From Candidatus Thorarchaeota archaeon (GTDB lineage: Archaea > Asgardarchaeota > Thorarchaeia > Thorarchaeales > Thorarchaeaceae), in assembly GCA_030612365.1 (NCBI GenBank), contig JAUWOA010000002.1, positions 425 to 64,424 of the forward strand: 64,000 bases of DNA. Direction: 5' to 3'. Below the pieces are notes generated by a model. That model was given only the letters and a program-made list of their open reading frames with translations. It was not told the origin of the DNA and searched no databases. Made by a program: the position numbers and the translations under genes. Position 1 is the first letter of the stretch. Every line of letters starts with the position of its first letter. This document shows, piece after piece, positions 1 through 64,000 of the stretch.

Positions 1-587
1 TTCCACAGATGTGCATTGAACAGGGTATCAAGATGGTGGTCGTTGACTCACTGACTGGATTCTTTCGGGCAGAGCTCGGGGGATTGGGTTCACTCGCTGT
101 GCGACAACAGAGGATCAACAGGCTCCTAAACCTTATGCGCCGAGTGGCAATGGCCACTGATGTGATGTTCGTTTACAGCAATCAAGCTATCTCAAGGCCC
201 GGCATATTCTCCGTGCTGAACGCCCCGGTGGGAGGGCATATAGTGGCGCACGCGTCCGACTATCGCTTCATGTCGACAGAGGGAAAGAGCGGGAAGCGCA
301 AGCTGTACCTCAAGGATCATGCTGGGTTACCCAACTTCAATGCTGAATTTAGCATAGGGTGGGGTGGGTTCTATAATAGCGAGGATGAGAGAAAGAAGAT
401 CGAACCCGAAGTAGTAGAGTATCTCAAGAGCAAGGACATATGCGTTGAAATGCAGGAGAAGGGCAAGAAGAAGGAAACAGAGAAGGTCAAGAAGACCAAG
501 GAACCAAAGAAATCGAAGAAGGCAGAAGCCAAGGCTGAAACCAAGGTGAAGCTAGAGGCGGAGGTTGCGCCAATAGCAGAGGGCTGA
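1..587 (+). CDS. RadA/Rad51-family recombinase-like protein, C-terminal part (5' end outside window), with K/E-rich tail
   Basis: ORF 9..587 stays open to the window edge. MVVVDSLTGFFRAE (Walker B strand), RQQ-N-LL, SNQ..RP and GGHIVAHASDYRF follow the RadA/Rad51 core pattern downstream of Walker A, which must lie upstream of the window. The last ~65 aa are lysine/glutamate-rich low complexity. Confidence 0.8.
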   Translation, partial: PQMCIEQGIKMVVVDSLTGFFRAELGGLGSLAVRQQRINRLLNLMRRVAMATDVMFVYSNQAISRPGIFSVLNAPVGGHIVAHASDYRFMSTEGKSGKRKLYLKDHAGLPNFNAEFSIGWGGFYNSEDERKKIEPEVVEYLKSKDICVEMQEKGKKKETEKVKKTKEPKKSKKAEAKAETKVKLEAEVAPIAEG

Positions 588-591
588 GGCG

Positions 592-1032
592 ATGCGCGGC
601 ATGTTTAGAATATACAAATGCCCCTCCTGTGGGGCGATTGCCTACATTAGGGTGGAGAACGAGCAGGAAATCAGCATATGTGGCCTATGCAGAGGTCCAA
701 TCCTTGACGAGCCTGGAATACTCTACTCTGCAACAATCAACCAAGCTGAAGATATTGTCGCAGAGATGGTCCTCCATGATATGTTGGAAAACAAAGCATC
801 AACACCAACAAGCGGCCTCGGTGTGAGGCGCAGAGTGCTCAATATTGTCGAGTGCCTTGTGGAGCTGAACAAGGGACGGCCTGTGAATATTGATAGTGTG
901 CTTAACGAGTGTGTGGGCGCCAAGATCAAGACCGAGAGGGGCCTTCACTTCCTAGATGTGCTTGAGGAACAAGGCTTGGTCATGGTTGATGGTGGCTGTG
1001 TCAGTCTGAGAGAGGGAGGCACAGACCCTTGA
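592..1032 (+). CDS. small Zn-ribbon protein with probable winged-helix C-terminal half
   Basis: CPSC-x16-CGLC four-cysteine ribbon at the N-terminus. The C-terminal RVLNIVECLVELNKGRPVNIDSVL...GLHFLDVLEEQGLVMV looks like a wHTH. Starts 5 nt after the upstream stop. Confidence 0.5.
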   Translation: MRGMFRIYKCPSCGAIAYIRVENEQEISICGLCRGPILDEPGILYSATINQAEDIVAEMVLHDMLENKASTPTSGLGVRRRVLNIVECLVELNKGRPVNIDSVLNECVGAKIKTERGLHFLDVLEEQGLVMVDGGCVSLREGGTDP

Positions 1033-1640
1033 CGCACTTGTATGTCCCCCCCTCATCAAACGATGTGACACCCAGCTCCACGATCAATCTTGTCAATCTA
1101 CTGATGAGAAACACTAACAGACGCGTGACAGTACTCCGAGTAGGAGGAACGGTGGACCCTGACCCAGAGGTGTATGTTGTCACCCGGGTGGACTGGCGGG
1201 ATAAGGATCTAAACAGGCCAATTCTACCCCAATTGCCAAAGGTGCTTTCGATGCTGGAAACCCTTCGAGGCTCTAGGGGTGTGCCCAAGGAGATTCACCT
1301 TGACAGTACCGACGGTGTTGTGTGCTACATACCAACTGGCATCAGAATGTCCCAGCTACCAAGAAGCGCAAAGGCATCAGTTCAATTCATCATGTCCGTG
1401 GTCAACCAGACAGTCAGCCACTTCGATTCGACCCGGTCTGAGGTCGAAGACTGGTTCTGGAGGACAGCACGCAAGAGGGGCTTCAATCCTGAGATTGTCG
1501 AGAGGATCGCCCGAAGGGAGAAGCACTACGATTCGCCATCTCACGAGCATAGGTTCAGCAAGGTCATAGAGGATTACTTCTCTCTCAGATTCAAAGTCTA
1601 TCGCGCAGAGTCATGTTTGAAGCTGGAGGGAGCATACTGA
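1029..1640 (+). CDS. hypothetical protein
   Basis: 203-aa ORF overlapping the upstream stop by 4 nt. Its TGA overlaps the ATG of the XPD gene (TGATG). No motif recognised. Confidence 0.5.
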   Translation: MTHLYVPPSSNDVTPSSTINLVNLLMRNTNRRVTVLRVGGTVDPDPEVYVVTRVDWRDKDLNRPILPQLPKVLSMLETLRGSRGVPKEIHLDSTDGVVCYIPTGIRMSQLPRSAKASVQFIMSVVNQTVSHFDSTRSEVEDWFWRTARKRGFNPEIVERIARREKHYDSPSHEHRFSKVIEDYFSLRFKVYRAESCLKLEGAY

Positions 1641-3616
1641 TGGCTGTGATGCGATGGTTTCCGTACACTCCAAGGCTCCAGCAGGATCGGGCCGTGACGC
1701 ATGCTGCCCATGTATTTCAGGATAAGACAGTGGGCCTGCTATCGGCGGACTGTGGAGTTGGAAAGACAATTGCCGTGCTCTCAGGGTATCTTGCGGCACG
1801 GGCGAAAGATGCATCGTCGCGATTGATTGTACTTACGAGAACGCACTCTCAGTCAAAAGTCTTTGAGGATGAGCTTGGAGTCCTCAGGGAGGAGTCGGCT
1901 GCAATGTCAGCTGGGCTCCAATTGACGGCCACGAGCATGGTTTCGCGGGGGCATGTCTGCCCATTGACCGACGAAATGAACTCGGTGTCATCAATCGGGT
2001 TCCTACGTGCATGCGCACAGATGATAGGCGCAGGAAAGTGCAGCATGTACTGGAGCTTCTACAAACGGGGATCGGAGGGCCGACCTATAATCCGAGACGC
2101 TGCCCGGCAAACTGTTGACGCCCTGCTGAACGAGGGCGTGGTCACTCGGGATGAAGCGGAGGACGTGGGGCGCTCGGAAGGAGTATGCCCGTACGAGGTC
2201 TTGCGCTGGTGTGCGCGCAAAAGTAGAGTAGTGATTGGTCCTTACGGCTACCTGTTCAGGGAGAGAGTCCGGAATGCGCTCCTCGCATCACTTGGAATGA
2301 GCTTACATGAGGTCGACCTGATTGTCGATGAAGCACACAACCTAGCATCACATGTACTGGGCTCGGAAACCGCATGTGTCAGTCTGTCTGATCTTGAATG
2401 GCTGAGAAAGCATAACTCAGAGATAGAGCGTGAAACGCAGGTCGAGTGGCTCCCTGAGGCGGTTGACTTTCTCTGGGAAACCGTGATGACTAACCTTGAT
2501 GATATGCACTCCGAGAAAAATCTTGAGAAGTGGGATGTACTGCCAAGGTTTGTAGATGAGTCACAGATACAGAACCTACTGCTTGGGACAAAGATTGGCC
2601 TGGATGAGTCTGATGGCACAGTGCCCACGGAAACCCCGCTGGACCGATTGGTGGAATTCCTCTACACGGGGCACCGAGCAGTTCAGAGTGAGGACTGGCA
2701 TGTCACGTTAGAGGTTAGGAAGCCTTGGAGGCAAGAGTCGAACAGCCGTGATGCTGATCTGAAGATTAGACCACTGAATGCAGCTGGATTGTCGGCCCCC
2801 GTACTCAGGGGCGCAAGATCTGCGTTGCTCATGTCTGGTACTCTGAGGCCACTGCAGCACTATGCGGACCTGCTGGGAGTGTCAGGTGCCCTGATGGAGA
2901 GCCTGATGAGTCCTTACCCTCATGGGAGTCGTCTTGTGCTCCTTGACAAGGATATCACAACCAAGTACACAGCGCGGGGCGAACAGCTGTGGAGGACCAT
3001 AGCAGGAAGAATCTCAACAGCCTTGACAGCGATGCCCTCCGAGAAGAGCGCCCTGATTGCCTTTCCAAGCTACAGGATAATGGAGGATGTTCTGAGCTAC
3101 GGCATAGATTGTGGATTCAGAGCAAGGCTAGAGGAAGCCCCAGGAGAGCGCATTGAGGTTGTCAAGGACGCACTTGAGGAAGGGCCTCATACGGTGTTTT
3201 GTGTCTACGGAGGCAAATTCTCTGAGGGCGTTGACCTTGTGGAGGGCGGGTCGAGTATGATTGACCTGATTATCGGAGTTGGGATTCCATTCAGCCCTCC
3301 AACCAGCTACCAGAAAGCCCTCCAAGGATGGTACGAGAGAAGATTCGGGAAGGGTGCAGGCTACTACTACTCGTCAATCGTACCGTCTTTTCGGATGGTT
3401 GCACAGCTTGTAGGCAGACTTCGAAGGAGCCCTGAGGATCGGGGAGTGGTCGTGCTTCTCGACAAGAGGTTCCAGCAATACATCAGAGTCTTTGGAGATG
3501 ACATGGTTTCGGACCACTGGCCCTACTCAGGAGTAGACGAGATGAGGGGTGCCATTGACCTATTTGTGAGACAGAGGAACAGAAAGGCGGAGGCGAAGGG
3601 AGAGGTTGGCGTTTAA
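1640..3616 (+). CDS. xpd: XPD/Rad3 (DinG-like) superfamily-2 DNA helicase with 4-Cys Fe-S domain
   Basis: N-terminal FPYTPR..Q, Walker A DCGVGKT, DEAH box (VDEAHNL). Four spaced Cys (VCPL, RACAQ, GKCSMY, GVCPYE) lie between motifs I and II. Later motifs SGTLRP, GKFSEGVDL, RLRRSPEDRGVVVLLDKRF. The ATG at 1640 is preferred over the longest ORF start (1613) because it overlaps the upstream stop. Confidence 0.85.
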   Translation: MAVMRWFPYTPRLQQDRAVTHAAHVFQDKTVGLLSADCGVGKTIAVLSGYLAARAKDASSRLIVLTRTHSQSKVFEDELGVLREESAAMSAGLQLTATSMVSRGHVCPLTDEMNSVSSIGFLRACAQMIGAGKCSMYWSFYKRGSEGRPIIRDAARQTVDALLNEGVVTRDEAEDVGRSEGVCPYEVLRWCARKSRVVIGPYGYLFRERVRNALLASLGMSLHEVDLIVDEAHNLASHVLGSETACVSLSDLEWLRKHNSEIERETQVEWLPEAVDFLWETVMTNLDDMHSEKNLEKWDVLPRFVDESQIQNLLLGTKIGLDESDGTVPTETPLDRLVEFLYTGHRAVQSEDWHVTLEVRKPWRQESNSRDADLKIRPLNAAGLSAPVLRGARSALLMSGTLRPLQHYADLLGVSGALMESLMSPYPHGSRLVLLDKDITTKYTARGEQLWRTIAGRISTALTAMPSEKSALIAFPSYRIMEDVLSYGIDCGFRARLEEAPGERIEVVKDALEEGPHTVFCVYGGKFSEGVDLVEGGSSMIDLIIGVGIPFSPPTSYQKALQGWYERRFGKGAGYYYSSIVPSFRMVAQLVGRLRRSPEDRGVVVLLDKRFQQYIRVFGDDMVSDHWPYSGVDEMRGAIDLFVRQRNRKAEAKGEVGV

Positions 3617-4205
3617 TTCTGCTAGTAGTCAGCTGAGGTATGTCGTGCCTGGAGCTGTTGGCGCAGCTTGGTCACTCAGGATGGCCCTTGACCAGTCATA
3701 TCAGGTTGTTCTTGAGTCGACAATAGGGCTGTTCCTCCTGTTGGTCGCCTTTGTGATATACATGAAGGGATGTGAAAAGAACCTTCTACTCTGGAACAAC
3801 GATACTGCGGTTCTCGCCACTGTAAAACCTCTCACAGTGGAAGTGTGCGCAGCCCGACTCATGACCAGTGTCCCGCTTGGGATTGACCTAAGCTATTCCG
3901 CGGGTAGAGTCCTTGAAACCATGACAATCAGGTTCAATGAGGAAAAGAATGCAGAACTGCGGTTCTTTGTCTGTCGACCTTTGGGACGTGGGGTTACACG
4001 CGTAGGCATGATGGTGGTTCGTCAAGCACCAAACATGCGTAGGTTGGCGTCTGTTGTTAAGAAACTGTCAGAGAAGGTGCTGGAGGATGTAATGGTCTTG
4101 GAGAGTGCTCTGCGCGCAGCCTATGCCCATATGCCCATTGCACGAGCGGAGCTAGATGATATCGCTCTCATAAACTCTGGAGGTGTGGATTTCGTTGTCA
4201 ACTGA
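3606..4205 (+). CDS. hypothetical single-pass membrane protein
   Basis: 199-aa ORF overlapping the XPD stop. One hydrophobic helix (IGLFLLLVAFVIYM). No catalytic motif. Confidence 0.5.
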   Translation: MAFNSASSQLRYVVPGAVGAAWSLRMALDQSYQVVLESTIGLFLLLVAFVIYMKGCEKNLLLWNNDTAVLATVKPLTVEVCAARLMTSVPLGIDLSYSAGRVLETMTIRFNEEKNAELRFFVCRPLGRGVTRVGMMVVRQAPNMRRLASVVKKLSEKVLEDVMVLESALRAAYAHMPIARAELDDIALINSGGVDFVVN

Positions 4206-4482
4206 GGTGCAAGCCCAGATCACAATCCCCACATCGCTACGCCCTCAGGCTGTCATGGACTCTTTGTCAATTGGCCATGGTTACAGTTGGATTGTTCTTG
4301 TTCCTACGCCAATGAGGATAGCTCATGGAAGCACATCGTGCGGGGACATGCCCGAGCTACTGATTGTAGGCAAGACCCTCCTGACGAGCGGGGGAAATGA
4401 AGTTTACATTGGCCGCCTGAGGAGGATGCTTGAGGTGTTGTCGGGCACTGTTGTGAAAGTGCGGAGGGATAGCGATGTCTAA
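4183..4482 (+). CDS. hypothetical small protein
   Basis: Fills the gap between the flanking genes and overlaps both. Alternative ATG at 4255. No motif recognised. Confidence 0.35.
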   Translation: MWISLSTEVQAQITIPTSLRPQAVMDSLSIGHGYSWIVLVPTPMRIAHGSTSCGDMPELLIVGKTLLTSGGNEVYIGRLRRMLEVLSGTVVKVRRDSDV

Positions 4483-6826
4483 GGGCGGCCATATCATGGG
4501 TTCGAAGCCCGAGAGAGACCCTCTGGAGGAGATAAAACAAGCCCAGCTTTGGGTTACGCAGAGCACCGAGCTTAGATGGAGCGATAGAAGTGTTCGTCCT
4601 CCATGGACGAAAGTCTTTCTGGCAACGGCAATGATTATCGTAGGAACATTCTGGATGCCGTGGCTTACAATCACGATGACGGTACTAGCATCCGTCATTC
4701 TTCTGATTCTTCTCAACCTATTCTCGGTGAACAGAACCCTGAAGGAATGGACACGTGTTCCTGAACCCGATCTATCGCTTGAGGAGGATGAGAAGAAGAA
4801 GTACGTCTGCAGCAGGGGAATAGGAGGCGAGCGGCATATCGTGGGCATGAGCCTCAAGTCGGTTTCCTCCGACCTAGGGGGTGATCTTGGAAAACTCATT
4901 CGGGGGGTAGATACTGGGTATGGTCTGTGCCTTACGGTGGCTATGAGTCCTCAGAATCCCAAGACTGTCCTTGAGGGCGATATCCTGCCGGAAGCACTTC
5001 AGACTTACTTGGAGCACATGTCATCAAACGGGCTCAAAGGTTACATGCTTCGCAGAGGCGGCCTGTGGAAAGCAAGCACGTCGGTATATGGACATTCAAG
5101 AGACCGACTTGCACTTCCCAGATTCGAGGCTTCCATCAAGGGAGCAATTCCGGAACCCGGCTGGAAGAGGGACAAGGCTAAAGATATCTTGGAACGAATC
5201 ATGACTCTTCAACTCACTAGGAACAGCGCATTCCATGCCAGTGGGAGCGAGTTGACGGAGTGGCTCGTTCAGCTTAAGAGCGAACTTGGACCGGAGGTTG
5301 GCAGCAACGTACCCGGCGAGTTCATAGCACCTATACGTGACAGGCCGGGCGATTACCGCCTAGGCGTGACAATCAATCCTGAAACTCTCCAGACTGGACC
5401 AATGGCAGGCATGTGTCACAATGATCTAACCGGAGGAATGTTGCTCTGTGGAGGTGATTGGCCGGAACGACGCAGAGTAATGATGCTCTTGACCAAGCAG
5501 CTTCTGGATGCCGGCAAGCGAGTAATGATTGTGAGTTCCAGGTCCGAGGCGATGGAGTTCGCAGCTCTTACAGACTCGGGGATTGGGTTGACTCTGGGAA
5601 AGGACCTCGTTCTCAATCCAGTCGATGCTGAGGACATTCCGAGAAGCCTGTACGTGCCCCAACTGAAGATGGCACTTGAAACCATTGCAGACACAGACCT
5701 GAGTTCCGCCGCAGATTTTGAATTGGCATTAGGGAGGGCGGTTGCCTTGTCGAACGCAACGCTCGCAGATGTCACACTCCCAAGCGCGGACACAGACATG
5801 ATGGATGGCACAGAGGGTCCTACAACGGACAGGACCTCTCGGAAAACAGAAGCAGGGATGGAAGCAGTCAAGGTGCTTTACCAAGGGTCAGGTTCAAGAG
5901 CTTTCTACGGGCACCAGACTGTTAAGCTATCTAAGCTAGCAGAACAGCAGCTGAGCGTCACGGTCATATCATTGGGGTCAATCATTCTCGATACATTCGG
6001 GTGGGACCTCTTCAGCATGAAGCTAGCCGGCCTGCGCAGTGATTCCGATTTAGTTGTGATCATTGATGGTCCCTTCAATCTCAAGCTCTATGGACCATAC
6101 GATTCCAGGTACAAGAGACGCGTCCCTTGGACTGATCAACTCACACGCGACTTGACAAGAAGAGGACCTCTGATTGTGAGCATTGAGAGACCATCGGGTC
6201 TTGCCACGGAGGTTGTGGCTAGGTTATCATCGTGCATATCCCTACGGCTTCGCAACAATTGGGATATCGGTGTTGCTACAGACATTCTCGGGTTGACAGT
6301 CATTGGCCATGGTTTGCACAGTAAGGCCCGCCAATCCTCCAGAGAGTCATCATATCTTAGAGTGATGGAGAAGGGAATTGCGCTAATGGTACATGACGGT
6401 GCAGAAACCTGCCAGCCAATACAACTTGATGACGCCCCTGCCTTGCTACCACCATCGACCGATGAGTTGTCGAACAGGGCAGCAGGGGTTTCCAATGGTA
6501 TAACCAGCGACGATGGAAATACAGGCCATACGACTCTGATAGGTCATGTAGCTGGAAGCGAAACTGACTTGGCTGTGAGTGTGCTCAGATTGCTTCAGCG
6601 ATACGAACCCCTCACAGAGGAGGCACTTCACAGGTTTATCATCTCAAGCAGTGGACGGGAGGATATGGATGTCGAAGCAGTGCTTGTCAGGCTAGAACAT
6701 GCCAGTATGATCCTGCGGGGCCACGAGTCACATGGCGGAGTGTCCTACGCGAATTACAGACTAACCATGAAAGGCACGATGGCACTACACCAGATGGCGG
6801 GAGAAGAAGCCACAGCTACAGGATGA
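4475..6826 (+). CDS. membrane-anchored HerA/FtsK/VirD4-like P-loop-fold protein with degenerate Walker motifs and C-terminal wHTH
   Basis: Two N-terminal TM helices (FLATAMIIVGTFWMPW, TMTVLASVILLILLNLF). The core has HerA/DUF87-like order, but Walker A reads GGDWPERR (nt 5450..5473) and the Walker B position reads LVVIIDGPFN. ISLRLRN..D follows. The C-terminus (LRLLQRYEPLTEEAL...YRLTMKG) looks like a winged helix. Confidence 0.6.
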   Translation: MSKGGHIMGSKPERDPLEEIKQAQLWVTQSTELRWSDRSVRPPWTKVFLATAMIIVGTFWMPWLTITMTVLASVILLILLNLFSVNRTLKEWTRVPEPDLSLEEDEKKKYVCSRGIGGERHIVGMSLKSVSSDLGGDLGKLIRGVDTGYGLCLTVAMSPQNPKTVLEGDILPEALQTYLEHMSSNGLKGYMLRRGGLWKASTSVYGHSRDRLALPRFEASIKGAIPEPGWKRDKAKDILERIMTLQLTRNSAFHASGSELTEWLVQLKSELGPEVGSNVPGEFIAPIRDRPGDYRLGVTINPETLQTGPMAGMCHNDLTGGMLLCGGDWPERRRVMMLLTKQLLDAGKRVMIVSSRSEAMEFAALTDSGIGLTLGKDLVLNPVDAEDIPRSLYVPQLKMALETIADTDLSSAADFELALGRAVALSNATLADVTLPSADTDMMDGTEGPTTDRTSRKTEAGMEAVKVLYQGSGSRAFYGHQTVKLSKLAEQQLSVTVISLGSIILDTFGWDLFSMKLAGLRSDSDLVVIIDGPFNLKLYGPYDSRYKRRVPWTDQLTRDLTRRGPLIVSIERPSGLATEVVARLSSCISLRLRNNWDIGVATDILGLTVIGHGLHSKARQSSRESSYLRVMEKGIALMVHDGAETCQPIQLDDAPALLPPSTDELSNRAAGVSNGITSDDGNTGHTTLIGHVAGSETDLAVSVLRLLQRYEPLTEEALHRFIISSSGREDMDVEAVLVRLEHASMILRGHESHGGVSYANYRLTMKGTMALHQMAGEEATATG

Positions 6827-9081
6827 TGCGATATGACGAGTCTGAAGACCAAAATGCAACAGCAGGAGGAACAAGCTTGACATCCGCCATGGATACCACC
6901 ACATACGTGAAGGGCATTCTCGCAGGCGTGGGGCTCACTCCTAGGGGTATCCAGAGCAAGGCAATAGAGGCAGGACTGCTTGAGGGCAAGAGTATCATGG
7001 TATGTTCCCCTACAGGTTCGGGCAAGACGCTTGTTGGAGAGATGGCGCTCCTTAGAGGGGTCAGCGACATTTGCAAAGGCATCTACCTCGTTCCCCTGAG
7101 GGCGCTGGCCACGCAGGTTGTCAGTGTTCTCAAGGAGCGCTATGCTGACCAGGGAATCAGGATTGAGGTCTCCACAGGGGACTTTCAGACCGATGGCTCC
7201 GACCTAGCAGAGGCTCAGATACTTGTGACGACCTACGAGAGAGCAGACTCCCTCGTGAGGCACAAGGTTGACTGGCTCAACAAGGTTGGAGTGTTGGTCA
7301 TTGACGAGGTACAGAATATCGGGCACACGTCAAGAGGCGCGCGTTTAGAGAGCGTCATTATGAGGATGCGGAAACTGACTGAGGACCTCCAGATAGTTGC
7401 CCTATCTGCTACTGTCGGAGAGCCCTACATGCTAGCTGATTGGCTAGGGTGCCATCTAGTGGAATCTGATGTCCGTCCTGTGCCGTTGACGTGCAAGCTG
7501 GTTCCAACAACAGATCGTGAGAAGACTGTGCAGCAACTTGTGATGGCCACTGTGCAGGCTGACGGTCAGGTGATTGTATTCCACAGGACAAGACGCGAAA
7601 CTGAGGCTGAGGCTAACCGTCTGAAGGATAGTGTGGGGCGACAGCTGCGCACCAATGAACGGACGACCCTTGACAGGGAGATGGACTCCTTAGAGAACTG
7701 GAATGTCACAATACCCTCGGAAATGCGGCCATTTCTGCACGATGGTGTTGCATACCACCATGCTGGTCTTGGAGCCCGCACGAGAAGGCTTGTCGAAACC
7801 ATGTTCGATCGTGGACTGTTGAGGGTGGTCTGTGCAACTACAACACTGGCAGCTGGGATGGATCTACCTGCACGAACAGTGGTACTCACATCAGCAAGGT
7901 CCCCCCAACATCACAAACGGTTCCTTCCCGCCAATCAGGTCCATCAAATGCTGGGCAGGGCGGGCAGACCGGGAAAGGATGTTAGGGGTTTTGGAGTGAT
8001 TCTCACTGGTAGCCAAGGCGAGGTCAAGATGCTGACAAAGGAGTACTTTACGAATGAAGTCAGTCTTGATACTGGAAAGATAGTTCTGACGCCAAAGTAC
8101 GAGCCAGTGACTAGCGAGCTTGGGACATCGAACAGCCTTACAGAACAACTGCTAGTAGCACTCGATTTTCTAGGAGAGGCATCCCTTGAAGAGGTCGAGC
8201 AGGAGTACCTTGGAGAGTCATATTTGTTCTACTGTGGCAGATGGCTAACGAACACCCCCATGAGGATTGTGCAACTCGGTGAGGTGACTGCGCAGGCCGC
8301 AATCGAGCGCCACGCCAATCCGAATATGGTCCGTTCTGCAAGAGAAAATATACTGGGTACGGTCAAGATTAGAGAGCGTGGTGATACAGTCATCGGGGGG
8401 ATTGTTTCTGTGCTGAGGAGTGGACAACAGACATGCAGGTTCTCAGCAAGGATGACATCTGATGGTACGCTGGAGGGTCCGATGTGCTCATGCGGAAGCC
8501 CCATGAACAAGCATGGCTTTCTGTGCAACCATCTTGTTGCGCTTGGCATGGCAGCATCATCGGAGATGATTCAACTGGCCAATTATGTAATCCCTCTCGC
8601 GCTGAGTGAAACAAGTCCGAGTGGCCTTCTGATACGCCTTGGACTCTTGGAGGGTGGTGAGGGCGGCAAGTTGCGACCCACAACCCTCGGCAGGACTGTG
8701 AACAGACTCTACCTCAAGATTACTACCTTCAAAGAGATGATGGCTCTTATTCCGACAATTGGGAGTAACACAGTCCTAATGTCGGTGCTGAGGCATCTGG
8801 TATCACTTGAAACAGGGCAGAAACAGGGTGAAACCTTTGAGGCCCTCATCGGCTCTGTCGCATCAACCAATCTCTCGATGAGAGAAATGGCTCGTATGAC
8901 TAACCTTGCCGTAGGCGACATAAAAGCCCTACTTGACAAGTCACGCTTGCTTCTATACTCGATTGTAGCAGTGGCAGACAGGGGCAACATGGAGCGGGTG
9001 TCTGAGATGGTGCAAGACCTTCTCTCGATTATAGATTCAAGATTACATCACATGGAGAGCGAAAACAATGACAGTAACTGA
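6823..9081 (+). CDS. Ski2/Hel308-like superfamily-2 helicase with embedded SWIM-type zinc finger
   Basis: Motif I SPTGSGKT, motif II VIDEVQ (Q replaces the usual H, nt 7303..7314), SAT, HHAGL, TTTLAAGMDLPA, QMLGRAGRPG. C-x-C-x10-C-x-H (CSCGSPMNKHGFLCNH, nt 8485..8532) lies in the C-terminal third. ATGA overlap with the upstream gene. Confidence 0.85.
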   Translation: MMRYDESEDQNATAGGTSLTSAMDTTTYVKGILAGVGLTPRGIQSKAIEAGLLEGKSIMVCSPTGSGKTLVGEMALLRGVSDICKGIYLVPLRALATQVVSVLKERYADQGIRIEVSTGDFQTDGSDLAEAQILVTTYERADSLVRHKVDWLNKVGVLVIDEVQNIGHTSRGARLESVIMRMRKLTEDLQIVALSATVGEPYMLADWLGCHLVESDVRPVPLTCKLVPTTDREKTVQQLVMATVQADGQVIVFHRTRRETEAEANRLKDSVGRQLRTNERTTLDREMDSLENWNVTIPSEMRPFLHDGVAYHHAGLGARTRRLVETMFDRGLLRVVCATTTLAAGMDLPARTVVLTSARSPQHHKRFLPANQVHQMLGRAGRPGKDVRGFGVILTGSQGEVKMLTKEYFTNEVSLDTGKIVLTPKYEPVTSELGTSNSLTEQLLVALDFLGEASLEEVEQEYLGESYLFYCGRWLTNTPMRIVQLGEVTAQAAIERHANPNMVRSARENILGTVKIRERGDTVIGGIVSVLRSGQQTCRFSARMTSDGTLEGPMCSCGSPMNKHGFLCNHLVALGMAASSEMIQLANYVIPLALSETSPSGLLIRLGLLEGGEGGKLRPTTLGRTVNRLYLKITTFKEMMALIPTIGSNTVLMSVLRHLVSLETGQKQGETFEALIGSVASTNLSMREMARMTNLAVGDIKALLDKSRLLLYSIVAVADRGNMERVSEMVQDLLSIIDSRLHHMESENNDSN

Positions 9082-10888
9082 GGAAGAAATGCCAATACAT
9101 AAGGCTGAGGAGTCCAAGAGTCCCAAAGGAGAATCGAAGACTTACGATATAGTGGAGGTCCTAAAGGCTACTGACCACCTAACCCATGTTTCCCCCAATG
9201 GGCTGGTGTTGGGAGTAAGGGTCTCGGGGATTTCAGGGGCAAGAGGGGTCCACGTTGAGATTGTTCATATACTGGACCTTAGGAATGCGGTCTTTGGCAA
9301 GGGTGGTTTTGCCTTGCAGGCATCGGTTCTTGAGAGTGTTAACAGGGGACTCCCTAGCCTCTTGAAGGACGTTGGGCTTCGAGAACGATTGGAGGCGACA
9401 TCACCGTTGACCCCTTGGGGACGAGTGCCCATGCGTACTCTGCGTTCTGCGTCTGGCAAGCGAAAGTCCTTGGTTTATGAAACCAGACTTGTCTACGTTG
9501 TGACTCAGGATGTCCGATCCTCGGCAGACCTGAGCTGGTTGACTGCAAATGAACGGGTGGTCAGTGTGCACGACTTTTCCCTTGCTAGAAAGAGCGACGC
9601 AAGAACCATTCTGCCCGACCTCGAGAAGAGCCTAATCGTGGATAAGTGGGATGGTTTCTCAAGGGCTATCCGGAATGGATGGTACGGAGTGCTAGCGGCT
9701 GGGGCCAGTGTACTCGGGGGTGTGACATCCCTCATGGTCCTGTTATCGAACTCAGGCAACCTCACTGTACCATTGGCCTTTATGGGGGTGTGTGGAGCGG
9801 GAGCAGCATGGCTACTCAAGCAGTCCCACAATGGGCTAAACGAGTTCCGCAAAATAATCGAGAGTGAACAAGCAGGAGTTGCATCTCTTGGAGATAGGAA
9901 ACGTGTAGCGGCTTCGATAAAGAATAATGAGAAGAAAATTAGGCTCATTGGCGACCTGAGCTTTGTGATATCCCCCTTAATGGCGTCAGCATCGAATAAC
10001 CTTGAAGATAGCGACGTTAACGGTGCCGTAGTGCTTGCAGAAAGGGTCTTGGATGAACTCGTAAGGCTCGCTCCATCTGATGAAGCCAAGAAGGGCATTG
10101 TGACCGGGGACGCTGGGATTGAGAGATTCATTGGCGTCTTCCGAAATGTAGGCGCAGACCTGACAGAGACGGAGGAGGTTTCTCTAGCCCTTGCTTACAC
10201 CGCAGTAACAGGACATGTCACTACGCCGCTAGGGGTAGAAGAAGCCCTGACGCATATGGCAGTCTTGAATACAAGTCTGTTCAATGCAGGTGTATTGAGT
10301 CCGACAGTTAGGGGCTCCATTGATGATATGTTCATCTCGAGGGCATTTCATGTAATCATTGACGAGTTCGGTGCAGATCTTGCCAAGCCAGAAGAGGAGA
10401 TTGTGCAGACCGTTGAGGGGGATGACTCTGGCATGGAGGAGCTAATTGGGGACATTGCAAAGTCCGGTCCGGTTTCAGAGGAACACGAGGAGGAAGCTAA
10501 CCCCGAGGTGGAAGAAACCCCTGAAGAAGAACTGCCAGTAGGAGCTCCCGCTGAGGTGGAATCCACAAAGGATGAAACTGAAACCGATTGTGTTGAGGCA
10601 GTCGAGGTCGAACTCGCGCCTCCGAGCAAAGCGGAACCCGACGGGACCCAGAATGATACTGATAGCAAGGAGAAGCGAGAGGAAGAGGCAATTCCTGAGG
10701 TCTCAGACGATGTGACTGTTGCAGAGGAATCAGAAGCGCTTGTGGTGGCGCAGTCTTCACTTGATGAGGTAGAGAACGAAAAGGACCCCTCTACGGGGCC
10801 TGAGGCCATCAGCAGGAGGAAGAAGAAGCAAGCCAAGCAACGTGCTATGGGTCGAACGAAGCGGGAGCGTGGTAAGGTCGCAGCTTGA
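9068..10888 (+). CDS. hypothetical membrane protein with acidic low-complexity C-terminal region and basic tail
   Basis: Two TM helices mid-protein (GVLAAGASVLGGVTSLMVLL, LAFMGVCGAGAAWLL). About 130 aa of E/D-rich sequence, then RRKKKQAKQRAMGRTKRERGK. Overlaps the upstream stop. Confidence 0.55.
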   Translation: MTVTEEEMPIHKAEESKSPKGESKTYDIVEVLKATDHLTHVSPNGLVLGVRVSGISGARGVHVEIVHILDLRNAVFGKGGFALQASVLESVNRGLPSLLKDVGLRERLEATSPLTPWGRVPMRTLRSASGKRKSLVYETRLVYVVTQDVRSSADLSWLTANERVVSVHDFSLARKSDARTILPDLEKSLIVDKWDGFSRAIRNGWYGVLAAGASVLGGVTSLMVLLSNSGNLTVPLAFMGVCGAGAAWLLKQSHNGLNEFRKIIESEQAGVASLGDRKRVAASIKNNEKKIRLIGDLSFVISPLMASASNNLEDSDVNGAVVLAERVLDELVRLAPSDEAKKGIVTGDAGIERFIGVFRNVGADLTETEEVSLALAYTAVTGHVTTPLGVEEALTHMAVLNTSLFNAGVLSPTVRGSIDDMFISRAFHVIIDEFGADLAKPEEEIVQTVEGDDSGMEELIGDIAKSGPVSEEHEEEANPEVEETPEEELPVGAPAEVESTKDETETDCVEAVEVELAPPSKAEPDGTQNDTDSKEKREEEAIPEVSDDVTVAEESEALVVAQSSLDEVENEKDPSTGPEAISRRKKKQAKQRAMGRTKRERGKVAA

Positions 10889-11564
10889 GAACGATTCCAT
10901 GTTCGGGCTTAACGGTCTGATACATCTCTCTGGAGTGGCTGGTTCTGGCAAGACCCTCTTTGCAGTCGCCTTGGCATCCAAGGCTACGCGGAGTGGGAAG
11001 GTGCTATGGATCAACACCGATGCGAAGACAGCATTTGTCAATCATCTGAAGGTCAACATTGATTCAGTGGGTGGCGACAGGATAGCAATCTCTATTCTCC
11101 CAATCATGGGTCATAAGCGCGTCCGAGAAGCCATTCTGAACCTTCCAGGCAGTCTTGACGAGGACACGGTGCTTATTGTAGTCGATCCCGTAACGCGAGC
11201 CTTGGACATGTCCCACAGAGAGGATGTGATGTGGGGTAGAGAGATGTTCGAGGAAGTGATGCCCACCCTTGCAGGTCTGATTGCTAGAGGATTGAATGTG
11301 ATTATTGTGTCTGAGAGCAGGAGCTTTGACCGCGAGCCTGTTGCCGTGTTTCATAGGTCGATAAAGGGGTGGGCTGATCACGACTTGGTGCTTTCTAGGC
11401 GGTATGGCACATCAGTCACCGACGTAACACGCTATCAGACTGAAGGTAAAGTTCCTTTCGTGCAATTCACACTAGCAGAGGAGGGGGTTGTGAAGGTGAC
11501 AGAATACAATGAAGGAGACAACTCGGAGGTGTCGGATTGTTCGGGAAGTCGATGCTCCGCATAG
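10842..11564 (+). CDS. RecA-superfamily ATPase (RadB/KaiC-like short RadA paralog)
   Basis: Intact Walker A GVAGSGKT (nt 10932..10955) and Walker B-like LIVVDPVTRAL. No N-terminal HhH domain. The ATG at 10899 (MFGLNGL) is an equally plausible start 10 nt after the upstream stop. Confidence 0.75.
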   Translation: MLWVERSGSVVRSQLENDSMFGLNGLIHLSGVAGSGKTLFAVALASKATRSGKVLWINTDAKTAFVNHLKVNIDSVGGDRIAISILPIMGHKRVREAILNLPGSLDEDTVLIVVDPVTRALDMSHREDVMWGREMFEEVMPTLAGLIARGLNVIIVSESRSFDREPVAVFHRSIKGWADHDLVLSRRYGTSVTDVTRYQTEGKVPFVQFTLAEEGVVKVTEYNEGDNSEVSDCSGSRCSA

Positions 11565-12508
11565 TGGGACTGGTAGTTGCTGGTGCCGTGGCACTTGCCT
11601 TGGGAGCCAGCCTGCTGAGTTCAGTTGTGGGAGTTGTAACTGCTCTAAGATCTGGGGATATGGTCCCGTTCATTGTTGTGGCAGTGACCACAGTCATCTT
11701 CCTCAGACTGTCTGCACGACCCTATGAGAAACGAACACCTGTTCACGTTTTGCTAGAAGTGCTCGGATGGACCTCTGCAATCTACTTGTTCGTGGTTGTT
11801 CTAATGTGGGTGCTTCCATTCGGAGTGGTGCCGGCAATCCTTGCAGCAGGGGTCACAGCTGTGTTGTGCGGGTTCGTAAGAGACCCAACCGGGCTCAATG
11901 AGAAAATGAGTCGAATTGCAGATGTTTCATCATCATTAGGTCTGAGTCCTACTGGGTTGAGCATCACCTCGCAATTAGACAGCACTCAATCGATGTGGGC
12001 GAGAATAGAGAATCTCCGGTATAAGGTCATAATCATTCCCCACAATCATTTTGACACAGTGATTGGCCTCCTCAAGGACCGCCCCAAACTTCCAGTATCC
12101 CTCACACGACTGGAGGATACAGATGCTCTGATAGTGAGAGATGAGGAGTGGACTGACAGAGTCCTTGAAGTGTTGAGAGAGAGTGGCGTTCCTGACGCAC
12201 ATATTGCCTCCCCTCTTCTTGAAAAAGCGATACTTGCACACCCCCTGTTGGAGCAGGATCACGGGGTCAAGGTCAATGACTATCAATTCACCTGTGACGC
12301 TGACACCGTGGAAAAATTACTAGCAATTCAACCGCTGCGAATGACCGTGTATCCCGATCCCAAAGGACTGGTTGTGATGGTTTTCAGTGACAGCGTACCC
12401 GGACTCAACCTTGAACCCCTTCCGATGGGAAGAGCGGCATCAGCAGTTATGGCCCGTGATATATCACACCTACCCAGAGGTGAACCTACTATTGGCAATT
12501 CCACTTGA
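11537..12508 (+). CDS. hypothetical polytopic membrane protein with soluble C-terminal domain
   Basis: Four or more hydrophobic helices in the first ~110 aa, then a ~200-aa soluble region. Overlaps the upstream gene. Confidence 0.55.
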   Translation: MFGKSMLRIVGLVVAGAVALALGASLLSSVVGVVTALRSGDMVPFIVVAVTTVIFLRLSARPYEKRTPVHVLLEVLGWTSAIYLFVVVLMWVLPFGVVPAILAAGVTAVLCGFVRDPTGLNEKMSRIADVSSSLGLSPTGLSITSQLDSTQSMWARIENLRYKVIIIPHNHFDTVIGLLKDRPKLPVSLTRLEDTDALIVRDEEWTDRVLEVLRESGVPDAHIASPLLEKAILAHPLLEQDHGVKVNDYQFTCDADTVEKLLAIQPLRMTVYPDPKGLVVMVFSDSVPGLNLEPLPMGRAASAVMARDISHLPRGEPTIGNST

Positions 12509-13205
12509 TTCAATTGACATAGCAACAGAGCCAGTGACGAGGCTGGTGCCACGACAACTTGACAGGGTGTTAGGACAACTACTGATTCCAGGTCAGGTCA
12601 GCCTTATTCACGGCCCTGACAGGTCTCCACTGACGACTATTGCGCATGCTGTTGCGGTGGGTGCTGTCAAGTCTGGCGGACGGTCCGCATACCTGGATTC
12701 TGGTAGCAACTACAGCTCCGCCTTGACGAGGGTGCTGTGCAACAGAAGTGGTTCTCCGGAGGATTTGCTAAAGGAGATTTCAGTGGGACCGGTGATGAGT
12801 CTTGCAGATCTTGAGGGGATGGTCCTTCAGGTGTCCTCCATGGAAGGAATCACAATGGTTGTGGTGGATAGTCTGACGGGAGTGCTGAACCTAACGGGTG
12901 CCCCGAGGAGCAAGGGCAGACAGAGGAAACTCTTCGCCACCCTTGAGGTTCTGAGGGGTGTCGTGAATGACAATAATATCCATCTATTCATCACAGACCA
13001 CTCGACAAGGAACTGGAACAGCGGAACACCCAGCCCGATTGGAGGCAACGTCATCGCTCATGGGGTTGACTCTCTCATCAGAGTGGACCGCCTTGCTGTC
13101 AAGGAGGGTATGTTCAGGCTTGAGGTGGAGAGAAGTCCGGTCAATCCAGCTGACAAGGGAGTGATTATACAAATTGGACTGAATGGAATCAGGTCGATCA
13201 AATAG
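12387..13205 (+). CDS. RadA/RadB-like RecA-fold paralog with degenerate Walker A
   Basis: RQLDRVLGQLLIPGQVSLIHGPDRSPLT occupies the position of LD.LLGGG....i.G..GsGKT, so the P-loop is lost (nt 12612..12635). Walker B strand MVVVDSLTG and GGNVIAHGVDSLIRV are retained. The true start is uncertain; a GTG at 12534 would avoid the 122-nt overlap. Confidence 0.7.
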   Translation: MTAYPDSTLNPFRWEERHQQLWPVIYHTYPEVNLLLAIPLDSIDIATEPVTRLVPRQLDRVLGQLLIPGQVSLIHGPDRSPLTTIAHAVAVGAVKSGGRSAYLDSGSNYSSALTRVLCNRSGSPEDLLKEISVGPVMSLADLEGMVLQVSSMEGITMVVVDSLTGVLNLTGAPRSKGRQRKLFATLEVLRGVVNDNNIHLFITDHSTRNWNSGTPSPIGGNVIAHGVDSLIRVDRLAVKEGMFRLEVERSPVNPADKGVIIQIGLNGIRSIK

Positions 13206-13211
13206 GAGGAA

Positions 13212-14204
13212 TTGGGGGTGGGTGCAAAGAACTGGAACTTCGTGCCTTGGGAGTGGGCTAGCATTGACGAGCTTTCTCCAAGGACAATCGCTATAGACGC
13301 CCCGAACTATCTTATCCGCAGACTGTCTACCATCCGGAGGGGTAGCAGGTTCAATCGAGTTCCCTTAAGTCATATTCATGTTGTTCTCGGTATAATCCGC
13401 GCAGCGCTTCGCACTCATGTCCTTCCAGTACTGGTGTTCGATGGCCCTCCTGAGACACTGAAACGTGCTCCCAATCCCGAGCTCATCATTGCGGCACACG
13501 ATCTATACCGCACCTTCTACTCTGAGAGAGACCCCTACAACCACAAGCTGGTCAATGACCTGCAGGAAAGTCCTGCACTGAGGATGTACTTTGCAGCGTT
13601 TCACATCAAGGATCTCTGCAAAAGCCTGGGTATCCCATGTATCAACTCGCCCTCTGAGGCTGAGATGGCGGCTGCAGTCATGTGTCGTGATGGGTTGGTT
13701 GGCACGGTTGTGTCGAATGATGCTGATGCGCTATTGTTCGGAAGCCCGCATGTCACAAAACAGCTCCATCTCACAAAGAGGGAAATTTTCAGGGTCACGC
13801 AGAGTGAGCTTGAGGCCAAGATGGACCTAGACCTAGAGCATCTGAGGGACCTTGCTATTGTGTGCGGGTGCGACTTCCACAAGCAGGGTGTGAAGGGAGT
13901 GGGGCCTCGCAAGGGGGTGGTCCTCCTTCAGAGGCACGGAGGTCTTGTAGGACTTCTCAAGGCGCGTGGCTATACTGCATTTCAGAGAGAGGATTACATT
14001 CTCGCCCGAGAGGTCTTTGATGAGCCTAATCACATGTCCAGCAATGGGTTTGATATCACTCTCAGACCTCCAATGGTCCCAATGGCAGTCAGGCTGCTCA
14101 GCGCTGTTATGGGAACGGAGAAGGCCAAAGAAACCGTGGCGAAGATAATACGACTGTGGAAAAATTTCGGTGAACAGCAGACAACACTGGAGCAATTTGC
14201 ATGA
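13212..14204 (+). CDS. fen1: flap endonuclease FEN-1 (XPG/Rad2 family)
   Basis: MGV N-terminus, IAIDAPNYL, VLVFDGPPETLK, SPSEAEMAAAVM, SNDADALLFGSP, H3TH region CGCDF..GVKGVGPRKG. The extreme C-terminus QTTLEQFA is PIP-box-like. AGGAGGA at 13204..13210; start at TTG 13212 or GTG 13218. Confidence 0.85.
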   Translation: MGVGAKNWNFVPWEWASIDELSPRTIAIDAPNYLIRRLSTIRRGSRFNRVPLSHIHVVLGIIRAALRTHVLPVLVFDGPPETLKRAPNPELIIAAHDLYRTFYSERDPYNHKLVNDLQESPALRMYFAAFHIKDLCKSLGIPCINSPSEAEMAAAVMCRDGLVGTVVSNDADALLFGSPHVTKQLHLTKREIFRVTQSELEAKMDLDLEHLRDLAIVCGCDFHKQGVKGVGPRKGVVLLQRHGGLVGLLKARGYTAFQREDYILAREVFDEPNHMSSNGFDITLRPPMVPMAVRLLSAVMGTEKAKETVAKIIRLWKNFGEQQTTLEQFA

Positions 14205-14247
14205 CGAGAAGCGAGGGGCATATCCCGAGAATAGGAGGACGATAGGA

Positions 14248-14979
14248 ATGAACAGTCTACTGGATGAGAATACACAAGGCCCAATCCTTACAAGTCGTGA
14301 AGTCAGGGAGCGGTACATCGAACTGGAGAAAGCCATGAAGGAGCTTAAGGAGGAGTACAGGTCATTCATCCATACAATGGCTCATGACATCAGGGGGTGC
14401 TTCAATGCGGTCCTTGGCTATGCACAGCTTCTCAAGGAGGTCCACAATCCAGAGTACGCAGATACGATTGTTGAGAGTGTCCATAGGATGACGCGGTTGC
14501 TGGACCGGTCAGTACGACTAGTGGACATGGGTGTACCCGTGAGCTGGCTCTCAGAGGTTGATCTGAACAAGGTGATTCCAACAGTTGCTAGTTCGGTGTT
14601 GCCCGCGGAGGTTGAATTCTTGCATGATAGACTTCCGATTGTGCTTGGAGATCCAGACAAGTTAGCACAAGCCTTTCAGAACCTGTTCGCAAATGCTGTC
14701 GAACATGGAATGGCACACAGGGTTGAAGTCCGCAAGAGGAGCGCAGAGGGTGGGATTGCGATTCTATTCCGCAATGATGGACAGCCAATTCCCGGTGAAC
14801 TCCGCTCATTAATATTCAGCGAACGGGTAAGCTCCAAACCTGGGGGCGGAATGGGGCTTGGTATTGTGAAGAAGATTATTGAATCTCATGAATGGAGTAT
14901 TAAACTGGATCCTGTTGAGATGCCGACCTTTAGATTATATGTGCCTGCGTCTAGCATTGTTAATGGGGCTGCATGGTGA
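14248..14979 (+). CDS. soluble sensor histidine kinase (HisKA + HATPase_c)
   Basis: H-box HTMAHDIRG, N-box NLFANAVEH, G-boxes RNDGQPIP and GGGMGLGIVKKIIESH. No TM segment. The ATG at 14248 is preceded by GGAGG (14234..14238). The longest ORF starts at 14170 inside fen1. Confidence 0.8.
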   Translation: MNSLLDENTQGPILTSREVRERYIELEKAMKELKEEYRSFIHTMAHDIRGCFNAVLGYAQLLKEVHNPEYADTIVESVHRMTRLLDRSVRLVDMGVPVSWLSEVDLNKVIPTVASSVLPAEVEFLHDRLPIVLGDPDKLAQAFQNLFANAVEHGMAHRVEVRKRSAEGGIAILFRNDGQPIPGELRSLIFSERVSSKPGGGMGLGIVKKIIESHEWSIKLDPVEMPTFRLYVPASSIVNGAAW

Positions 14980-15515
14980 ACTACGTTGAGGTTGCGCAAA
15001 TTCTTGTAGTTGCGTGGAGCCTAGTTCTATCCGTCGATTTTCTTCAGTCGAGAGATATGGGGCCGCTTTGTTTTCGGAAATCTGCCGGAAGAGTATTCAT
15101 TCTTACTGGCCTAGCTTGGTAATTTATGAAACTCTGTTCATTGTGTCCTACGGTCTTTCCTTCTACTACTGGTTTCTTCTAGTAGTACCACCGCTTCCAA
15201 CGCTTTATCGCTTCAATCCTATATTGAATGGCCATTAACATATGTAATTGGAGTAGTTTTGGTCTGGGGGATAGTGCGCGACAGGACCGACGAAACGGCT
15301 GCAATCAAGAGAGAAATTACGGAGGGCTTATGGGCAGCGGATAGCTTTGAGCAGTACCTAGAACCGATTCTGGAGCGGATATCTGCCAATCCCGAATTAG
15401 AACATTCCAAATACACTTTTGAGTGTTCTAGGAAGGATGGTGTCAAAATGCGACTCGAGGGGCGCAGCAATCAGGAAATTGCTTGAAAAACACGGACTGT
15501 GGTGAATAAAAATCC

Positions 15516-17402
15516 CTACCCAGAATTGAGGAATCGTGATTCATGTGTCCATGGATCTCGCCAGCCCTTTTCACCGTGCAGCCTGTGAAGGAGGGTCATG
15601 CGATAGGTCTTCTGCTTGTCAATCAACCCTGTGATAAAGTTCACACCTAGATCGTTCATGTACTCTCTTGCTGGGCCAAGAAAGATGGTGCTTTGAAGGT
15701 CTGGAACACGAACAATAGCAAAGAGACCCCTCCCGCCCTCCGTCCTCAGAGCGCGGACATAGGGGGCGCCACTCAGCAGATAGGACCAGACGGCTTCCAC
15801 CTTCTTTGGACTGGAATCATGGATTATGACGTACACACCCTCGGGAATTGCACTGTACTCCAACGATGGATGATACAGAACAGATAGAAGGGATCTGGCA
15901 ATGAGCATCTCCACTCTTTCCTTAGCGCTCTGATTGGGGATTCCCATTGCACGGACTAGCCTCAGTCTGTCCTGGAACCCGCCGTGGTGTGCACATAGTA
16001 TCCCAAGCAGGTCCCTGTCTCTCTGTGAAACTGCCCACGGTGCAACCTCAATTTTGGGTGATTCGCAGTATAGCCATCCCGGAGTGTCTTTGGGGATCAT
16101 ATCTTCAGCTTGCCACGGTTTAACGGTCCACTTGGGCTCACCGGTTTCATTGCTGAAGAGATCCATTCTCATGGAAATTACCTCGGAATCAGCAATGACC
16201 TGCACTGAGCCAGCAATCAAATCCTTCTCATGTGGTCCGACCGAGCTGACTGGTTCAGCATAGACGACAATCTCAAGGAATTCACTACTGCTGAAGGTCG
16301 TGTCTTTGCATACGTACTTCTCAGCAGCTCCCTCGGTCGGGACCTCACTCCTGCGTCCTGGAGTTGCAATCACTCGATGCCTCAGGCCTATCCCAGTCAT
16401 TGAAGGAATGAATCTCTCCGTGAGTAGGGTTTCCACATCTTTGGTGACGCGTCGTGCAATCTTACCGCCCGAGCCCAAGAGCTTCTGAACTAGCGGCATT
16501 GTGATTCTGATGGGTTTCTGCGCGTCAGCAAGGTGTAGAGTCATCTTTCTGATATAGTCCGAGTTGAGGGCACAAACTCGGCTTCTGAACCTGTTGAGAA
16601 ACTGAGTCCACTTGGAGGCAGTGACTCCGTCAGCCCTCAGCGTTAGTGTCTGCCACTCTGTCAGGTGCCCAGCATCCTTCGTCTCTCTGCAAGCGGTTTC
16701 AATCCATGATATAGGGGTGCGGGCTCTCACCGCCGCCATCTGAATAGTGAAGAGAGCTGACGTTAGGTAGTCGAGCCCTTCATAGAATCCCTGCCACTTG
16801 TTAGGGGGTGGCAAATCGCCAATGACTATTCTCGATATCGCATATACGAACGCTTCTCTGATTTGATTATCCTGAGGGAATCTTCCGACCTTATCTGGAA
16901 GCAGGGATGTGATCTGTTCAAGCAGGGTATCACCATCAGGGTTCTTGTAATCAAGCGCTGAAGACTTCTTGTATGCCAAGGCGTTGTTAATCAGCTCGTT
17001 CCCTAGAGCGCAATCGGGTAGCGGCAATAGGTCGAGGGCTGCTTCAAAGACTCTGGGTCTAAGAGTTGGTGGTGCCTTGTAGCCGAGCATCCGAGCTGCG
17101 ATATCACGGAGTAAGCCCTCATCATCGTACCTGTAAAGGTCGGGGCCCGCAGCTCTTCTTAACCAAGCGGCGTCAACCTTGGCGTCGTACCTCAGTTTGA
17201 CTAGCTCCACCGGGACCTTTGGAATCAACGATATAAGCATCTCCCAATGCGTGCTTGAGGCTGAAGGAAAGGTTCGAGATAGGGTACAGATTTTAACGGT
17301 ACGCGAGTAGAATCTCCCCTCATAGACCTTATTCCACCAATATCTCACTTCTTGCAAACCATTAAGTATTCTAACGGCACAATATAGGCTTTGAGCACGC
17401 AT
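15516..17402 (-). CDS. hypothetical 628-aa protein, paralog of 26084..28081
   Basis: Long ORF with coding-like composition. Its C-terminal ~250 aa align by eye with the 665-aa protein (IVRVPD/ISRLPD, AREY/AQEY, terminal HGEKGWRDPW / MEDGSWDDDV). Probable wHTH-like segment DLLGILCAHHGG...RVEMLIARSLL. Confidence 0.6.
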   Translation of the reverse strand: MRAQSLYCAVRILNGLQEVRYWWNKVYEGRFYSRTVKICTLSRTFPSASSTHWEMLISLIPKVPVELVKLRYDAKVDAAWLRRAAGPDLYRYDDEGLLRDIAARMLGYKAPPTLRPRVFEAALDLLPLPDCALGNELINNALAYKKSSALDYKNPDGDTLLEQITSLLPDKVGRFPQDNQIREAFVYAISRIVIGDLPPPNKWQGFYEGLDYLTSALFTIQMAAVRARTPISWIETACRETKDAGHLTEWQTLTLRADGVTASKWTQFLNRFRSRVCALNSDYIRKMTLHLADAQKPIRITMPLVQKLLGSGGKIARRVTKDVETLLTERFIPSMTGIGLRHRVIATPGRRSEVPTEGAAEKYVCKDTTFSSSEFLEIVVYAEPVSSVGPHEKDLIAGSVQVIADSEVISMRMDLFSNETGEPKWTVKPWQAEDMIPKDTPGWLYCESPKIEVAPWAVSQRDRDLLGILCAHHGGFQDRLRLVRAMGIPNQSAKERVEMLIARSLLSVLYHPSLEYSAIPEGVYVIIHDSSPKKVEAVWSYLLSGAPYVRALRTEGGRGLFAIVRVPDLQSTIFLGPAREYMNDLGVNFITGLIDKQKTYRMTLLHRLHGEKGWRDPWTHESRFLNSG

Positions 17403-17498
17403 TCGGGACTATCCTATCCTAGAGCCCTCTCTCCAATAGTCTAAGTATATTGTGTTCATCCTTACTGCAAGGATAACCCACGTTGAGAGGATGAAGGA

Positions 17499-18098
17499 AT
17501 GCAGATTGACTTGGCAGCTGCACTGTTTGCAAATCTAGTGTTCTCCGTCAAGATTGCACCTGGGATACTGGTGATTGTGACAGTCGTCAGAGGACTGATA
17601 CTCCTCAGTGGACAGAAGCGAGAGTTCGAGGACTGGACACGCAACACGCTGATGTCAGCCCTATCGATCATATTCCTCCCCGGTACACTAGCCTACATCG
17701 CGATAAGATACACAGTGAGCAGAGCCTTTGGCATAGATGTGGAGAACATCGGTACCTCAACAACCTATGGGGAGATCAACCTTTTCCTGAAAGTGGAACG
17801 TCCACCTCGGGTAGCGATTGTGCTATCTGCCCTGTACATGATAGTGGTGATGTCGGTGTTTGTCGCACTATCGTTGATTCTCCTTCCAGCGTTACTGTTC
17901 TTCCAGAACATGCCAGCGGTGCTGCTCTGCTGGTACGTGGCGGTAGGTGTTCTCTTCAACAACTCGTTGAGGAGCGGGGATATTTCCCTGGTGGTTGCAT
18001 CCCTGCGCAGAAGGCCGCGTACTGGTGCGCTTGAGTTCATCGCTGTGATGGCGGCGCTTGTTCTTCTCTATACGCAGGTTATGGGGGTGCTCGTTTGA
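17499..18098 (+). CDS. hypothetical polytopic membrane protein
   Basis: 199-aa ORF with 5-6 hydrophobic helices, divergent from 15516..17402. Confidence 0.55.
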   Translation: MQIDLAAALFANLVFSVKIAPGILVIVTVVRGLILLSGQKREFEDWTRNTLMSALSIIFLPGTLAYIAIRYTVSRAFGIDVENIGTSTTYGEINLFLKVERPPRVAIVLSALYMIVVMSVFVALSLILLPALLFFQNMPAVLLCWYVAVGVLFNNSLRSGDISLVVASLRRRPRTGALEFIAVMAALVLLYTQVMGVLV

Positions 18099-18234
18099 GC
18101 AGCAAAACAAAGTCCCTGGCTCGGATCACAGGTCCTGGTATTTGCCCTATTTTATTCCAAGACCTATCTCTGCACGGAATACCCCCTTCCTTCCGAGCCA
18201 TGGACACCCTTTTCAATCAGGAGGCAGTTGCTAG

Positions 18235-21200
18235 ATGAAACGCAGGAATAGACTGACCCTACTTGTTGTATTTGGACTTATGTTGCTATGTTCAACGCCA
18301 CTCCTCGCAACCTTGCACTCATCGCTTGAGCCGCCGGGAGGACAGATAGCGACTCGACTTGAGAATTCATTCACGCGGTCAGCAGACTCCAGTGTACTTG
18401 TACAGCTGGGCTCCTACGTAATAGTGAATCTTCCTAGTGCAACCATTCCAGATAGGGGCATGGAGATTGAGAGCCTGCTGGCATCCTTCGGGGTTCATAC
18501 TCAGTTGACTACAGTCAGCGACACACTCAGCAACCCTGAAGTGATTGAGAGTGCTCATGTCGTCGTCCTTGATGCCAGTCTTGGGTCTGAAAACGGGAGT
18601 TTTGTGCCGTCGGAGTTCATTGCACTTCTTCTAAGGCACGATAGACCCGTTGTTCTAATCGGGCGCGCGGCCTGGTTATTGCACAGACTTAGAGGGCTAG
18701 GTTCACCCTCGCAGACCGCTTCCATCAACGCCCTTTTGCAGACATCTGAGGGTCACGATGGAGCGGTCTTTCTTTCCTTGCCTGAGAGCCTAACACTGGG
18801 CGCCAGTCTCACATCTGAAACTGGGGTGTTGCTTCCAAATGACCGGGTGCAGACTGAGCGTTCAAGGCTAGAGGACCTGACCGGCAAAGGTGTGTCTGGT
18901 CAGCTTGCCCCCCTGAGACATGACGCGTGGCCTCTTGATGCATTCCTCTTCGGACCCGAGGACCCATCCCTTCTGACTACTAACGGCAGGGGACTCCTGC
19001 TGAACACCATTGCCTATGCAACAGCGATAGGCGAATCACCCACATCGCAGATGCTGATTGACTCACAGATTCCTAAAAGTGAGTTGCTTGCAGGAGGTTT
19101 CCATTACCAGCATGAGTCGATGGTTGAGTTCACGTACTATGCAGTACACTCCATGAGATCGGTGCTCGACGCAACCGCATGGACACAGTGGAGGACTGAC
19201 CATCAATCGAAAGTGCAGAGCATCCTGTCCAGTCTGTACGTTGAAACCGGTTCAGACGCTTGTTTCATGGACTCTGCGTCAGGAAGCAAGGTGAATCTTA
19301 AGACAACTGCTTGGGGGCTCTGGCTAGTTGAGGTCATGGGCCTCTCATCCCAGTTCACAGTGTCAAAGCTTGTAGCCAATCTGAGTGCCGGGCAGGATGT
19401 GTCCGGTGGCTTTAGCGATGACATGACAGCAACATTCCATATCACCGAAGCATTATTCGAGACAGGTGAGCTGTCAGCAATCAACACAGGTACTCTTGAG
19501 TCTTGGCTCAGGGACTGCGTTGTAACGGGATCGGATGCTCCCTCGAACCCAGAATACTGGGGAGGGGTATCAAAGAATCCGTCGAACATCATTCCAAAGA
19601 ACTCCTACTCGGTACAGTACGTACTGGCTCTTGAAATGCTTGAGGAATCACATCACGATCCCAGCAAACTGACAGAATGGATACATGAGGATACATCCAA
19701 CGGTGATGGCTCGTTCAATGATGTTGTGGGGCAGAGCTTTGAAACCGTCACAGGAACGTCCTCCGCACTCACCACACTCTCAGTTCTGGGAACACTCAGT
19801 AGCTCTAACAGAACTGCTGGGCTTGCATGGCTATCATTCAACCAGTTGGACTCTGGCGGGTTTGGAATGCGCGACAAGGCTTTGGATGTCGTTGCTAAGT
19901 CGCGAGAAACCGAGAGAGTCGCGCTGTGTCTGAAAGAGCTGGGAGAAACCACTGGTGACATTATCGGTGGTGTATCAGATTATTTCGCACTTGTGGAAAC
20001 CAACATGGGGTTCGAAACCATGGAGCCCCTCCCGACCCTAATGTGGAGCTACTGGGTCACCGATATCGCAAGGCTTACGCATGGCACGATTGACCATGAG
20101 CAAGCAGTTGACTACTTGGAGTCCTTCGGTGAGTGGAGAATGTATCCCTTCTGGAGCAATATGACCACCTATGCGGGGGCAGAGTACAAATCTACACAGT
20201 ACAGGACCAAGAGTGTTTGGTCACAGTTCTTCGGAGTAGGGCTTGCTGCGTCTTTGAGTGTGCAGCTCCCAGCAGGTATGGTGTCTGGAACATCCAACTA
20301 CATCAGTCAAGCACAGGACTCATCAGGCCACTACAGGAACGCTCCATTGAGCGGAAGTCCGCATATACAGTACAGTGTGGCTGCTGTCGAAGCGCTGTAT
20401 CTCATTGATGAACTTGACACAATCACATACAGGACTCAGCTAGAGTCCGCACTGCTATCGGAATACTCCTCCGGCCAATGGTCCACAGACGGATGGACCC
20501 TGATGCCCTTTGCAAGCCAACAATCTGCGATAGACTTGTTGTGTACGAGGGCAGCATTCCGACTTGGTCTGATAGATCCCACAATGGCGTCAGAGATTGC
20601 TAGTAGCATAGAGGCGAGGATTCAGTACGCTGATCTGGGGGCACTGAGCCAAGACGTAGCTACTCTTTCTCTTCTCAACTCCTCGTTCTCTATTAGTGTA
20701 AGTTCCATCGACCGCGACAATGTACTTGGTGCCCTCGGGTCTTCATCCTTCCCTGATGGTTGGTTCAACTCCACTGACCTATGGCAGCCTGCTCTTACAG
20801 CAGGGGTCTTGAAGATGATATCTGCTCTGGGACTGAGGACCCTTCTCTATGATACATCAGGAGGCTCGATATCAGCTACTGTCCAGTCAGTACCGGATGT
20901 AGGACAGATTCTGAGCCTCGATGTTGTTATCATCTCATCTCTCACTACGCACACAGTCTATGTGCAAGCCTTTGACGAGTGGGTGCGTTTTGATAACGTT
21001 GCCAACACGGACACTCTGGAAGTTCCGATCCCGAATGACGAGTCAGCCCTTGGCCCTGCAAACGTGTCAGTAATGCTGTGGGACTGGGGCGCATCCCGCG
21101 CCTTTGACGGCATCACAACGCAGGTGAGTGGTACACTTCAGGGAACTCTAGACCTTGAAACCCCAACAGTGTTTCTGAATGAGTGTGTCAATGGTACAGT

Positions 21201-24200
21201 GACATGGTCACTCACCAGCGGTGCAGACGCAGGGCTCACTGAAATTGTAATTAGACTTGGCGACCCGCCAACATATCAGGAGTGGACCTACAACGATGTG
21301 AGTCCATTCCACTTCTCTGTGCCTACAACGAGCTTCGACACAGGGACGTACAATCTCACAGTCACCCTGAACATAGAGTACTGTGATGCCCTCGTCCTCC
21401 GTGACGAGGTAGAAATTGCATCCCCTGATCTAACCTACATGCTGGCGCCAGCAGCACTCTCTGGCGATGTGGGACAAGTGATGGTCATTGATTGGTCCTT
21501 GCACTTCTTGGAGAACGATAGCCTGGTTCCAGGTCAGCTCGTGTCACTGGAGGTCAGGGATGACAACGAGTTCATCGTCCACACAGACACCAGTATCTCA
21601 ACAACAAGCCCTGGTCAGTTCCACTGGACACCATCAACGAGGGGCATCTTTGCATTCAAGGTGTTGTTTGAGCGCAATGGCACTCTTCAGTCCTCTGAGG
21701 CCTTAGGATCGGCAGACGTATTTGAGAGCATGGTCCTTGAGTGGATTGACGCAGGGACATTTGACCAACACACCACGGTATCCGTTTCTGTGCAGTTGAG
21801 GACAGGAACAGGAACGCCTCTTCCAGGACAGTCGGTCCATATCACCATAACAGCACCCTCATCCACAGTCTTGCTGGATGCCACGTTTATCACCAACAGT
21901 ACCGGTCATGTACAGGTCACATTCACATTGAACGAGAACGGAGCCTATTCCCTCGAAGCCTCGTTCGCAGGGCAAGGGTTCCTGAAGGCTTCCCAGACGA
22001 CAAACGGTCTCATATCATGGTCCGATAGCGTACTCACACTAGGTGGAGTGCCTCCTGAAGGACTGACTGAGGAGTCATGGACCTTTTGGGCTCTTCTTGA
22101 GGACGCTGCACTACTTCCCCTTGAGGGAGAGTCTGTCATAATGAGGGTCGTTCTGTTACCCTCGACAGTAGTATTTGAGCAGACTCTGCTCACCAACGCA
22201 ACAGGTTATGTGTCAGTCATGTGGTCAACCAGTACGGCAGGCTCCTACCTAGTTGAGGCTGAGTACGAAGGCACCATTTCAAGACAGGCACAATTCGATT
22301 CATCTCCCCTCCATGTGCGGATCTCCGTTAGTCTAGGAATTGAGATCTCATCGGACCCAGAAGTGAGCATGCCCGGCTGGGTCCGGATCTACGCCGAGGA
22401 GAACTGGGGTTCGCCAATAGTCGGACTGATCGTGACGCTGGTAATTAGAAACCCCGCTGATGTCGTGATCTTTGAACAGACAGCCATTACAGGTGGCTCT
22501 GGTTACGCCAACTTCTCATGGACCCCATCAGTGAGAGGGGTGAACATGATAACTACCACATCTGACAGACAGGCATGGTATGAGGCGTCTGAGGCGAACA
22601 CTACCGCGGGAGTGATGGAACAGCCCACAATCACCATAGACATTGACGAGCTCCTTGCGCCCGCCAACAGCTTTCTGACAGTATCTGTTATCGACTCATC
22701 ACTGGCAGGAGTATCAGGGGTCACTGTACGTACCATTGTAACGCTGAACGATGCCACGATACTTGACATGATGAATGTGACTGTCGGTGATGGTACGATT
22801 ATTCTGAACTTACAGCTGACAGAGCCAGGAAACCTCGGTATTGCGGTGAGCATGTCTGAGCAGGGTTGGCTTTTAGCTCAGACCAACAGCACTACTCACG
22901 CAATCCACGGTCTCACACAGATATCCGTGAGCGCACATCCGCAGCCAATAGATCAAGGAACAACATATCCGGTCAAGGCTACACTAATTGGCTGGGACGG
23001 ACAGCCCATGGTCGGTGCCCTTGTCACGATATCCGTGAGTTGGACCAATGGAATACTTGTGGACTCTGCAACTCTTTCAACCGGGATTGACGGAACTTGC
23101 ACTCTAGGTCACATCTTCAATTTGGTGGGCGACTTCATTCTCAACGCGACTTATGTTGGAACCGGACTCAACTGCACGGCCATAGACACCAATGTACAGA
23201 GGGTTCACGTTACACCGTCCCTCACGCTCACTCATGATCCCACAAGCCTTCTGGGCGATGATGTTCAGTTCCTTTGCGGGGTCTATGATTCGTTTGGTCA
23301 GTACGTGACAGGCCGGACTCTCATTCTGTCCATTATGATGAACAGTGCAATTGTCTTTGAAACCCAATTTATCTCTGGCAGCGAGATATCAATGGTGCTC
23401 TGGACACCGGCGGAGCGGGGCCTTGCGACTATCACTCTTATTCACACGGGAGATGCATTCTATCTAGATAACTCAACGGTTTCTACAATGTCCGTTCTGG
23501 AACATGTAAGCGGTACACTTGAAATAGACCCAGCACCGATTGACGTTTTTCAAACAACCACACTCACCTACACACTGGAATCCACAACCGGCCTTTTGGG
23601 GGTTGAGATAGTCTTTGAGATTCTCGGCATAGATCTTGTGCCGGTGTGGACCGAGTCCGCATTCACCAACATCTCGGGAGTCGTGGAGGTTCAGTACATT
23701 GCCAATGACATGCACGGCATCCTGATGGCTCAGGCTGGACCGTCAGAGGACCAGTTCCTCGTGGGCGGGGATGTACAGGAACAGCTGGTCGTAATTGCAC
23801 AGTGTTATGCTACCACGGAATTGGCTCCTCCTCCCGCCTCCGTTGGGAGTGCGGTGAATATCACAATCAACGCAGTGGATGACCTTAGCGAGGCTATAGA
23901 TGGTCTCTCGGTGCAGGTCACGCTCTTCGACCCCTATGGCCAATATGTCAAGTTGGGACTGTGGTCGAACCACATCACAGTTACTTTAGAGGATGGTGTT
24001 GCCTATGCGGAGTTTACACCTGAATACTCGGGACTGTACACAGTCTACCTTGACTCATCAGGTTCCGTGTCAGTGCACTCCTTCCACCACGAGAGCTTTC
24101 ACACTGTCCACACCGCGACCTTCCTAGACTTCGTGGATACCCCCTCGGAGATGGAAGTTGGCGAGTCCTTTGACGTTTCTGTGCTATTCTCTGACTACGC

Positions 24201-26061
24201 AGGCCAACCGCTTGTTGGCATGGATGTGACGCTGCTACTGGAGGGTCCGGGAGGGGTGACAATCGGTCCCGTGAACATCACAACAGATGAGAATGGACTT
24301 GTCTTTTGGAGCACTGTGCTTGACGACGCAGGTCCTTGGCAGCTCACAGCGCAGTTCGATGGTCTTGGAGTGTATCTTGCAGCTCAGGCAGTCCATGACA
24401 TTGATGTGCGAGTGGCCACAGTGGTAGAGGTGGTCTTGCTTGACACTGGCATTATAATCGCAGGAGTGACGCCTGTATGTACAACTGTCTTCTTGACGGA
24501 CTCTCAGGGGACTCCTCTAGAGGGACAGACAATAGGCTACGAAGTCTACCACGAAGCCTATGGTCTGGTGGAGTTGGGCAGCTTCATACAGTTCGGTCAC
24601 GATCCTGAGCCGTTCAACATCACCTTGGTCCGAGGGGGAAATCATACCCTTGTGTTCGTATTCGATGGAACGGAGACCTATCATCCCTCAACCGCAGCAG
24701 TGAATGTGTGGGTGCTTGGTACTAGCAGAATCTCTGTCACAGGGCCGACCAGTGTAGACAGGTCCAATGACTCGGAGCTAGTCATAGCTGTACTGGATGA
24801 AATGGACAATATGTTAGTCCTTGCTGACCTTGGTGTATCGATTACTATGAACGGTCCTGATGGCGCAGTCAACCTAACCGCGTTGGCTGACTGGCATGAG
24901 TTCGAGGTACACATTCCTCTGTGGGCACTTCCCGTGGGAGTTTACATGTTGGACATCACAGTGCTGGAGTCCACCATACGACTGGGGGATGCCTTTCTCC
25001 ACATGCTCAACATGACGGCAGAAACCACGCTAGGGACAGAGGCAGAAGACCTTAACGGTTTTGTTGGCCATTCACACTCTATCACTCTAATTCTGGCAGA
25101 TACACTGGGGGACGGCGTTGATGCCGTGGATGTCTGGGTCAGCCTCTTCGCTCCTGACGGCAGGGAGGTCTATGGGAGCCCGTTGACCTCACAGACGAAG
25201 ATTGGTAGTGTTGATGGACTGATTGAGGTTTCGTGGAATCCGTCAATGACCGGCAACTACACTCTGGAGGTCTGGTTCGAGGGTGACGATTTCAGGGGGG
25301 CCTCATGGTTCACGGTGATTGTGCTAACGCGCCACGCCACGGTGCTAGAGGTGAATTTGCCTGAGGAGGTTACCTTCCCCGCAGAACCGCAGCTCATTCT
25401 GAGCCTCAAGTCTGGGTTTGCCAAGCTAGCGGATGCTGATGTTCACCTATCTATTATGCTTGGGAATGAAACAATCTGGACGACTGTTCTGGAAACTGAT
25501 TTTAGCGGGAGGGCGTTGATAGACATCGAAAGCCTTCTTGCGGGCGAGTACATGGCACTTCTGTTCTATTTGGGGTCTGAGGTCTATGCACCCATCAATG
25601 CCTCCGCAGAGCTCAGGATACTGCCCTGTGTAGCCGTTGCAATTATCACTGTAACAGACGCCTACATCGGTTTCAATTGTTCTGTTGTACTGGGGGTTGC
25701 AGTGCAGGGTGTACCGGAGAACTGGCAGGGGACAATGCAAATCACAGTGTCCGATCCTGATGGCTCTATCATAGCGGTCACAGAAACGATTACATCCGGT
25801 TCCGAATTGAGTCTGCTCTTTGTGCCTAGATTGGAGGGCGCACATGAACTGAACATCACGATTGGCGATCTTCCTGTTATAACGAACTTCACTGATGGCT
25901 TCAGTTTCTCTGTGGTCGATGCTCCACTTGCACTGAAGTTGGATTTTGGTTTAGCGCCTCTTCTTGGTGGAAGTGGGGCTATTGCTGTCATTGGCTATCT
26001 TATCCGCAAGAAGCTAGGTGCCATGATCGACAGTCTGCCAACAGAGTGGGAGTCAACATGA
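18235..26061 (+). CDS. giant (2608 aa) secreted, C-terminally membrane-anchored surface protein: prenyltransferase-like alpha/alpha repeats + ~17 Ig-like beta-sandwich modules
   Basis: Signal peptide MKRRNRLTLLVVFGLMLLCSTPLLA. Repeated Q/D-x-SGGF-type motifs (QDVSGGFSDD, NGDGSFNDV, QLDSGGFGMR, QDSSGHYRN, SSGQWSTDGW) at aa ~290-830. Then ~100-aa repeats of the form P(L/V)xGxxV...TNxTG.a.v.w.p...G.Y. Dozens of N-x-S/T sequons. Terminal TM LAPLLGGSGAIAVIGYLI followed by RKK. Confidence 0.85.
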   Translation: MKRRNRLTLLVVFGLMLLCSTPLLATLHSSLEPPGGQIATRLENSFTRSADSSVLVQLGSYVIVNLPSATIPDRGMEIESLLASFGVHTQLTTVSDTLSNPEVIESAHVVVLDASLGSENGSFVPSEFIALLLRHDRPVVLIGRAAWLLHRLRGLGSPSQTASINALLQTSEGHDGAVFLSLPESLTLGASLTSETGVLLPNDRVQTERSRLEDLTGKGVSGQLAPLRHDAWPLDAFLFGPEDPSLLTTNGRGLLLNTIAYATAIGESPTSQMLIDSQIPKSELLAGGFHYQHESMVEFTYYAVHSMRSVLDATAWTQWRTDHQSKVQSILSSLYVETGSDACFMDSASGSKVNLKTTAWGLWLVEVMGLSSQFTVSKLVANLSAGQDVSGGFSDDMTATFHITEALFETGELSAINTGTLESWLRDCVVTGSDAPSNPEYWGGVSKNPSNIIPKNSYSVQYVLALEMLEESHHDPSKLTEWIHEDTSNGDGSFNDVVGQSFETVTGTSSALTTLSVLGTLSSSNRTAGLAWLSFNQLDSGGFGMRDKALDVVAKSRETERVALCLKELGETTGDIIGGVSDYFALVETNMGFETMEPLPTLMWSYWVTDIARLTHGTIDHEQAVDYLESFGEWRMYPFWSNMTTYAGAEYKSTQYRTKSVWSQFFGVGLAASLSVQLPAGMVSGTSNYISQAQDSSGHYRNAPLSGSPHIQYSVAAVEALYLIDELDTITYRTQLESALLSEYSSGQWSTDGWTLMPFASQQSAIDLLCTRAAFRLGLIDPTMASEIASSIEARIQYADLGALSQDVATLSLLNSSFSISVSSIDRDNVLGALGSSSFPDGWFNSTDLWQPALTAGVLKMISALGLRTLLYDTSGGSISATVQSVPDVGQILSLDVVIISSLTTHTVYVQAFDEWVRFDNVANTDTLEVPIPNDESALGPANVSVMLWDWGASRAFDGITTQVSGTLQGTLDLETPTVFLNECVNGTVTWSLTSGADAGLTEIVIRLGDPPTYQEWTYNDVSPFHFSVPTTSFDTGTYNLTVTLNIEYCDALVLRDEVEIASPDLTYMLAPAALSGDVGQVMVIDWSLHFLENDSLVPGQLVSLEVRDDNEFIVHTDTSISTTSPGQFHWTPSTRGIFAFKVLFERNGTLQSSEALGSADVFESMVLEWIDAGTFDQHTTVSVSVQLRTGTGTPLPGQSVHITITAPSSTVLLDATFITNSTGHVQVTFTLNENGAYSLEASFAGQGFLKASQTTNGLISWSDSVLTLGGVPPEGLTEESWTFWALLEDAALLPLEGESVIMRVVLLPSTVVFEQTLLTNATGYVSVMWSTSTAGSYLVEAEYEGTISRQAQFDSSPLHVRISVSLGIEISSDPEVSMPGWVRIYAEENWGSPIVGLIVTLVIRNPADVVIFEQTAITGGSGYANFSWTPSVRGVNMITTTSDRQAWYEASEANTTAGVMEQPTITIDIDELLAPANSFLTVSVIDSSLAGVSGVTVRTIVTLNDATILDMMNVTVGDGTIILNLQLTEPGNLGIAVSMSEQGWLLAQTNSTTHAIHGLTQISVSAHPQPIDQGTTYPVKATLIGWDGQPMVGALVTISVSWTNGILVDSATLSTGIDGTCTLGHIFNLVGDFILNATYVGTGLNCTAIDTNVQRVHVTPSLTLTHDPTSLLGDDVQFLCGVYDSFGQYVTGRTLILSIMMNSAIVFETQFISGSEISMVLWTPAERGLATITLIHTGDAFYLDNSTVSTMSVLEHVSGTLEIDPAPIDVFQTTTLTYTLESTTGLLGVEIVFEILGIDLVPVWTESAFTNISGVVEVQYIANDMHGILMAQAGPSEDQFLVGGDVQEQLVVIAQCYATTELAPPPASVGSAVNITINAVDDLSEAIDGLSVQVTLFDPYGQYVKLGLWSNHITVTLEDGVAYAEFTPEYSGLYTVYLDSSGSVSVHSFHHESFHTVHTATFLDFVDTPSEMEVGESFDVSVLFSDYAGQPLVGMDVTLLLEGPGGVTIGPVNITTDENGLVFWSTVLDDAGPWQLTAQFDGLGVYLAAQAVHDIDVRVATVVEVVLLDTGIIIAGVTPVCTTVFLTDSQGTPLEGQTIGYEVYHEAYGLVELGSFIQFGHDPEPFNITLVRGGNHTLVFVFDGTETYHPSTAAVNVWVLGTSRISVTGPTSVDRSNDSELVIAVLDEMDNMLVLADLGVSITMNGPDGAVNLTALADWHEFEVHIPLWALPVGVYMLDITVLESTIRLGDAFLHMLNMTAETTLGTEAEDLNGFVGHSHSITLILADTLGDGVDAVDVWVSLFAPDGREVYGSPLTSQTKIGSVDGLIEVSWNPSMTGNYTLEVWFEGDDFRGASWFTVIVLTRHATVLEVNLPEEVTFPAEPQLILSLKSGFAKLADADVHLSIMLGNETIWTTVLETDFSGRALIDIESLLAGEYMALLFYLGSEVYAPINASAELRILPCVAVAIITVTDAYIGFNCSVVLGVAVQGVPENWQGTMQITVSDPDGSIIAVTETITSGSELSLLFVPRLEGAHELNITIGDLPVITNFTDGFSFSVVDAPLALKLDFGLAPLLGGSGAIAVIGYLIRKKLGAMIDSLPTEWEST
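20815..25915 (+). repeat. array of ~17 divergent Ig-like (Big/MG-like) coding repeats inside the giant gene
   Basis: Recurring units, for example PLPGQSVHITITAP...TNSTGHVQVTFTLNENGAYSLEASFAG; PLEGESVIMRVVLL...TNATGYVSVMWSTSTAGSYLVEAEYEG; PIVGLIVTLVIRNP...TGGSGYANFSWTPSVRGVNMI; PLVGMDVTLLLEGP...TDENGLVFWSTVLDDAGPWQLTAQFDG. Boundaries are approximate. Confidence 0.65.
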
Positions 26062-26083
26062 TGAATGAGTAGCTGAATGCTCT

Positions 26084-28081
26084 TCAAGACCGGCCTCGAA
26101 TTTGAGAGAGCATTGCAGAAACGTCATCATCCCAACTGCCATCCTCCATCTGGAGTCGAGTGTAGAAATTCTGCAAATAGCCTTGATATGCAGTAATTGG
26201 CATGCATCGCGCTTTGATTCCGTATTCCTGAGCCCTGGAAGGAAGAATAGATACCAACTCGTGCAAAGTATCATCGGGCAAGCGGGATATGAGGTAACAG
26301 GATGCACCATTTCTTGAAACCCTTGCGGTAGTGGTTGGAGTCTGCAACAAGAATCCTCTTACCATCGAGCAAACATGTTTGGGTTCACCTTGAGCCAGTA
26401 TGAATAATGACGCAAGATCTGATGGCATGGGGTTGTATTGCAGACGAAAATTGAACTTCTTCAACTTGGTTAGTGTTGATTTGAATTGCTCTCTTGTGAT
26501 TCCGTGGAATAGCCAATATCTGTCTGATTCAGGGTCGTCAAGGCTTATACCTCGAGAAACAAGGTCAAGGACTTTTGCTTCATCTTTGCTTGGTCTGAAG
26601 GGTGATTTTCCTTGCCATCCACCAAACTCGTTTCTGAGTCGTCGTATTGTACGTGTTCCGCCGAATGATCTCATGATTCTTGGCAGAGATAGTTTCCATC
26701 TACCTTCTCTAATGTTATACAAACCAAGATTAATCGATCTGCAGGACCATTCAATCTCCTCAACTGAAGGTCTAGCCCTAATGACGCGTTCTGCAGCCGA
26801 CGGTGGCATATGCATCACATGCAGCTTGGGTGGTCTGCCTAGGTCATTGCCTAATCGAGCGGAAAATACCAGATGTTTATGCGGCCACCTGTGAGCGGCT
26901 CCAACATAAATCAGATGTTGAAGTCCAAGGGATTGAGGTTCAATATGCATGTTAAGAAATAGGCCATGAGTCGCGAGAGCTAAACGGTCTCCCCACGCTC
27001 TTCTCGACTGCTTGGCGGTTGCACTAGACACTGGAAGTCCAACAGCCACACTACCGGCTGCATTAAGATTCATGGCATACTTAGTGACCCTTCCAGTCCA
27101 GTCAGGGAACTGCTCGGATATCTTGCGGTATGCCATCGACCAGGGCGTTTCCTCCTCTGACTCAGTCGGGGGTCGACCAAATGGAGGAAGTCTGCCAGTC
27201 ACAGCGAGATTCATTAACCGAACGTAGGGAGGAGGTTGAAGTCCATCCAGAAGACATTGCAAATGCCCAATGTACAATCTAGCGGATTGGCGGAGCGTTT
27301 CCTTAATGCTAATGAACCTCACGGGGTCCTCTTCTGGAAGCCCCTTTCGAGTAGTCCACGCGAGGAACGCCATTATTTCTTCGCGGACCTCGCTTGGGAA
27401 CTCCATGGGAACGAGCTGACTGACCGTTTCCCTCATATCACTGCCAATCATCAGTCCTGGAATCCGAACTTGGGCAGTAAGTGATGCAAGGTCTTCCCAT
27501 GTTGGCGGTGGTCCATCCAGTATTTCCAACGCTCTTTTCACTGTTGATTCAGGTTCCTCTGCGCCTATGCTTTGGTACATCTCATGGTCAGCCTCAACGT
27601 CGTTGGTCAGAGTAATGATGCTGGCCTCGTACTTGTAGATGGCGTGTGATTCATGGACTTCAGCTGTGGCGGCGTTAACAATGGTTAGCCAGTAGCGCTT
27701 ATCATTTTGCAGCTTCTGGACAATATACAGCGCTTCCTCGCCTTTCTCTGTCATCCTTGATGTCCAATCATATGAGGCTGGAGGGTATAGATCATCGGAT
27801 AGTCGCTCTGCCATCGTTGAGTAAGGCCTCTTCGTCACCTCAATAGGTTTCAAAATGATTCTTGCCGCTCTCTTGAGCGAAATATGTTTCGAGACCCCAG
27901 TTTCGTCCACAACAATTTCATCATTGATTTCGTAAGAGTAATCCTTAGTATCGCCTGAGAATGATTCACGTGGTTCCAAAGTGATGTGCGGACCAGTTGC
28001 GTTCCAAGTGAGCTGACCCAAAACGCAGTCACCTGCAGGCGTGAACACCTTGACAGTGATTCTACCGCGCTCTGGTGACAT
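26084..28081 (-). CDS. hypothetical 665-aa protein, paralog of 15516..17402
   Basis: Long ORF convergent with the giant gene (22-nt gap). C-terminal region shares ordered motifs with 15516..17402. Confidence 0.6.
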   Translation of the reverse strand: MSPERGRITVKVFTPAGDCVLGQLTWNATGPHITLEPRESFSGDTKDYSYEINDEIVVDETGVSKHISLKRAARIILKPIEVTKRPYSTMAERLSDDLYPPASYDWTSRMTEKGEEALYIVQKLQNDKRYWLTIVNAATAEVHESHAIYKYEASIITLTNDVEADHEMYQSIGAEEPESTVKRALEILDGPPPTWEDLASLTAQVRIPGLMIGSDMRETVSQLVPMEFPSEVREEIMAFLAWTTRKGLPEEDPVRFISIKETLRQSARLYIGHLQCLLDGLQPPPYVRLMNLAVTGRLPPFGRPPTESEEETPWSMAYRKISEQFPDWTGRVTKYAMNLNAAGSVAVGLPVSSATAKQSRRAWGDRLALATHGLFLNMHIEPQSLGLQHLIYVGAAHRWPHKHLVFSARLGNDLGRPPKLHVMHMPPSAAERVIRARPSVEEIEWSCRSINLGLYNIREGRWKLSLPRIMRSFGGTRTIRRLRNEFGGWQGKSPFRPSKDEAKVLDLVSRGISLDDPESDRYWLFHGITREQFKSTLTKLKKFNFRLQYNPMPSDLASLFILAQGEPKHVCSMVRGFLLQTPTTTARVSRNGASCYLISRLPDDTLHELVSILPSRAQEYGIKARCMPITAYQGYLQNFYTRLQMEDGSWDDDVSAMLSQIRGRS

Positions 28082-28716
28082 AAGATCAATTCCTTCCCGG
28101 GATTGATTCCAACAAGGTAATTAGCCTTGTCCATTGGCGGCTGCAATTGGACTTCTGGCATCATGATCTGTTGCCCGTCCGTGTAACCGTTTTCTCATGG
28201 ATTGAATCGACACTAAAAGTGCGCAAAACGAAAAAAAGGGGATGCAGAGCAGGGAAACCTTCGCGATATGTACCGCTTGAGTGTCCCATGCTCTGAAGTG
28301 TTGCTTATGCACTCCATGGCTCAGGTTTTGGCCGTGAAGGTCCCGTCATCTCATAAGGTCCAATCATGTTAATCATGGTCAAGTAGTTTTGGACCCTCAA
28401 TTATCACCCCGACGATTGATGTGACAAGTTCTGTCAATGTTGAGCTATCAAACTAAGCCTTCTTCACATTTCTCAAGCTCTATTCACTATGAGCCTAAAT
28501 ACAACCTCGGACAATATGATTGGCATCTACCGCCTTTGCAGAGTGAATAACACACACGCTAAAATCTTGGCTAGTAACTCAGAAATTGTTGAGTGGAGAG
28601 GCATCAGGACGGCGGGCTAATTTCTCAACACAACCCTTCACAACCCCCAATTCCCCCCTCCCATAGATACCTGCTGACTCTGCTCTCCGCTCACACCTCT
28701 TTTATCAGCGAATCAT

Positions 28717-28753
28717 AGGAAAAAAAGAATGCTACTTGGCCCAAGCGGACCAA
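28717..28753 (-). terminator. hairpin + T7 tract downstream of rubrerythrin
   Basis: On the minus strand, CTTGGTCC-GCTT-GGGCCAAG (8-bp stem with one G-U, 28734..28753) is followed by TAGCATTCTTTTTTTCC. It begins about 20 nt after the rbr stop. Confidence 0.5.
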
Positions 28754-28775
28754 GTATTGAATTGAATCGCTCAAT

Positions 28776-29360
28776 CTAGAAGACTGCCTGGTGGACCATG
28801 AAGTAGCTCGAGGCATGGTCACAAGCTGGGCATTTCTCGGGCGGGTGTTCACCTTCGTGAATGTAGCCACAGTTCTGACATCGCCACTTGATCTTCTTCT
28901 CTCGCTTGAAAACGCGACCCTTGGCAATGTTATCAGCAAGTTCGATGAAACGGTCATGATGCCAAGTTTCTGCTTTGGCAATCATTCTGAAGACGACTGC
29001 TATCTTTGAGAAACCCTCCTTCTCCGCGACTTCGGCGAAGCCAGGGTACATTTCTGTGAATTCGTATTTCTCGCCGGCTGCGGCTGCCCTTAGATTCTCC
29101 TCCGTGCCACCTAGTGGGCCTGTCGGGAATCCAGCTTCAATTGTGAGCTCCGGAGTTGCCCCACCTTCCTTCAGCAGCTTGAAGAGCCTCTCTGCATGTT
29201 CCTTCTCGTGTCCTGCAGTTTCCTTGAAGACTTCGCTGATCTGAACATACCCCTCCTTCTTGGCAATGCTGGCATCGAATGTGTAGCGATTCCTAGCTTG
29301 GGACTCGCCAGCGAAAGCAGTGAGGAGGTTAATCTCTGTTTTCGTACCTTCCAATTTCAT
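28776..29360 (-). CDS. rbr: rubrerythrin
   Basis: N-terminal ferritin-like diiron domain (TEINLLTAFAGESQARNRY, EHAERLFKLL, second E..H half). C-terminal rubredoxin-like CQNCGY...CPACDH. Confidence 0.9.
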   Translation of the reverse strand: MKLEGTKTEINLLTAFAGESQARNRYTFDASIAKKEGYVQISEVFKETAGHEKEHAERLFKLLKEGGATPELTIEAGFPTGPLGGTEENLRAAAAGEKYEFTEMYPGFAEVAEKEGFSKIAVVFRMIAKAETWHHDRFIELADNIAKGRVFKREKKIKWRCQNCGYIHEGEHPPEKCPACDHASSYFMVHQAVF

Positions 29361-29486
29361 TGTTCTACCTCCATTCTCTCAGGACGGCGGACATGTACAT
29401 CCTTCACCGCCATGGAGTCAAGATACAGCGACTCAAGGCTGGTATCTAATAAGGAATTGCTTAGGACAGTCTAACTTGATGGACAA

Positions 29487-30686
29487 TCACTTGAGTCTAT
29501 CAGCAATCACCTTAGCGAGCTTCTTGCAGTCCTCTATTTCTTGTTCGTTGGGCCTACCTCGTACGCGCACAACTGGCTCAAGTACCTCGCATTTCATGGC
29601 CTCGATCATCTTGCGCAGTTTGAAGACGCCACCGCCCCCCCAGCCAAAGGTGCCGAATAGAGCGATAGGCCGCTTCATGAAGCGCTTACCTTGCATCTCA
29701 TTAACGAAGCTCCAGACCTTGGGGAATGGAAAAGCATCATATGTGGGTGTTCCAATTACGAGGATACCCGCACGCATAGTGTCTGTGATGACCTTGCTCA
29801 ATTCTGAATATGATAGATTGTGCAACTTCACCTCAACGCCGAGGTTCATGAGTTCCTTCTTCAGATTGACCGCGAGTCGGTGAGTCATTCCATACATGGT
29901 GCCGTAGACGATAACAGCGTTCTTCTCCAGCTCGGGGCTGCTCCATTCAAGGTACTTCTTGACAATCCACATTGGGTCCTTGCGATATATCGGTCCATGG
30001 CTTGGAGCAATCATCCTTATTCCGATGCCGAGGTCTTGCACTTTTGCTATGCCCCTCTGCACGAATTTCAGATAGCTTGTGATAATCGCAGAAACGTAGC
30101 GTCGGCTTTCGGATTCAACCATCCCCATGTCAATCTCGTCATCGAAGATTTTGCCGTTCAATGCACCGAAGGAACCGAACGCATCGCAGGAGAACACAAT
30201 CTCGTCTTCAACCAGGTATGTCAACATGGTTTCAGGCCAGTGCAAGAATTGTGCATGCACGAACTTGAGGGTCTTCTCACCGAGTGACAGTTCCTCAAGG
30301 TCCTCTACTATCTTCTCCTTAAGCGGAACATCGTAGAATGATTTCTGCATTGGGGCCGCCTTAGCAGTGTACACCATAGTTGCGTTCTTCGCAATCTTGG
30401 CTAAATCTGGAAGGGCACTCGTATGGTCCGGCTCCATGTGATTCATAACAATGTAGTCGATCTTGGCTGGGTCCACTATCTCTCTGATGTTGTCCAACAA
30501 TTCGTCTACCCACGGATCTTTCACACCCTCTATGAGTGCTATCTTCTCGTCGACAATGAGATAGCTGTTGTACGAAACACCGAATGGTAGTTCCCATAGA
30601 CCCTCAAACAGCTCTGTGTGGTGGTCATCAACTCCAACGTAGTAAACACCCTTTGCTATTTCTCTATGCATTATCACTGGCTCCAA
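29487..30686 (-). CDS. fprA: flavodiiron protein (FprA-type O2/NO reductase)
   Basis: Metallo-beta-lactamase-like domain with HMEPDH diiron motif, followed by a flavodoxin-like domain (AVIVYGTMYGMT...GTPTYD). 399 aa, typical length. Confidence 0.9.
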   Translation of the reverse strand: MEPVIMHREIAKGVYYVGVDDHHTELFEGLWELPFGVSYNSYLIVDEKIALIEGVKDPWVDELLDNIREIVDPAKIDYIVMNHMEPDHTSALPDLAKIAKNATMVYTAKAAPMQKSFYDVPLKEKIVEDLEELSLGEKTLKFVHAQFLHWPETMLTYLVEDEIVFSCDAFGSFGALNGKIFDDEIDMGMVESESRRYVSAIITSYLKFVQRGIAKVQDLGIGIRMIAPSHGPIYRKDPMWIVKKYLEWSSPELEKNAVIVYGTMYGMTHRLAVNLKKELMNLGVEVKLHNLSYSELSKVITDTMRAGILVIGTPTYDAFPFPKVWSFVNEMQGKRFMKRPIALFGTFGWGGGGVFKLRKMIEAMKCEVLEPVVRVRGRPNEQEIEDCKKLAKVIADRLK

Positions 30687-30910
30687 TTCATTATAGTTAT
30701 TTTTGGACGCTCTTCAAACGGGCGGTTTCGTTAAAAGGTCTGCTATCGGTCTCAGTTGGATGCCTTCCACATTGGACGCCACGCTGCATTGACATGCGCG
30801 CGTTGACTGGATGCAGCATTTTCTTGGAACACGTGTTCCAAGGATTGCGACATGGAAATATCTACGCGCAAGCGGAATGTTCAGTTCAATTCCATTCCTT
30901 TTTTCATGGA

Positions 30911-31363
30911 TCACTCTTCTGATTCGGAATCTGGTTGTTCATCTTGGACAGGAACCGCCTTACTGCTTGCTTCGGCAGGTATCAGCTCATCTACCAGTTC
31001 AATTACTGACCTTCCGAGCAAGCCACTAAAGCCACCAAGAAGGGCACCGAGAAGGATACTGATCACGATAACGAGCCAACCCAATCCCGTAAGCCCCAGT
31101 AGACCAATGAAGAACTCCGCAATCACAAATGCTTGAGCCGTCAATGATAGGTAAACGAAGATAGCAGTCCACGCGATTGCCACGCCGATGAAACCCGCGA
31201 AGAATGCTGACCGGTGTCTTCTTGTGAGTAATGCGCCCAGTGCACCAGCGATGAGCATTGTCACCCATGCTCCACTCAACTGCAGTGCTATGGCAATCAC
31301 CGTTAGAACGAGAACCAGTGTCGGGAAGTTGAAATGTGGGAATATATCATCGAGCTTTCTCAT
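30911..31363 (-). CDS. hypothetical membrane protein with acidic C-terminal tail
   Basis: 150-aa ORF with four hydrophobic helices, 11 nt downstream of the acylase gene on the same strand. Confidence 0.55.
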   Translation of the reverse strand: MRKLDDIFPHFNFPTLVLVLTVIAIALQLSGAWVTMLIAGALGALLTRRHRSAFFAGFIGVAIAWTAIFVYLSLTAQAFVIAEFFIGLLGLTGLGWLVIVISILLGALLGGFSGLLGRSVIELVDELIPAEASSKAVPVQDEQPDSESEE

Positions 31364-31374
31364 ACTATCTCCTC

Positions 31375-33972
31375 CTATGGTACAAACGTAATCATCCTCT
31401 CTACAAAATGTTCACTAAGATCAGCAATGGCGAGCGATGTGAGAGTCGGATAGAAGCGCATCAGATGATATCCGTACTGTTCTGTTTCCTCGTCGTAGGC
31501 ATACCAGATGTCGTAGATGTCATCCCAATGCTGACTAAACATGTTGCCACTCTGGCCGCCGGTGTATACACCGTACGCATGCTCGATGTCACCCATGTCT
31601 ATGACCATCCGCCATGAAGGTCCCGCGACAACTCTCCACTGGCCTGCGTCGTTGTCCCAATAACTTACTGCCCGATTGAGAGTGTTCCAGCCGCGGTGGG
31701 GGTCTCCACCTATCACAGTGAGGCTCGCTAGATGATCAAAGTAGGTGACGTGGAAATTGCCGTAATACCAATCCGTCATATTGCTTCCAAGCTTTAGGAC
31801 CATCTCATCCAGAGCGCGAAATAGTGCTTGTGCGAGAATCTCATCACGGGTCTCCACTTCGCCAGTGGAGTGGTCATCCAAGTAGTTGGCCTCATTCTCC
31901 TTGATTACTCTCTCCAGCACGGGGGTGGATGGCGTCCGCAGATTAGCGTCAAGTGTTACGCGCAGCTCGTCGAATATCTCGTACTTCAAGGCGTCGACAA
32001 GGAATCTCCATGTCGTGGGAGCTTGAATGTCTGTTTCCATTGAGAAGTCCCAATCTGACAACCAATCAACCGCAAGCTGAACAGTGGCATTACCGTCCCC
32101 GGCCGCGTTCCACGCATCGATAACGTAGGGCACAATCTCTTGAGCTGAAACATCCACAGAATCAGCTTGCCACTTCTTCATGTCATCCATTGAAATGCTA
32201 GAGCTAGTGTTCAGTAGGTAGTTGATCCGACGTCCTCTGTACCCTGTGGCGTATGGTCCAATCACATCCCACCCGTAGGTTTCGGGATCGTAACTTCTCT
32301 GGTTTGCAGACTGCAGGTATCCCTGTGCTGGGTCAACTGACCTTGGTATGTAGGCGTAAGGGATGTTAGAGACCATTCCCACAGAGTCATTCAGTGCTTG
32401 AATTGGGATGTCTCCTATGTAACCAGTTCTTAATGGATAGCGACCTGCTGCTGTTATTGCGATGTGTCCTTCATCATCAGCATAGATGAAGTTGTGTGGG
32501 GGTGAATCCCACCAGTACAGGGCGTCGTAGTAATCCTCTAGGTTCTTAGCTTTGTTGAGAAGCAAGAGGGCTAGTATCTCGTGAGTGATATCTAATCCAG
32601 TCCAGTTCATCGCAATGTTGGGTGTTTCAGTGCTGTCAAGGTTGTATGTTCCCATCACCGAATCAATGCAGGGTCCATGTACCGACCATTTTACGTCAAA
32701 GATGATGTCCCCCACATCTTTCGTGTGAATCGTTTCATCGACAACCTCGAATTCACGCCATGCACCATTGTACCAGTACTGGGACTCGTTGTCGGGGTTC
32801 ACTTGCTCAACGAAGAAGTCCATAACGTCATAGGCAGCCGCTGTCATGCCCCACGCAATGTGGTCGCCATGGCCAAGCACGAATCCTGGAATGCCCGGAA
32901 ATGAAACGCCCATGACATCTGTTCCAGGGGCCACAAGGTGTGCTTCATACCAGAGGGAGGGTGCTTGGAGTGGGAGATGAGGATCATTGGCAAGGATTGG
33001 AGAACCCGTTTCTGAGAGAGAACTGCTCACAGCCCAACTGTTGCTGCCCATTGCTTCTCTTAGTTCGATGGGTAAAATGACATCATCAATGATACTCAGC
33101 AAAGTCTTTAGCTTGTCAGTCGGTATCAAATCCTCGGAGGGACTTGCACGGCTTGCAGTAGGCGGAGGTGCTGGATCGGCTGGGAAGCCTCCGGCGGAGT
33201 TAGGATACTCGGTCAGACTGAGATTGTGCTGCTCCGGCATTATCGGCACGTTGTAGGGCATTAAATCAGGAAAGAGGTCATCGTACATCGTATTGTTAGC
33301 GATGGTGGCTCTGGCGTATTCTCTATAGAGGTCGTCAGCCCCTGCCACAAGACTCCAGCTCATCATCTTGGTCCAGATGAACACGTCCACGGGTCTCCAG
33401 TACTGCGGTGTGAATCCCAGAATCTTAAACTCAATTGGGGTTGTGGAGCTCGTCATTGAATCAATAAACGCGTTTACTCCTGCTACTTCCGCGTCTATGA
33501 TATCGAGGACATAGGCAACATCATCATTCGTGTCTCTATTTGCAAGATACCATTGGTATGTTTCTTCAGCACCTCTTGCAAGGCCGATTGCACGGTAGTA
33601 TCTGTCTGAGCTGACTGCGTAGGATCCTACGATCTCGCAGATTCTACCTGCAGCCAAGTAGTTCTGCATCACCATCTGGAAGAGTCGTTCCTTTGCGTGA
33701 AGATATCCAAGCGCCATGTAAGCATCCGTCACTGCATCAGCGTAGATGTGTGGGATACCCCACTCGTCAAAGCGGACTTCCACGTTGGCATCAAGACCTG
33801 GAAGATTGATTGTTTGCAAGGCGGACTCTGGATATCCAACATCGAAGACTCCTCCAGTTGGGGCAATTATTCCAAGGCCGCCCGAAAGCGGACCAATCGG
33901 CATTGTCAGCATAACAATCAGTGCAATGGGCCCAACCAAGGAGATGCCCAGATTCAGAATCTTTCTCTTCAT
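31375..33972 (-). CDS. penicillin acylase family (peptidase S45) Ntn hydrolase, secreted or anchored
   Basis: N-terminal signal/anchor KILNLGISLVGPIALIVMLTM. IPHIYA, HAKERLFQM, and the autoprocessing site GSNSWAVSS (Ser nucleophile of the beta chain). 865 aa. Confidence 0.85.
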   Translation of the reverse strand: MKRKILNLGISLVGPIALIVMLTMPIGPLSGGLGIIAPTGGVFDVGYPESALQTINLPGLDANVEVRFDEWGIPHIYADAVTDAYMALGYLHAKERLFQMVMQNYLAAGRICEIVGSYAVSSDRYYRAIGLARGAEETYQWYLANRDTNDDVAYVLDIIDAEVAGVNAFIDSMTSSTTPIEFKILGFTPQYWRPVDVFIWTKMMSWSLVAGADDLYREYARATIANNTMYDDLFPDLMPYNVPIMPEQHNLSLTEYPNSAGGFPADPAPPPTASRASPSEDLIPTDKLKTLLSIIDDVILPIELREAMGSNSWAVSSSLSETGSPILANDPHLPLQAPSLWYEAHLVAPGTDVMGVSFPGIPGFVLGHGDHIAWGMTAAAYDVMDFFVEQVNPDNESQYWYNGAWREFEVVDETIHTKDVGDIIFDVKWSVHGPCIDSVMGTYNLDSTETPNIAMNWTGLDITHEILALLLLNKAKNLEDYYDALYWWDSPPHNFIYADDEGHIAITAAGRYPLRTGYIGDIPIQALNDSVGMVSNIPYAYIPRSVDPAQGYLQSANQRSYDPETYGWDVIGPYATGYRGRRINYLLNTSSSISMDDMKKWQADSVDVSAQEIVPYVIDAWNAAGDGNATVQLAVDWLSDWDFSMETDIQAPTTWRFLVDALKYEIFDELRVTLDANLRTPSTPVLERVIKENEANYLDDHSTGEVETRDEILAQALFRALDEMVLKLGSNMTDWYYGNFHVTYFDHLASLTVIGGDPHRGWNTLNRAVSYWDNDAGQWRVVAGPSWRMVIDMGDIEHAYGVYTGGQSGNMFSQHWDDIYDIWYAYDEETEQYGYHLMRFYPTLTSLAIADLSEHFVERMITFVP

Positions 33973-34105
33973 GTTTCATCAGCGCCCGGAGTGCGATTCC
34001 ACACAGTTACTCTTCCCTCCCTTTAAGCATTAGGTGCCAGTGGAATTGTCCAGTTGGCAAGCTTTTTCTGTGAGATGTGACGCGATGTGGAGATAGTGAG
34101 CGACA

Positions 34106-35152
34106 ATGGTAAAGACGGAAACATTTCGCGGTAGAGATTTCATAACACTCCTTGATTATACTAAAGAGGAGGTCGAAACAATTCTTGATGTTGCCATAGA
34201 CCTCAAGAAAAAATTTGCAATAGGAGAGCCTCACAAGCTGCTTGATGCTAAGACTCTCTTCATGATTTTTTACAACCAGTCCTTGAGGACGCGTAACTCG
34301 TTCGAAGCAGGAATGACTCAGCTAGGTGGTCATGCGCATTTCCTGGACCCGAGCAAGATCTATGCCCCCGCTCTGGAGGGCGACGAAGTGGCTTATGCAA
34401 CTGAGAGAGTATCCGACGTTGCGAGAGTCCTGGCGCGAATGGGGCACGGAATAGCTATTCGCTGTTACGGGGACCCAGTTGGCTGGCAATACGGTCGAGC
34501 AAACGAGATTATCAATAACTTTGCACACTGGTCACATATTCCCATAATCAACATGGAGGATGACAAGTACCACCCCTGTCAAGGCTTGGCTGACGTGATG
34601 ACGGTGAAGGAGAAGTTCGGAACCTTCAAGAATGTTAAGTTCGTGATGAGCTGGGCGTATTCCCCCTCAGTTCACAAACCCCTGGCTGTGCCTCAGAGCG
34701 CAGTGATTGCCGCAAGTAAAATGGGTTGTGAAACCGTCCTTGCACATCCAAAGGGATTGGAGCTGGATGATGAAGTCATCAAACAGTGCAAGGTGTACGC
34801 AGAGGAGAACAATGCGAGCTTTGAAATCATAAACGATATGGAGGAAGCGTTTGAGGGGGCCCATGTCGTCTACCCGAAGGCTTGGACCTGCAAGGACTTC
34901 ATGCCACCTTGGAACGATAAACCTGAGCTCGAGAAGTCACAGGAATTGTTTGACAAGAACAAGCACTGGATATGTGACGATGACAAGATGAAAATTGCCG
35001 GTCCTAGGGCATACTACATGCACTGCCTGCCTTGCGACCGCGGGTTCGAGGTTTCCAACAGTGTCATCGATGGGCCTCAATCTATCGCATTCGACCAAGC
35101 CGAGAACAGACTACATGGTCAGAAAGCAGTCATGGCCTTGACCATGCGCTAG
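34106..35152 (+). CDS. carbamoyltransferase-fold protein, atypical (YgeW/AOTC-like branch)
   Basis: SLRTRNSFE (variant of STRTR), HPCQGLAD, HCLPCDRG, and AENRLHGQKAVMALTM at the C-terminus. Lacks the D..xSMG ornithine motif. The segment WAYSPSVHKPLAVPQS...LAHPKGLELD resembles my recollection of E. coli YgeW. Confidence 0.8.
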   Translation: MVKTETFRGRDFITLLDYTKEEVETILDVAIDLKKKFAIGEPHKLLDAKTLFMIFYNQSLRTRNSFEAGMTQLGGHAHFLDPSKIYAPALEGDEVAYATERVSDVARVLARMGHGIAIRCYGDPVGWQYGRANEIINNFAHWSHIPIINMEDDKYHPCQGLADVMTVKEKFGTFKNVKFVMSWAYSPSVHKPLAVPQSAVIAASKMGCETVLAHPKGLELDDEVIKQCKVYAEENNASFEIINDMEEAFEGAHVVYPKAWTCKDFMPPWNDKPELEKSQELFDKNKHWICDDDKMKIAGPRAYYMHCLPCDRGFEVSNSVIDGPQSIAFDQAENRLHGQKAVMALTMR

Positions 35153-35206
35153 TGACTATCTTCTCTGATATCAAGGGTTCATGCTGGACGCCGTGAAGGG
35201 TTCAGC

Positions 35207-36295
35207 ATGGCCCCTCCGATAGACCTTAAAACAACCTGCTCCGTTGCAGAGATTGTGAACAAGATGAACAGTCTCTACGGACGCGACCTACTCTGCACGC
35301 AAGATTGGAGCATTGATGAACTCGAGAAGGCACTCGACCTGTCATTTGAGTTCAAGGCTAATCGGTTTGATCATGCACTGTATAACTGTCTTGACCGCCG
35401 GACATTTTTCATGTTCTTCTACAATCCAAGTGTCCGCACCAGACAATCGTTCGAAGCAGCAGTGACGGAGCTTGGCGGTCACGCTCAGTTCCTTGAACCA
35501 AAGAGCATGCGACTCAAATCCGCCAAATCCGCAGGAGAAATCATTGAGGATGCAGCCAACGTCATGAGCAGGTATGCATGTGGGATTGGAATCAGAATCC
35601 TAGAAACCGCCCTTGAATACTACGGTCAGGGTCATGAGATGCTTCAGGAGTACGCGAAGTATGCAAGTATCCCAATCGTGTCAATGGCCCACGATCGCTT
35701 CCACCCCTGCCAAGGGTTAGCTGATGTCATGGGCATGAGGATGCATGCCGGCAAGAATCTGAAGGGGAAGAAGATTCTGCAGGTCTGGGGCAAAGGAGCG
35801 CTTGTGCGTTCATGGTGTTCCGTGCAGGAAAGCATCCTGATCAATAGTCGACTAGGCATGGATGTCACGCTCGCACATCCTGAGGGATATGACCTTGATC
35901 CAGAGGTCATCAAATGGTGCGAGGAGAACGCTGCAGCTTCCGGTGGCAACTTTGAGGTTGTTCATGATCTCGAAGAGGGCTACAAAGGAGCGGATTTTGT
36001 CTACTCACGCAACTGGATGACATCCGGTTTCTACGGAATGGCCCAGAGCAATGGAGCCGATGCCGCTAAGAAGAAGGAGATTGCGCTTGCATCCAAGCAC
36101 GACGAGTGGATCACGACCAGTGATTGGATGTCCAAGACAAATGACGCATTCTTTACGCACTGCGGACCAGTCGATAGGAACGCAGAGGTGACCGATGAGG
36201 TCTGTGACAGTCCAAAGTCAATAGTCTACGATGTTGCTGAAAACCGATTGCATGTTCAGAAGGCGATTATGGCCCTGACAATGGCAAAGTTATAG
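35207..36295 (+). CDS. second carbamoyltransferase-fold paralog with altered HCLP motif
   Basis: SVRTRQSFE, HPCQGLAD, GMDVTLAHPEGYDLDPEV, THCGPVDRN (HCGP instead of HCLP), AENRLHVQKAIMALTM. Lies 54 nt downstream of its paralog. Confidence 0.75.
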   Translation: MAPPIDLKTTCSVAEIVNKMNSLYGRDLLCTQDWSIDELEKALDLSFEFKANRFDHALYNCLDRRTFFMFFYNPSVRTRQSFEAAVTELGGHAQFLEPKSMRLKSAKSAGEIIEDAANVMSRYACGIGIRILETALEYYGQGHEMLQEYAKYASIPIVSMAHDRFHPCQGLADVMGMRMHAGKNLKGKKILQVWGKGALVRSWCSVQESILINSRLGMDVTLAHPEGYDLDPEVIKWCEENAAASGGNFEVVHDLEEGYKGADFVYSRNWMTSGFYGMAQSNGADAAKKKEIALASKHDEWITTSDWMSKTNDAFFTHCGPVDRNAEVTDEVCDSPKSIVYDVAENRLHVQKAIMALTMAKL

Positions 36296-36303
36296 ACGCC
36301 AAT

Positions 36304-37176
36304 CTACCAAGCGCCCTCTTCGACGCTGAACGCCTTCAGAATGAGGAACATGATTATAGATATCATGACTATTATCACGCCGAAGCCAATAAGAAATCCG
36401 GTGCCTGACAGCTCATTCCAAAACATCAACGGTCCGTAGATGTCAGTGAAGCTTCCGACTCCTGTGATTTCCGCAACTACACCCAACGCAAATGGCGTAA
36501 GGAAAAAGATCATCAGCGCCAGTGCGATGTATCCCGCACGCTTCATCCACACGCGACTAATACCCGTCTGTGGTTTAACTTCTTTATCTGTCATTAGTGC
36601 AACAGCCTCAATCTCTGATTTCCTTGGCAATCCCCTGAGCAGAAATCGGTCATGCAAACGGTCATACTTTGCTCTCCAGTAGCCCTTGAATCCCGCCCAA
36701 CTTACGTCCGTTGTACGGTTAAGCAATTTGTTCGAGGCTAGAAATGTCAGAATAGTGATTGCTAACCCTCCAAGAAGAGCAGGGGCCAGATCATAATACA
36801 GGAGGACGTTGTAAACGGCGGCACCTACCCTGAAAGCTACAATGCCAGATAGCCACCCAACGCGGCTATCGAATACGGATGACCGTGTGTGGAGGTAGTA
36901 GGATCCAGCTATCATAGCAAAGATTGAGAAGGAAATAACGTTCGCCAAGAACCAGATGAACCAGAGGTCGCTTGTTAGAGCCATGCGAACGAGTGGGTTG
37001 TACTCGTAATCCATGCCAAAGGTGTGGAAAAGAAGAGACGTATAGATTGCATCTATCAGTCCGATAGGGGCGAGCAAGATTACGAGGGTGCGGATCCATC
37101 TCTCATTCCACCACAGTGAGAACATCTGTCTTGAAGTCATCGTGGCGAAGCTTTTTCTTCTAGCGGTAGTTTGCAT
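36304..37176 (-). CDS. hypothetical polytopic membrane protein
   Basis: 290-aa ORF with about 8 hydrophobic helices. No motif recognised. Confidence 0.55.
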   Translation of the reverse strand: MQTTARRKSFATMTSRQMFSLWWNERWIRTLVILLAPIGLIDAIYTSLLFHTFGMDYEYNPLVRMALTSDLWFIWFLANVISFSIFAMIAGSYYLHTRSSVFDSRVGWLSGIVAFRVGAAVYNVLLYYDLAPALLGGLAITILTFLASNKLLNRTTDVSWAGFKGYWRAKYDRLHDRFLLRGLPRKSEIEAVALMTDKEVKPQTGISRVWMKRAGYIALALMIFFLTPFALGVVAEITGVGSFTDIYGPLMFWNELSGTGFLIGFGVIIVMISIIMFLILKAFSVEEGAW

Positions 37177-37277
37177 CTTGATTTCTCTCTAAACATCCTT
37201 TTGCAGAGAAATCTGCTTTAAGCCATTCCATAAACGCCATTTTTGCTAGCCTAGTTTCACCTCACTAGGTTGATGCG

Positions 37278-37313
37278 AAAAAAAAGAGAATTGCAGAGGG
37301 CATTGCCCTCTGC
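37278..37313 (-). terminator. perfect 9-bp hairpin + T8 tract downstream of the substrate-binding protein gene
   Basis: Minus strand reads GCAGAGGGC-AAT-GCCCTCTGC (37293..37313), then AATTCTCTTTTTTTTCG (T8 = 37278..37285). It begins about 30 nt after the SBP stop. Confidence 0.6.
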
Positions 37314-37341
37314 TTCCTTAGTATATTATTCAATACTTCTG

Positions 37342-39204
37342 CTACCCTATTATCTTGTATAGATGGTAGTAGTACGGACCACTATTCATCGGATTGTTTT
37401 CAGCCGCATCGTAGTATCCATACGTGTTCCCATGATATACATGGAAGGTCATTCCCTGGTAACACCAGATGTATGCCACCTGGTCCACGATAGCTTCCTG
37501 GATGTCGAAGTAGAGCGCCTCACGTGTAGCAATGTTCTGCTCCTGTGCGGCATCACTAATCCAACCGTCAACTTCGGCAGCATCCCAACCAGCAGAGTCA
37601 CCAAGACCAACCCTTAGCGGGAAGGTGCCAGTGCTCTTCACGAACGGACCCACGTAGTTATCGGGGTCAGCATAGTCGGGTGCCCAACCGAGGAAGAAGA
37701 TAGGTAGCTGCCTGTTCCTTACTTGGTACAGATAGTTAGACCACTCTAGACCCTGGACCGAAATGGTCAGGCCACCGGTTACTTGGGTGCAACCGTCCAA
37801 TGCCAGCATGTCCGCGATACCGTCTTTCAACAGCATGCAGGATTGCTCACGGACAGTGTTGCCTGAGTTGAAGTACAGGGTAAGCGAGTTGCTCAGGTTG
37901 GTCCAGACATCGTCTAGACCAGCAGCCATGGCTAGGTTCCATGCATCTTTGGCGTCCTCAAGGTCGTATTCGTACATTTCTAGGTCATAGTCATGTCCAA
38001 ACATTCCCTGAGGAATCGGACCTTGAAGCTGTAGACCAAAGCCGCTTACGGCACTAGTGATTAACATTTCATAATCAAGAGCGTACGAGAATGCTATTCT
38101 CGTGTTGATGTCCGTGAAGGGACTCAATGAAATCGACCCTGACTGGTTAATGTACGGGTTCATGTTCATTCCCAGGAACATCACGTTGAAGCTCGGTTGA
38201 CCACAGAATAGCCTGACATTGTCTAGGGTAGACTTCACGAATCCATCACCGTTATCGGCGGTGCGTAGAATAGCATCGTCCCAGATCTGGTCTGCGTGAG
38301 TTGTCGGCCAGTAGGTCATATCCATTTCATCAGCCTGGATATTGAGGAGTCGGGTTGTGACATCCTCGTTGGTGATGATGGTGACGTTCGCTAGGTTACC
38401 TGCGTTCGGGAACATAGCCTTTGCAGCAGCGGCTCTCCAGTAATTGTCGTTCCTGACGAGCTTGATGTGCTGATCAAAGATCCACTCTTCCAGTATGTAA
38501 GGACCTGTACCACATGTGTGTTCGTCCATCCATGCGTTGTGCTCACCAATTACAACACCACCATGTGCCTCTACATAGGTCGGGCTCATAATAGCGCCAA
38601 CTTGGTATGTGATGGCAGCAATGAACGGTGTGTATGCGTAGGCAAGCCTGAATCGAACTGTGTAGGTGTCAACAACGATAATGGCGTCTTCAAGAAGCCA
38701 TGCGTTATAAGCAGCAATGTGCTCTGCGCTGCCCTCACCATGTTCGTAAACGGGATCCTCAACAGCTTGACCGCCGAGGATTGGCTCTGCAAACATCCAT
38801 GCTGGGCCCCAACCATCGAAGAGTGCCATAACACGCTCAAAGTTGTATTTGACGCATGATGCATTGAATGGTGTTCCGTCGTGGAATGTGATACCTTGAC
38901 GGAGTGTGAACGTATAGTTCAGCCCATCTGCGGATATCGACACATCAGATGCAAGCAGTGGTTCTGTTGCATCTGTTACCACACTGCCCCATGGATACGT
39001 ATACAACGTCTCATAGACGTTGAAATGTATCCGTGAGCCAAATGACTCATAGTTCACGTGGGGGTCCATAAACTCCGGATTACCCATGTCTTCTTCGATC
39101 CAACTGCTTTCTGGGTATATGGTTGGTTGAAGCATAAGGTATGCGCCAGCCGCTCCGACGATAATGACGACCACCACGATCGCTATTAATGTATTTTTAT
39201 TCAA
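37342..39204 (-). CDS. ABC transporter substrate-binding protein, family 5 (Opp/Dpp peptide/nickel type), membrane-anchored
   Basis: N-terminal anchor LIAIVVVVIIVGAAGAYLML. Family-5 hallmarks (LYTYPW, ITFHDGTPFNA, NDNYW, PIFFLGWAPDYADPDNY). TTG at 39204 is preceded by GGAGG with a 7-nt spacer. The longest ORF extends to 39288. Confidence 0.85.
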   Translation of the reverse strand: MNKNTLIAIVVVVIIVGAAGAYLMLQPTIYPESSWIEEDMGNPEFMDPHVNYESFGSRIHFNVYETLYTYPWGSVVTDATEPLLASDVSISADGLNYTFTLRQGITFHDGTPFNASCVKYNFERVMALFDGWGPAWMFAEPILGGQAVEDPVYEHGEGSAEHIAAYNAWLLEDAIIVVDTYTVRFRLAYAYTPFIAAITYQVGAIMSPTYVEAHGGVVIGEHNAWMDEHTCGTGPYILEEWIFDQHIKLVRNDNYWRAAAAKAMFPNAGNLANVTIITNEDVTTRLLNIQADEMDMTYWPTTHADQIWDDAILRTADNGDGFVKSTLDNVRLFCGQPSFNVMFLGMNMNPYINQSGSISLSPFTDINTRIAFSYALDYEMLITSAVSGFGLQLQGPIPQGMFGHDYDLEMYEYDLEDAKDAWNLAMAAGLDDVWTNLSNSLTLYFNSGNTVREQSCMLLKDGIADMLALDGCTQVTGGLTISVQGLEWSNYLYQVRNRQLPIFFLGWAPDYADPDNYVGPFVKSTGTFPLRVGLGDSAGWDAAEVDGWISDAAQEQNIATREALYFDIQEAIVDQVAYIWCYQGMTFHVYHGNTYGYYDAAENNPMNSGPYYYHLYKIIG

Positions 39205-39573
39205 TTTTCTTCCTCCTTCTATTCCACTGGACAAAGTCCAGAGGAGATCTCCTTCCGAACAGCGAATGGGTTTCGCATTAGAACGCAATCGTCAAAGAAT
39301 GAGTTCCATCTTGAAACTCAAATTTCAATTCGGGCGGAATGTACTTTGTACAACTACCGATATCCGTGATTGCAGTCTAATATAGCTTACGAATCTTACA
39401 GTTGAGGATTGGCTGCTTATAACTCAAAATCGCGTAAAACCGAACTCTCGTTCGATGATTTCGAAGGTGGGGCGAGTTACTTAATCCCAAAACCTTAAGT
39501 ATATGCCCAAGACCGCCACTCAATTGGTTGGGTCGTTGGCCCCGAAAAAGGCACCCTACGTGAGGTCCTAATT

Positions 39574-40605
39574 GTGAAGCTGAGAGACTTTATACTTAGA
39601 AGAATTGTCCTTGCCATACCCGTTGTATTCGGGGTTGTAACTATAACGTGGTTTCTTGCTTACATCGTAGGCGATCCAGTTTCAATGTATATCACGGAGC
39701 GAACCCCCGACGCTGCCATCCCCGGGATAATCGAATCACATGGGTTTAATGAACCGCTTCCAGTTCAATTCTTCTTGTACATAACTAATCTGTTACAAGG
39801 GGATTGGGGAACCAGCACTTCGACTGCAACGGATGCGCCTGTGCTCGATATCATAGCTCAGAGATTCCCAGCAACGATTGAACTTGCATTGCTGTCTATG
39901 ATTATCGCAATCATTTTAGGCATTCCCCTTGGCATCATTTCTGCGACAAAGAAGGACAAACCGGTAGACCACATCACACGCATCTTTGCCTTAGCAGGAG
40001 TTTCAATGCCAATCTTTTGGTTTGGATTGATGCTCAAGTATATATTATTCTTCCAATTCAAAGCATGGGGTCTCCCGTATCTCCCATCAAGTAACCGGTA
40101 CAACATACAGCTATATGACCATGTTGCAACGACCGGATTCATACTGATTGATTCGCTTCTAGTTGGCGATATCAGGCTTTTCTTTGATGCCCTCCGCCAC
40201 ATGGCGATGCCTGCTTTCTGTCTGGGCTATCTGGTGCTAGCAATCATCACTAGAATGATGCGATCAAGTATGCTCGAGGTATTGAAAGAAGATTATATCA
40301 CTCTAGCCAAGTCAAAAGGTCTAACACAACGTATTGTGGTGTACCGACATGCACTGAGAAACGCATTGATTCCAACGGTGACTGTAATTGGTTTGGCATT
40401 CGGCGGGCTCATGACAGGAGCGGTTCTAACGGAAACGATATTCAATTGGCCTGGACTCGGCCGATGGGCTGTGCGATCAATCCTTCAATCTGACCTCGCG
40501 GGAATCAACGGATTCACATTACTAGTTGCGCTAATCGTTGTAACATCGAATCTCGTGGTTGATCTTATTTATGGAACTCTAGACCCGCGGATCCGATTTG
40601 GATAG
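39574..40605 (+). CDS. Opp/Dpp-type ABC permease (DppB/OppB-like)
   Basis: GTG start. N-terminal FILRRIVLAIPVVFGV, EAA-loop region LAKSKGLTQRIVVYRHALRNALIP, C-terminal DLIYGTLDPRIR. Confidence 0.85.
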   Translation: MKLRDFILRRIVLAIPVVFGVVTITWFLAYIVGDPVSMYITERTPDAAIPGIIESHGFNEPLPVQFFLYITNLLQGDWGTSTSTATDAPVLDIIAQRFPATIELALLSMIIAIILGIPLGIISATKKDKPVDHITRIFALAGVSMPIFWFGLMLKYILFFQFKAWGLPYLPSSNRYNIQLYDHVATTGFILIDSLLVGDIRLFFDALRHMAMPAFCLGYLVLAIITRMMRSSMLEVLKEDYITLAKSKGLTQRIVVYRHALRNALIPTVTVIGLAFGGLMTGAVLTETIFNWPGLGRWAVRSILQSDLAGINGFTLLVALIVVTSNLVVDLIYGTLDPRIRFG

Positions 40606-40617
40606 GAGGCTATTGAG

Positions 40618-42357
40618 ATGGAATCGTACAACGATGATAAGAAAACGAACGGTGAAGATAGCCTCCAATTTACGATCCTTGCATTCCTTCAAATTTTTGT
40701 AGGCATTTTGGTAGCTGTCTTCGGAGGAATCATAATACTGGGCAACTTGACCTACGGTGTTATGGGCGCCTTCGGCGACGTATTACCCCCGGAAACCCTA
40801 GGGACCTACGCTCTGCAGTCAGTCATCCTATTGGTGCTTGGCTTATTGCTCTTCAAGGCTGGACTGGCAATTTTGGAGCTTGACTCATTTGCATTCAGCA
40901 CATCGCTGTACCTCAACATATTCATGCTCCTGATTTCCCTGACAGTCGGAATCATAGGCCTGTTCTTCGCAATGCTTTCCTTTGTCACAATCCTGTTGCT
41001 CTTCACACCGAGCGTGAAGCTCTATTGGTATGATGCCTTCAAGGAGGACATGGTACCGCGCATAAAGGAAACCCGCTACAGCCTGCACTTAGTCCGAAAG
41101 AGTCCACTTGTGGTTCTTGGGATAGTCTTGATTCTAGGCATGGTTTCGCTTGCGTTTATTGCACCTGTAGTGGCTCCCTACGGACCAGAGGAGAGAATCT
41201 GGGCTGATGCTAAGGATCCTCCTGGCTCGCCTAGTGGAGGAAAGAACAAGACCCGCGAGATTTACGATGAACGAAACACGAATCCAGTTCCGAGAGTGAT
41301 TGGCGGAGTAGATTGGCAGGATCCCCCTCCGATACTTATCGCGGAATTCACGGTATATGAAAACGAGACCAATCCCGATCTCGGGCCATGGATCGAATAT
41401 GAAATCGAATTTGAAGAGCTAGGAGATGACAACGTATCATTCTATTTCGCAGTATACGGCCTGAACTTGACCACATATCAGTCCATGGATGAATCAGCCC
41501 GTGCGGCGCACTTATACTATGAAACCACAAGGTTCGGCCCGAGAGATGTTGAAGAGGAGCTCTTCCTATACAACGCGACATACACCTATGTCTATGTGCT
41601 CTGGTTCAGCTGCGACCACAAGTACTCCAATTGGGAAATTGACATTAAGTTTACAATACTCCGCCACGAGAGTTTTCCAGACCACATCTGGGGTACTGAT
41701 GAAATTGGAGGTGATATCTTCAGTCGGATTCTTTGGGGTGCACAGATTGATCTTAGGTTATCACTCACCATTGTGCTAGTCGCGGTGAGTGTAGGCACCT
41801 TCATCGGTGCAGCCGCTGGGTACTACGGCGGCAAGATTGATGAAATAGTCATGAGAGTAACGGATGTGTTCTTCGCATTCCCAGGTCTTGTGCTGGCAAT
41901 GGCGATAGTCATGGCCTTAGGTGAGAGGAGTCTAGACACTATCTCCATTGCACTGATGGTCACATGGTGGCCTACCTATGCCAGACTCGTTCGTGGACAG
42001 GTTCTGTTGGAGAGAGAGAAACTGTACGTCGAGGCTGCGCGCTCTGTGGGTGCAAGTGACATGAGGATTCTGTTTTCACATATAATTCCCAATACGATTC
42101 AACCACTGATCGTTCAGGCGACCATGGATACAGGAGGAGTTCTATTGACAGCGGCTGGCCTTTCCTTCATCGGTTTTGGTCCTCCTGCTGGTGCTGCAGA
42201 ATGGGGTCTGATGATTGCCAAGGGGCAAATGTATCTCACGTCCTATCCTTGGATGACTGTGTTTCCAGGTGTTGCTATCCTCCTAACTGCACTAGGATTC
42301 AACTTAGTCGGAGATGGAATTCGGGACATTATGGATCCGAAACTCAGACGTAGATGA
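40618..42357 (+). CDS. Opp/Dpp-type ABC permease (DppC/OppC-like) with extra N-terminal 3-TM module and enlarged external loop
   Basis: Canonical part: HIWGTDEIGGDIFSRILWGA, AARSVGASDMRILFSHIIPN, GDGIRDIMDPKLR. It is preceded by ~130 aa with three extra TM helices and a ~180-aa loop. GGAGG lies 8 nt upstream of the ATG. Confidence 0.85.
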   Translation: MESYNDDKKTNGEDSLQFTILAFLQIFVGILVAVFGGIIILGNLTYGVMGAFGDVLPPETLGTYALQSVILLVLGLLLFKAGLAILELDSFAFSTSLYLNIFMLLISLTVGIIGLFFAMLSFVTILLLFTPSVKLYWYDAFKEDMVPRIKETRYSLHLVRKSPLVVLGIVLILGMVSLAFIAPVVAPYGPEERIWADAKDPPGSPSGGKNKTREIYDERNTNPVPRVIGGVDWQDPPPILIAEFTVYENETNPDLGPWIEYEIEFEELGDDNVSFYFAVYGLNLTTYQSMDESARAAHLYYETTRFGPRDVEEELFLYNATYTYVYVLWFSCDHKYSNWEIDIKFTILRHESFPDHIWGTDEIGGDIFSRILWGAQIDLRLSLTIVLVAVSVGTFIGAAAGYYGGKIDEIVMRVTDVFFAFPGLVLAMAIVMALGERSLDTISIALMVTWWPTYARLVRGQVLLEREKLYVEAARSVGASDMRILFSHIIPNTIQPLIVQATMDTGGVLLTAAGLSFIGFGPPAGAAEWGLMIAKGQMYLTSYPWMTVFPGVAILLTALGFNLVGDGIRDIMDPKLRRR

Positions 42358-42373
42358 CACCGAGGCGAGAAAG

Positions 42374-43525
42374 ATGACTGAAGATTTTGCATTAAAGGTT
42401 GAAGGACTGGTGACAAACTTCTACACGTATGAAGGTGTAGTACTTGCCTTGGCTGGAGTTGACCTCTTCCTCAGACGCGGTGATACAATGGGCATCGTGG
42501 GAGAAACAGGATGCGGCAAGTCCGTGACAGCTAGATCAATTCTCCGACTTGTTGAGCCCCCGGGGCGGATTGAACAAGGAAGCATCACCTTTTTTGATCG
42601 CGACCGTGAAACCAATGAGATTGCTCCTATCGAGATCTTGGATCTGGAAGAAGCCGAAATGATGGACATCCGGGGCAATAAGATTGCCATTGTGTTTCAA
42701 GATCCGGCAACATTTCCCAACCCTGTATTCAGGATTGGCACCCAGATTGCTGAGGTGATTATGTTGCATCAAGATCTTGGAAGAGCAGCGTTGGAAGTTA
42801 AGATTGAGGAGCTTGAGGTCAATCTCGACAAGACTGAAGGTGACCGCCGAAACAAGATTGAGGAGAAGATTGAGCACTACAAGTCACAGCTTGATACCCC
42901 CCCTGAGCCGGATGACAATGATAAGAAAGCGGCGGCGTGGAAGCTGGCGATTGACATGCTCAAACTAGTCAAGATGCCTGCACCGGAGCAGGTAATTTCA
43001 CAGTACCCGCACGAACTATCGGGTGGGATGCGTCAGAGAGCATTGATTGCCATGGCGCTTTCGTGCAATCCTGCTATTCTCATCTGCGATGAAGCAACCA
43101 CTGCACTCGACGTCACTGTCCAAGCTCAGGTACTGAACCTTCTGAATGAGCTGAAGTCGGAGATTGGTACTTCGATTATGATCATTACGCATGACCTGGG
43201 TGTGGTCGCAGAAACATGCAACTGGGTCAACGTAATGTATGCAGGAAACACTGTTGAAACCGCTGCGACGGAGGAGATATTCGAAACTCCCATGCACCCG
43301 TACACAATGGGTCTGCTCGTAGCAGTTCCAAAGCTGCATGAAACCAAGGAACGTCTTGACCAGATTCGTGGTTCCGTCCCTAATCTCATAACGCCGCCGA
43401 CAGGCTGCCGCTTCCACCCTCGGTGTGATTTTGTAACAGAGATATGCAAGAATGACCGTCCTCGCCTTAGGGAGCTGAAGCCTGGTCATTGGGTTGCATG
43501 CCACAATCCGCAAGGAGGGTCCTAG
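42374..43525 (+). CDS. Opp/Dpp-type ABC ATPase (DppD/OppD-like)
   Basis: Walker A GETGCGKS, signature LSGGMRQR, Walker B LICDEATTALD, H-loop ITHD, C-terminal TGCRFHPRC. The ATG at 42374 follows the upstream stop (42357). A ~45-aa charged insertion precedes the signature motif. Confidence 0.85.
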   Translation: MTEDFALKVEGLVTNFYTYEGVVLALAGVDLFLRRGDTMGIVGETGCGKSVTARSILRLVEPPGRIEQGSITFFDRDRETNEIAPIEILDLEEAEMMDIRGNKIAIVFQDPATFPNPVFRIGTQIAEVIMLHQDLGRAALEVKIEELEVNLDKTEGDRRNKIEEKIEHYKSQLDTPPEPDDNDKKAAAWKLAIDMLKLVKMPAPEQVISQYPHELSGGMRQRALIAMALSCNPAILICDEATTALDVTVQAQVLNLLNELKSEIGTSIMIITHDLGVVAETCNWVNVMYAGNTVETAATEEIFETPMHPYTMGLLVAVPKLHETKERLDQIRGSVPNLITPPTGCRFHPRCDFVTEICKNDRPRLRELKPGHWVACHNPQGGS

Positions 43526-43527
43526 AG

Positions 43528-44550
43528 ATGACAGAACTACTTGTCGAAATTGAGAATCTTAAGAAGTACTTCCCGTTGACCGGCGGTGTTTTCCGCAAGG
43601 TGGTTGGGAAGGTCCATGCAGTTGATGATGTCAGCTTGGATATCCGCGAAGGGGAAACCGTCGGGATTGTTGGTGAATCAGGTTGTGGTAAGACAACTCT
43701 TGGAAGGACTGTCCTTAGACTCCTTAATCCCACTGATGGGAAGATACACTTCCAGGGTCGGGATATCACCGAGTTGAAAGGAACTGCCTTGCGAGAAATA
43801 AGGCGCCAGATGCAGATCGTATTCCAAGACCCAATGGCTTCTCTTGATCCACGGGTCACGATAAAGAACAGTGTCGGTGAGCCTTTGATTGTCAATAAAA
43901 TAGCTCGAGGTCCCCTCTTGCGAAACAAGGTCCTTGAACTTCTTCAAGCTGTAGGTCTAAACGAGGATCACCTCAACAGATTCCCACATGAATTCAGTGG
44001 CGGACAGAGGCAACGAATCTGCATTGCGAGGGCTCTTGCACTGAATCCAAAGTTTGTGGTGATGGATGAACCAACAAGCAGCACTGATGTTTCCGTGCAG
44101 GCTCAGACTCTGAACCTGATGAAGGACCTGCAGAAGGACTTCAAGTTAACGTACATGTTCATCTCGCACAACTTGAGTGTCGTTAAGCACATGAGCGACC
44201 GGATTGCTGTGATGTATCTCGGAAAGATTCTGGAGTTGACACCCTACGATATTTTCAAAACCTCTAAGCATCCCTACACATTCGCTCTAGTATCAGCGGT
44301 ACCAGTGCCAGATCCGCGTTTTGCGGGCAGGGCGCAAATTCTGAAGGGCGAAGTGCCAAGCCCCATAAATCCGCCAACCGGCTGCAGATTCCATCCAAGG
44401 TGCATTTTCGCGCAGGAGAAATGCAAATTGGAGGAACCGGAGCTTAGAGACGTGGGTGATGGTCATCTTGTGGCCTGTCACTTTGCAGGGGAGCTTGACT
44501 TTGGCAAGAGCGCCCAGATGGAATACGCACAGGCTGTCAGTTCATCATGA
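43528..44550 (+). CDS. Opp/Dpp-type ABC ATPase (DppF/OppF-like)
   Basis: Walker A GESGCGKT, signature FSGGQRQR, Walker B VVMDEPTSSTD, ISHN, C-terminal TGCRFHPRC. The ATG at 43528 has GGAGG 9 nt upstream. Confidence 0.85.
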   Translation: MTELLVEIENLKKYFPLTGGVFRKVVGKVHAVDDVSLDIREGETVGIVGESGCGKTTLGRTVLRLLNPTDGKIHFQGRDITELKGTALREIRRQMQIVFQDPMASLDPRVTIKNSVGEPLIVNKIARGPLLRNKVLELLQAVGLNEDHLNRFPHEFSGGQRQRICIARALALNPKFVVMDEPTSSTDVSVQAQTLNLMKDLQKDFKLTYMFISHNLSVVKHMSDRIAVMYLGKILELTPYDIFKTSKHPYTFALVSAVPVPDPRFAGRAQILKGEVPSPINPPTGCRFHPRCIFAQEKCKLEEPELRDVGDGHLVACHFAGELDFGKSAQMEYAQAVSSS

Positions 44551-44588
44551 CCATATCACTGAAGTACTCATGTCCTTGGCCTTTGTAG

Positions 44589-44825
44589 GTGGTTGCGATG
44601 GACATGGACCATGACGAAGAAGACGAAATCAGTCTTGAGCCCAGGCGTGAGGTCGACTGGGACGAGTACGTGTATTTGCAGGAACAAGAGCGATCCCAAG
44701 TTTCCCTTGATGCAAAAGATCTTGTTGCACTATTCGTGGCGGCCCTAACGACCATATTTCTTCCCATAGTCATCCTGATGGTTATTCTTGTAGTCATAGC
44801 TCTTTTGTTTGGGTTCATAGCCTAG
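44589..44825 (+). CDS. hypothetical small tail-anchored protein
   Basis: 78 aa: acidic N-terminal half, then one C-terminal TM helix. Confidence 0.35.
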   Translation: MVAMDMDHDEEDEISLEPRREVDWDEYVYLQEQERSQVSLDAKDLVALFVAALTTIFLPIVILMVILVVIALLFGFIA

Positions 44826-44845
44826 CAGACGTAGGTTGAATATCC

Positions 44846-45184
44846 ATGAAGAAACGAACACACCTTCTATTCAAAGCAATGACGATATCATCCCTAGTGG
44901 CAGTCATCGACATCATCATTGCACTAGCCCTCTCAGTGCTCACACTAACTGCATTCTCGTTTTTCAATGTGGCGACCATCTTAATTCCTGAGTTCGGTGT
45001 GCTGCTCATCGTGGGCTCTTGCCTGATGGCACGTGATCCGTTGGACGATGAGAGAAGGCACAATGCGGATGGGAGTCCCGTCAGGGCGTGGAAATACACC
45101 CTCATTGGTAGAGAAGTGCTCCTTGTGTCAGCCATTCTCTTTATCTTGATGATCCTCTTCACGCTATTGGGTTATGTCGTTTAA
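44846..45184 (+). CDS. hypothetical membrane protein
   Basis: 112 aa with three hydrophobic helices. Confidence 0.45.
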   Translation: MKKRTHLLFKAMTISSLVAVIDIIIALALSVLTLTAFSFFNVATILIPEFGVLLIVGSCLMARDPLDDERRHNADGSPVRAWKYTLIGREVLLVSAILFILMILFTLLGYVV

Positions 45185-45186
45185 AT

Positions 45187-45981
45187 CTACCACTGGCCTA
45201 GTTCGCGTGTCGTGTTAGCGCGTTTCTTCTTTCCTCTCTTTTTCCTGATTGCCATTTGAATAAGCTTGGGCACGACATACATCAGGATTGGCAACACAGA
45301 TGCCATGTAGAGAAGTGCAAGCGGCAACGAGAATTTGGCTATTGCGTGAGTCGGACCCCAGATCACATAGCTAGTGAAAGTCGCGATAGCGTAAGCCAAG
45401 AACCAAGGCAGAAGGTCTCCGACGGGTGCAAGCGTGAGGAATGCCACACCAAGAACGCCGGAAATGATTAACCATTTTCTGATACTTGTAACGGCTAGGG
45501 CAACATAGGAGTAATCTTCTATGTTCAGCATATCAAACTCGGTTTTCTGCAGAGCTTGAAGCAGCTCATCTGACACTTTGGGGTTTCCTGGTCCTAGGGC
45601 AATGAGCGCGCCAAACATGATGATGAATGTTGCTGAGCCGATGGCTACTAGAGATTGGACAAGAATCACTCCGATAATCAGTGAAACTGCCCCTGCAAAA
45701 AAACCAATCCACATCGCCGCAGTGAGTGTATTGTATGTCAAGTGGTCCTGCAGGGCATTTCCGAGTTTACCGTGTTTTCTTCTAACAACATTATCCCGAA
45801 CCCATTCATAGGAAAAGCAATGGGTATACTCAGTATCTCCGGTCAGGTCGATGTCCTGCACATCATGCATGTCCTCGAATTTTCTGCGGAACTCGGAGTA
45901 ACCCCTGAAGTTCCTAGCACGCCACAGAGATACCAGCAAAATGAGCATTCCTGAGAACGCTAAGGATATGGGGATCTCCAT
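45187..45981 (-). CDS. hypothetical polytopic membrane protein
   Basis: 264 aa, about 6 helices, basic C-terminal tail RKKRGKKKR. Confidence 0.5.
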   Translation of the reverse strand: MEIPISLAFSGMLILLVSLWRARNFRGYSEFRRKFEDMHDVQDIDLTGDTEYTHCFSYEWVRDNVVRRKHGKLGNALQDHLTYNTLTAAMWIGFFAGAVSLIIGVILVQSLVAIGSATFIIMFGALIALGPGNPKVSDELLQALQKTEFDMLNIEDYSYVALAVTSIRKWLIISGVLGVAFLTLAPVGDLLPWFLAYAIATFTSYVIWGPTHAIAKFSLPLALLYMASVLPILMYVVPKLIQMAIRKKRGKKKRANTTRELGQW

Positions 45982-46047
45982 GGTCTGTCAACATCCGGAT
46001 TCATGGGGGATTCGTGGAATCTGCACCTGATTCTGAGTCATAAAGGT

Positions 46048-46953
46048 CTATTGCTGTAACAGCAGCCGATTCAAAGCACTGAGCCAGACGTGGAATAGCA
46101 GGGTCGTGCTGGAATCATCTTTCTCTTTGACGCGTTTGCCAAACAGCACCTTGACTTCCCCTCTTAGCTCGTACTCCTTTCCTTTCCCAACACGAAGACG
46201 TACTTGTTCTCCATCTGCTTTGAGTTGAAGGCCATGGTTGTAGAATGCTTTCGGACTCTCAGAGTAAGTATAGTCCACCTTCTTGTCTGGCTCCGGATAG
46301 AGCGTGGTTTTGAGTCCATTCATGCTAATGATGACCCTGAGGTCCTGCTTCTCATACAGCGGAACGAGTCCGACTATTCCTCGATTTCCAGGCAGAAAGA
46401 GAGGCCGAACTCCGGAGTACGGGTCTGCAACTCTGCCCTCAAGAAGCCCACAGAAGTTTCCTCCTATGCCGCTGATGACGATTCTCTTACTGTCTGAGTT
46501 ACCTGTGATTCTGGTCGTCCCATGGTCATGCCTTCGAATGCCTCTTGGATTCCCAGGCGTGACTGCATTTTCTGACCAATGAAACCAGGGGATGGTTACC
46601 ATAGGAAGCATGCAATCCGCGTCCTTAGGCTTTTTCCCCATGATTTTCCACGTTGCCTCGTTCGTAACGAGGAGGGCCATTGAAATTGGCTCGATTGCCT
46701 TGGAGTGTTCCTCAATGAATCCAATAATAGAGTCGGAACTGGGGGTCATCTCTGTCACCAGCTTGTCCATTTGTTCAAGCAGAAGAGATGTGGTTCCGCT
46801 GTCAACCAGACTGTCCTGCTGACTTGGTTGAAGATCTATACTGAATCCATGCTCCTGCTCAAAGGATTCGATGGTTTCCTTTCGGAAACGGAAATTTGTT
46901 GACACAGCCAACCAACTGAAAGTATGAAGAATAGACTTTTCGGTTCGTGCCAT
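46048..46953 (-). CDS. hypothetical protein
   Basis: 301-aa ORF, no motif recognised. Confidence 0.5.
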   Translation of the reverse strand: MARTEKSILHTFSWLAVSTNFRFRKETIESFEQEHGFSIDLQPSQQDSLVDSGTTSLLLEQMDKLVTEMTPSSDSIIGFIEEHSKAIEPISMALLVTNEATWKIMGKKPKDADCMLPMVTIPWFHWSENAVTPGNPRGIRRHDHGTTRITGNSDSKRIVISGIGGNFCGLLEGRVADPYSGVRPLFLPGNRGIVGLVPLYEKQDLRVIISMNGLKTTLYPEPDKKVDYTYSESPKAFYNHGLQLKADGEQVRLRVGKGKEYELRGEVKVLFGKRVKEKDDSSTTLLFHVWLSALNRLLLQQ

Positions 46954-47009
46954 CGCGACTGAGCGAATAGCTTGAAAAAGGCAATGCAGTTCGTAACGCC
47001 GAGCTAATC

Positions 47010-47894
47010 TTGAAGAAGTGTACTGTGCAGGAGCTCTTTTCTGAGAACCTCGATGAATGGGTTAGGGTTTACAATCAAGGTCATCAAATGTACAAAGGGT
47101 TTGTGCCATTCACTGAAGGTGATTTGACACATATGCTTCGCAACAAGATAATAAACGGCTCATCGATGTACTTGGCGCTGGAGGGAGTAAAGCCCGCTGC
47201 AACAGGGCGTCTCTGCTTTCCATCTCGGTCAGACACAGCAATTCTAACTGACTTCAGTGTTGTCCCAGGAATGAATCTAGCTGCCAGTGCACTGATTGAG
47301 CATTGCTTGAAGCTTTCCAGAGAGAAGCACGCCCATGGGCTTGTGAATTGGGTCCCTGAGGCAGCAGTTGCAGCTTCGGACGCTCTGGGTGACTTCACAT
47401 TCGAGCCCTATCAGGTTCATCTCGTTATGAGAAATGCTCTGTTACTGAAGCCGGAGTACACACCAGTAACTAGTATCACTGTCAAAGAAATGACTTCTTC
47501 TGAGAAGAATCCCACAATCCCTGAGTTGCCTCAGCTTCTTCGCGAATGTCTTGACCTTCGAGAGATCCGTGATATCGAGGCAAAGTGTTGGTTACCACGA
47601 ATCACAGCAGTTGACGACGCTGCCCCCAGTCTTGCCCTTATTGGGTTTGTATCGAAATCGAACAGGCGTGAGGCATGGATACAGCTCATGGATTCGGAAG
47701 GTTCTAGCTTTCCTGACATTCCTCCATCGGAGGGCTTGATCCAGGAAGTGCTTGCAGTCTTGTTCAAGAAAGGAGTTCGCGATGTCAGGACGGAGATTCG
47801 ATCGGAATTTCGCGTGAAGTCGCCCTTCATATCAGCGGACTTCGAGGTCATGGAAACGATTTACGAGTTGATTCTTCCTCTCTCACATACATAG
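47010..47894 (+). CDS. hypothetical protein (possibly a GNAT-like fold, tentative)
   Basis: TTG start. AILTDFSVVPGMNLAASALIEHCLKLS loosely resembles the beta4-alpha3 region of acetyltransferases, but the Q/R-x-x-G-x-G/A motif is absent. Confidence 0.45.
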   Translation: MKKCTVQELFSENLDEWVRVYNQGHQMYKGFVPFTEGDLTHMLRNKIINGSSMYLALEGVKPAATGRLCFPSRSDTAILTDFSVVPGMNLAASALIEHCLKLSREKHAHGLVNWVPEAAVAASDALGDFTFEPYQVHLVMRNALLLKPEYTPVTSITVKEMTSSEKNPTIPELPQLLRECLDLREIRDIEAKCWLPRITAVDDAAPSLALIGFVSKSNRREAWIQLMDSEGSSFPDIPPSEGLIQEVLAVLFKKGVRDVRTEIRSEFRVKSPFISADFEVMETIYELILPLSHT

Positions 47895-48074
47895 CATACG
47901 ATTTCGCGCCATAGATTTTATGCGAAGAGATACTGGACAAGATTATAATACTAGGATAATACGTTGTCGAACTCGTCTTTTGCCGGGAGGATAAGACACT
48001 CGAGCCGCGCTAACATACCTAACAGACGCGGACGTTCATCCGACGGTCGGATTGGTAACAGGAAACCCCTTTTC

Positions 48075-48099
48075 GTGGGCGCCCGAGTTGGGCGCTCAC
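48075..48099 (-). terminator. 9-bp GC-rich hairpin just downstream of the orphan ABC ATPase gene
   Basis: GTGGGCGCC-CGAGTTG-GGCGCTCAC (one G-U pair), 13 nt after the stop of 48112..49200. No strong T tract follows, so function is uncertain. Confidence 0.3.
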
Positions 48100-48111
48100 C
48101 CCCTATTCTTC

Positions 48112-49200
48112 TTATATGTCGCCCCAGCGATGACAACGAATCCAATGGTCGGTTTCGACTTCACGGTATTCCGGCATTTCCTCTTTGCAGATATCGATGG
48201 TAAACTTGCACCTTGGATGAAAGGGACAGCCCTCCGGGAGGTTGGTTGGATCAGGCGGGTCTCCGGGAATCCCACGTAGAGTAGGACGTTTGCCTCCAGC
48301 AGCCATTCTCATCATGGCAATTGTGGGGAAACTTGACATGAGCCCTATAGTGTATGGATGACCCGGTTTGTGGAACATCTGAACCGCGGGACCAAGCTCC
48401 ATGAATTTTCCGGCGTACATTACAGCAACTCTGTCAGACAATTCTGCGACGACTCCAGCATCGTGGCTTATCAGAAGTAACGAAACACCAAACTCGTCAC
48501 GAACCATTCGAAGCACGTTTAGAATCTGTCGCTGGATTGTCACGTCGAGAGCGGATGTTGGTTCATCTGCTATGACGAAACATGGCCCAGCTATGAGCGA
48601 CATTGCAATGAGTATGCGCTGCGCTTCTCCTCCGCTGAAACAGCTTGGGCCCATTACAAAACGAGTATCTGAATCAGCAAGCTTCACCAGGTCAAGGAAC
48701 TCGAGGACCTTCCTCTTCAGCTGTATGAGTTTGAAATTGCCTTCATGAATCTCCACGGGTTCTCCGGTCTGCATTCCGACGCTGAATTGAGGGTTCAGTG
48801 CATGGGCAAGTCCTTGGGGCATCATCGATATTTGGGAACCTCGAAGCTTCGCAAACTCCTCTTCAGGCAGCCCCGTCAGCTCTATGCCCTTGAAGTATAC
48901 ATGTCCACGAACCCCTGGCCGTTCTTCCTCCTCATGGCTACGTTTGCCAAACTGTTTGCGCAGTCCGGGAATGTTTGAGCTCCCTGCTGCATACCGCGCA
49001 ATTCTCGTGAAAAGGCCCATTATTGCCAATGCCATGCTGCTCTTGCCGCATCCTGATTCACCGAGCAACCCGACGCACTCTCCCTTTCTGATCTCAAAGG
49101 ATACATCATCAACCGCTCTAACGAGTCCTTTTTTTGAAGCATGGTATGCCTTTAGGTTTTCAACAACGAGAAGTGCCTTATCTTCAGGCATGGAAATCAC
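48112..49200 (-). CDS. orphan OppD-like ABC ATPase (no adjacent permease)
   Basis: Walker A GESGCGKSS, signature FSGGEAQR, Walker B VIADEPTSALD, ISHD, C-terminal EGCPFHPRC. A ~40-aa insertion follows the P-loop helix. Confidence 0.85.
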   Translation of the reverse strand: MISMPEDKALLVVENLKAYHASKKGLVRAVDDVSFEIRKGECVGLLGESGCGKSSMALAIMGLFTRIARYAAGSSNIPGLRKQFGKRSHEEEERPGVRGHVYFKGIELTGLPEEEFAKLRGSQISMMPQGLAHALNPQFSVGMQTGEPVEIHEGNFKLIQLKRKVLEFLDLVKLADSDTRFVMGPSCFSGGEAQRILIAMSLIAGPCFVIADEPTSALDVTIQRQILNVLRMVRDEFGVSLLLISHDAGVVAELSDRVAVMYAGKFMELGPAVQMFHKPGHPYTIGLMSSFPTIAMMRMAAGGKRPTLRGIPGDPPDPTNLPEGCPFHPRCKFTIDICKEEMPEYREVETDHWIRCHRWGDI

Positions 49201-49351
49201 GAGGGCCGAGCAATCATTCCCAGTATTAAATCGTCGTTTTCACGTAATGTCAAGAAACCTGAGCGGGACCCGTTTTCGATGTACTAATAAGACTCCTTGG
49301 TATATCGGCTCCAACTGAGCCCTTCTTCTTTGATGGAGGCTTGACCATAGA

Positions 49352-50401
49352 ATGCCGGTCTTCGAATCCAGCGGCCTAGTGCGTGATATTATCCTAGTGC
49401 TGAATTTCGGCGTTGTCTTCTACACATCACTTTTCGCTGCAGTGCTGATCGGACGATGGATCAAAGACTCGAAGAAGGCTCTACTAGACATCCGGCTTGT
49501 GTGGGGCATATTTCTTGTAGGAATGTCCTTGAATACGCTCCTGTTTGCGATTGGGGACTTCTACTTCAATACTGAACCTGCGCACACATTCTGGACAAAA
49601 ACGGGATACATGGCAATGATGTTGGCGTTGGTTGCATTCTTCTTTGCCATGGAACGGGTGTTGCCCTATCGCACTGGCCATGTTTTCTCAATATGTGGAG
49701 TCATTTCTGCCGCTTTGACTGTTGTGTTCCCGCGTAACCTCATAGTGTATCTGGCTTTTGCAATGTCTCTGGTCACCGTTATTGGTCTCGTGTTGTTCTT
49801 CATTTATGCAAGAAGCGGCACAACTGGCGATGTCAGAAGAGATACAACTCGCATGACTACTGGCTTTCTTTTGGCTATTGTGGGTTATCTGGGGCGAAAT
49901 GACTTCGTTTACTACAACTTCAGTGAATCCCTTTACCTGTTTGGAACTGCATTATTTGTTTTTGGATTGGCATTCTTTGGGTATGTGATGGTGGGTTCTC
50001 CAGCTATGGATGAACTTGACTGGAGGGCGCATCTGATTCGTCTCTATGTTATGAACAAGGGCGGCTTGCTCGTCTACTATCATCAGTTCGTAGATATCCC
50101 GGTTAGAGCACAAGAACTCACAGCGGCAGGGATTTCAGGGATTCAATCACTCATGCAAGAAGCAATGCAAAGCGATGCGGGATTGAACCATCTGTCGATT
50201 GGAGATTACGAAATTCTATTCGCTCATAGCGATGATTTCACTTGCGTCCTTCTCTGCATGAAACCTTACCGCGTACTACTCAACAAAGTAATTAATTTCT
50301 CCAATCAGTTCCAGGATTTGTTTGGCCCAAAATATCGCAGCTTTGGAAGCGACATTACGCCCTTCAAACCCGCATCAGAAATAGTCGATGCCCTATTCTA
50401 G
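49352..50401 (+). CDS. 7-TM membrane protein with C-terminal longin/roadblock-like domain
   Basis: Seven hydrophobic helices in aa 10-215. The C-terminal ~120 aa (LYVMNKGGLLVYYHQF...LTAAGISGIQSLMQEA...GLNHLSIGDYEILFAHSDDFTCVLLC + helix) follow the beta-beta-alpha-beta-beta-beta-alpha pattern of longin/TRAPP Bet5-type domains. Confidence 0.6.
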   Translation: MPVFESSGLVRDIILVLNFGVVFYTSLFAAVLIGRWIKDSKKALLDIRLVWGIFLVGMSLNTLLFAIGDFYFNTEPAHTFWTKTGYMAMMLALVAFFFAMERVLPYRTGHVFSICGVISAALTVVFPRNLIVYLAFAMSLVTVIGLVLFFIYARSGTTGDVRRDTTRMTTGFLLAIVGYLGRNDFVYYNFSESLYLFGTALFVFGLAFFGYVMVGSPAMDELDWRAHLIRLYVMNKGGLLVYYHQFVDIPVRAQELTAAGISGIQSLMQEAMQSDAGLNHLSIGDYEILFAHSDDFTCVLLCMKPYRVLLNKVINFSNQFQDLFGPKYRSFGSDITPFKPASEIVDALF

Positions 50402-50425
50402 AATGATATGACATCGGTCGTGCTG

Positions 50426-51577
50426 TCAGAACTTCGGTAATTCTTCGTACCTATGACAGAAAATCCAATGACCTGGTTCTACTTCCCTGTATTCGGGGAC
50501 TTGCTCTCTGCAGATGTCCTGAGCGTAATCGCAGCGCGGGCTAAACGGGCAACCGGGTGGCAGGTTTGTCATGTCCGGCGGCTTGCCAGGTATACCACGG
50601 ATGCGAAGCCCCTTCTCCCGTATTTTCCTGATGAGCTCCATCGAAGGGTTGCTCATTATTAAGGCCCTAGTGAATGGGTGTCCGGGACTCACGAGCACAG
50701 TCTTGACGTCACCAAACTCCATTATTCTTCCTGCCGACATCACCGCTACACTATCGCAGGTTTGCGCAATCACGCCTTGGTCGTTGCTTATGATCAGGAA
50801 GGCAATCTTCAGTTTGTCGCGAACGAGCATGATTGCATCCAAGACTCTGCGCTGCACCCCGACATCGACGGCAGTGGTTGGCTCGTCTGCAATCATCAGC
50901 ACTGGGTTTGTAATGATTGCCATCGCTATGAGGATTCTTTGGTCCTCTCCCATGCTGAATTGGCTTGGTTTCAGATTCTTTCTGAAGTCGGGGTCTGCCA
51001 ACTCAACCAGGTCCAACGCTTCCAAGACTAGTCTTGCTACTTCACGTTCCCACAAGATGGAATCTTCATCATGTATCCAAACTGCTTCGGCGATTTGAGG
51101 CGCAATCTTGCTGTATGGATTGAGCGACATTGCTGTTCCTTGAGGCACATACGTAATTTCGTTTCCCCGAATCTTGCGGTACTCCTTCTCATCAAGCGTA
51201 ACTAGGTCATTACCTCTGTACCATATGTGACCCTCAACTCCAGGCAACTCAATGTCCATCTCCGCCGATGTAAGACCCTTCTTCTTTGCTTTATCTCTCA
51301 ATGCCCAGAGTTTCTGATTCTCTTTGTCCCCTGAGGTACTAGCATAATATCGCGACATTCTGTCAAAGATGCCAAGAATCGAGAGCGCGACAGATGTTTT
51401 TCCAGAGCCTGACTCGCCAAAAAGCCCGACAGCCTCTCCCTCCTTGATCTCAAACGTGACATCGTTGACGGCTCTCACGAAACCGTGTTTCGATGTGTAG
51501 AATGCGCGAAGGTTCTCAATTCTCAGGATGGATGTATCCTTGCCATCGGACATAGGTGAAAGATTGACTCTCTTCAC
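50426..51577 (-). CDS. orphan OppD-like ABC ATPase with degenerate signature motif
   Basis: Walker A GESGSGKTS, Walker B MIADEPTTAVD, ISND, C-terminal PGCPFSPRC. The signature position reads FSMGEDQR instead of LSGG(Q/M)RQR. The insertion after the P-loop helix is shared with 48112..49200. Confidence 0.85.
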   Translation of the reverse strand: MKRVNLSPMSDGKDTSILRIENLRAFYTSKHGFVRAVNDVTFEIKEGEAVGLFGESGSGKTSVALSILGIFDRMSRYYASTSGDKENQKLWALRDKAKKKGLTSAEMDIELPGVEGHIWYRGNDLVTLDEKEYRKIRGNEITYVPQGTAMSLNPYSKIAPQIAEAVWIHDEDSILWEREVARLVLEALDLVELADPDFRKNLKPSQFSMGEDQRILIAMAIITNPVLMIADEPTTAVDVGVQRRVLDAIMLVRDKLKIAFLIISNDQGVIAQTCDSVAVMSAGRIMEFGDVKTVLVSPGHPFTRALIMSNPSMELIRKIREKGLRIRGIPGKPPDMTNLPPGCPFSPRCDYAQDICREQVPEYREVEPGHWIFCHRYEELPKF

Positions 51578-51641
51578 ACAAATACTCTGCGGCTAAGGCA
51601 TCCAGTCATGATAAGAAGATGATTATAGTGGCTTATGCCTT

Positions 51642-52430
51642 GTGTCCCTACCGATGGGACGGATACAAGTACGGTACACAACATCCGACGGACGTAAAGA
51701 GACCGAGGAGTTTGGCACAAGTGACCAAGTCCTTAAACTGAGCTTCAGAACTATCGCTGCAATTGATATCTCTCCGTTAAGTCAGTGCAGCGATTTGAAA
51801 CTGCTTGACCTATCGAACAACGAGCTTGAGAGTCTTGATGTATCTCCATTGAAGCATTGCTTTGATTTGCAGTTTATCCGGTGTCAACAGAACCGACTAG
51901 AAGAGATAGACCTATCGTCCCTCAGTCAGTGTATCCGCCTTGAACTGTTGAATTTCTCGGGGAATTCATTGCGATGTATTGCATTTCCAGATCTTGGACA
52001 TGACTGTAATCTCAAAGAGATATTTCTCTCGAATAACCAACTCGAATGTATTGACTTCCCACAGTTAAGTCAATGCTCACAACTGAAGTGGCTTAAGATC
52101 GCGCATAACCGTCTATCGAATATTGATCTCTCGACGCTCGGTAGCTGTTCTTCTTTGGAGGAACTTGACTTGAGCTCGAACAGACTTGAAGAATTGAATG
52201 TTGAACCTCTCGGTCTGTGCCCGAATCTCCGCGAATTGTGGCTTCATGACAACGGGATGCAGAGTCTTGATGTGTCAGCACTGTTCGAATGTCCTCGGCT
52301 GACAACGCTTCAGACCGAAGCACCAACATCACAATTCGCACTAACTCTGAGAGCAGATGAGCAGCTAAGTAGCAGGACAGGCATTCCACCTGCTTTGGAA
52401 GACCTTCGAAGCCGAATTCATTGGATCTAA
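51642..52430 (+). CDS. leucine-rich repeat protein (about 8 x 24-aa repeats)
   Basis: Units of the form L(S/G)xCxxLxxLxLSxNxLExIDxSx, for example LSQCSDLKLLDLSNNELESLDVSP, LSQCSQLKWLKIAHNRLSNIDLST, LGSCSSLEELDLSSNRLEELNVEP. No signal peptide or other domain. Confidence 0.8.
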   Translation: MSLPMGRIQVRYTTSDGRKETEEFGTSDQVLKLSFRTIAAIDISPLSQCSDLKLLDLSNNELESLDVSPLKHCFDLQFIRCQQNRLEEIDLSSLSQCIRLELLNFSGNSLRCIAFPDLGHDCNLKEIFLSNNQLECIDFPQLSQCSQLKWLKIAHNRLSNIDLSTLGSCSSLEELDLSSNRLEELNVEPLGLCPNLRELWLHDNGMQSLDVSALFECPRLTTLQTEAPTSQFALTLRADEQLSSRTGIPPALEDLRSRIHWI

Positions 52431-52441
52431 GATTACATTGC

Positions 52442-52765
52442 CTACTGAATCCGCTTTAGCAGCTCCTTGAGGGAAATTGCATACTCTCTGAAAGATGCCG
52501 CCCCTTCTTCGGTGATTTCTATCACGTTGAGCGGTCGCCAAGACAGTATCTTGCGATTTCTAACTAGGCCAGCAATCTCAAGCTTTCTCAAGTGATGGTC
52601 AAGATTCCCGGGTGTCAATCCCAGAAGATCCTTGAGTTCTGTAAATCCTACTCTTCTCTTCAGGAATAGGAGATACATGATAGAGAAACGGGGCTGAGTG
52701 TGGAACGCCTTGCTCTGCTCCTTCAATTCCCCTAGCTCGACCAATTCCACCACCTCTGTTAGCAT
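52442..52765 (-). CDS. winged-helix transcriptional regulator (ArsR/MarR-like)
   Basis: RFSIMYLLFLKRRVGFTELKDLLGLTPGNLDHHLRKLEIAGLV followed by a wing (ILSWRPLNVIEITEEG). 107 aa. Confidence 0.75.
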   Translation of the reverse strand: MLTEVVELVELGELKEQSKAFHTQPRFSIMYLLFLKRRVGFTELKDLLGLTPGNLDHHLRKLEIAGLVRNRKILSWRPLNVIEITEEGAASFREYAISLKELLKRIQ

Positions 52766-52768
52766 CTT

Positions 52769-53401
52769 TCATTCTGTCTTACCGAGTTTCTTTGATGATG
52801 TAGCAATTGCATAAAGCCCACTAAAGACAAAGGCGGCAGAGAAGATTGTCAGCGCAAGATACTGGGCCATGTCTTGTTCACTCACAGCCAATAGAGGAAG
52901 AGAGGTTACTAGTAATGCAATGCCCAGAATGAGAATCCCGTTGTAGTCTTCGTGGCCTGGTGTCAATTTCAGGATTACATAGGTGCAGATGCAAGCCACG
53001 CCTGTGGCCCAGAGCAAGGAAACCTGTGCAAAGGCTTCAGGTAATAGGCCGATTGATAGAAAGGCAACGAACCAGATGAGTCCTATTGCAGCTGCATGGA
53101 GTACACCTCCAGGGGAGGAATCAGTGGACTTCTTGCTCCTGGCCGCTTGGGCTGAACCGAATGAAAGAATGACTAGCCCGAATACAACGATTGCTGTCAT
53201 AGTTGACGAAAGAAGCATGACAGTATCCGCCGGCAGATCAAGAATCTGGGCCAAGAGCTGAGCATTCATGGTAAGGATAAAACCCAGTGGAATCAAAATA
53301 CCAAAGGTAAGGAGCACTCTCCCCCAAGCCCTACGGAACAAGTAATCCTCGTATCTTTCCACTACCTCAAGTGCTTCAGTAACTTTATCGAGTTCTTCCA
53401 T
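52769..53401 (-). CDS. hypothetical membrane protein co-transcribed with the wHTH regulator
   Basis: 210 aa, about 6 helices, ends 3 nt before the regulator gene. Confidence 0.55.
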   Translation of the reverse strand: MEELDKVTEALEVVERYEDYLFRRAWGRVLLTFGILIPLGFILTMNAQLLAQILDLPADTVMLLSSTMTAIVVFGLVILSFGSAQAARSKKSTDSSPGGVLHAAAIGLIWFVAFLSIGLLPEAFAQVSLLWATGVACICTYVILKLTPGHEDYNGILILGIALLVTSLPLLAVSEQDMAQYLALTIFSAAFVFSGLYAIATSSKKLGKTE

Positions 53402-53566
53402 TGTTCATCACCGCAGATAGATTCTTTCTGGAATAAGTTCGTCAGGGGTTTAAAGCATAGCTCGATTTCTGTAACGCAGAACTTCTCCTGCTTATTAGCA
53501 ATTTAGCCAAATTGACCTCTGCGGTACAGAACTCTTCCTCTCTTTAAGTAGACTCACGGTCATCAT

Positions 53567-54583
53567 ATGCACATGCAGAAGCTAATGGATGAACAACAGA
53601 CGGTCGCGATTGCAGTTGACAATGTGTGCAAGAGCTATGATAGTGAGGAAGTTCTCTGTGGAGCGAATCTCCGGATACCGGTGGGTGTGTTCTATGCTCT
53701 GATGGGCCCGAACGGTTCAGGCAAGAGTACGCTCGTTTCTATTATCGCGGGCACCAGCTCTCCTGATAGCGGAGTCGTTGAGGTATTTGGTGCAAATCCC
53801 ACAGATGATGGAATCGAAACGAAGCGTTTCATGGGATATGTTCCGCAGGAGAATTTTTCCTCGCCCCATCTCACAGGCAGAGAAAATCTCGTCTTTTTCG
53901 CTAGGCTTTTTGGCCTATCGAAGTCCGAGGCTGAGGCGGAAACCAAGCGCCTGCTTGATATGATGGAGCTCTCCGACCACGCTGAGAAACGGGTATCTGA
54001 CTACAGTGGGGGCATGAGAAAGAAGCTGGAGGTTGCAACTGCTCTTCTTCCAGGAGTGAGAATCCTCGTTCTCGACGAACCCAATACGGGGCTTGACCCC
54101 TCAGCCAGGAAGGACTTCCTTGATTTTCTAAAACAGATCAACGAAACTGGGACCACGATATTGCTTGTCACTCACATTGGTGAAGATGCAGAGGCTGCAT
54201 CTCTTGTGGGTTTCATGAATTGCGGACAAATCGTCTTGGAAGATTCGCCTGGAAAACTGAAGAAAGCGAGCAAACTCCAGAATACCATATTCATTGATAT
54301 TCATCCAAAGAGTGACCAAGTTGCCATTGCACTTGCAGCCTTGGATGATGATTGCGCGGTTCTAGAAACTCCGGATGGTTTCAAGATGCTCTGCAGTCAT
54401 CCTGAAGATATCGTACATCAAATAGTCTTGGCGCTGAAGAGAATTGGATGCACAGCTACAAGGATTGAAACGGTAACGCCTTCTCTCGAAGATGTATTCT
54501 TTGCTGCCACAAGATACACCGCTGAAGACGAAATCGCTCTGCCCGAGCTTCCTCTCGACTCACAAAGGGGGGCGTCTATTTGA
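53567..54583 (+). CDS. ABC-2 type exporter ATPase
   Basis: Walker A GPNGSGKST, Q-loop YVPQE, signature YSGGMRKKL, Walker B LVLDEPNTGLD, H-loop VTH. Confidence 0.85.
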   Translation: MHMQKLMDEQQTVAIAVDNVCKSYDSEEVLCGANLRIPVGVFYALMGPNGSGKSTLVSIIAGTSSPDSGVVEVFGANPTDDGIETKRFMGYVPQENFSSPHLTGRENLVFFARLFGLSKSEAEAETKRLLDMMELSDHAEKRVSDYSGGMRKKLEVATALLPGVRILVLDEPNTGLDPSARKDFLDFLKQINETGTTILLVTHIGEDAEAASLVGFMNCGQIVLEDSPGKLKKASKLQNTIFIDIHPKSDQVAIALAALDDDCAVLETPDGFKMLCSHPEDIVHQIVLALKRIGCTATRIETVTPSLEDVFFAATRYTAEDEIALPELPLDSQRGASI

Positions 54584-55350
54584 ATACAATAATGGCTTCC
54601 CTGACAAAGTCTCTGAAGGTTTTCTTTAGAGATAAAGCAATAGCTAGTTCGTCGATCATGATTCCTGCAGTGTTCCTTGTACTACTACCTTTCATATTGT
54701 ACCAGGATGTTCCAGCAGAATTCATCGGGGGATTGAAGGGCGCACTGACTGTATCGATGATAACACTGTTGATTATGTCAGCAGGCATTGGAAATCTAGC
54801 CGGGTCGATTGCCTCTGATGCGGGGCGTGGTCTCTATGAAAAGATGCTGTCGATGCCTGTGAAGGCATGGCATGAGGGTTTCGGCAGGGTGCTTTCTGTA
54901 TGGTTCTTTTGCATTGTTGGCAGCACCATCCTGGTTCTTCTTGGCTTCGGCTGTGGTGCAGCATTTACGGGCGGATTCTACGAGATTCTGGGATGTCTAT
55001 TTCTCGGATTAGCGATTGCTGCCTCGTCAACCGGTATGGGCCTAATCATCGCAGCCTTTGTTAAAGGTGAATCTGCTGCAACACACATAGGCGTTGGCAT
55101 CTCGATGATTATTTACTTTACCAGCATTGCGATGCCTTACCGGACAGTCCCATCATACCTCCAAGTGTTCTCAAGGATTAATCCTATCTCTGCAGCAAAC
55201 AATATGATCGTGTTCCTCTTGGAGGGAGAGGTTTACACTGGGTACAATCCGTTCAACTTGGTCGAGGTGTCTGTCGTAGTCTTGCTGTCGCTAGGCATCC
55301 TTGTTGCTGGACTGCTTGCGTACTCCAGATTCTGCTGGAAGAAGAGGTAA
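54580..55350 (+). CDS. ABC-2 type exporter permease
   Basis: 256 aa, 6 predicted helices, 4-nt overlap with the ATPase gene. Confidence 0.75.
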   Translation: MNTIMASLTKSLKVFFRDKAIASSSIMIPAVFLVLLPFILYQDVPAEFIGGLKGALTVSMITLLIMSAGIGNLAGSIASDAGRGLYEKMLSMPVKAWHEGFGRVLSVWFFCIVGSTILVLLGFGCGAAFTGGFYEILGCLFLGLAIAASSTGMGLIIAAFVKGESAATHIGVGISMIIYFTSIAMPYRTVPSYLQVFSRINPISAANNMIVFLLEGEVYTGYNPFNLVEVSVVVLLSLGILVAGLLAYSRFCWKKR

Positions 55351-55456
55351 GAAGAAGGTGCTTCAGGCATGGCAAAGAGATGCCTCTTCACTGGCATCAA
55401 CCAGAATGGTTAATATCCGTCAAGTTTCGGTGCACTGCTAACCGAGCGATTTCTAC

Positions 55457-56650
55457 ATGAAACCTCTGAACAACACCTCTCTGCCAGTCTACCTAGCCTA
55501 TGCCCTTCACTCACTTGGGCTGGCGATATCGTGGCAGTTTGTCACGCACTTCATCAAGTGGGAGCTTGATGTGCCATCGGAGTTCCTTCTTACGGCAGCT
55601 CTCGCCTTTCCCGCACTTGTTACAATGCTCTCTGTCAATGTCTGGGGCGCATTGTCAGATAGGATCAATAAAAGGCGGCCCTTCATGGTGCTTGGTTTCT
55701 TTAGCTACGCGGCGACCTTCCTGTTCACATCTTTTGTTTCTAGTTACGCGCAATACCTGATTGTGGTTTCGATTGGAGCTGCCTTCTCGTCAGCTGCATT
55801 ACCAATGGGACAAGCGTATCTCACGGATCGGACGTCAAGAAAGGGGGAAACTCTTGGCTACTTCTTGATGGCCCAGTCCGCCGGTTGGTTCTTTGGAGCC
55901 CTGTTTAGTGGGTTTGTCTACACTCCGGAAATGATGTTCACCCTCTACAGAGTAGCCGCTCTGCTCAGTGGGGGCGCTGCCATTAGTAGCCTCTTCCTTG
56001 TCAAGGAGCAACCTTTGGAACGCCTGAAAGATGAACCCCATACCGGCTTCTTAGACCTGCTTAGACGCCGCGGTATGATTATTCTAGTTCTAGCAGCTGC
56101 AGTCAGCGCCCTTGGAATGCACTCAATCGCCGGACTCATGGCAATCATGATCACGGATGAGCTTGGCGGCTCGTTCGCATACGTGGGATATGCAAATGCT
56201 GGAGCAACCCTGATAGCGGTTCTGATTACAGGGTACGTTGGCAAAATCGTTGACAAACGCGGCCCAGTACTGGTGCTTGTGGTTGCCTATTTCTCCTACA
56301 TACTATTCGCAATTGGTTTCGCTATGGCAACAAGTCCCGAAATCGCCTTAATTCTGTGGGCACTACCAATCTATCCATTGTCTTCAACGGCCGCGTTTGC
56401 CTTGGGAGCGCGAATTTCCAGAGAGCGTGAGCGTGGTCGCGCGATGTCGTTGGTAAATGGTGCACAAAATCTCGGCATGGTGATTGGCCCTCTCATCGGG
56501 GGATTCTTTGCCGAATTATTGAATCGGGTTCAACCAGTTTCTTGGGTCAATGGGGCTTTCAATTTCCTCGCTCTCTTTCTAGCACTAGGCTTAGTGCGTA
56601 AGCTGGGGTGGAGAACTGAAAGAATCCGCAATCCTGAAATAACGGAGTAG
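55457..56650 (+). CDS. MFS transporter
   Basis: 397 aa, about 12 helices, loop 2-3 motif GALSDRINKRRP (MFS G-x-x-x-D-R-x-G-R-R type). Confidence 0.8.
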   Translation: MKPLNNTSLPVYLAYALHSLGLAISWQFVTHFIKWELDVPSEFLLTAALAFPALVTMLSVNVWGALSDRINKRRPFMVLGFFSYAATFLFTSFVSSYAQYLIVVSIGAAFSSAALPMGQAYLTDRTSRKGETLGYFLMAQSAGWFFGALFSGFVYTPEMMFTLYRVAALLSGGAAISSLFLVKEQPLERLKDEPHTGFLDLLRRRGMIILVLAAAVSALGMHSIAGLMAIMITDELGGSFAYVGYANAGATLIAVLITGYVGKIVDKRGPVLVLVVAYFSYILFAIGFAMATSPEIALILWALPIYPLSSTAAFALGARISRERERGRAMSLVNGAQNLGMVIGPLIGGFFAELLNRVQPVSWVNGAFNFLALFLALGLVRKLGWRTERIRNPEITE

Positions 56651-56664
56651 TTCTCCGTTTTCTC

Positions 56665-57501
56665 ATGACTGGCGGCTGCACAATCGGAGCCAAGATTGTT
56701 GGCGACAGATACCTCCTTTTCAAGAATCGTGACCTTGTCTATGAGAATTACAAAGACCAATGCATCTTCGAGGATGATATCTTCGCGGTCATTGGCATCA
56801 AATTTGGTGCAGGTATAGACATGGGTGCGTCCATTGGTGTTAACCGGTGGGGTCTTGCTGCCTGCAACTCAACCGTTCTGATTAACTCTGAAGAGGCGTA
56901 CGCTGTTCTCATGGAACGCTTATTGCGCAGCGCCAAGACTCTCAACGAGGCCTATGACATCGTAGTGAAATCCTTAGATAACGGAGAGCGATATCAGTGG
57001 GGCAATTTCGTGATTGCTACGCCTGATGAGGTTGGAGCAATTGAGATTGGCGATGGTGTGTGTGAACTCGAGCGCGGCTCATGTCCAGTCACTCGAACAA
57101 ACCATCATCTCATCCTCTCAACAAGAGATGCCCTGCTCAGAGCATCGCTTGAGGAGCGCGAAGCTGGAGGGCCCCTCAGTGCGAGTCAGAACAGAAGGCA
57201 GATTGCAGCAAGGATGCTTGAATCTGCAAGATCCACCCAGGACATAATAGAGATACTTAGCACGCACGCCAAGGGAAAGGGGTATGACTCAATATGTCGG
57301 CACAGAACTGGCGTGCGGGGTGAAGATCCGTGGTTGGGCGAAACGTCCTACAGCTACATCATTGAAGTCGAAACAAAGCCACTTAACTTCCGCATTCATG
57401 TCGCACCGGGAAGCCCATGTAGTACAACCTACCACGAGGTGCAACTTGACTTTCAAGTTTCCAGTGACGCAAAACGACAACTGGTTCGGGACTTCCCATG
57501 A
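56665..57501 (+). CDS. Cys-nucleophile Ntn hydrolase (peptidase C45 / acyltransferase-like)
   Basis: N-terminus MTGGCTIGA, then LLFKNRDL. About 280 aa. This pattern fits the C45/choloylglycine-type Ntn fold. The call rests on weak motif evidence. Confidence 0.55.
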   Translation: MTGGCTIGAKIVGDRYLLFKNRDLVYENYKDQCIFEDDIFAVIGIKFGAGIDMGASIGVNRWGLAACNSTVLINSEEAYAVLMERLLRSAKTLNEAYDIVVKSLDNGERYQWGNFVIATPDEVGAIEIGDGVCELERGSCPVTRTNHHLILSTRDALLRASLEEREAGGPLSASQNRRQIAARMLESARSTQDIIEILSTHAKGKGYDSICRHRTGVRGEDPWLGETSYSYIIEVETKPLNFRIHVAPGSPCSTTYHEVQLDFQVSSDAKRQLVRDFP

Positions 57502-57578
57502 ACACGTGGGTCCCTTTGGTGATCGAAATGCAGGCGGCGGTTGATGCGGTTTCGGCGTGGGGCTTCTAGGCTGAGAAC

Positions 57579-58769
57579 CTACTCTAGGGGCACTTTCTTG
57601 CCGTTGATGAAGACCTGCGTGACTTCACTGTAGAAGTCGAATGGGTCACCAGACCACATCACTAGATCTGCATCTTTCCCAGGTTCAAGAGAACCTACTC
57701 GGTCTTCAATCGCCAAGATCTCAGCAGGATTCATAGTGACACACCTCAACGCATCCTCCCGGCTCATGCCATGCTTAATCGCATACATTGGCAGAAGCGG
57801 GAAGTAGTTCATTGGCGTGAGCGAGTCTGTCTGAAGCGCCACTTTCACACCAGCCTTGTTGAGAATGACTGCAGTCTTGAAGCCACGCTCTTTTGTTTCT
57901 GGTTTGGTGACCCAAAGCATGGTCGGGCCAATAACTGCCGGGACTCCCTTCTTGGCTATATGCTTGGCAATCTTGTGGCCTTCTGTGCAGTGGATGATTA
58001 CGAGCCTCAGATTGAACTCTTCCGCGATTCTAATGATAGTAGCGATGTCATCAGCCCGGTGAGAATGTGCATGAAGGGGTATCTGTCTCTTGAGGACCTT
58101 GGCTATAGTTTCTAGACCCAGGTCTCTCTTCGGCGGCGTCGGTATCGCTTCACCTTTCTCATTCGCTTCTCTGGCTTTCGCACCGAAGGCTTTCCACTCG
58201 TCCAAGTAATTCTGACCATCTGTGAGCGTTTTTCTCAGAAGCGCTGCAACACCCATTCGAGTTGAAGGCATTCTCTTGTTGTCTGCGCCATGTACTCTTT
58301 TTGGGTTCTCTCCAAGCGCGATCTTGAGAGCCGATGGAGACATCACAATCATCTCCTCAACGACATTGCCGCCCATCGGCTTGATAACAAATGCCTCACC
58401 AGAAATCACGTTCCCCGACCCGGGACCCGTATTGATGCAGGTCACACCTCCACTTGTTATCTCCCTGAGTGACGCTTCGAACGGGTTGAAGCCGTCCATT
58501 CCGCGCATCTCGGGAGTGATTGGGGTTGTCATCTCATTTCCGTCCATGCCGGCCCAACCAATCGAACCGTCGAACAATCCATGGTGACAATGCGCATCTA
58601 TGAAGCCTGGCAGTACATACTGTCCCTTGGCGTTAATCTTCTTGGCCTTGGTGGGTATGGTTATCGACTTGCCAACCTTGACGATTTTTCCCTTGTCAAA
58701 CAGAACAATACCGTTCTTTATCACACCCTGTACGGGGCACATTATTGTTGCATTTGTAATCGCAATCAT
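57579..58769 (-). CDS. metal-dependent amidohydrolase superfamily protein
   Basis: GFIDAHCHHG (H-x-H metal site) after a beta-sandwich N-terminus, later HAHSH, HCTEGH, and GSLEPGKDADLVMW (catalytic Asp region). Confidence 0.8.
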   Translation of the reverse strand: MIAITNATIMCPVQGVIKNGIVLFDKGKIVKVGKSITIPTKAKKINAKGQYVLPGFIDAHCHHGLFDGSIGWAGMDGNEMTTPITPEMRGMDGFNPFEASLREITSGGVTCINTGPGSGNVISGEAFVIKPMGGNVVEEMIVMSPSALKIALGENPKRVHGADNKRMPSTRMGVAALLRKTLTDGQNYLDEWKAFGAKAREANEKGEAIPTPPKRDLGLETIAKVLKRQIPLHAHSHRADDIATIIRIAEEFNLRLVIIHCTEGHKIAKHIAKKGVPAVIGPTMLWVTKPETKERGFKTAVILNKAGVKVALQTDSLTPMNYFPLLPMYAIKHGMSREDALRCVTMNPAEILAIEDRVGSLEPGKDADLVMWSGDPFDFYSEVTQVFINGKKVPLE

Positions 58770-58836
58770 GCTCGCTCATCCACTGTATGTACGTCATGGT
58801 GTTGAGAAAAGTCTTCTCGTTTATGAGGGGCTTCTA

Positions 58837-59133
58837 CTACTTGCTTGGTGCGCCCTTCCAATCAAGAATATGCGCCATCCAACCCGCAGTTCGTGCCATG
58901 GCAAACAGTGAGGTGTTGAGTTCTGCGGGTATACCCAGAGTTGCGTAAACAGCAGCATTGTAGAGGTCCACGTTTGGATGCAGTGTCAACCCCTTTCAGT
59001 TCGACCCGGTCCAATCAAGCTGATAAGGCTAGCTATCCTTGGTCACTCACGAATGGCTTCAGGGTATGCAACAGCTGCCAAGAATTCGTGCAATCCTGGA
59101 TATTTTGTAGGTGGTCATAACATGGTGCACAGG
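58837..59133 (-). pseudogene. decayed citrate synthase family gene fragment
   Basis: Minus-strand frame reads ...PVHHVMTTYKISRIARIL..(five in-frame stops)..KGLTLHPNVDLYNAAVYATLGIPAELNTSLFAMARTAGWMAHILDW. The last ~50 codons match the citrate synthase C-terminal signature PN(V/T)D(F/Y)Y...LG(I/F)P...LFA..R..GW.AH. The upstream part resembles GFGHRVYK..DPRA but is broken. Weaker remnants may extend to ~59400. Confidence 0.55.
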
Positions 59134-59405
59134 ATTGAGTTGTGTGGACGTTCAATGCTGATTGCTAGGGCGTGCATGCAATTTGGTCGCCGCCAGTTGG
59201 ACGGAGACAGAAAACGCTTGTGGAGCGGACGTAAGACGTGTGGCAGATTCAGCAGAATCTGCAGAGCAGACCTCAATGAATCAGGAACCGAACATCAGTT
59301 AAGGACATGATGTCCAAGATTGTACAAGTTTCGGGCAACGGTGAACAGTTAAGTTGTGTAGTAAAACCGGAAGCGTCAATGCTTGAAGCGGAGGGATGAA
59401 TACCT

Positions 59406-60440
59406 GTGGTGCGACCCGGTCCAGGCTGTGCTGTTTGGGAGATCACACTGAGGTGCAATCTAAATTGCATGCATTGCGGCTCCGCAGCTGGAAAAGCACG
59501 AAGCGATGAGCTTACCACAGATGAGGCGCTTCAATTATGTGATGACCTGAAGGGCATCGGCTGTCAGGGCGTTGCGATGATGGGTGGCGAGCCACTACTT
59601 AGGAAGGATTGGCCAGTTATCGCAGAACGAGTGCGCAACGTAGGCATGGATTTGTCGATCATCACTAACGGATACAAAATCGCTGAGAGCAAATTCCAAC
59701 AAATCCTTGATATCAACCCTGAATTGGTTACAGTAAGCATTGATGGCGGGCACGCCGCTGTTCATGATAAGATTCGTGGAGTTCCGGGCTCCTTCAAGGA
59801 GGTAGTAGCAACTCTTCGTCGATTCGTGGAATCTGGTTTGCCAACTGGTGTCATCACCACTGTCCACAAGATGAACCTCAGCGAGCTTCCCACTATCCGA
59901 AAACTCTTGCTGGGCACAGGCGTAGCGTGGCAGATACAGATGGCCACCCCCTACGGACGGCTCACATATGATCATGTTCTCTCAAAGGAAGAGTATTATT
60001 CGCTAGCCCTATTCATTGCTGCCACCCGGAAGAGATACTCCAAGAAGGAGATCATGATTGCAGGTGCACACGACATGGGTTACTTCTCACGGGTTCTCCC
60101 CCCCTTGCAAGTGTATCCATGGCAAGGCTGTCAAGCTGGCATCTCAACACTTGGGATTGAGAGCAATGGAAACATCCTTGGTTGTCTTGCATTACCTCCA
60201 AAGTTCGTGGAGGGCAACATTCGCGAGCGGCCTTTGAAAGAGATCTGGAACGATGACGCTTTTTCCTCGTACACTCGCAAAGTTCGGCGGACCGACTTGG
60301 GCAGCAAGTGCGCGAGCTGTACATACAGTAAGATATGCAAGGGTGGCTGTTCTGCCGTCTCTCATTCGATGGCAGGCGGACTTCATCGGGATCCATATTG
60401 CCTTCGTTTGATTGAGGGGGAACTCAAGAAAAGCGACTGA
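59406..60440 (+). CDS. radical SAM enzyme with C-terminal SPASM/twitch domain
   Basis: CNLNCMHC (C-x3-C-x2-C) at aa 17-24, GGEPLL, ITNGY, then GCQAG...ESNGNILGC and CASCTYSKICKGGCSA auxiliary-cluster cysteines. GTG start; GGAGG at 59390..59394. Confidence 0.85.
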   Translation: MVRPGPGCAVWEITLRCNLNCMHCGSAAGKARSDELTTDEALQLCDDLKGIGCQGVAMMGGEPLLRKDWPVIAERVRNVGMDLSIITNGYKIAESKFQQILDINPELVTVSIDGGHAAVHDKIRGVPGSFKEVVATLRRFVESGLPTGVITTVHKMNLSELPTIRKLLLGTGVAWQIQMATPYGRLTYDHVLSKEEYYSLALFIAATRKRYSKKEIMIAGAHDMGYFSRVLPPLQVYPWQGCQAGISTLGIESNGNILGCLALPPKFVEGNIRERPLKEIWNDDAFSSYTRKVRRTDLGSKCASCTYSKICKGGCSAVSHSMAGGLHRDPYCLRLIEGELKKSD

Positions 60441-60484
60441 CGTCTTTGGAAAAACATATCTTCTAAGGACAACTCCATTACATC

Positions 60485-60850
60485 ATGTCATTGGTTGACA
60501 TGATTCCAGTTGGGATTGAGCTACTCCGACTTAGTGGTCGAGAGAGAGTGTACGCTATTCTATCACGGCTGTTTAAAGCTAAGCCGATATCTCCAGCATA
60601 TAGAAGAAGAATCAGGCCACTCGGCGCTAGCGTGGGATTGTCAGAGGCTGAGGTTGACGAGGTTATCAGCGGGAGTCCTAATGTTACGAGCCTTCCATTT
60701 TGGTTGAAGTGGGTTCTTGTTGTTTTCATCATCATTGTGTTGATTCTTGGTGCCATCGGGGTGACCGGGTCGTATGTGCCCTGGTTTACGAATCCGCTCT
60801 ACGTTCCCGGTACCGACTATGCAAGTATCAAGCCTAAGGATTTCTTGTAG
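60485..60850 (+). CDS. tandem family member 1: HTH-like N-domain + single TM + conserved C-terminal tail
   Basis: 121 aa. N-domain LGASVGLSEAEVDEV, TM WVLVVFIIIVLILGAIGV, tail LYVPGTDYASIKPKDFL-stop. Starts 44 nt after the rSAM stop. Confidence 0.6.
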   Translation: MSLVDMIPVGIELLRLSGRERVYAILSRLFKAKPISPAYRRRIRPLGASVGLSEAEVDEVISGSPNVTSLPFWLKWVLVVFIIIVLILGAIGVTGSYVPWFTNPLYVPGTDYASIKPKDFL

Positions 60851-60972
60851 GAATGGCCTATTGAGTTCGTAGCGTATGTCTGAAGATCAAGTGGCATTGC
60901 ACTATTCAACCAATTCCCTCATCCCTTGCGCGTTGCGCAAATATCTTATGCGAGTTAGCCTAATGTTCGTAT

Positions 60973-61305
60973 ATGCTTCTAAATAACCCCTCCTCCGTCG
61001 GACTTGACATCCTCCGCACCCGGGGCGGAGCTCGTCTATACCAATTGGTTCTTCGAATTGCGGGGGTTCCAACAATCAGGGCAATGCCCTCGAAGGAACT
61101 AGTACGTCTTGGAGCCAAGGTCGGGCTTGAAGCGTCGGAGGTTGAACAGGTTGCAGAGAACAGACCTGATGCAAACGTATTCCCCAAATGGTTGCAGCTA
61201 ATTTTGGCAATCATTGTGATTGCTGGCTCGTACTATCTGTGGCGAAGAATGACCTACCTCCCCGGGACGTTGTATGGAGCCATAGGTCCACGGGACTTCT
61301 TATAG
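60973..61305 (+). CDS. tandem family member 2
   Basis: 110 aa, collinear with member 1 (VGLDILRTRGGARLY / VGIELLRLSGRERVY; LGAKVGLEASEVEQV). TM LQLILAIIVIAGSYYL, tail TYLPGTLYGAIGPRDFL-stop. Confidence 0.6.
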   Translation: MLLNNPSSVGLDILRTRGGARLYQLVLRIAGVPTIRAMPSKELVRLGAKVGLEASEVEQVAENRPDANVFPKWLQLILAIIVIAGSYYLWRRMTYLPGTLYGAIGPRDFL

Positions 61306-61398
61306 GACTGGTCCAAAGAGCTCATCTGTATAACTTGGAAACTGGCTTGCATTACGCTAATCAACAGCTTTTATGCTTCGGAACCCGACCATCTTCTC

Positions 61399-61758
61399 AT
61401 GACTTGGAGGGAATCCATTCTCTACGAACTGAACGCAGTTCGCTTTCGACGGCTTGGTGGGCTCAAGGACTGGGTGCGCGGTTTCTTGACAACATCAGTT
61501 CTTGACACGGAGAAAGCCGAGCTGCTAGGCGCTCAAGCTTGTCTGACACCCAACGAGGTTGGAGCCGCCATGGATGCTCGAATGAGCAGAAAAGGCAGTA
61601 TCCTGTTCAAATTAACGGTAGTAGTATTCACTCTCATAATTGTGGGTGCAGTTGTTCTGGCAGACCCACTAGGTGTTTTTGGTCAATACCCCGCCACCAA
61701 TACCACGTACGTGCCGGGTACGCGCTATGGCAGCATCAGCCCAAAGGACTTCCGGTAG
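61399..61758 (+). CDS. tandem family member 3
   Basis: 119 aa. LGAQACLTPNEVGAA, TM LTVVVFTLIIVGAVVLA, tail NTTYVPGTRYGSISPKDFR-stop. Confidence 0.6.
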   Translation: MTWRESILYELNAVRFRRLGGLKDWVRGFLTTSVLDTEKAELLGAQACLTPNEVGAAMDARMSRKGSILFKLTVVVFTLIIVGAVVLADPLGVFGQYPATNTTYVPGTRYGSISPKDFR

Positions 61759-61850
61759 GGATTCGCGCATTAGCATTCGTTGATTATTCAGGACCTGTTG
61801 CGCTACGCCAACCGATAATCTTAACGGCTTTGACCCCATACTATACAACT

Positions 61851-62219
61851 ATGAATTGGATGGAACTCTGTCTGTATCAACTGGATGTGGCTTCTATCCG
61901 GGGGAGCCGCCGCTTCCTTGGGCCTATGCAATGGCTTCGCAGTTTCTTGACAAAACCAGTCCTTGAGTCAGAGAAGATCGAGCAGCTCGGTGCTCAAGCA
62001 GGTCTCACACCCAATGAGGTCCAAGACGCAGTAAGCACGCCCGCAAGCAAGGGTGAGAGCATAGTGTTCAAACTGGTTGTGGTGATTGTGTTTCTTTTCA
62101 TCTTGATTTCAGCTATCATAACGAGCCCAATAGGCGCCTACATCAACCAGGAGCTCTTCAACACAACTTACCTGCCAGGGACACTCTATGGAAGCATCAG
62201 TCCGAAAGACTTCAGGTAA
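61851..62219 (+). CDS. tandem family member 4
   Basis: 122 aa from the in-frame ATG at 61851 (the ORF-track start at 61539 overlaps member 3). LGAQAGLTPNEVQDA, TM LVVVIVFLFILISAIIT, tail NTTYLPGTLYGSISPKDFR-stop. Confidence 0.6.
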   Translation: MNWMELCLYQLDVASIRGSRRFLGPMQWLRSFLTKPVLESEKIEQLGAQAGLTPNEVQDAVSTPASKGESIVFKLVVVIVFLFILISAIITSPIGAYINQELFNTTYLPGTLYGSISPKDFR

Positions 62220-62224
62220 ACACG

Positions 62225-63538
62225 ATGCGAATCCATGTGGGCTGTGGCCCAGTCTACAAGAAGGGCTACATCAACATTGACATACTTGATACTACCGTTG
62301 CCGATCGCATCATGTCTGCATATCATCTGGAATTTCCCGATGATTCAGCTAGTCTTGTGGAGTGCATGCATACTCTCGAACACCTCGGTGCAGCGAAGAG
62401 CATCTATGCATTGGCTGAATTCTTCCGCGTATTGAAACCGGGAGGCGTTCTACTTCTAGAAACCCCCGATATAGAAGCAGCCTTTGCGAACTTCCTCAAG
62501 AATGGGGAAGAACAAAGGAAGCTCCTAATGAACTGGATCTACGGCTTGGATTCGCCAGGGATGGGGCATCGCTACTGCTTCCCCCGGGAACTGCTTAGTC
62601 GCATGTTGAAGGAAACTGGCTTCAAAGATATTCAGTTGAAAAGATTCGCAACTAAATCCGCTCAGCCAACATTGCGAGTCAAATGCAGGAAGCCTGAATC
62701 GTATGTCGCCCATCAGATTATTTCACGCATACGGCGTTCCCTGGTAGATAATGGCCTGATTGATCTTGATGACCAAGTCAGTGCACTTGATCGCGAAACT
62801 CTCATCCAATCTCTTGCATCGCTGACACATCAATTGTGTGCTAAATGGGATGAACTGACGTTGAAGCAAATGACCATAGAATCAGCGGTGCAGAATCCGC
62901 GAATGGGGCTGGCTTTCATCGAGCAACTTGAGAGCCAGATTTCTGAGTCACCTTCTCGGGTGAAGAGGTATGGACGGATTCTCGAAACGCTGGGGTCTCT
63001 TGACTTCCCTGCAGTTCTATTGCATCTCTTCATGCAGGTTCCACTACAAGTCGGAATTCAGAATCAGACGTACCTTACTGTCCGGAACATGGGGGTTGCC
63101 ACCGTCAAGAAGCTTCTTGCAGGAACAGAAAAACAAGCAGTCTTGAAGGAGCTACGACGAACACGTGCGGTGCTGTCTGACGACAAAATCCTGAGCCACT
63201 TCTCTGAAGAAGGAGTGAAGCGCCTTGCAGAGCAGAGTTTCGCTCACGGTGCAAAATCTTTTGCTAATCATGAACTGACTGAGGCTGTTCGCTTGTTCGA
63301 AGAGGCGTTCAGTCTTAATCGCGATGATCTTCTCATTACATGGAACCTAGCGCGCTTGAAGGCGGTCGAAGGAAACGGAGATGCATCAAAGAAGTACTAT
63401 GATATGACTTCGTTACTTGCCCAACGCTACAAGCAACCCTTTCGTCGAAGGATGCTCGAGCGGCTTCGCTCTGAAATCCGCCTTGCATCCGAGGGCCAGG
63501 TGGATGGCCTGACAGCACCAGTCTATCAGGCCCTCTAG
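62225..63538 (+). CDS. class I SAM-dependent methyltransferase fused to a helical (TPR-like) C-terminal region
   Basis: Motif I HVGCGP, LEHLG, post-II LKPGGVLLLETPD. About 250 further aa are largely helical, ending in TPR-like repeats (AVRLFEEAFSLNRDDLLITWNLARLKAVEGNGDASKKYY). Starts 5 nt after member 4. Confidence 0.8.
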   Translation: MRIHVGCGPVYKKGYINIDILDTTVADRIMSAYHLEFPDDSASLVECMHTLEHLGAAKSIYALAEFFRVLKPGGVLLLETPDIEAAFANFLKNGEEQRKLLMNWIYGLDSPGMGHRYCFPRELLSRMLKETGFKDIQLKRFATKSAQPTLRVKCRKPESYVAHQIISRIRRSLVDNGLIDLDDQVSALDRETLIQSLASLTHQLCAKWDELTLKQMTIESAVQNPRMGLAFIEQLESQISESPSRVKRYGRILETLGSLDFPAVLLHLFMQVPLQVGIQNQTYLTVRNMGVATVKKLLAGTEKQAVLKELRRTRAVLSDDKILSHFSEEGVKRLAEQSFAHGAKSFANHELTEAVRLFEEAFSLNRDDLLITWNLARLKAVEGNGDASKKYYDMTSLLAQRYKQPFRRRMLERLRSEIRLASEGQVDGLTAPVYQAL

Positions 63539-63562
63539 CAACACAATGTGTTGATTGACTGT

Positions 63563-64000
63563 TTACAGTTTCTTGGCAATTAGCGCTGCCAAATCAGCTA
63601 GGCGATGTGCGTAGCCTGATTCATTGTCATACCAGCCAAGAACCTTGACCATCTTCCCCTGAGTCATTGTCGCAAGGGAGTCGAAAGAACAGGAATCTGT
63701 ATCGTTAATGAAGTCGGATGAAACAAGCGGCTCGTCAACGTACCCTAGGTACGGCGCCATGTCTCCCTTCTCGGAGGCTTTCTTGAATGCCTCGTTGACA
63801 ACGTCTACAGATACATCCTTCTCAACCTCAGCAACGAGGTCGACCAACGACACGTCCATCAAGGGGATTCTAATTGCCATTCCATTCAACCTGCCGACCA
63901 TCTTAGGATAGACCAGACCGATAGCTTTGGCAGCTCCAGTGGTCGTAGGAATCATGTTCCATGCTCCAGCCCTGGCCCTTCTGAGATCCTTATGCCACAT
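63563..64000 (-). CDS. gap: glyceraldehyde-3-phosphate dehydrogenase, type I (bacterial/eukaryotic-like), C-terminal part; 5' end outside window
   Basis: HKDLRRARAGAWNMIPTTTGAAKAIGLVYPKMVGRLNGMAIRIPLMDVSLVDL and WYDNESGYAHRLADL are the classical GapA catalytic-domain motifs. The ORF runs off the window edge. Confidence 0.9.
   Translation of the reverse strand: MWHKDLRRARAGAWNMIPTTTGAAKAIGLVYPKMVGRLNGMAIRIPLMDVSLVDLVAEVEKDVSVDVVNEAFKKASEKGDMAPYLGYVDEPLVSSDFINDTDSCSFDSLATMTQGKMVKVLGWYDNESGYAHRLADLAALIAKKL

Follow-up and report, generated by a model that had tools for sequence, protein, structure and literature searches.

Comparison with Described Systems

The Ced and Ted systems of Crenarchaeota are domesticated type IV secretion systems (CedA, CedA1, CedA2, and CedB; TedA, TedB, and TedC) with HerA, ParA, and Rad50 genes nearby. 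In Thermoproteales, genes for HerA and Rad50 lie with the Ted DNA-import loci, a co-localization interpreted as coupling import to recombination (PMC9905601). The Thorarchaeota operon described here extends into the start of a 64-kb window (the whole stretch of DNA that was analyzed) and had in common with Ced and Ted an archaeal, chromosomal location, a membrane-associated VirB4/HerA-fold protein, and linked homologous recombination genes (PMC9905601; PMC11868833). However, its VirB4-like protein had no Walker A motif, neither a channel of the VirB6/CedA type nor a pilin of the VirB2/CedA1 type was detected, and none of its proteins resembled a Ced or Ted component in sequence. Its recombination side was also far larger, placing RadA, two paralogs, XPD, a SWIM-Hel308 helicase, and FEN-1 in one operon. 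The archaeal herA-nurA-mre11-rad50 operon likewise encodes recombination enzymes together with a ring protein of the HerA/FtsK superfamily. That operon is short and cytosolic, whereas the Thorarchaeota operon had no Mre11, Rad50, or NurA domains, and its ring protein was predicted to be membrane-anchored and catalytically dead, with a VirB4-like N-domain.

The cytoplasmic module of bacterial natural competence consists of the ComEC channel, the DEAD-box translocase ComFA, DprA, RecA, and SsbB. Both systems combine a membrane complex, an SF2 helicase, a recombinase, and mediators, which may amount to a functional analogy; only the generic RecA and SF2 folds are homologous, and the Thorarchaeota operon had no ComEC-like polytopic channel. 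Rad51-paralog mediator complexes (Rad55-Rad57 and BCDX2 of eukaryotes; archaeal RadB and aRadC/Rad55-like proteins) also pair a recombinase with short RecA-fold paralogs, the two in the Thorarchaeota operon being g14, whose Walker A is degenerate, and g12, in which the motif is intact. In contrast to those complexes, these paralogs shared the operon of the recombinase, were interleaved with membrane proteins, and scored far under the RadB cutoffs. Among defense systems, the HerA subunits of Sir2-HerA/Nezha, DUF4297-HerA, TdpAB, and Hachiman HamAB were structurally similar to g9, and HamB resembled the core of g10; unlike them, the Thorarchaeota operon had no effector partners, a dead ATPase, class-wide vertical conservation, and a strand-exchange recombinase. 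No description of this arrangement was found in the searchable literature.

Organization and Conservation of the Operon

The first-pass annotation had described an operon of 13 same-strand ORFs at positions 1 to 14,204. All of these ORFs and their junctions were present, and the overlapping same-strand arrangement stood, but the extent did not, as the operon comprised 15 genes over ca. 15.8 kb and began 2.4 kb upstream of the window on the source contig. Two uncharacterized genes (g1 and g2) and the N-terminal half of RadA lie outside the window; the 13 ORFs inside it are g3 to g15:

g3: 1..587, + strand, RadA-type recombinase, C-terminal 194 of 379 aa (Pfam Rad51, 1.6e-19)
g4: 592..1032, + strand, 146 aa, N-terminal four-Cys zinc ribbon (weak Zn_Ribbon_TF match, E 0.0014)
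g5: 1029..1640, + strand, soluble protein of 203 aa that overlaps the XPD start
g6: 1640..3616 (longest ORF from 1613), + strand, XPD/Rad3-type SF2 helicase, 658 aa from ATG 1640 (DEAD_2, HBB, Helicase_C_2)
g7: 3606..4205, + strand, 199 aa, N-terminal TM helix or hairpin at ~10-52 and a 145-aa domain (hydropathy)
g8: 4183..4482, + strand, soluble protein of ~99 aa that overlaps g7 and g9
g9: 4475..6826, + strand, 783-aa pseudo-ATPase (AF2 model, Foldseek, motifs)
g10: 6823..9081, + strand, Hel308/Brr2/ASCC3-type SF2 helicase, 752 aa (Pfam DEAD, 1e-32; Helicase_C)
g11: 9068..10888, + strand, membrane protein of 606 aa (hydropathy; TM pair conserved in 10 orthologs)
g12: 10842..11564, + strand, RecA-fold (RadB/KaiC-like) ATPase, 221-240 aa, from GTG 10842 or ATG 10899 (weak AAA/KaiC/RadB matches)
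g13: 11537..12508, + strand, 323 aa, four N-terminal TM helices (hydropathy; AF2 pLDDT 68)
g14: 12387..13205, + strand, Rad51/RadB-like paralog, candidate starts 12387-12534 (Pfam Rad51, 5.5e-9)
g15: 13212..14204, + strand, FEN-1/XPG-family 5' flap nuclease, 330 aa (XPG_I, 1e-18; XPG_N, 1e-5)

Shine-Dalgarno-like motifs of the GGAGG type preceded most proposed starts, including TTG and GTG starts and the ATG of g6 at 1640. Across 21 loci, the operon measured 15.1 to 16.0 kb, with median junction gaps of -35 to +14 nt, a spacing from which we infer co-transcription. A histidine-kinase ORF (14170-14979) overlaps the 3' end and was rejected as an operon member, as this ORF occurred only in the nearest relative. 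The remainder of the window encoded ordinary metabolism genes.

The order of g1 to g15 on a single strand was kept in ca. 48 species-level Thorarchaeota MAGs (the 48 loci came from species-representative genomes, nearly all labeled Thorarchaeota or Promethearchaeota), with protein identities of only 25-60%. Linkage, rather than scattering, of these genes among relatives was therefore the rule: every related contig of sufficient length repeated the order, with the exception of one locus lacking g5 (L042). The colinearity check was passed outright by 44 of 50 loci, the other six being truncated contigs on which the RecA-paralog query cross-matched RadA, and matches to all 15 genes were obtained in 19 loci. 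The scan of relatives gave one locus per genome. Both edges of the operon were conserved; the upstream flanks varied (GH3, TFB, or TopoVI-A), a convergent gene (x17) followed downstream in most loci, and a giant Ig/A2M-like surface protein of ~2600 aa was a conserved neighbor.

A more divergent lineage (L056) kept g1 to g12 with g13 to g15 absent at the locus, and the giant surface protein was encoded directly downstream on the same strand. This lineage, together with the locus lacking g5, indicated that not all parts are obligatory. Two distant contigs, L057 and L058, both AT-rich, also carried a pair of g9-like and g10-like genes; L057 belongs to a g9-like family with one Lokiarchaeota-labeled member. 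The class-wide colinearity with conserved neighbors fits vertical inheritance, and the best reading of the 13 window genes is as part of a chromosomal, vertically inherited operon specific to Thorarchaeota-type Asgard archaea, with g1 to g12 in the one more divergent lineage.

Recombinase, Helicases, and Nuclease

Domain searches confirmed the three RecA/RadA-fold proteins claimed at first pass. The whole g3 gene (positions 8857-9996 of source contig L001) encodes an HhH N-domain and a RecA core, with a Lys-rich, acidic/basic tail in the source lineage. All RadA hallmarks checked were present (the HhH domain, an FxxA-type motif, FKSA, and Walker A and B), and g3 is, as judged by these motifs, a full-length but divergent RadA with intact ATPase motifs. 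It scored 238.6 bits against the NCBIfam RadA model, under the cutoff of 259, and was 37% identical to the RadA of Pyrococcus furiosus (Pfu) and 32% to that of Sso; these two share 57% identity. Walker B was conserved, and Walker A was of the G[PK]A[RS]GGKTQ type in all 95 retrieved relatives where the motif was located, compared with GEFGSGKTQ in the Pfu and Sso proteins. Some g3 orthologs were named RadA by PGAP.

The two paralogs were related to each other (hhalign probability 96.6%) and, with 60 (g14) and 22 (g12) bits, lay far under the RadB cutoff of 172. Walker A and B (G.aGsGKT and liviDp) were intact in 33 orthologs of g12, which its motifs mark as a small ATPase-competent paralog. 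In g14, Walker A was degenerate (HGPDRSPLTT); across 28 orthologs it was lost while Walker B was retained. Translation of g14 likely starts at TTG 12492, which is preceded by an SD-like GAGGTGA and gives 237 aa (orthologs mostly 234-245 aa).

The earlier domain calls of XPD, a Hel308-type helicase, and FEN-1 (XPG_N/XPG_I) also held. Walker A, the DEAH box, and four Fe-S cluster cysteines of g6 were conserved in 39 orthologs; its score against NCBIfam rad3 was 150 bits, under the 247 cutoff. The helicase core of g10 (residues ~39-420, with a DEiQ box) matched Brr2 (252 bits) and Afu Hel308 (225 bits) in the PDB over the core only, and the C-terminal half was family-specific, with a SWIM-like CxC..CxH motif at residue 555. 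Besides 36 orthologs, L056 and L058 also kept these motifs. Scores against NCBIfam Hel308 models were 261-330 bits, with cutoffs of 887-1200. The nuclease g15 was very divergent (126 bits against the fen_arch cutoff of 352; 85 bits with M. jannaschii FEN-1), but none of its catalytic carboxylates was lost, and its C-terminus kept a PIP-box-like Q.tLEqw (motifs in 29 orthologs); such a tail is also compatible with a housekeeping FEN-1. Because these scores fall far under the curated cutoffs for canonical archaeal RadA, XPD, Hel308, and FEN-1, the four proteins are most likely specialized paralogs rather than housekeeping copies.

Membrane and Accessory Proteins

The AF2 model of g9 (pLDDT 74) suggested a short N-terminus, a TM hairpin (~45-84), a VirB4-like N-domain, a RecA-like P-loop domain, and, at the C-terminus, a winged-helix-like domain (~688-782) that was conserved more strongly than the rest of the protein. 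Walker A was destroyed (LLCGGDWPERRRV) and absent from 24 distant relatives, Walker B was altered, and R332 was invariant. Foldseek matched the model to TrwK/VirB4 (2e-12), including full-length proteins of similar length (783 vs 783-800 aa), to Sso HerA (4e-12), and to the C-domain of T. pseudethanolicus VirB4 (TMt 0.67, rmsd 4.7); the PDB profile match to HerA was at E ~0.1. The protein had earlier been called an inactivated HerA-like protein; the inactivation was borne out, and the HerA label needs widening, as VirB4 was at least as close by Foldseek. On the model, g9 is a VirB4/HerA-fold protein whose P-loop is dead and which carries a TM hairpin as well as a winged helix at its C-terminus; it cannot act as a canonical motor.

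Hydropathy peaks in the four proteins annotated as membrane proteins (starting at 3606, 4475, 9068, and 11537) were position-conserved in 10 distant orthologs each. The peak of g7, at residues ~31-54, preceded a domain with no family or PDB match. In g11, a ~200-aa N-domain was followed by a TM hairpin (~205-250), a helical C-domain, an acidic disordered tail, and a terminal basic patch, with no match in Pfam, NCBIfam, or PDB. The AF2 model of g13 placed a tandem beta-alpha-beta-beta-alpha-beta (ACT/ferredoxin-like) domain, probably cytoplasmic, after the TM helices; Foldseek against the PDB gave weak ACT-domain matches (best E 0.04) and no VirB6/CedA-like match. Hydropathy suggests that the TM segments anchor cytoplasmic domains as hairpins and do not form a pore.

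Among the soluble proteins, g4 had C10, C13, C30, and C33 invariant in 15 orthologs and a C-terminal region whose sequence pattern looks winged-helix-like. The best conserved uncharacterized protein was g5 (mean column identity 58%), without a match in Pfam, PDB, or PHROG, and g8 occupied the same position in most loci (junction overlaps -14 and -4 nt). Profile searches of Pfam, NCBIfam, PHROGs, PADLOC, and PDB linked none of the uncharacterized proteins to a housekeeping family. No fold or function was recognizable in seven of the 15 proteins (g1, g2, g5, g7, g8, g11, and g13), and g4 had only the zinc-ribbon motif, so that the membrane part of the model below rests on hydropathy and one fold match.

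Function of the Operon

As the genes were linked, the TM helices were conserved, and the uncharacterized proteins had no housekeeping matches, the membrane-tethered DNA processing or recombination machine proposed at first pass was the best-supported reading. We give about an even chance to a dedicated recombination or DNA-processing complex assembled at the cytoplasmic side of the membrane. The pseudo-ATPase g9 would form a membrane-anchored ring or scaffold, gripping DNA through its winged helix and, with g7, g11, and g13, recruiting the soluble enzymes. XPD (5'->3') and the Hel308-type helicase (3'->5'), of opposite polarity as expected from their families, would unwind or translocate DNA, while RadA would form the strand-exchange filament and g12 and g14 would serve as mediators in the manner of Rad51 paralogs. 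Trimming of 5' flaps after strand invasion and synthesis would fall to the FEN-1-like nuclease, probably together with PCNA. The DNA substrate may be incoming DNA or a membrane-tethered chromosome.

A domesticated type-IV-secretion-like transfer apparatus, like Ced/Ted or bacterial competence, would take up or exchange DNA through a VirB4-like membrane complex, with the helicases pulling and RadA, the paralogs, and FEN-1 integrating it directly. The full-length and C-domain matches of g9 to VirB4, BFVD matches including a protein annotated as conjugal transfer, the four membrane proteins, the surface-protein neighbor, and the co-localization of Ted loci with HR genes (PMC9905601) all speak for it. 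We nevertheless consider it unlikely, given that the Walker A of g9 was destroyed in every relative, that g13, the sole polytopic protein tested, had no VirB6/CedA-like similarity, that the g7, g11, and g13 profiles matched no T4SS chain in the PDB, and that the TM segments resemble anchors. No small two-TM pilin-like, VirD4-like, or relaxase-like gene was found, and the operon contained no VirB6-, VirB2-, NurA-, Mre11-, or Rad50-like partner. The earlier suggestion of DNA uptake or exchange gained a concrete though incomplete basis in the VirB4-like fold, and no channel or pilin component was detected; DNA import by the machine is no more than plausible. It is quite unlikely that the locus is a super-operon of ordinary, co-regulated replication and repair genes (the organism's only RadA, XPD, Hel308, and FEN-1), with the membrane proteins as unrelated passengers or general nucleoid-membrane tethers. 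The RadA hallmarks of g3, the PGAP names of its orthologs, and the PIP-like tail of g15 agree with such a reading, against which stand the low FEN-1 and Hel308 scores of g15 and g10, the undetectable Hel308 C-terminal half, a g3 less similar to the RadAs of Pfu and Sso than those two, from different phyla, are to each other, class-wide stop/start overlaps with membrane genes, and the g9-g10 pairing in other lineages.

A defense system against viruses or plasmids would sense or degrade invading DNA at the membrane, much as HerA-, DinG-, or Hel308-type helicases act in Sir2-HerA, type IV CRISPR, and Hachiman. In its favor were PADLOC matches (g6 with the DinG of type IV-A CRISPR, 2.7e-75; g10 with HamB, 1e-37) and HerA-fold defense complexes among the structural matches of g9. 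The PADLOC matches covered generic helicase cores only, and the other 11 proteins had none; no system-specific partner (Sir2, HamA, or Cas) was found, GC content was not atypical, and a recombinase for strand exchange plus two paralogs does not mark a defense system. The locus was single-copy and colinear in a stable chromosomal neighborhood at 25-60% identity, which differs from patchy islands, and the defense island raised at first pass is distinctly improbable. An integrated plasmid, a virus, or another mobile element that brings its own recombination and replication module is very improbable. Conjugative elements and viruses commonly carry recombinases and proteins of the VirB4/HerA fold, but this reading was largely refuted by the same chromosomal neighbors in distant genomes, uniform composition, and one locus per genome. 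Searches of the operon gave no phage, defense, or mobile-element signatures (no integrase, repeats, or PHROG matches), and no tRNA target or integrase lay nearby.

Thorarchaeota are close archaeal relatives of eukaryotes. This operon, whose order was kept in almost all Thorarchaeota genomes examined, combines divergent recombination enzymes with membrane-anchored proteins, a combination that points to an undescribed DNA machine at the cell membrane.

Operon Extent and Start Signals

The first-pass annotation had described 13 tightly packed + strand ORFs between the window edge and 14204, and the ORF table reproduced all of its coordinates. The junctions were overlaps of 1-46 nt or gaps of 4-6 nt, as had been claimed, and the earlier domain calls stood in Pfam and NCBIfam searches (Rad51/RadA, XPD, DEAD/Helicase_C, RecA-fold, Rad51/RadB, XPG).

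Operon genes with domain matches, and downstream neighbors, in window coordinates

3-587, + strand: Rad51/RadA, C-terminal part (g3)
1640-3616, + strand: XPD with DEAD_2, HBB and Helicase_C_2 domains (g6)
6823-9081, + strand: DEAD/Helicase_C helicase (g10)
10842-11564, + strand: RecA-fold protein, weak matches (g12)
12387-13205, + strand: Rad51/RadB protein (g14)
13212-14204, + strand: XPG_N/XPG_I protein (g15)
14170-14979, + strand: HisKA/HATPase_c histidine kinase, overlapping g15 (FEN-1-like) at its 3' end
15516-17402, - strand: 628-aa protein (x17), convergent with the operon; 22-31% identity, most Thorarchaeota loci
18235-26061, + strand: 2608-aa protein with Big_1, MG2, MG4, Filamin and prenyltransferase-like toroid domains

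GGAGG-like motifs were located 5-12 nt 5' of most proposed starts, including the TTG starts at 1029, 3606, 11537 and 13212 and the ATG of the XPD gene at 1640, which overlaps the TGA of the preceding ORF. By exact-sequence match, the window belongs to an 87-kb metagenome contig in ENA (L001), which gave the 5' extent of the operon. On this contig the operon began 2.4 kb 5' of window position 1, opening with g1 (260 aa) and g2 (155 aa), neither with an assigned function, and the truncated first ORF of the window proved to be part of a complete RadA of 379 aa that has an HhH domain at its N-terminus. With these two upstream genes and the complete RadA, the operon comprises 15 genes (g1-g15). The histidine kinase ORF, found only in the closest relative (locus L006), lay outside the conserved unit; it was thus an insertion confined to this lineage, sitting between the operon and convergent x17. 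Upstream of g1, 7 of 26 Thorarchaeota loci had a GGGG(N0-6)YCTAT element at a fixed position, -108 to -111 nt relative to the start; an eighth locus had it at -69, against a background of 0.009 per 300 nt. The copy on L001, at about 7500, was ~109 nt 5' of the g1 start and outside the window. This candidate element could be a promoter or operator of the operon.

Conservation across Thorarchaeota

Homologs of g9 formed about 70 clusters, every one ~780 aa long, with identities of 40-54% (mostly 42-48%) except for four close relatives at 80-93%; those bearing a name were mostly labelled Thorarchaeota. A genome scan with g9 as query, using one genome per GTDB species, yielded 48 loci, nearly all from Thorarchaeota or "Promethearchaeota" MAGs. 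One contig, MAXT01000013.1 (2130 bp), was binned as "Desulfuromonadales bacterium C00003107", with g9 95% and g10 88% identical to the window; it was most likely a mis-binned Thorarchaeota fragment.

Colinearity was determined by tblastn of the 15 operon proteins against all 50 loci. Gene order and strand were identical wherever the contig reached, with 44 of the loci passing directly; the remaining six involved truncated contigs and a RecA-paralog query that cross-matched RadA. All 15 genes were matched in 19 loci. Protein identity to the window was 25-64% across loci, the median distance at all 14 junctions was between -35 and +14 nt, and the operon spanned 15.1-16.0 kb in 21 loci. The 5' flank varied (GH3, TFB genes, or a TopoVI-A-like gene), and x17, a convergent gene encoding 560-690 aa, came next in most loci. 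In the MAG QM1B.10 (L042, 2800-3600), XPD directly followed g4 and g5 was missing from a stretch with no Ns, either a true deletion or an assembly artefact.

The first-pass annotation had taken scattering of these genes among relatives as evidence against a linked system. No such scattering was seen, as order and strand were conserved wherever contigs reached, the more divergent lineage L056 included. There, g1-g12 occurred in order at 41% (RadA), 31% (XPD), 25% (g9) and 37% (helicase) identity, with GH3 directly upstream and, on the same strand, a giant surface protein immediately downstream; g13-g15 were absent from this locus. Pairwise gene similarity to the window across loci was mostly positively correlated (rho 0.01-0.85), which fits co-inheritance but is weak evidence for it, as the relatives are roughly equidistant from the window. 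The operon is a large, single-copy, strictly conserved unit.

Recombinase, Helicases and Nuclease

The g3 product carried HHH_5 and Rad51 domains, an FKSA (FxxA-type) motif and conserved Walker A and B motifs. It scored 238.6 bits against a cutoff of 259 (NF003301) and 221.8 against 361 (TIGR02236). The P. furiosus and S. solfataricus RadAs, which share 57% identity with each other, shared 37% and 32%, respectively, with g3. Its Walker A, GPARGGKTQ, was atypical: the motif could be located in 95 of the retrieved relatives and was of the G[PK]A[RS]GGKTQ type in every one, while the P. furiosus and S. solfataricus proteins have GEFGSGKTQ. By sequence, g3 is classed as a RadA-like subfamily and not as a clear RadA equivalog. 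The homolog search for RadA returned operon-type RadAs only, probably because the Lys-rich tail of the query dominated the word index. This tail (380-587 in the window) was a Lys/Glu-rich low-complexity stretch of ~60 aa, missing from most orthologs (346-363 aa). The RecA-fold proteins g12 and g14 were homologous to each other (hhalign, 96.6%), and an all-against-all hhalign comparison of the unknown families gave no hidden paralogy except this pair. Walker A was retained in g12; g14 had lost it (HG.eRaplt) while retaining Walker B.

The Pfam domains of g6, including the HBB arch, were those of XPD/Rad3, and the Walker A, DEAH box and four Fe-S cysteines were conserved in 39 orthologs. Its subfamily score of 150, below the cutoff of 247, indicated a divergent XPD/Rad3 member. 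The core of g10 (residues about 39-420), with a DEiQ box, was nearest Brr2, ASCC3 and archaeal Hel308. Hel308 models scored it at 261-330 against cutoffs of 887-1200, and it did not match Hel308/Hjm by winged helix, ratchet, C-terminal HhH and equivalog score. The 330-aa C-terminal half matched no Hel308 structure, the core alone aligning to Hel308, Brr2 or ASCC3. This half was family-specific and held a conserved CSC..C.H (CxC..CxH) motif that, by the motif alone, would be SWIM-like; the Pfam SWIM model gave no match in g10.

In g15, XPG_N and XPG_I domains were present, and every catalytic carboxylate was conserved in alignment with M. jannaschii FEN-1, seven such residues being characteristic of the FEN-1/XPG family. 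A conserved C-terminal Q.tLEqw resembled archaeal PIP boxes. With 126 bits against a cutoff of 352 for the archaeal FEN-1 equivalog (85 bits against the M. jannaschii protein), g15 would be a family member yet probably not a canonical FEN-1 ortholog.

Scores this far under the curated cutoffs argue that the operon enzymes are specialised paralogs. They may instead be housekeeping copies, which the PIP-like tail of g15 would also fit.

A VirB4/HerA-Fold Pseudo-ATPase

An AlphaFold2 model of g9, built from 26 orthologs, reached a pLDDT of 74, with the core above 85. Foldseek matched it in the PDB to full-length TrwK/VirB4 of the R388 T4SS (E 2e-12, comparable length), to S. solfataricus HerA (4e-12) and to the VirB4 C-domain of T. 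pseudethanolicus (4ag5; TMt 0.67, rmsd 4.7 A), with Sir2-HerA, TdpAB and TrwB next in line. BFVD matches were HerA-like proteins and one annotated conjugal transfer protein, and a profile search gave a marginal sequence match to HerA at residues 486-605. The P-loop was destroyed: the Walker A position read CGG....R..V in 41 orthologs, with an invariant Arg in place of Lys, and Walker B was altered. The earlier description of an inactivated HerA-like protein was therefore right in substance, though VirB4 is at least as apt a name. Residues 45-84 of the model also formed a long hydrophobic helix or hairpin, and residues 688-782 a C-terminal helix-helix-helix-strand-strand unit holding the densest run of invariant residues. 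We read this unit in the model as a putative winged helix; a weak Replic_Relax match was obtained (E 0.03).

An HMM search of 1.8 billion representative proteins yielded 166 g9 relatives, including full-length proteins of 810-850 aa and about 1250 aa on AT-rich contigs. A single member of the g9-like family was labelled Lokiarchaeota. Walker A (G....GK[ST]) was present in none of the 24 distant relatives examined. Two of the wider-family loci carried features of their own:

L054 5058-14240, and L055: M50-like membrane peptidase, 273-aa unknown, g9-like protein (850 aa), DUF87/HerA-like 873-aa protein, 831-aa unknown
L058 5181-7349, + strand: 722-aa protein, HhH motif, TM hairpin at the C-terminus

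The L054 cluster, on an AT-rich contig, seems to represent a further membrane system not described before. At L058, the g9-like gene was ~4 kb from a helicase whose match to the g10 profile (E 6e-132) ran nearly full length, from profile position 14 to 701, with the CSC..C.H motif kept. Between this SWIM helicase and the 1261-aa g9-like protein sat the 722-aa protein, which is predicted to be a membrane-anchored DNA-binding protein on the same theme as the operon. A further locus, L057, had a g10-like helicase at its edge, ~9.6 kb from a g9-like gene. From these two loci, the pairing of pseudo-VirB4 and SWIM helicase reaches beyond Thorarchaeota.

Membrane Proteins, Small Unknowns and Neighbors

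The four proteins earlier proposed to span the membrane (g7, g9, g11, g13) were borne out by hydropathy, which found TM segments conserved in position in ten distant orthologs of each. Four invariant cysteines formed a zinc ribbon in g4. Pfam, NCBIfam, PHROGs, PADLOC and PDB profile searches were blank for g1, g2, g5, g7, g8, g11 and g13; profiles of g1, g5, g7, g11 and g13 against PDB sequences gave nothing under E 0.02, and isolated sub-domains gave nothing significant against Pfam. The sole polytopic operon protein was g13, with four TM helices at its N-terminus as well as a tandem beta-alpha-beta-beta-alpha-beta domain in a model built from 13 sequences (pLDDT 68). It was considered as a VirB6/CedA-like channel and rejected, the best PDB match being at E 0.04 with weak ACT-domain matches, at a sensitivity limited by the pLDDT of the model. 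Neither structure nor profile placed VirB6 or another T4SS component among its PDB matches. We know of no solved CedA structure against which g13 could be compared.

Downstream, x17 had no Pfam, NCBIfam, PHROG or PADLOC match. With hydrophobic segments at its N- and C-termini, the 2608-aa protein resembles an A2M-like surface protein. A surface protein of ~2600 aa recurred downstream of the operon in two further loci (L004, L017), and in L056 (16621-22337) it came directly after g12. One further gene lay just upstream of the operon:

L004 1-1711 (= L037): 709-aa protein with HhH repeats and TopoVI-A/Spo11 domains (TP6A_N, Toprim)

A Spo11/TopoVI-A link to the operon was rejected. The gene was upstream in L004/L037 only and shared just the HhH motif with the L058 protein; with one lineage and an unrelated protein, its position was judged incidental. 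The rest of the window encoded rubrerythrin, a flavodiiron-type protein, penicillin amidase, two carbamoyltransferases and an oligopeptide ABC transporter. The carbamoyltransferases were tandem aspartate/ornithine paralogs of 348 and 362 aa (34106-36295, + strand).

Comparison with Known Systems

T4SS-derived systems (conjugation, Ced, Ted) require a VirB4 ATPase with functional Walker motifs, whereas g9 shares the fold without Walker A. They also have a polytopic VirB6/CedA/TedA-like channel, of which the operon held no detectable counterpart (g13 was tested), and a two-TM VirB2/CedA1/TedC-like pilin, whereas no two-TM ORF of ~70-120 aa was found in the operon; such a pilin could be encoded elsewhere. 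The 99-aa g8 had no TM helix, and g7, which had an N-terminal hairpin in some orthologs, is 200 aa long. The HerA-NurA-Mre11-Rad50 operon carries an active HerA together with Mre11, Rad50 and NurA, and none of the latter three was found by Pfam and NCBIfam among the 15 operon proteins.

The suggestion of a defence island was not sustained, as PADLOC on all proteins gave generic matches alone (DinG/HamB helicase cores and P-loops) and no system-specific defence set; 11 of the 15 operon proteins and two downstream neighbors had zero matches. A virus or mobile element was likewise rejected, with no PHROG match for 10 unknowns, no tRNA or Rfam match, and no integrase in the flanks. The GC content of the operon (0.51-0.53) was close to that of its surroundings (0.47-0.52). 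In openly accessible literature, searches on Asgard archaea or Thorarchaeota with RadA, XPD, Hel308, VirB4, HerA, SWIM and FEN-1 returned no description of the cluster, and those on Ced/CedB/VirB4 returned Crenarchaeota systems only. A 2026 Asgard review covered the presence of XPD and Hel308 in generic terms only. Since the operon fell outside T4SS-derived transfer, HerA-NurA-Mre11-Rad50 and known defence systems, we rated it as a putative new system type, assembled from known folds and with a predicted function.

Interpretation and Significance

On the best-supported reading, to which we give roughly even chances, the operon encodes a dedicated recombination and DNA-processing complex at the inner face of the membrane, with a VirB4/HerA-type protein that has lost its catalytic activity as the scaffold. 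The linkage and the motifs, folds and TM segments were observed here; the mechanistic steps draw on what these protein families do elsewhere. In such a complex, g9 would act as a ring or scaffold, the two helicases would work with opposite polarities, g12 and g14 would serve as mediators, and g15 would trim flaps with PCNA, the anchored domains facing the cytoplasm.

A machine for DNA import, close to the uptake or exchange proposed in the first-pass annotation, has a genuine but incomplete basis. The VirB4 fold of g9, the four membrane proteins and the linked giant surface protein are in keeping with it, and Ted loci that adjoin herA and rad50 offer a precedent (PMC9905601), but the ATPase is dead and no channel or pilin was detectable. 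We consider it improbable that the operon, perhaps with the giant surface protein, forms an Asgard-specific apparatus for cell-to-cell exchange of chromosomal DNA. In that case, a ring in the membrane, derived from a VirB4-type motor, would receive DNA at cell-cell contact, the XPD- and Hel308/Mer3-like helicases would reel it in, and the Rad51-like recombinase, its own paralog mediators and the FEN-1/EXO1/GEN1-family nuclease would recombine it on the spot. The ancestral core would then be the pair of g9-like protein and SWIM helicase seen in related contigs, whose family has a single Lokiarchaeota-labelled member. If true, the eukaryotic recombination toolkit would have a prokaryotic counterpart that is coupled to the membrane.

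Asgard archaea are the archaeal group closest to eukaryotes. To our knowledge, no Thorarchaeota have been cultured. Within this one operon, membrane proteins and a degenerate VirB4-type, putatively ring-forming protein are joined with a Rad51-type recombinase, Rad51-type paralogs and enzymes of the XPD, Hel308/Brr2 and FEN-1 families. On a conservative reading, recombination genes of the lineage have been reorganised in one membrane-linked operon, which would still be unusual among archaea. If it encodes a dedicated machine, it would define a new type of membrane-coupled recombination or DNA-transfer system. It also adds approximately eight uncharacterised conserved protein families, together with a SWIM-Hel308 subfamily and a pseudo-VirB4 family that are present in other related contigs too, and all of these are amenable to biochemistry via heterologous expression.

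Follow-up and report, generated by a model that had tools for sequence, protein, structure and literature searches.

A membrane-anchored VirB4/HerA-fold protein without a Walker A motif, encoded among DNA-processing genes in Asgard archaea

ATPases of the HerA/FtsK/VirB4 class are the standard DNA pumps of prokaryotes. What, then, is the role of an entire clade of this fold that has no P-loop, yet is strongly selected and always stands alongside a Hel308-type helicase and RecA-fold proteins? The gene that raises this question lies in a 64,000-nucleotide stretch of DNA from a Candidatus Thorarchaeota archaeon (GCA_030612365.1 JAUWOA010000002.1:425-64424; the window). Its open reading frame is uninterrupted over 783 aa. 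A GGAGG lies upstream of its start, which overlaps the stop of the upstream ORF, p99 (ATGTCTAA), and its stop shares an ATGA with the start of a Hel308-like gene. Its features are as follows.

4475-6826, + strand: focal gene, a membrane-anchored VirB4/HerA-fold protein of 783 aa without Walker A
4475-4609, + strand: N-terminal peptide, residues 1-45, predicted cytoplasmic, disordered in AF2
4610-4738, + strand: two-helix hydrophobic hairpin, residues 46-88 (Kyte-Doolittle, AF2)
4757-5350, + strand: VirB4-type N-terminal domain (NTD), residues 95-292 (AF2 and Foldseek)
5243-5335, + strand: most conserved sequence block, residues 257-287, at the NTD/core junction
5351-6454, + strand: HerA/VirB4/FtsK-fold RecA-like core, about residues 293-660 (Foldseek, profile matches)
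5438-5479, + strand: degenerate Walker A, M-L-L-C-G-G-D-W-P-E-R-R-R-V, residues 322-335
6050-6079, + strand: degenerate Walker B, L-V-V-I-I-D-G-P-F-N, residues 526-535
6317-6367, + strand: family signature, residues 615-631 (alignment of 32 homologues)
6536-6823, + strand: predicted C-terminal winged helix-turn-helix (wHTH) and terminal helix, residues 688-783 (AF2, profiles)

A preliminary description had read this protein as two N-terminal transmembrane (TM) helices, a HerA/FtsK-type core and a C-terminal wHTH, and each of these elements was recovered. In AF2 the hairpin consists of helices 45-58 and 63-82; basic residues on both flanks lead to a prediction that both of its ends are cytoplasmic, as in a VirB3-like anchor. 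Searched by Foldseek, the full-length AF2 model (pLDDT 74) matched VirB4/TrwK, HerA and TrwB/VirD4 (E 8e-14 to 1e-8, probability 1.0). The best E values were 8e-14 for TrwK/VirB4, 3e-11 for HerA and 9e-9 for TrwB, and the top matches were 7o43_A and 8rtd (8e-14 to 1e-10). Modelled alone (residues 95-292; pLDDT 79, pTM 0.73), the NTD significantly matched only TrwK/VirB4, in 13 chains (E 2.6e-5 to 2.4e-3, probability 1.0, TM-score about 0.51-0.55), and the next-best match had a probability of 0.18. By profile, the core matched HerA-type PDB chains (E 3.6e-7 to 8e-4), with the Asgard-wide profile A3 finding 8j4u at 3.6e-7, 8xau at 4.2e-7, 8yho at 9.8e-7 and 8ziq at 1.7e-6. HerA was marginal with a Thorarchaeota-only profile (E 0.1-0.9) and became significant once remote Asgard members were added. 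Because the NTD matches TrwK/VirB4 only and the core matches the HerA clade by sequence, the closest architecture is that of VirB4 or CedB/CedD, not that of a VirD4 coupling protein. The earlier fold assignment, which a match to an unrelated family would have refuted, is supported, and the proposed architecture is refined. The focal protein hit no Pfam or NCBIfam family at E <= 0.1, and single-sequence scans against PADLOC and PHROGs and a phmmer search of the PDB returned no match; hhalign against single paralogues of the same genome stayed below 3% probability and nevertheless aligned Walker B as expected.

Does the core retain the motifs of an ATPase? Its P-loop site reads G-G-D-W-P-E-R-R, versus G-x-T-G-S-G-K-T in canonical relatives. 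The string LLCGGDWPERRRV, earlier singled out as a lost Walker A, begins at residue 323, and its placement at the P-loop position was upheld in several ways. AF2 predicts a strand (322-325) followed by a helix (329-345) with pLDDT >90; in the family profile, FGTTGSGKT of the canonical HerA P0179 aligns onto CGGDWPERR; and HMMER aligns 'VGSTGSGKS' of the PDB HerA 8xau onto the family's 'vGgtseeR'. What is left of Walker A is G326 and G327, with R332 at the Lys position and neither G-x-G nor Ser/Thr, in a loop whose length from G326 to R332 equals the canonical G-to-K length. A canonical P-loop elsewhere would have undone this reading. Regular-expression searches for [AG]xxxxGK[ST] and GK[ST] found none in the whole protein, whose sole 'GK' is the GKR at 347-349; this was rejected as an alternative P-loop, being located where helix 329-345 ends, ahead of the following strand, and unconserved in remote homologues.

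The loss is shared throughout the family. GK[ST] occupies the P-loop site in 0 of 84 Thorarchaeota-type homologues, and Arg is found at the Lys position in 83 of them and in 71 of 88 remote homologues, where the only three canonical sequences are all outgroup HerA proteins. The same loss is seen in about 85 remote Asgard homologues, whose named members come from Loki-, Hel-, Baldr-, Freyr- and Promethearchaeota, and thereby extends to a pan-Asgard superfamily; the phosphate-loop G-x-G and the Mg-binding Ser/Thr are missing in every family member. Judged from these alignments, the P-loop loss is ancient.

Walker B had also been called ablated, with no acidic pair, and here the verdict is mixed. 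LVVIIDGPFN does begin at residue 526, where 'VVIIDGPFN' aligns to the HerA-type 'lllEEAHh' and 'VVLEEANN' (HMMER, hhalign), and the focal protein does lack the pair. Ablation overstates the case, since D531 is kept and 83 of 84 orthologues have an acidic residue at that position. Of the 84, 26 (31%) retain an acidic pair and 54 carry a Glu three residues downstream; the focal protein has Gly at the pair's catalytic-Glu position and Phe at the place of the downstream Glu. Together, R332, G326/G327, the Walker B acid and the acidic pair of some orthologues could point to some remaining binding of phosphate or nucleotide instead of a purely structural role.

The family also carries motifs of its own. 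Residues 1-45 contain I-L/M-G-S-x-P-E-x-D-P (G9, P12, D15, P16). The block at 257-287, G-x-E-L-x-E-W-L-V-Q-L-x-S-E-L-x-x-E-V-G-S-N-V-P-G-E-F-I-x-P-I, has partly low pLDDT, and in remote lineages the gene is split in two there. Within the signature at 615-631, H-S-K-A-R-x-S-S-R-E-S-S-Y-L-R-V-M, residues K617, R619, S621, R623, E624 and S626 do not vary across the 32 aligned homologues, and its pan-Asgard form is Y-S-x-x-R-x-x-x-Y-Q-x-x-Y-L. AF2 confidence is low at the two most conserved motifs, this signature included. In the C-terminal region, an R-Y-E-P-L-T motif is invariant, and AF2 gives an H-H-H-beta-beta-H topology over residues 688-782 (H688-710, H715-726, H733-742, E746-753, E756-763). 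MarR/PadR regulators match it weakly by profile against the PDB (E 0.004-0.2; 3bpv and 3l7w at 0.0043), and PadR/HTH_34 matches remote homologues at E about 2e-4, below the gathering score. The model and profiles support a MarR/PadR-like winged helix, a putative DNA-binding domain.

Full-length homologues number 70, and intact full-length ORFs occur in >80 lineages. Within its GTDB family, 54 of 86 genomes carry the gene, as do 19 of 23 when high-quality genomes alone are counted; the other 4 of 23 lack the module, as do some same-genus assemblies, and it is therefore not essential. Identity follows taxonomy, falling from 93% between members of the genus to 40-48% across the family and 25% across the order. 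Against a same-genus orthologue, dN/dS is 0.11 for the whole gene, with 0.076 for the core and 0.069 for the wHTH, ratios by which the gene is under purifying selection. The family has so far been found in Asgard lineages alone and is annotated everywhere as 'hypothetical protein'; full-text literature searches, a Ski2-family survey and a 2026 Asgard review yielded no published description of the family or the module.

The surroundings of the gene are equally distinctive. Its operon in the window comprises the following genes in addition to the focal one.

3-587, + strand: RadA paralogue, C-terminal part, cut by the contig end
592-1032, + strand: zinc-ribbon protein, 146 aa
1029-1640, + strand: 203-aa protein with no assigned family, conserved in Thorarchaeota loci
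1613-3616, + strand: XPD/Rad3-type helicase
3606-4205, + strand: p199, single-pass membrane protein with no assigned family, always immediately upstream
4183-4482, + strand: p99, small soluble protein with no assigned family, invariably the gene directly before the focal one, whose start it overlaps
6823-9081, + strand: Hel308/Ski2-like helicase, motifs intact, translationally coupled to the focal gene
9068-10888, + strand: p606, no assigned family, with a central TM hairpin, acidic tail and basic C-terminus
10842-11564, + strand: KaiC/RadB-like RecA-fold ATPase, 240 aa, GVAGSGKT intact
11537-12508, + strand: TM323, polytopic membrane protein of 323 aa with no assigned family
12387-13205, + strand: RadB-like paralogue, own P-loop lost (HGPDRSPLT)
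13212-14204, + strand: FEN1/XPG-type flap endonuclease

A small ORF with a histidine-kinase-like H-box, read by eye, follows FEN1 in the window. The order XPD-p199-p99-focal-Hel308 is kept in 20 of 20 Thorarchaeota loci, and an operon of roughly 15 genes is common to two distant Thorarchaeota. In other Asgard families, all seven loci have a Hel308-like gene 0-8.4 kb from the homologue and small proteins with 1-3 TM segments; RadA is nearby in three, a KaiC/RadB-like ATPase in three and FEN1 in one, and at one locus a membrane protein carries an HhH DNA-binding domain. None of the operon's four membrane proteins matches a known family by sequence models, and no VirB2, VirB6 or CedA homologue was recognisable among neighbouring membrane proteins (Pfam/NCBIfam, PADLOC, PHROGs). 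Likewise, a Pfam scan covering two operon genes absent from this contig, together with remote neighbours, assigned no family to most of these proteins. The locus is single-copy and has the same flanking chromosomal genes, p628 and a giant surface protein, in distant genomes; giant surface proteins recur beside the module (18235-26061 in the window; L002, L035 and L040). Its GC content is unremarkable.

Two further ideas were set aside. A housekeeping recombination set is contradicted by further copies of RadA, XPD, Hel308 and FEN1 elsewhere in the genome, with a second XPD and a second FEN1 on another contig and, also on another contig, a RadA that scores far higher. An active membrane-anchored HerA/VirB4-like paralogue, P0219 on contig C58, was considered as a co-located motor, and its neighbourhood shares nothing with the operon; as P0219-type paralogues are near-universal in the family (81 of 86 genomes), their co-occurrence is uninformative.

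We give somewhat better than even weight to the reading that the gene encodes a membrane hub for DNA processing, CedB/CedD/VirB4-like but without hydrolysis. The protein would be a descendant of a VirB4/CedB-type membrane ATPase, held in the membrane by its VirB3-like hairpin. Its VirB4-type NTD and HerA-clade core probably still form an oligomeric ring or hub, and its winged helix is a probable binder of DNA or of a partner, as the FtsK gamma domain suggests by analogy. Since its P-loop is unable to bind nucleotide canonically, the protein itself would do no mechanical work. Instead, its task may be to hold DNA-processing components together at the membrane: the Hel308-like and XPD helicases, the RecA-fold ATPases, FEN1 and the four membrane proteins. 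Energy would come from the active helicases and the KaiC/RadB-like ATPase, and the process served may be either the uptake or exchange of DNA or recombinational repair tethered to the membrane. This scaffold role and its energising by neighbouring ATPases and helicases are suggested by the conserved order of the genes and by translational coupling, and physical contact with the operon partners is presumed on the same footing.

Other explanations deserve to be weighed against such a hub. The protein might still be an NTPase with a non-canonical P-loop, Arg332 standing in for the Walker Lys and Asp531 binding the metal, and pump DNA as VirB4, CedB and HerA do. The near-invariant Arg exactly at the Lys position, the canonical spacing, the retained Walker B acid (with a full acidic pair in some orthologues) and the strong constraint on the core are all in keeping with this. 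However, P-loop NTPases of the HerA/FtsK/VirB4 class lose hydrolysis when the Walker Lys and Ser/Thr are replaced, and the whole family is without both the phosphate-wrapping G-x-G and the Mg-binding Ser/Thr. Moreover, the focal protein has Gly for the catalytic Glu and Phe for the downstream Glu of most orthologues, and the family does not conserve the QRPS-type motif seen in the HMMER alignment with HerA. We therefore think continued hydrolysis quite improbable. A membrane-tethered transcription regulator or sensor, whose wHTH controls the operon or other genes and whose dead ATPase body senses a ligand or partner with no DNA processing, seems to us very unlikely. The resemblance of the wHTH to MarR/PadR regulators speaks for it, as do the label 'predicted transcriptional regulator' that one source gives a remote homologue and the H-box ORF after FEN1. 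Yet FtsK-type translocases also have a C-terminal wHTH and are not regulators; a regulator would have no use for a 550-residue VirB4/HerA body that is more constrained than most of the remaining protein, nor would one expect its translational coupling with a helicase to be so strictly kept throughout the phylum.

A part in anti-virus defence, or in an integrated mobile element, would place the protein with the HerA partners of Sir2, DUF4297 and TdpB or with Hachiman-type systems. Indeed, its best PDB relatives by sequence are defence HerAs (8j4u, 8xau, 8ziq), the Hel308-like neighbour scores on PADLOC HamB and PDC-M23B and XPD on a type-IV DinG model, and presence across the family is patchy. 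Against this, the focal protein and five unannotated partners have no PADLOC match, and six tested proteins, the focal one included, have no PHROG match. The single-copy locus with constant flanks, its ordinary GC content and the taxonomic gradient of identity do not fit a mobile element; no Sir2, nuclease or HEPN effector is fused or adjacent in the Thorarchaeota operon, and no integrase was found among the loci inspected. Only a slight chance is left to this reading. As for a decaying relic without function, which the vanished ATPase motifs might suggest, it merits almost no credence: the intact ORFs, low dN/dS, invariant family-specific motifs and conserved operon position appear to have effectively refuted it already.

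A more ambitious form of the hub reading, tentative and on balance unlikely, is an Asgard-wide, mostly vertically inherited, T4SS/Ced-derived machine for cell-to-cell DNA exchange that is directly coupled to recombination. The dead VirB4-like ring would be the cytoplasmic dock of a conduit made of the operon's membrane proteins, the Hel308-like and XPD helicases would thread the DNA, the RadA paralogues and FEN1 would integrate it, and the giant surface proteins would mediate cell-cell contact. If true, the closest archaeal relatives of eukaryotes would possess a prokaryotic 'mating plus recombination' apparatus. 

More broadly, and apart from that reading, the clade points to an undescribed organisation of recombination or DNA transfer at the membrane in these closest archaeal relatives of eukaryotes. 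It offers a concrete set of proteins, namely the proposed dead ring, the helicase coupled to it and a RadB-like ATPase. Should the module's task be to handle incoming or exchanged DNA, it would inform how homologous recombination was tied to genetic exchange before sex arose in eukaryotes; should it be to tether repair to the membrane, a new layer of archaeal genome maintenance would come into view. It also defines a family without a Pfam or NCBIfam model.

It is useful to contrast the hub proposed here with known systems. Among structures, VirB4 (TrwK of plasmid R388) is the best whole-chain match and the sole significant match of the NTD. VirB3-VirB4 fusions are known, and the focal hairpin, preceding the NTD, mimics that arrangement. 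Unlike VirB4, the focal protein matches no Pfam/NCBIfam VirB4 model, lacks Walker A and the catalytic Glu and has an extra wHTH, and no other T4SS genes were identified with it. Likeness to HerA lies in the fold and in sequence homology from Walker B to the 'lrL..D' block. The focal protein differs in having neither a DUF87 match nor a HAS-barrel, a VirB4-like NTD, a membrane anchor and a lost P-loop; a genome scan with PF01935 found other genes and not this one. Whereas HerA works in HerA-NurA, Sir2-HerA, DUF4297-HerA or TdpAB, the focal operon has no NurA, Sir2 or nuclease partner, and the genome carries its canonical HerA-NurA pair separately, on another contig.

Archaeal DNA import provides a closer parallel. 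CedB and CedD combine a HerA-clade ATPase with VirB4-like NTD parts and import DNA (PMC11868833, PMC11823120), and Ted loci hold Rad50 and HerA-like genes (PMC9905601). Compared by published description in the case of Ced, crenarchaeal CedB/CedD and TedB of Thermoproteales resemble the focal family in being archaeal and membrane-associated, in pairing a HerA-clade core with a VirB4-like NTD (PMC11868833), and in being encoded with small 1-2-TM proteins, the Ted loci also adjoining DNA-repair genes (PMC9905601). Published accounts present CedB and CedD as ATPases driving the import of DNA, whereas the focal family lacks Walker A, carries a C-terminal wHTH and is tied to Hel308, XPD, RadA paralogues and FEN1; near it, nothing resembling CedA/VirB6 or CedA1/VirB2 was recognised.

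FtsK/SpoIIIE share the order of membrane anchor, RecA-like core of the same superfamily and C-terminal winged helix. FtsK, however, is an active motor with canonical motifs and its own, different linker and alpha/beta domains, and it was not among the top Foldseek matches listed. Its winged helix is the gamma domain, which reads DNA. VirD4/TrwB share with the focal protein a pair of TM helices at the N-terminus and the fold of the core (TrwB, E about 1e-8). In coupling proteins, however, the TM helices lead straight into a nucleotide-binding domain with its all-alpha domain, whereas a VirB4-type NTD intervenes in the focal protein; they are also active NTPases and work with relaxases, none of which is encoded in the focal operon. 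Finally, there is precedent for degenerate FtsK-like domains in a membrane machine: those of EccC/EssC in type VII secretion no longer carry out hydrolysis and act as platforms for regulation or substrate docking. EccC joins its degenerate domains to an active one in a single chain, whereas the focal protein is wholly degenerate and any motor would be a separate protein.

The focal protein, the 783-residue product of the ORF at 4475-6826, is best rated as belonging to a clade of VirB4/CedB-like proteins that lacks the P-loop. In the DNA-import system of Crenarchaeota, CedB and CedD join a VirB4-like N-terminal domain to a HerA-clade core (PMC11868833), and the predicted architecture of the focal protein matches that published description. 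Full-text searches returned no description of the family or its gene module, a 2026 Asgard review does not mention the module, and in a 2024 survey of archaeal Ski2-like helicases the terms RadA, "synteny" and "genomic context" do not occur.

Features of the window (coordinates, strand where assigned, product)
4475-6826 (+): focal gene, 783 residues
10842-11564: KaiC/RadB-like protein, 240 residues
12387-13205: RadB-like paralogue
14170-14979: ORF of 269 residues overlapping the 3′ end of the FEN1 gene
15516-17402 (−): protein of 628 residues, downstream of the operon
18235-26061 (+): surface protein of 2608 residues, downstream of the operon

The fold comes from structure prediction. The focal protein was assigned to no family by Pfam, NCBIfam, PADLOC or PHROGs, and phmmer against all PDB sequences gave no match. 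An AF2 model built from an alignment of 32 homologues (mean pLDDT 74, residues 320-540 mostly >85) was compared with the PDB by Foldseek, and all of its best matches have probability 1.0. They are led by TrwK/VirB4 of plasmid R388 (7o43_A, E 8e-14; 8rtd chains) and include HerA (4d2i, 9x1m), the defence HerAs 8sub, 8j4u, 8ziq and 8xau, TdpA, and TrwB/VirD4 (1gl7, 1e9s; E ~1e-8). Thus, the HerA/FtsK-type fold named in the preliminary description is borne out by the model. To choose among these fold relatives, residues 95-292 were modelled separately (pLDDT 79, pTM 0.73). The significant Foldseek matches were 13 TrwK/VirB4 chains only (E 2.6e-5 to 2.4e-3, TM ~0.51-0.55), and the next match had a probability of 0.18. 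Because this region matches TrwK/VirB4 chains alone, the modelled N-terminal domain is of VirB4 type. VirD4 coupling proteins and HerA lack such a domain, so the proposed VirD4/HerA likeness holds for the core fold but not for a coupling-protein architecture.

A profile that took in remote Asgard homologues, with canonical ATPases left out, matched HerA-type chains in the PDB by sequence (8j4u, 3.6e-7; 8xau, 4.2e-7; 8yho, a DUF87 protein, 9.8e-7; 8ziq, 1.7e-6; YjgR, 1.5e-5; STIV B204, 2.6e-4). Its last 90 positions match MarR/PadR winged-helix regulators (E 0.004-0.2), in agreement with the predicted H-H-H-beta-beta-H topology of residues 688-782 and with the C-terminal wHTH read earlier from the sequence; sub-threshold PadR/HTH_34 matches in the remote homologues themselves agree with this too. 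The two N-terminal TM helices are likewise supported by an unbroken hydrophobic stretch at residues 46-88 in a hydropathy scan and by AF2 helices at 45-58 and 63-82. Basic residues at both ends of this stretch fit a predicted hairpin whose two termini are cytoplasmic. Taken together, the Foldseek matches, the Asgard profile and the AF2 topology give a predicted architecture of TM hairpin, VirB4-like N-terminal domain, HerA-clade core and wHTH.

Several short elements are also conserved. The N-terminal cytoplasmic peptide I-L/M-G-S-x-P-E-x-D-P-L-E-E (window 4496-4531), which precedes the hairpin, is conserved across Thorarchaeota orthologues and predicted to be disordered, and may therefore be a short docking motif. 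The most conserved blocks of all, SELxxEVGSNVPGEF and HSKARxSSRESS (window 5243-5335 and 6317-6367), have the lowest AF2 confidence, a pairing that suggests that folding or function of these blocks depends on a complex. Both lie in family-specific motifs, the junction motif …ELSEWLVQLxSELxxEVGSNVPGEFIxPI at residues 257-287 and HSKARxSSRESSYLRVM at residues 615-631, the latter with the pan-Asgard form YSxxRxxxYQxxYL.

Both strings on which the preliminary description relied were located, LLCGGDWPERRRV from residue 323 and LVVIIDGPFN from residue 526. Three independent lines set the P-loop position: in the AF2 model, a strand (322-325), a loop and a helix (329-345) provide its geometry; in the family HMM, H-V-A-I-F-G-T-T-G-S-G-K-T of the canonical HerA P0179 aligns onto G-M-L-L-C-G-G-D-W-P-E-R-R; and in HMMER, "IAIVGSTGSGKSH" of PDB 8xau aligns with the family's "GilvvGgtseeRfl". 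Since these agree, the first glycine of the motif falls at G326, and where the Walker lysine is expected there is R332; G-x-G and the Mg-binding Ser/Thr are lost. Neither [AG]xxxxGK[ST] nor GK[ST] occurs anywhere in the 783 residues, so a canonical P-loop has not been overlooked elsewhere. At Walker B, V-V-I-I-D531-G-P-F-N aligns with HerA-type l-l-l-E-E-A-H-h and V-V-L-E-E-A-N-N. The catalytic Glu is replaced by Gly, as the claim of ablation would have it, but one acidic residue, D531, is kept.

Residues at the Walker sites in 84 Thorarchaeota-type sequences covering the site and in remote sequences (88 covering the P-loop, 85 covering Walker B)
G326: Thorarchaeota-type 84/84; remote 50/88 (Asn in 32)
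G327: Thorarchaeota-type 80/84; remote 63/88
Lys position (332): Thorarchaeota-type Arg 83, Lys 1 (n=84); remote Arg 71, Lys 4 (n=88)
GK[ST] at the P-loop site: Thorarchaeota-type 0/84; remote 3, each of them an ordinary HerA serving as outgroup (P0179, P0199, P0207)
Acidic residue at 531: Thorarchaeota-type 83/84; remote 38/85
Acidic pair 531-532: Thorarchaeota-type 26/84; remote 15/85
Glu at 534: Thorarchaeota-type 54/84 (Phe in the focal protein); remote 19/85 (Asp in 34)

The motif loss is thus kept across orthologues. By these counts over all homologues, the loss of Walker A is ancient and universal in the aligned clade, and Walker B is eroded, not erased, with the focal protein toward the more degenerate end.

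The focal gene is a live gene. Its frame is open on the + strand, the start ATG and the stop codon of the preceding 99-residue ORF overlap (…GATAGCGATGTCTAA…) with GGAGG a few bases upstream, and its TGA overlaps the next ATG as ATGA. Comparison with an orthologue from the same genus gives a dN/dS of 0.11 for the whole gene, with 0.076 for the "dead" core, 0.069 for the wHTH and 0.14-0.16 for the N-terminal domain and anchor; a value of 0.48 is confined to a 30-residue linker. The catalytically degenerate core and the wHTH are therefore under strong constraint. A word search returned 70 full-length homologues (40-93% identity), and an exhaustive profile search with a cut-off of E <= 1e-3 returned 161 representatives. 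Within its GTDB family, 54 of 86 genomes have an orthologue, as do, counted from two tables, 19 of the 23 high-quality ones; the sister family of the order has one (25% identity). Remote homologues extend to at least 11 further families of the phylum, for 93/400 genomes overall, and the source names attached to members are all Asgard (Thor-, Odin-, Hod-, Prometh-, Freyr-, Baldr-, Loki- and Helarchaeota). Within the genus, the gene is present in genome G393 at 93% identity and undetected in G391, G392, G395 and G396 (assemblies 67-92% complete), which reflects gaps in these assemblies or else an operon that is truly present in some genomes and absent from others.

Two distant Thorarchaeota carry a matching same-strand operon of ~15 genes around the focal gene. 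The window holds only the last 13, because the contig begins 424 bp upstream.

Gene order of the operon
Genes 1-5: 251 aa; 155 aa; RadA paralogue; Zn-ribbon protein; ~205 aa
Genes 6-10: XPD; ~200-aa TM protein; ~100 aa; focal gene; Hel308-like helicase
Genes 11-15: ~520-600-aa TM protein; KaiC/RadB-like ATPase; ~320-aa polytopic membrane protein; RadB-like paralogue; FEN1

The core order of XPD, p199 and p99 (genes 7 and 8), focal gene and Hel308 is found in 20/20 loci of the family. The enzymes acting on DNA in the operon form a dedicated set of paralogues. Elsewhere the genome encodes a better RadA (contig C80), a second XPD (C61) and a second FEN1 (C126), further Ski2-like helicases, and a canonical HerA-NurA pair. 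The RadB-like paralogue has also lost its P-loop, with LIHGPDRSPLT where RadA/RadB have GxxGxGKT, so the operon sets two pseudo-ATPases beside active ones; the 240-residue KaiC/RadB-like protein keeps GVAGSGKT. The ORF overlapping FEN1 has, as read by eye only, an H-box like that of histidine kinases (HDIRGCFNAVLGYAQLL), and its C-terminal part is ATPase-like.

The association reaches across the phylum. Each of seven loci extracted from other Asgard families has a Hel308-like gene at a distance of 0-8.4 kb from the homologue, as well as small 1-3-TM proteins. Three of the seven also have RadA in the vicinity, three have a KaiC/RadB-like ATPase there, and one has FEN1. With ~5 Ski2-like genes per 3-Mb genome, chance would place one within ±10 kb in roughly 3% of lineages. 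By this rough estimate, 7/7 is far beyond chance and supports a real Hel308 linkage. In these remote lineages two neighbouring genes usually encode the protein between them (loci L036, L037, L039, L040 and L041). The first encodes the TM region and VirB4-like domain (~250-360 aa), ending in FF in 4/5 loci, often as …NFF, and the second the core and wHTH (~480-535 aa, about 520). The break coincides exactly with the F-Y-A-x-G-x-E-L junction motif seen in Thorarchaeota, where the protein is fused. One family has an expanded protein of ~1260 aa, a type whose named members are Lokiarchaeota.

Remote loci have further neighbours. A protein of 726 aa that combines an HhH DNA-binding domain (HHH_5, E 9e-15) with a C-terminal TM hairpin adjoins the 1261-aa homologue in L038 (14825-17005, −), and a PLD-type nuclease adjoins that in L041 (7875-8810, −). 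The 628- and 2608-residue proteins are conserved neighbours in L001/L002, in the sister-family locus L035 a homologous giant protein comes immediately after the module, on the same strand, and in the remote locus L040 the module adjoins a surface protein of 1081 aa that has a prenyltransferase-like toroid. Large surface proteins are thus recurrent beside the module.

We infer that the focal protein would oligomerise at the membrane, like its active relatives, and serve as a platform, since it lacks the canonical apparatus for NTP binding and hydrolysis. If the wHTH acts like the gamma domain of FtsK, it would contact DNA or a partner, and the work would be supplied by the coupled Hel308-like helicase, XPD and the small KaiC/RadB-like ATPase. 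The archaellum pairs a small KaiC-like ATPase, ArlH, with a hexameric membrane-associated ATPase, ArlI, in a comparable way. The process served could be Ced/Ted-like DNA import or exchange, or membrane-tethered recombinational repair. Ted loci with Rad50 and HerA-like genes are a precedent for a T4SS-derived importer joined to repair genes (PMC9905601).

Other readings fit parts of these data. The near-invariant Arg at the lysine position and the retained D531 would suit a non-canonical but active NTPase using Arg for Lys; set beside the lost G-x-G and Ser/Thr, we think this improbable. Slightly less probable is a membrane-tethered regulator, a reading that recalls the wHTH and the one member annotated "predicted transcriptional regulator", all others being "hypothetical protein". 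A defence or mobile-element module, to which the defence HerA matches might point, is less probable again, given that the focal protein has no PADLOC match. That the protein is a functionless relic, as its missing motifs alone might suggest, is excluded by the selection data and deserves almost no weight.

The same genome also encodes an active relative of similar layout, a 1250-aa protein on contig C58 (28626-32378), outside the window. It has an N-terminal hydrophobic stretch and intact GATGTGKT and VVLEEANN motifs, and its neighbourhood is unrelated to the focal operon. It may form a system of its own or else be a distant partner that serves as motor, and it is present in 81 of the 86 genomes of the family, including all 23 high-quality ones.

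Follow-up and report, generated by a model that had tools for sequence, protein, structure and literature searches.

A SWIM-type module within Hel308-like helicases of Asgard archaea, encoded in Thorarchaeota in a conserved cluster with RadA-family genes

Introduction

Among the central regulators of homologous recombination are Hel308/HELQ helicases and RAD51 paralogs, both of them poorly understood. The two are known to be partners in animals, and HELQ makes physical contact with BCDX2 and RAD51 (PMC13623763). A different association involves the SWIM zinc finger, a domain with the signature CxCxnCxH (n typically 6-16) that elsewhere binds DNA or protein (PMC5727457). Shu complexes contain Rad51 paralogs (PMC6316741), and the SWIM domain of yeast Shu2 directly contacts the Rad51 paralog Shu1 (PMC5727457). 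In Shu2/SWS1, the extended motif CxC...CxHxxA has an invariant alanine (PMC6316741).

We analyzed a 64,000-nucleotide stretch of DNA (the window) in which a Hel308-like helicase carries a CxCxnCxH module and is encoded with RecA-fold paralogs, one of which lacks an ATPase motif. In these features the locus resembles the Shu complex (Csm2-Psy3-Shu1; SWSAP1), some of whose Rad51 paralogs also lack ATPase motifs. Unlike Shu2/SWS1, which is a small stand-alone protein, the SWIM module here is internal to a 752-aa helicase, and the alanine of CxHxxA that defines the Shu2/SWS1 family is not conserved. The spacer of yeast Shu2 is 59 residues, and how the SWIM protein Shu2/SWS1 arose is obscure.

The helicase itself is most like archaeal Hel308/Hjm (2p6r, 2va8, 2zj2), with which it shares two RecA domains bearing the same motifs, a winged helix, and a ratchet. 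It differs in having a SWIM insertion of ~70-90 residues, in lacking the HhH domain 5, and in scoring below the equivalog cut-offs. We know of no zinc site in the solved Hel308/Hjm structures; HELQ, to our knowledge, retains domain 5 and lacks a SWIM module. SWIM modules are joined with SF2 nucleic-acid motors in the SNF2-SWIM proteins of bacteria and archaea; in 2002, Makarova, Aravind and Koonin reportedly described SWIM domains in prokaryotes that are either fused to SNF2-family ATPases or adjacent to them. In those proteins the motor is of the Snf2/Swi2 type and the SWIM domain is usually N-terminal or separate, whereas in our helicase, which is of the Ski2/Hel308 type, it is inserted within the accessory domains. 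The gene neighborhood also recalls the archaeal herA-mre11-rad50-nurA operon, in which a HerA-family protein is encoded with nuclease and recombination functions. However, the P-loop of the HerA-like protein in our cluster is degenerate, and the protein also bears membrane helices and a winged helix-turn-helix tail. The cluster contains no Mre11, Rad50, or NurA; the partners are instead XPD-like, SWIM-Hel308-like, RadA/RadB-like, and FEN1-like.

Asgard Hel308 is mentioned in a 2026 review of Hel308/HELQ, but zinc and SWIM are not, and in the literature that we searched we found no description of a SWIM insertion in Asgard Hel308 or of the 13-gene cluster described below. An Asgard SWIM helicase encoded in an operon with RadA and RadB-like proteins offers a compact, experimentally tractable prokaryotic system in which the role of a SWIM module on a recombination helicase can be studied, along with the cooperation between helicase and recombinase paralogs.

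Results

The gene at 6823..9081 is an intact ORF for a 752-aa Hel308/Ski2-like SF2 helicase, which we call sub-type A; this and all other features given here are on the forward strand. Pfam DEAD (1e-32) and Helicase_C match the protein, and NCBIfam Hel308-type models align with aa 29-444 at 2e-98 to 4e-75, all under their equivalog cut-offs (PRK02362, 330.4 bits against a cut-off of 887; NF040935, 261.4 against 1200). Since the Hel308 cut-offs are far from reached (330 against 887 bits), the polarity and substrate of the helicase are extrapolated. When an AF2 model of the protein (pLDDT 79) was compared with the PDB using Foldseek, the top matches were Hjm/Hel308, with TMq of 0.60-0.64 and TMt of at most 0.72 over ~760 columns. 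Pfam and NCBIfam alignments, together with SF2 motifs, place two RecA-like motor domains at aa ~25-425 (6895..8097). Within this region, aa 25-420 match A. fulgidus Hel308 (2p6r) in a phmmer search of the PDB (1.3e-65), and the motifs GSGKT, DE(V/I)(Q/H), and QMLGRAGRP are invariant among 26 orthologs.

Beyond the motor, the AF2 model contains helices at 436-450, 455-465, 467-472, 490-496, and 500-507. This region (aa ~436-507; 8128..8343) is probably a winged helix/linker, and a family search with it returned no match. The C-terminal part (aa ~621-749; 8683..9069) is the helical ratchet, Hel308 domain 4, as assigned from the AF2 helices and from matches of Pfam Helicase_dom4_arc (PF21280) to homologs at the aligned region. 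The HhH domain 5 was not found in the window helicase, which stops after the ratchet; in the alignment, the HhH-bearing relatives P0157, P0163, P0178, P0207, and P0224 run ~50-60 residues longer, and Pfam HHH_5 matches P0157 and P0163. The window protein is a Hel308 fold with motor, winged helix, and ratchet that has lost domain 5. An earlier reading, made from the letters of the window and hereafter the sequence-only reading, had placed a SWIM motif where canonical Hel308 has its winged-helix, ratchet, and HhH domains. The HhH domain is indeed absent, but the ratchet is still present.

The putative zinc ligands, C555-x-C557-x10-C568-x-H570, lie at 8485..8532, encoding CSCGSPMNKHGFLCNH. Both the DNA (tgc tca tgc gga agc ccc atg aac aag cat ggc ttt ctg tgc aac cat) and its translation (C555-S-C557-x10-C568-N-H570) confirm the C-x-C-x10-C-x-H pattern of the sequence-only reading. 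The motif is at 74% of the protein length and therefore in the C-terminal third, as that reading had it. Its spacer of 10 residues fits the short-spacer SWIM signature, and the pattern C.C.{6,25}C.H arose in four of 20,000 composition-preserving shuffles of the protein. In the full-length AF2 model, the surrounding module (aa ~511-581; 8353..8565) is a four-stranded antiparallel sheet (strands 513-519, 523-530, 534-544, and 550-555) followed by a helix (569-581). A model of the sub-domain, with a pLDDT of 90, has the same beta-beta-beta-beta-alpha topology; in its own numbering the strands are 5-13, 16-23, 27-37, and 43-48 and the helix is 62-74, such that CxC (48/50) ends strand 4 and CxH (61/63) starts the helix. 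Strand 3 contains an additional near-invariant cysteine, Cys538 (8434..8436), that is conserved in at least 90% of Thorarchaeota (Thor) sequences and invariant across mixed alignments of Thor and distant homologs. The module spans ~70-90 residues between the winged-helix region and the ratchet domain.

A search with the Pfam SWIM model (PF04434; gathering cut-off 19.6 bits), proposed by the sequence-only reading, gave a divided answer. The model did not match the window protein at E <= 10, whether as the whole sequence, the C-terminal 343 aa, or an 85-aa segment. Homologs did pass the cut-off at the aligned position (P0163, 27.7 bits, E 2e-6; segment of P0130, 22.8 bits, E 6.7e-5), and each can be aligned with the window protein column for column across the ligands. 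Three others scored below it (P0157, 17.6 bits; P0166, 16.7; P0135, 15.1). SWIM was the sole Pfam family to recur on the module region, appearing in five of 13 segments. Judged from these homologs, the motif is part of a genuine SWIM-type module, with membership at the level of the family, in which C555, C557, C568, and H570 would bind zinc. In Foldseek searches, the isolated module had no significant match in the PDB (best E 0.19) or in BFVD; among the top 50 BFVD matches, the two with the highest TMq (0.49 and 0.48) were annotated SWIM proteins, with non-significant E-values.

The sequence-only reading had made its idea depend on conservation of the Cys/His residues in orthologs. We found C-x-C...C-x-H, with a spacer of 9 or 10 residues, in 124 of 125 full-length homologs (120 Thor orthologs and five other cluster representatives, four of them distant); the sole exception, P0095, has H replaced by Q. 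Another 116 Asgard Hel308-like helicases, from Thor, Loki, Hermod, Odin, Baldr, and Jord, all have the motif as well. Across sub-types the ligands do not change, whereas the spacer differs widely in sequence and in length (8-22 residues), and the residue three positions beyond the histidine (+3) is variable too. Asgard Hel308 sub-types that retain HhH carry the insertion at the same position as sub-type A. The SWIM insertion is an old, general trait of the Asgard Hel308-like helicases that we recovered and is not peculiar to the window gene; the shorter, HhH-less sub-type is a paralog dedicated to the conserved operon.

We compared the module with Shu2/SWS1. The window protein has an alanine, Ala573, at the +3 position, as in CxHxxA; this alanine occurs in 57 of the 124 members that keep the motif (46%), and in the remaining members the residue is T, S, I, V, M, K, E, L, or N. 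Searching PDB sequences with a profile of the module returned no Shu2, only spurious matches to p300 TAZ2 (E >= 0.65). No Shu2 chain was listed when the module was compared with the PDB using Foldseek. Sensitivity is low for a domain of this size in both searches. The PDB presumably contains the published yeast Shu complex structure (PMC5727457).

The sequence-only reading had described the helicase as co-operonic with three RadA-fold proteins, and our annotation bears this out: the helicase is one of 13 clustered genes that include RadA and two RadB-like paralogs. The RadA recombinase (9..587) is represented by its 3′ part, which matches positions 196-312 of the 316 in NCBIfam RadA PRK04301 (1.3e-26). 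Full-length RadA of 347-349 aa, with HHH_5 and Rad51 domains, is found at the equivalent place in loci L002 and L003. The RadB-like RecA-fold paralog B240 (10842..11564) has intact Walker A (GVAGSGKT) and Walker B motifs, and its family profile matches RadB 2cvf in the PDB (4.1e-25). GVAGSGKT and hhhhD are conserved not only in Thor but also in L005, a Jord locus by name, and in L006, which has an Odin-like helicase. The second RadB-like paralog, B272 (12387..13205), has an uncertain start (GTG 12387, GTG 12480, or TTG 12492) and matches Pfam Rad51 (5.5e-9), NCBIfam RadB (2.7e-16), and, as its best PDB match, RadB 2cvf (1.6e-7). NCBIfam RadB scores are 22.4 bits for B240 and 60.1 for B272, both under the cut-off of 172.4.

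Walker A of B272 is degenerate: GPDRSPLT aligns with GPYASGKT of 2cvf, and the form GxxK/R-A/S-P-L-T is present throughout the Thor orthologs. One RadA-fold protein had been read as lacking a P-loop. This holds for B272, where the dead Walker A is conserved in Thor; for the RadA gene, the absent P-loop is an artifact, because the window edge cuts the gene.

The cluster also encodes a small Zn-ribbon protein of 146 aa (592..1032; weak Zn_Ribbon_TF match, conserved in the Thor cluster); u203 (1029..1640), which is syntenic in Thor, was detected in L003, and had no match in a family search; and an XPD/Rad3-like SF2 helicase (1613..3616) that matches Pfam DEAD_2, Helicase_C_2, and HBB and NCBIfam rad3 (8.6e-44). 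Two conserved proteins identified by Thor synteny follow, u199 (3606..4205), whose hydrophobic segment predicts one membrane helix, and the small u99 (4183..4482). Immediately upstream of the SWIM helicase is the HerA-like u783 (4475..6826), in which alignment reveals a degenerate P-loop, GGxxxER. Two membrane helices are predicted at its N-terminus and a PadR-like winged helix lies at its C-terminus, and its profile matched the HerA-type NTPase 8j4u_M (1.1e-3), HerA 8ziq (0.4), and PadR-like 3l7w (0.03) in the PDB. In all lineages examined except L025 and L028, u783 is linked to the helicase. Downstream are u606 (9068..10888), which is conserved in the cluster and has two membrane helices predicted from hydrophobic segments and an acidic tail; the polytopic membrane protein m323 (11537..12508), with about four hydrophobic segments and synteny in Thor; and a FEN1/XPG-family flap endonuclease-like protein (13212..14204; NCBIfam fen_arch 2e-36, under cut-off; Pfam XPG_I and XPG_N).

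The host is a Thorarchaeota archaeon, consistent with the Asgard-type host on which the sequence-only reading had made its proposal conditional. Among 17 species-representative Thor loci, each followed as far as its contig extends, the 13-gene order is identical in every locus that reaches far enough, with protein identities of 45-55%. Adjacent genes abut or overlap at their predicted starts and stops, and GC content is uniform across the region. Spacing and synteny suggest that the 13 genes form an operon.

Outside Thor, sub-type A helicases lie near RadA/RadB-like and HerA-like genes in L003, L005, L006, L024, and L027, with differing gene orders and strands. Two of these loci are Jord and Loki by source name, and three have Odin-like or Hermod-like helicases. 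In four of them (L005, L006, L024, and L027), a RadB-like gene is less than 10 kb from the helicase. The dead-P-loop paralog B272 was detected in Thor only and not in the non-Thor loci examined. We also sampled two loci each for sub-types B and C. In all four sampled loci of SWIM-bearing, HhH-retaining helicases (L025, L026, L028, and L029), no RadA-family gene adjoins the helicase; in L029 there is a weak RadB-like match ~7.4 kb downstream. The association with RadA paralogs that was expected to recur does so for sub-type A, in the five non-Thor loci, but not in these four. Since SWIM is present in sub-types without an adjoining RadA-family gene, the module does not track the RadA-paralog neighborhood.

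Discussion

The reading that we favor, and consider probable, is that the window gene encodes the Hel308-family motor of a recombination/repair operon and that its SWIM module is an intrinsic docking module that is not specific to RadB paralogs. The gene product would be a 3′-to-5′ DNA helicase/translocase of the Hel308 family, with polarity extrapolated from its relatives, and may serve as the branch- or ssDNA-processing motor of a recombination/repair machine, acting with RadA and its paralogs as HELQ does with BCDX2. The SWIM module would provide the helicase with a zinc-stabilized surface for docking substrates or partners. Judged from the distribution of the module, its likeliest ligand is DNA at the winged-helix/ratchet junction, followed by a protein partner that is universally present; the module does not look as though it evolved specifically to hold RadB-like paralogs. 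The functional roles given here to helicase, module, and operon are all ones that we infer.

Two other explanations center on the module. One is that SWIM binds the RadB-like paralogs directly, especially B272, possibly paired with B240, and so tethers a mediator of RadA filaments, as in Shu complexes. As a precedent, the Shu2 SWIM domain directly contacts Shu1 (PMC5727457), within complexes that include Rad51 paralogs (PMC6316741). Moreover, in all Thor loci the operon of the SWIM helicase also encodes a dead and an active RadB-like paralog, and RadB-like genes lie within 10 kb of sub-type A helicases elsewhere. However, SWIM is equally present in sub-types for which no RadA-family gene adjoins the helicase in the four loci sampled, B272 is confined in our data to Thor, fewer than half of the members have the CxHxxA alanine, and neither the sequence profile nor Foldseek listed a Shu2 chain among PDB matches. 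We therefore regard direct docking of the paralogs as rather doubtful, and the suggestion that the locus is a prokaryotic counterpart of the Shu2/SWS1 partnership is not supported: the module is found as well in helicases without adjoining paralogs, and our PDB searches detected no sequence or fold similarity to Shu2. Alternatively, the ligands might merely staple an inserted linker with zinc; the module would then bind nothing else and have nothing to do with the neighboring genes. Invariant ligands beside a variable spacer and +3 position would fit this idea, as would the lack of a significant structural neighbor in the PDB or BFVD. We consider it unlikely, because conservation extends beyond the knuckle to the whole module of ~70-90 residues, with its sheet, Cys538, and the helix that follows, and SWIM domains elsewhere bind DNA or protein (PMC5727457).

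A further possibility concerns the cluster as a whole, whose helicases, HerA-like protein, and nuclease could make up an anti-virus module or part of an integrated element. PADLOC returned strong generic matches for the helicase (Hachiman HamB models) and the XPD-like protein (a DinG model associated with type IV CRISPR). Bacterial defense systems can include HerA-like partners, and the best PDB match of u783, 8j4u, annotated only as a nucleoside triphosphate hydrolase, is one that we take to come from such a system. However, PADLOC gave no match for the remaining eight proteins, and the cluster has no known system architecture. The gene order is constant in Thor at 45-55% identity, bona fide RadA is encoded in the cluster together with a FEN1-like protein, GC content does not shift across the region, and we noticed no integrase or repeats in a non-exhaustive search. 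A defense or mobile-element origin is thus highly improbable.

For the linkage of the helicase with RadA paralogs, HELQ-BCDX2 is a closer eukaryotic parallel than Shu2/SWS1. In both cases a Hel308-family helicase is coupled to recombinase paralogs, for HELQ in function as well as by physical contact (PMC13623763) and here as known from genome neighborhood alone, although the paralogs in the cluster are RadB-like, core-only proteins and not orthologs of RAD51B/C/D/XRCC2. Our analysis also brings to light a conserved Asgard gene cluster, mostly uncharacterized, that combines a HerA-like pseudo-ATPase with membrane proteins and to which a macroglobulin-like giant protein is linked.

A bolder version, which we think quite improbable, is that the cluster of Thor, along with its counterparts of altered gene order elsewhere in Asgard archaea, encodes an undescribed membrane-associated recombination machine in which SWIM docks the RadB-like pair on the helicase and is the prokaryotic forerunner of both the HELQ/RAD51-paralog and the Shu partnerships. 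Its proposed parts are RadA, the active and dead RadB-like paralogs, the SWIM-Hel308-like and XPD-like helicases, the inactivated HerA-like protein, the FEN1-like protein, and four membrane proteins. The substrate of such a machine might be DNA undergoing exchange or import at the membrane. As a separate observation, an alpha-2-macroglobulin-like giant protein recurs near the cluster.

A SWIM-type module within a Hel308-type helicase

The gene at 6823..9081 (+) is an intact open reading frame encoding 752 residues, the N-terminal 444 of which form a Ski2/Hel308-type SF2 motor (Pfam DEAD, 1e-32). NCBIfam Hel308-type models match this motor at 2e-98 to 4e-75, each far under its equivalog cut-off, and A. 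fulgidus Hel308 (2p6r) matches the helicase at 1.3e-65. The sequence-only reading had described a SWIM signature, C-x-C-x10-C-x-H, in this protein, and it is present exactly as claimed: nucleotides 8485..8532 (tgc tca tgc gga agc ccc atg aac aag cat ggc ttt ctg tgc aac cat) encode Cys555-Ser-Cys557, ten further residues, and Cys568-Asn-His570. The helicase contains only 10 cysteines and 16 histidines in total, and shuffling its residues 20,000 times produced the pattern C.C.{6,25}C.H 4 times.

The Pfam SWIM model (gathering score, 19.6 bits) did not match the window protein or two sub-segments of it, even at E ≤ 10, but it did match relatives that align with the window protein through every ligand. 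A segment of the homolog P0130 passes at 22.8 bits (E 6.7e-5), and the Baldrarchaeia protein P0163 passes at 27.7 bits (E 2e-6) in a match that spans positions 1-35 of the 38 in the profile. SWIM was also the sole Pfam family to recur here, with matches to 5 of 13 segments. Judged by sequence homology, the region is a SWIM-type module.

AlphaFold2 predicts four antiparallel strands, with the CxC ending the last strand and the CxH opening the following helix (pLDDT 79 for the full-length model, 90 for the isolated module). We infer that the module binds zinc. When the isolated module was compared with PDB and BFVD structures by Foldseek, nothing significant emerged; the two highest query-normalised TM-scores in the BFVD list belonged to SWIM-annotated giant-virus proteins, which at E about 0.5 are suggestive at most. 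Searching a profile of the module against PDB sequences gave only spurious matches to p300 TAZ2 (E ≥ 0.65).

The module lies ahead of the ratchet domain

Where does the module sit relative to the canonical Hel308 domains? Against Hjm/Hel308 structures, the full-length model reaches query-normalised TM-scores of 0.60-0.64 (TMt up to 0.72), and canonical Hel308 models stop aligning at residue ~444 of the window helicase. The Pfam archaeal helicase domain 4, or ratchet, matches homologs within their final ~100 residues, and the domain order in P0157 and P0163 is motor, SWIM, domain 4, HhH. The window protein and its sub-type end after the ratchet. We therefore place the module as inserted after the winged-helix region and ahead of the ratchet, replacing neither. 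A simple swap of SWIM for the winged-helix, ratchet, and HhH domains does not describe the C-terminal part: the ratchet is kept, but the HhH domain is missing from the short sub-type (A) to which the window protein belongs. That SWIM replaces a lost HhH domain was ruled out, since two other sub-types, B and C, carry both. The insertion is not known from solved structures of non-Asgard Hel308, in line with the end of the canonical-model alignments at residue ~444.

The putative ligands are conserved in the Asgard helicases recovered

We found more than 120 full-length orthologs of the window helicase (50-76% identity), nearly all Thorarchaeota where a source is named. A genome scan with a Thorarchaeota-only alignment yielded 17 loci, all in Thorarchaeota genomes, of which 13 bear the title Thorarchaeota and the other four a generic one (Promethearchaeota, archaeon, uncultured archaeon). 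Among the 17, L007 shares 93% identity with the window. These results place the host among the Asgard archaea. In an alignment of 26 orthologs, no substitution occurs at the four putative ligands and Cys538 is nearly invariant, and CxCx(9-10)CxH is kept in 124 of 125 full-length relatives, the sole exception being a His to Gln change. These 125 include four distant members (23-31% identity), one from Hermodarchaeia and one from Jordarchaeum by cluster name.

A search seeded with the Jordarchaeum homolog added 116 Asgard helicases, with source labels, where given, of Jord, Odin, Baldr, Loki/Promethearchaeota, Hermod, and Thor, and every one (116/116) has CxCx(8-22)CxH at the equivalent site. 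The sequence-only reading had staked its idea on conservation of these residues, and these counts show the residues to be conserved. A phmmer search with the C-terminal 311 residues against 1.84 billion representatives had retrieved 15 clusters only, as if the family were rare and centred on Thorarchaeota; searching with the full-length Jordarchaeum homolog corrected this picture.

The helicase gene belongs to a conserved 13-gene cluster

The helicase is encoded within a cluster of 13 genes (9..14204, +), adjacent members of which abut or overlap at their predicted starts and stops. The order is RadA (3′ part, cut by the window edge), a Zn-ribbon protein, u203, an XPD-like helicase, u199, u99, the HerA-like u783, the SWIM helicase, u606, the RadB-like B240, the membrane protein m323, the RadB-like B272, and a FEN1-like nuclease; six of the 13 have no family assignment. 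Gene order is identical in every Thorarchaeota locus long enough, with proteins merely 45-55% identical. As the sequence-only reading proposed, the helicase is thus predicted to be co-operonic with three RadA-fold proteins (RadA, B240, and B272), of which B272 has a degenerate P-loop. B240 has an intact GxxGSGKT, and its family profile matches RadB (2cvf) at 4e-25; the single sequence gave no match in the PDB. In B272, GPDRSPLT aligns with GPYASGKT of RadB, and the degenerate Walker A is common to all Thorarchaeota orthologs. With its annotated GTG start, B272 (12387..13205, +) shares 122 nt with the gene upstream, and alternative in-frame starts (GTG 12480 or TTG 12492) would give an ortholog-like ~230-240 residues.

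The neighbor linked most consistently to SWIM helicases is u783 (4475..6826, +), a HerA-FtsK-like protein in which GGxxxER replaces Walker A in all lineages. It has a PadR-like winged helix at its C terminus and, in Thorarchaeota, an N-terminal pair of membrane helices; membrane helices are also predicted in u199, u606, and m323.

The XPD/Rad3-like helicase (1613..3616, +) matches the PADLOC model for the type IV-A CRISPR-associated DinG over its full length (252 bits), and on NCBIfam it gave only a generic rad3 sub-family match and a weak Csf4 match. No CRISPR/Cas genes were seen in the 13-gene cluster. We rejected a defense-system reading because the PADLOC matches were to generic helicases only, with no defense architecture.

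Directly after the FEN1-like gene, and overlapping its predicted end, is a histidine kinase gene (14170..14979, +; HisKA and HATPase_c). As it occurs at this site only in the window and L007, it probably lies outside the conserved cluster. Farther on, a 628-residue open reading frame (15516..17402, -) has no Pfam match; by position and size alone, it compares with a minus-strand gene of 556-562 residues at the equivalent post-cluster position in loci L001 and L002.

In the sampled loci, RadA-family linkage is largely a feature of the short sub-type

Five loci outside Thorarchaeota place a short sub-type helicase close to RadA-family and HerA-like genes, in varying orders and strands. With HEL denoting the SWIM helicase gene, L003 reads RadA...XPD...u783-HEL-u606. 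L005 (Jordarchaeum by cluster name) has HEL, Zn-ribbon, RadB-like, ..., FEN1, with RadA and u783 upstream. L006, which has an Odin-like helicase, reads RadB-like, 384-residue protein, HEL, ..., u783, and L024 (Lokiarchaeota by name) reads RadA, RadB-like, ..., HEL, ..., u783, ..., FEN1. In L027, a Hermod-like HEL adjoins a RadB-like gene, a macroglobulin-like giant, and RadA. The anticipated recurrent association with RadA paralogs therefore holds for the short sub-type but not for the HhH-bearing sub-types, each known from two loci. Type B (L025 and L028) has no RadA-family neighbor. Type C (L026 and L029) has a distinct conserved neighbor set that includes a u783-like giant, and its only RadA-family signal comes from L029, where a sequence about 7.4 kb from the helicase weakly resembles RadB.

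Longer SWIM-Hel308 proteins of 807-898 residues, flanked by u783-like giants, occur in Thor, Loki, and Hermod (P0224, the Thor-labelled P0168, P0178, and P0207; loci L026 and L029). They keep the HhH domain and have a spacer of 19-21 residues (CSCGFxNGISDNFxxxEFSFEFCDH), and they are divergently flanked by four conserved genes that encode membrane and unknown proteins. As a Thor-labelled long form exists as well as the short form, Thorarchaeota genomes probably encode two SWIM-Hel308 paralogs.

A proposed role for the module in the helicase

The sequence-only reading had speculated that this is a prokaryotic counterpart of the partnership between Shu2/SWS1 and Rad51 paralogs. The features specific to Shu2/SWS1 do not bear this out. 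Just 57 of 124 members have the alanine of CxHxxA, a mark of Shu2/SWS1; Shu2/SWS1 is a stand-alone protein, whereas this SWIM module sits inside a helicase; and neither sequence profiles nor Foldseek against the PDB detected similarity of the module to Shu2. The literature documents both that the SWIM of Shu2 contacts a Rad51 paralog (PMC5727457) and that HELQ binds BCDX2 and RAD51 (PMC13623763); for a Hel308-family enzyme, the latter is the closer analogy.

The linkage between helicase and RadA paralogs is real for the short sub-type. The SWIM insertion predates this linkage and is spread more widely, so the paralogs alone cannot explain the module. We consider it unlikely that the module directly binds the RadB-like pair. 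We favor a model in which the window gene encodes a specialized Hel308 paralog that would serve a conserved RadA-centered recombination/repair operon, and in which SWIM would be a docking module intrinsic to the helicase. The most likely ligand of such a module would be DNA.

None of the literature that we searched describes a SWIM in Hel308 or in an Asgard helicase, and a 2026 Hel308/HELQ review that mentions Asgard Hel308 contains neither "zinc" nor "SWIM". Automatic Pfam annotation already assigns SWIM to a few of these proteins, P0163 among them, so the feature can be seen in databases even though it seems to have gone undiscussed. The finding is directly testable and is relevant to specialists in archaeal recombination and eukaryogenesis.

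In several Asgard lineages, and in varying arrangements, the RadA/helicase cluster has macroglobulin-like giants beside or within it. In the window, an alpha-2-macroglobulin-like protein of 2608 residues (18235..26061, +) contains MG2, MG4, Big_1, and a prenyltransferase-like toroid, and similar giants are encoded at L003:14278-22068, L006:1588-5568, L027:12345-17282, and L026:14989-17955.
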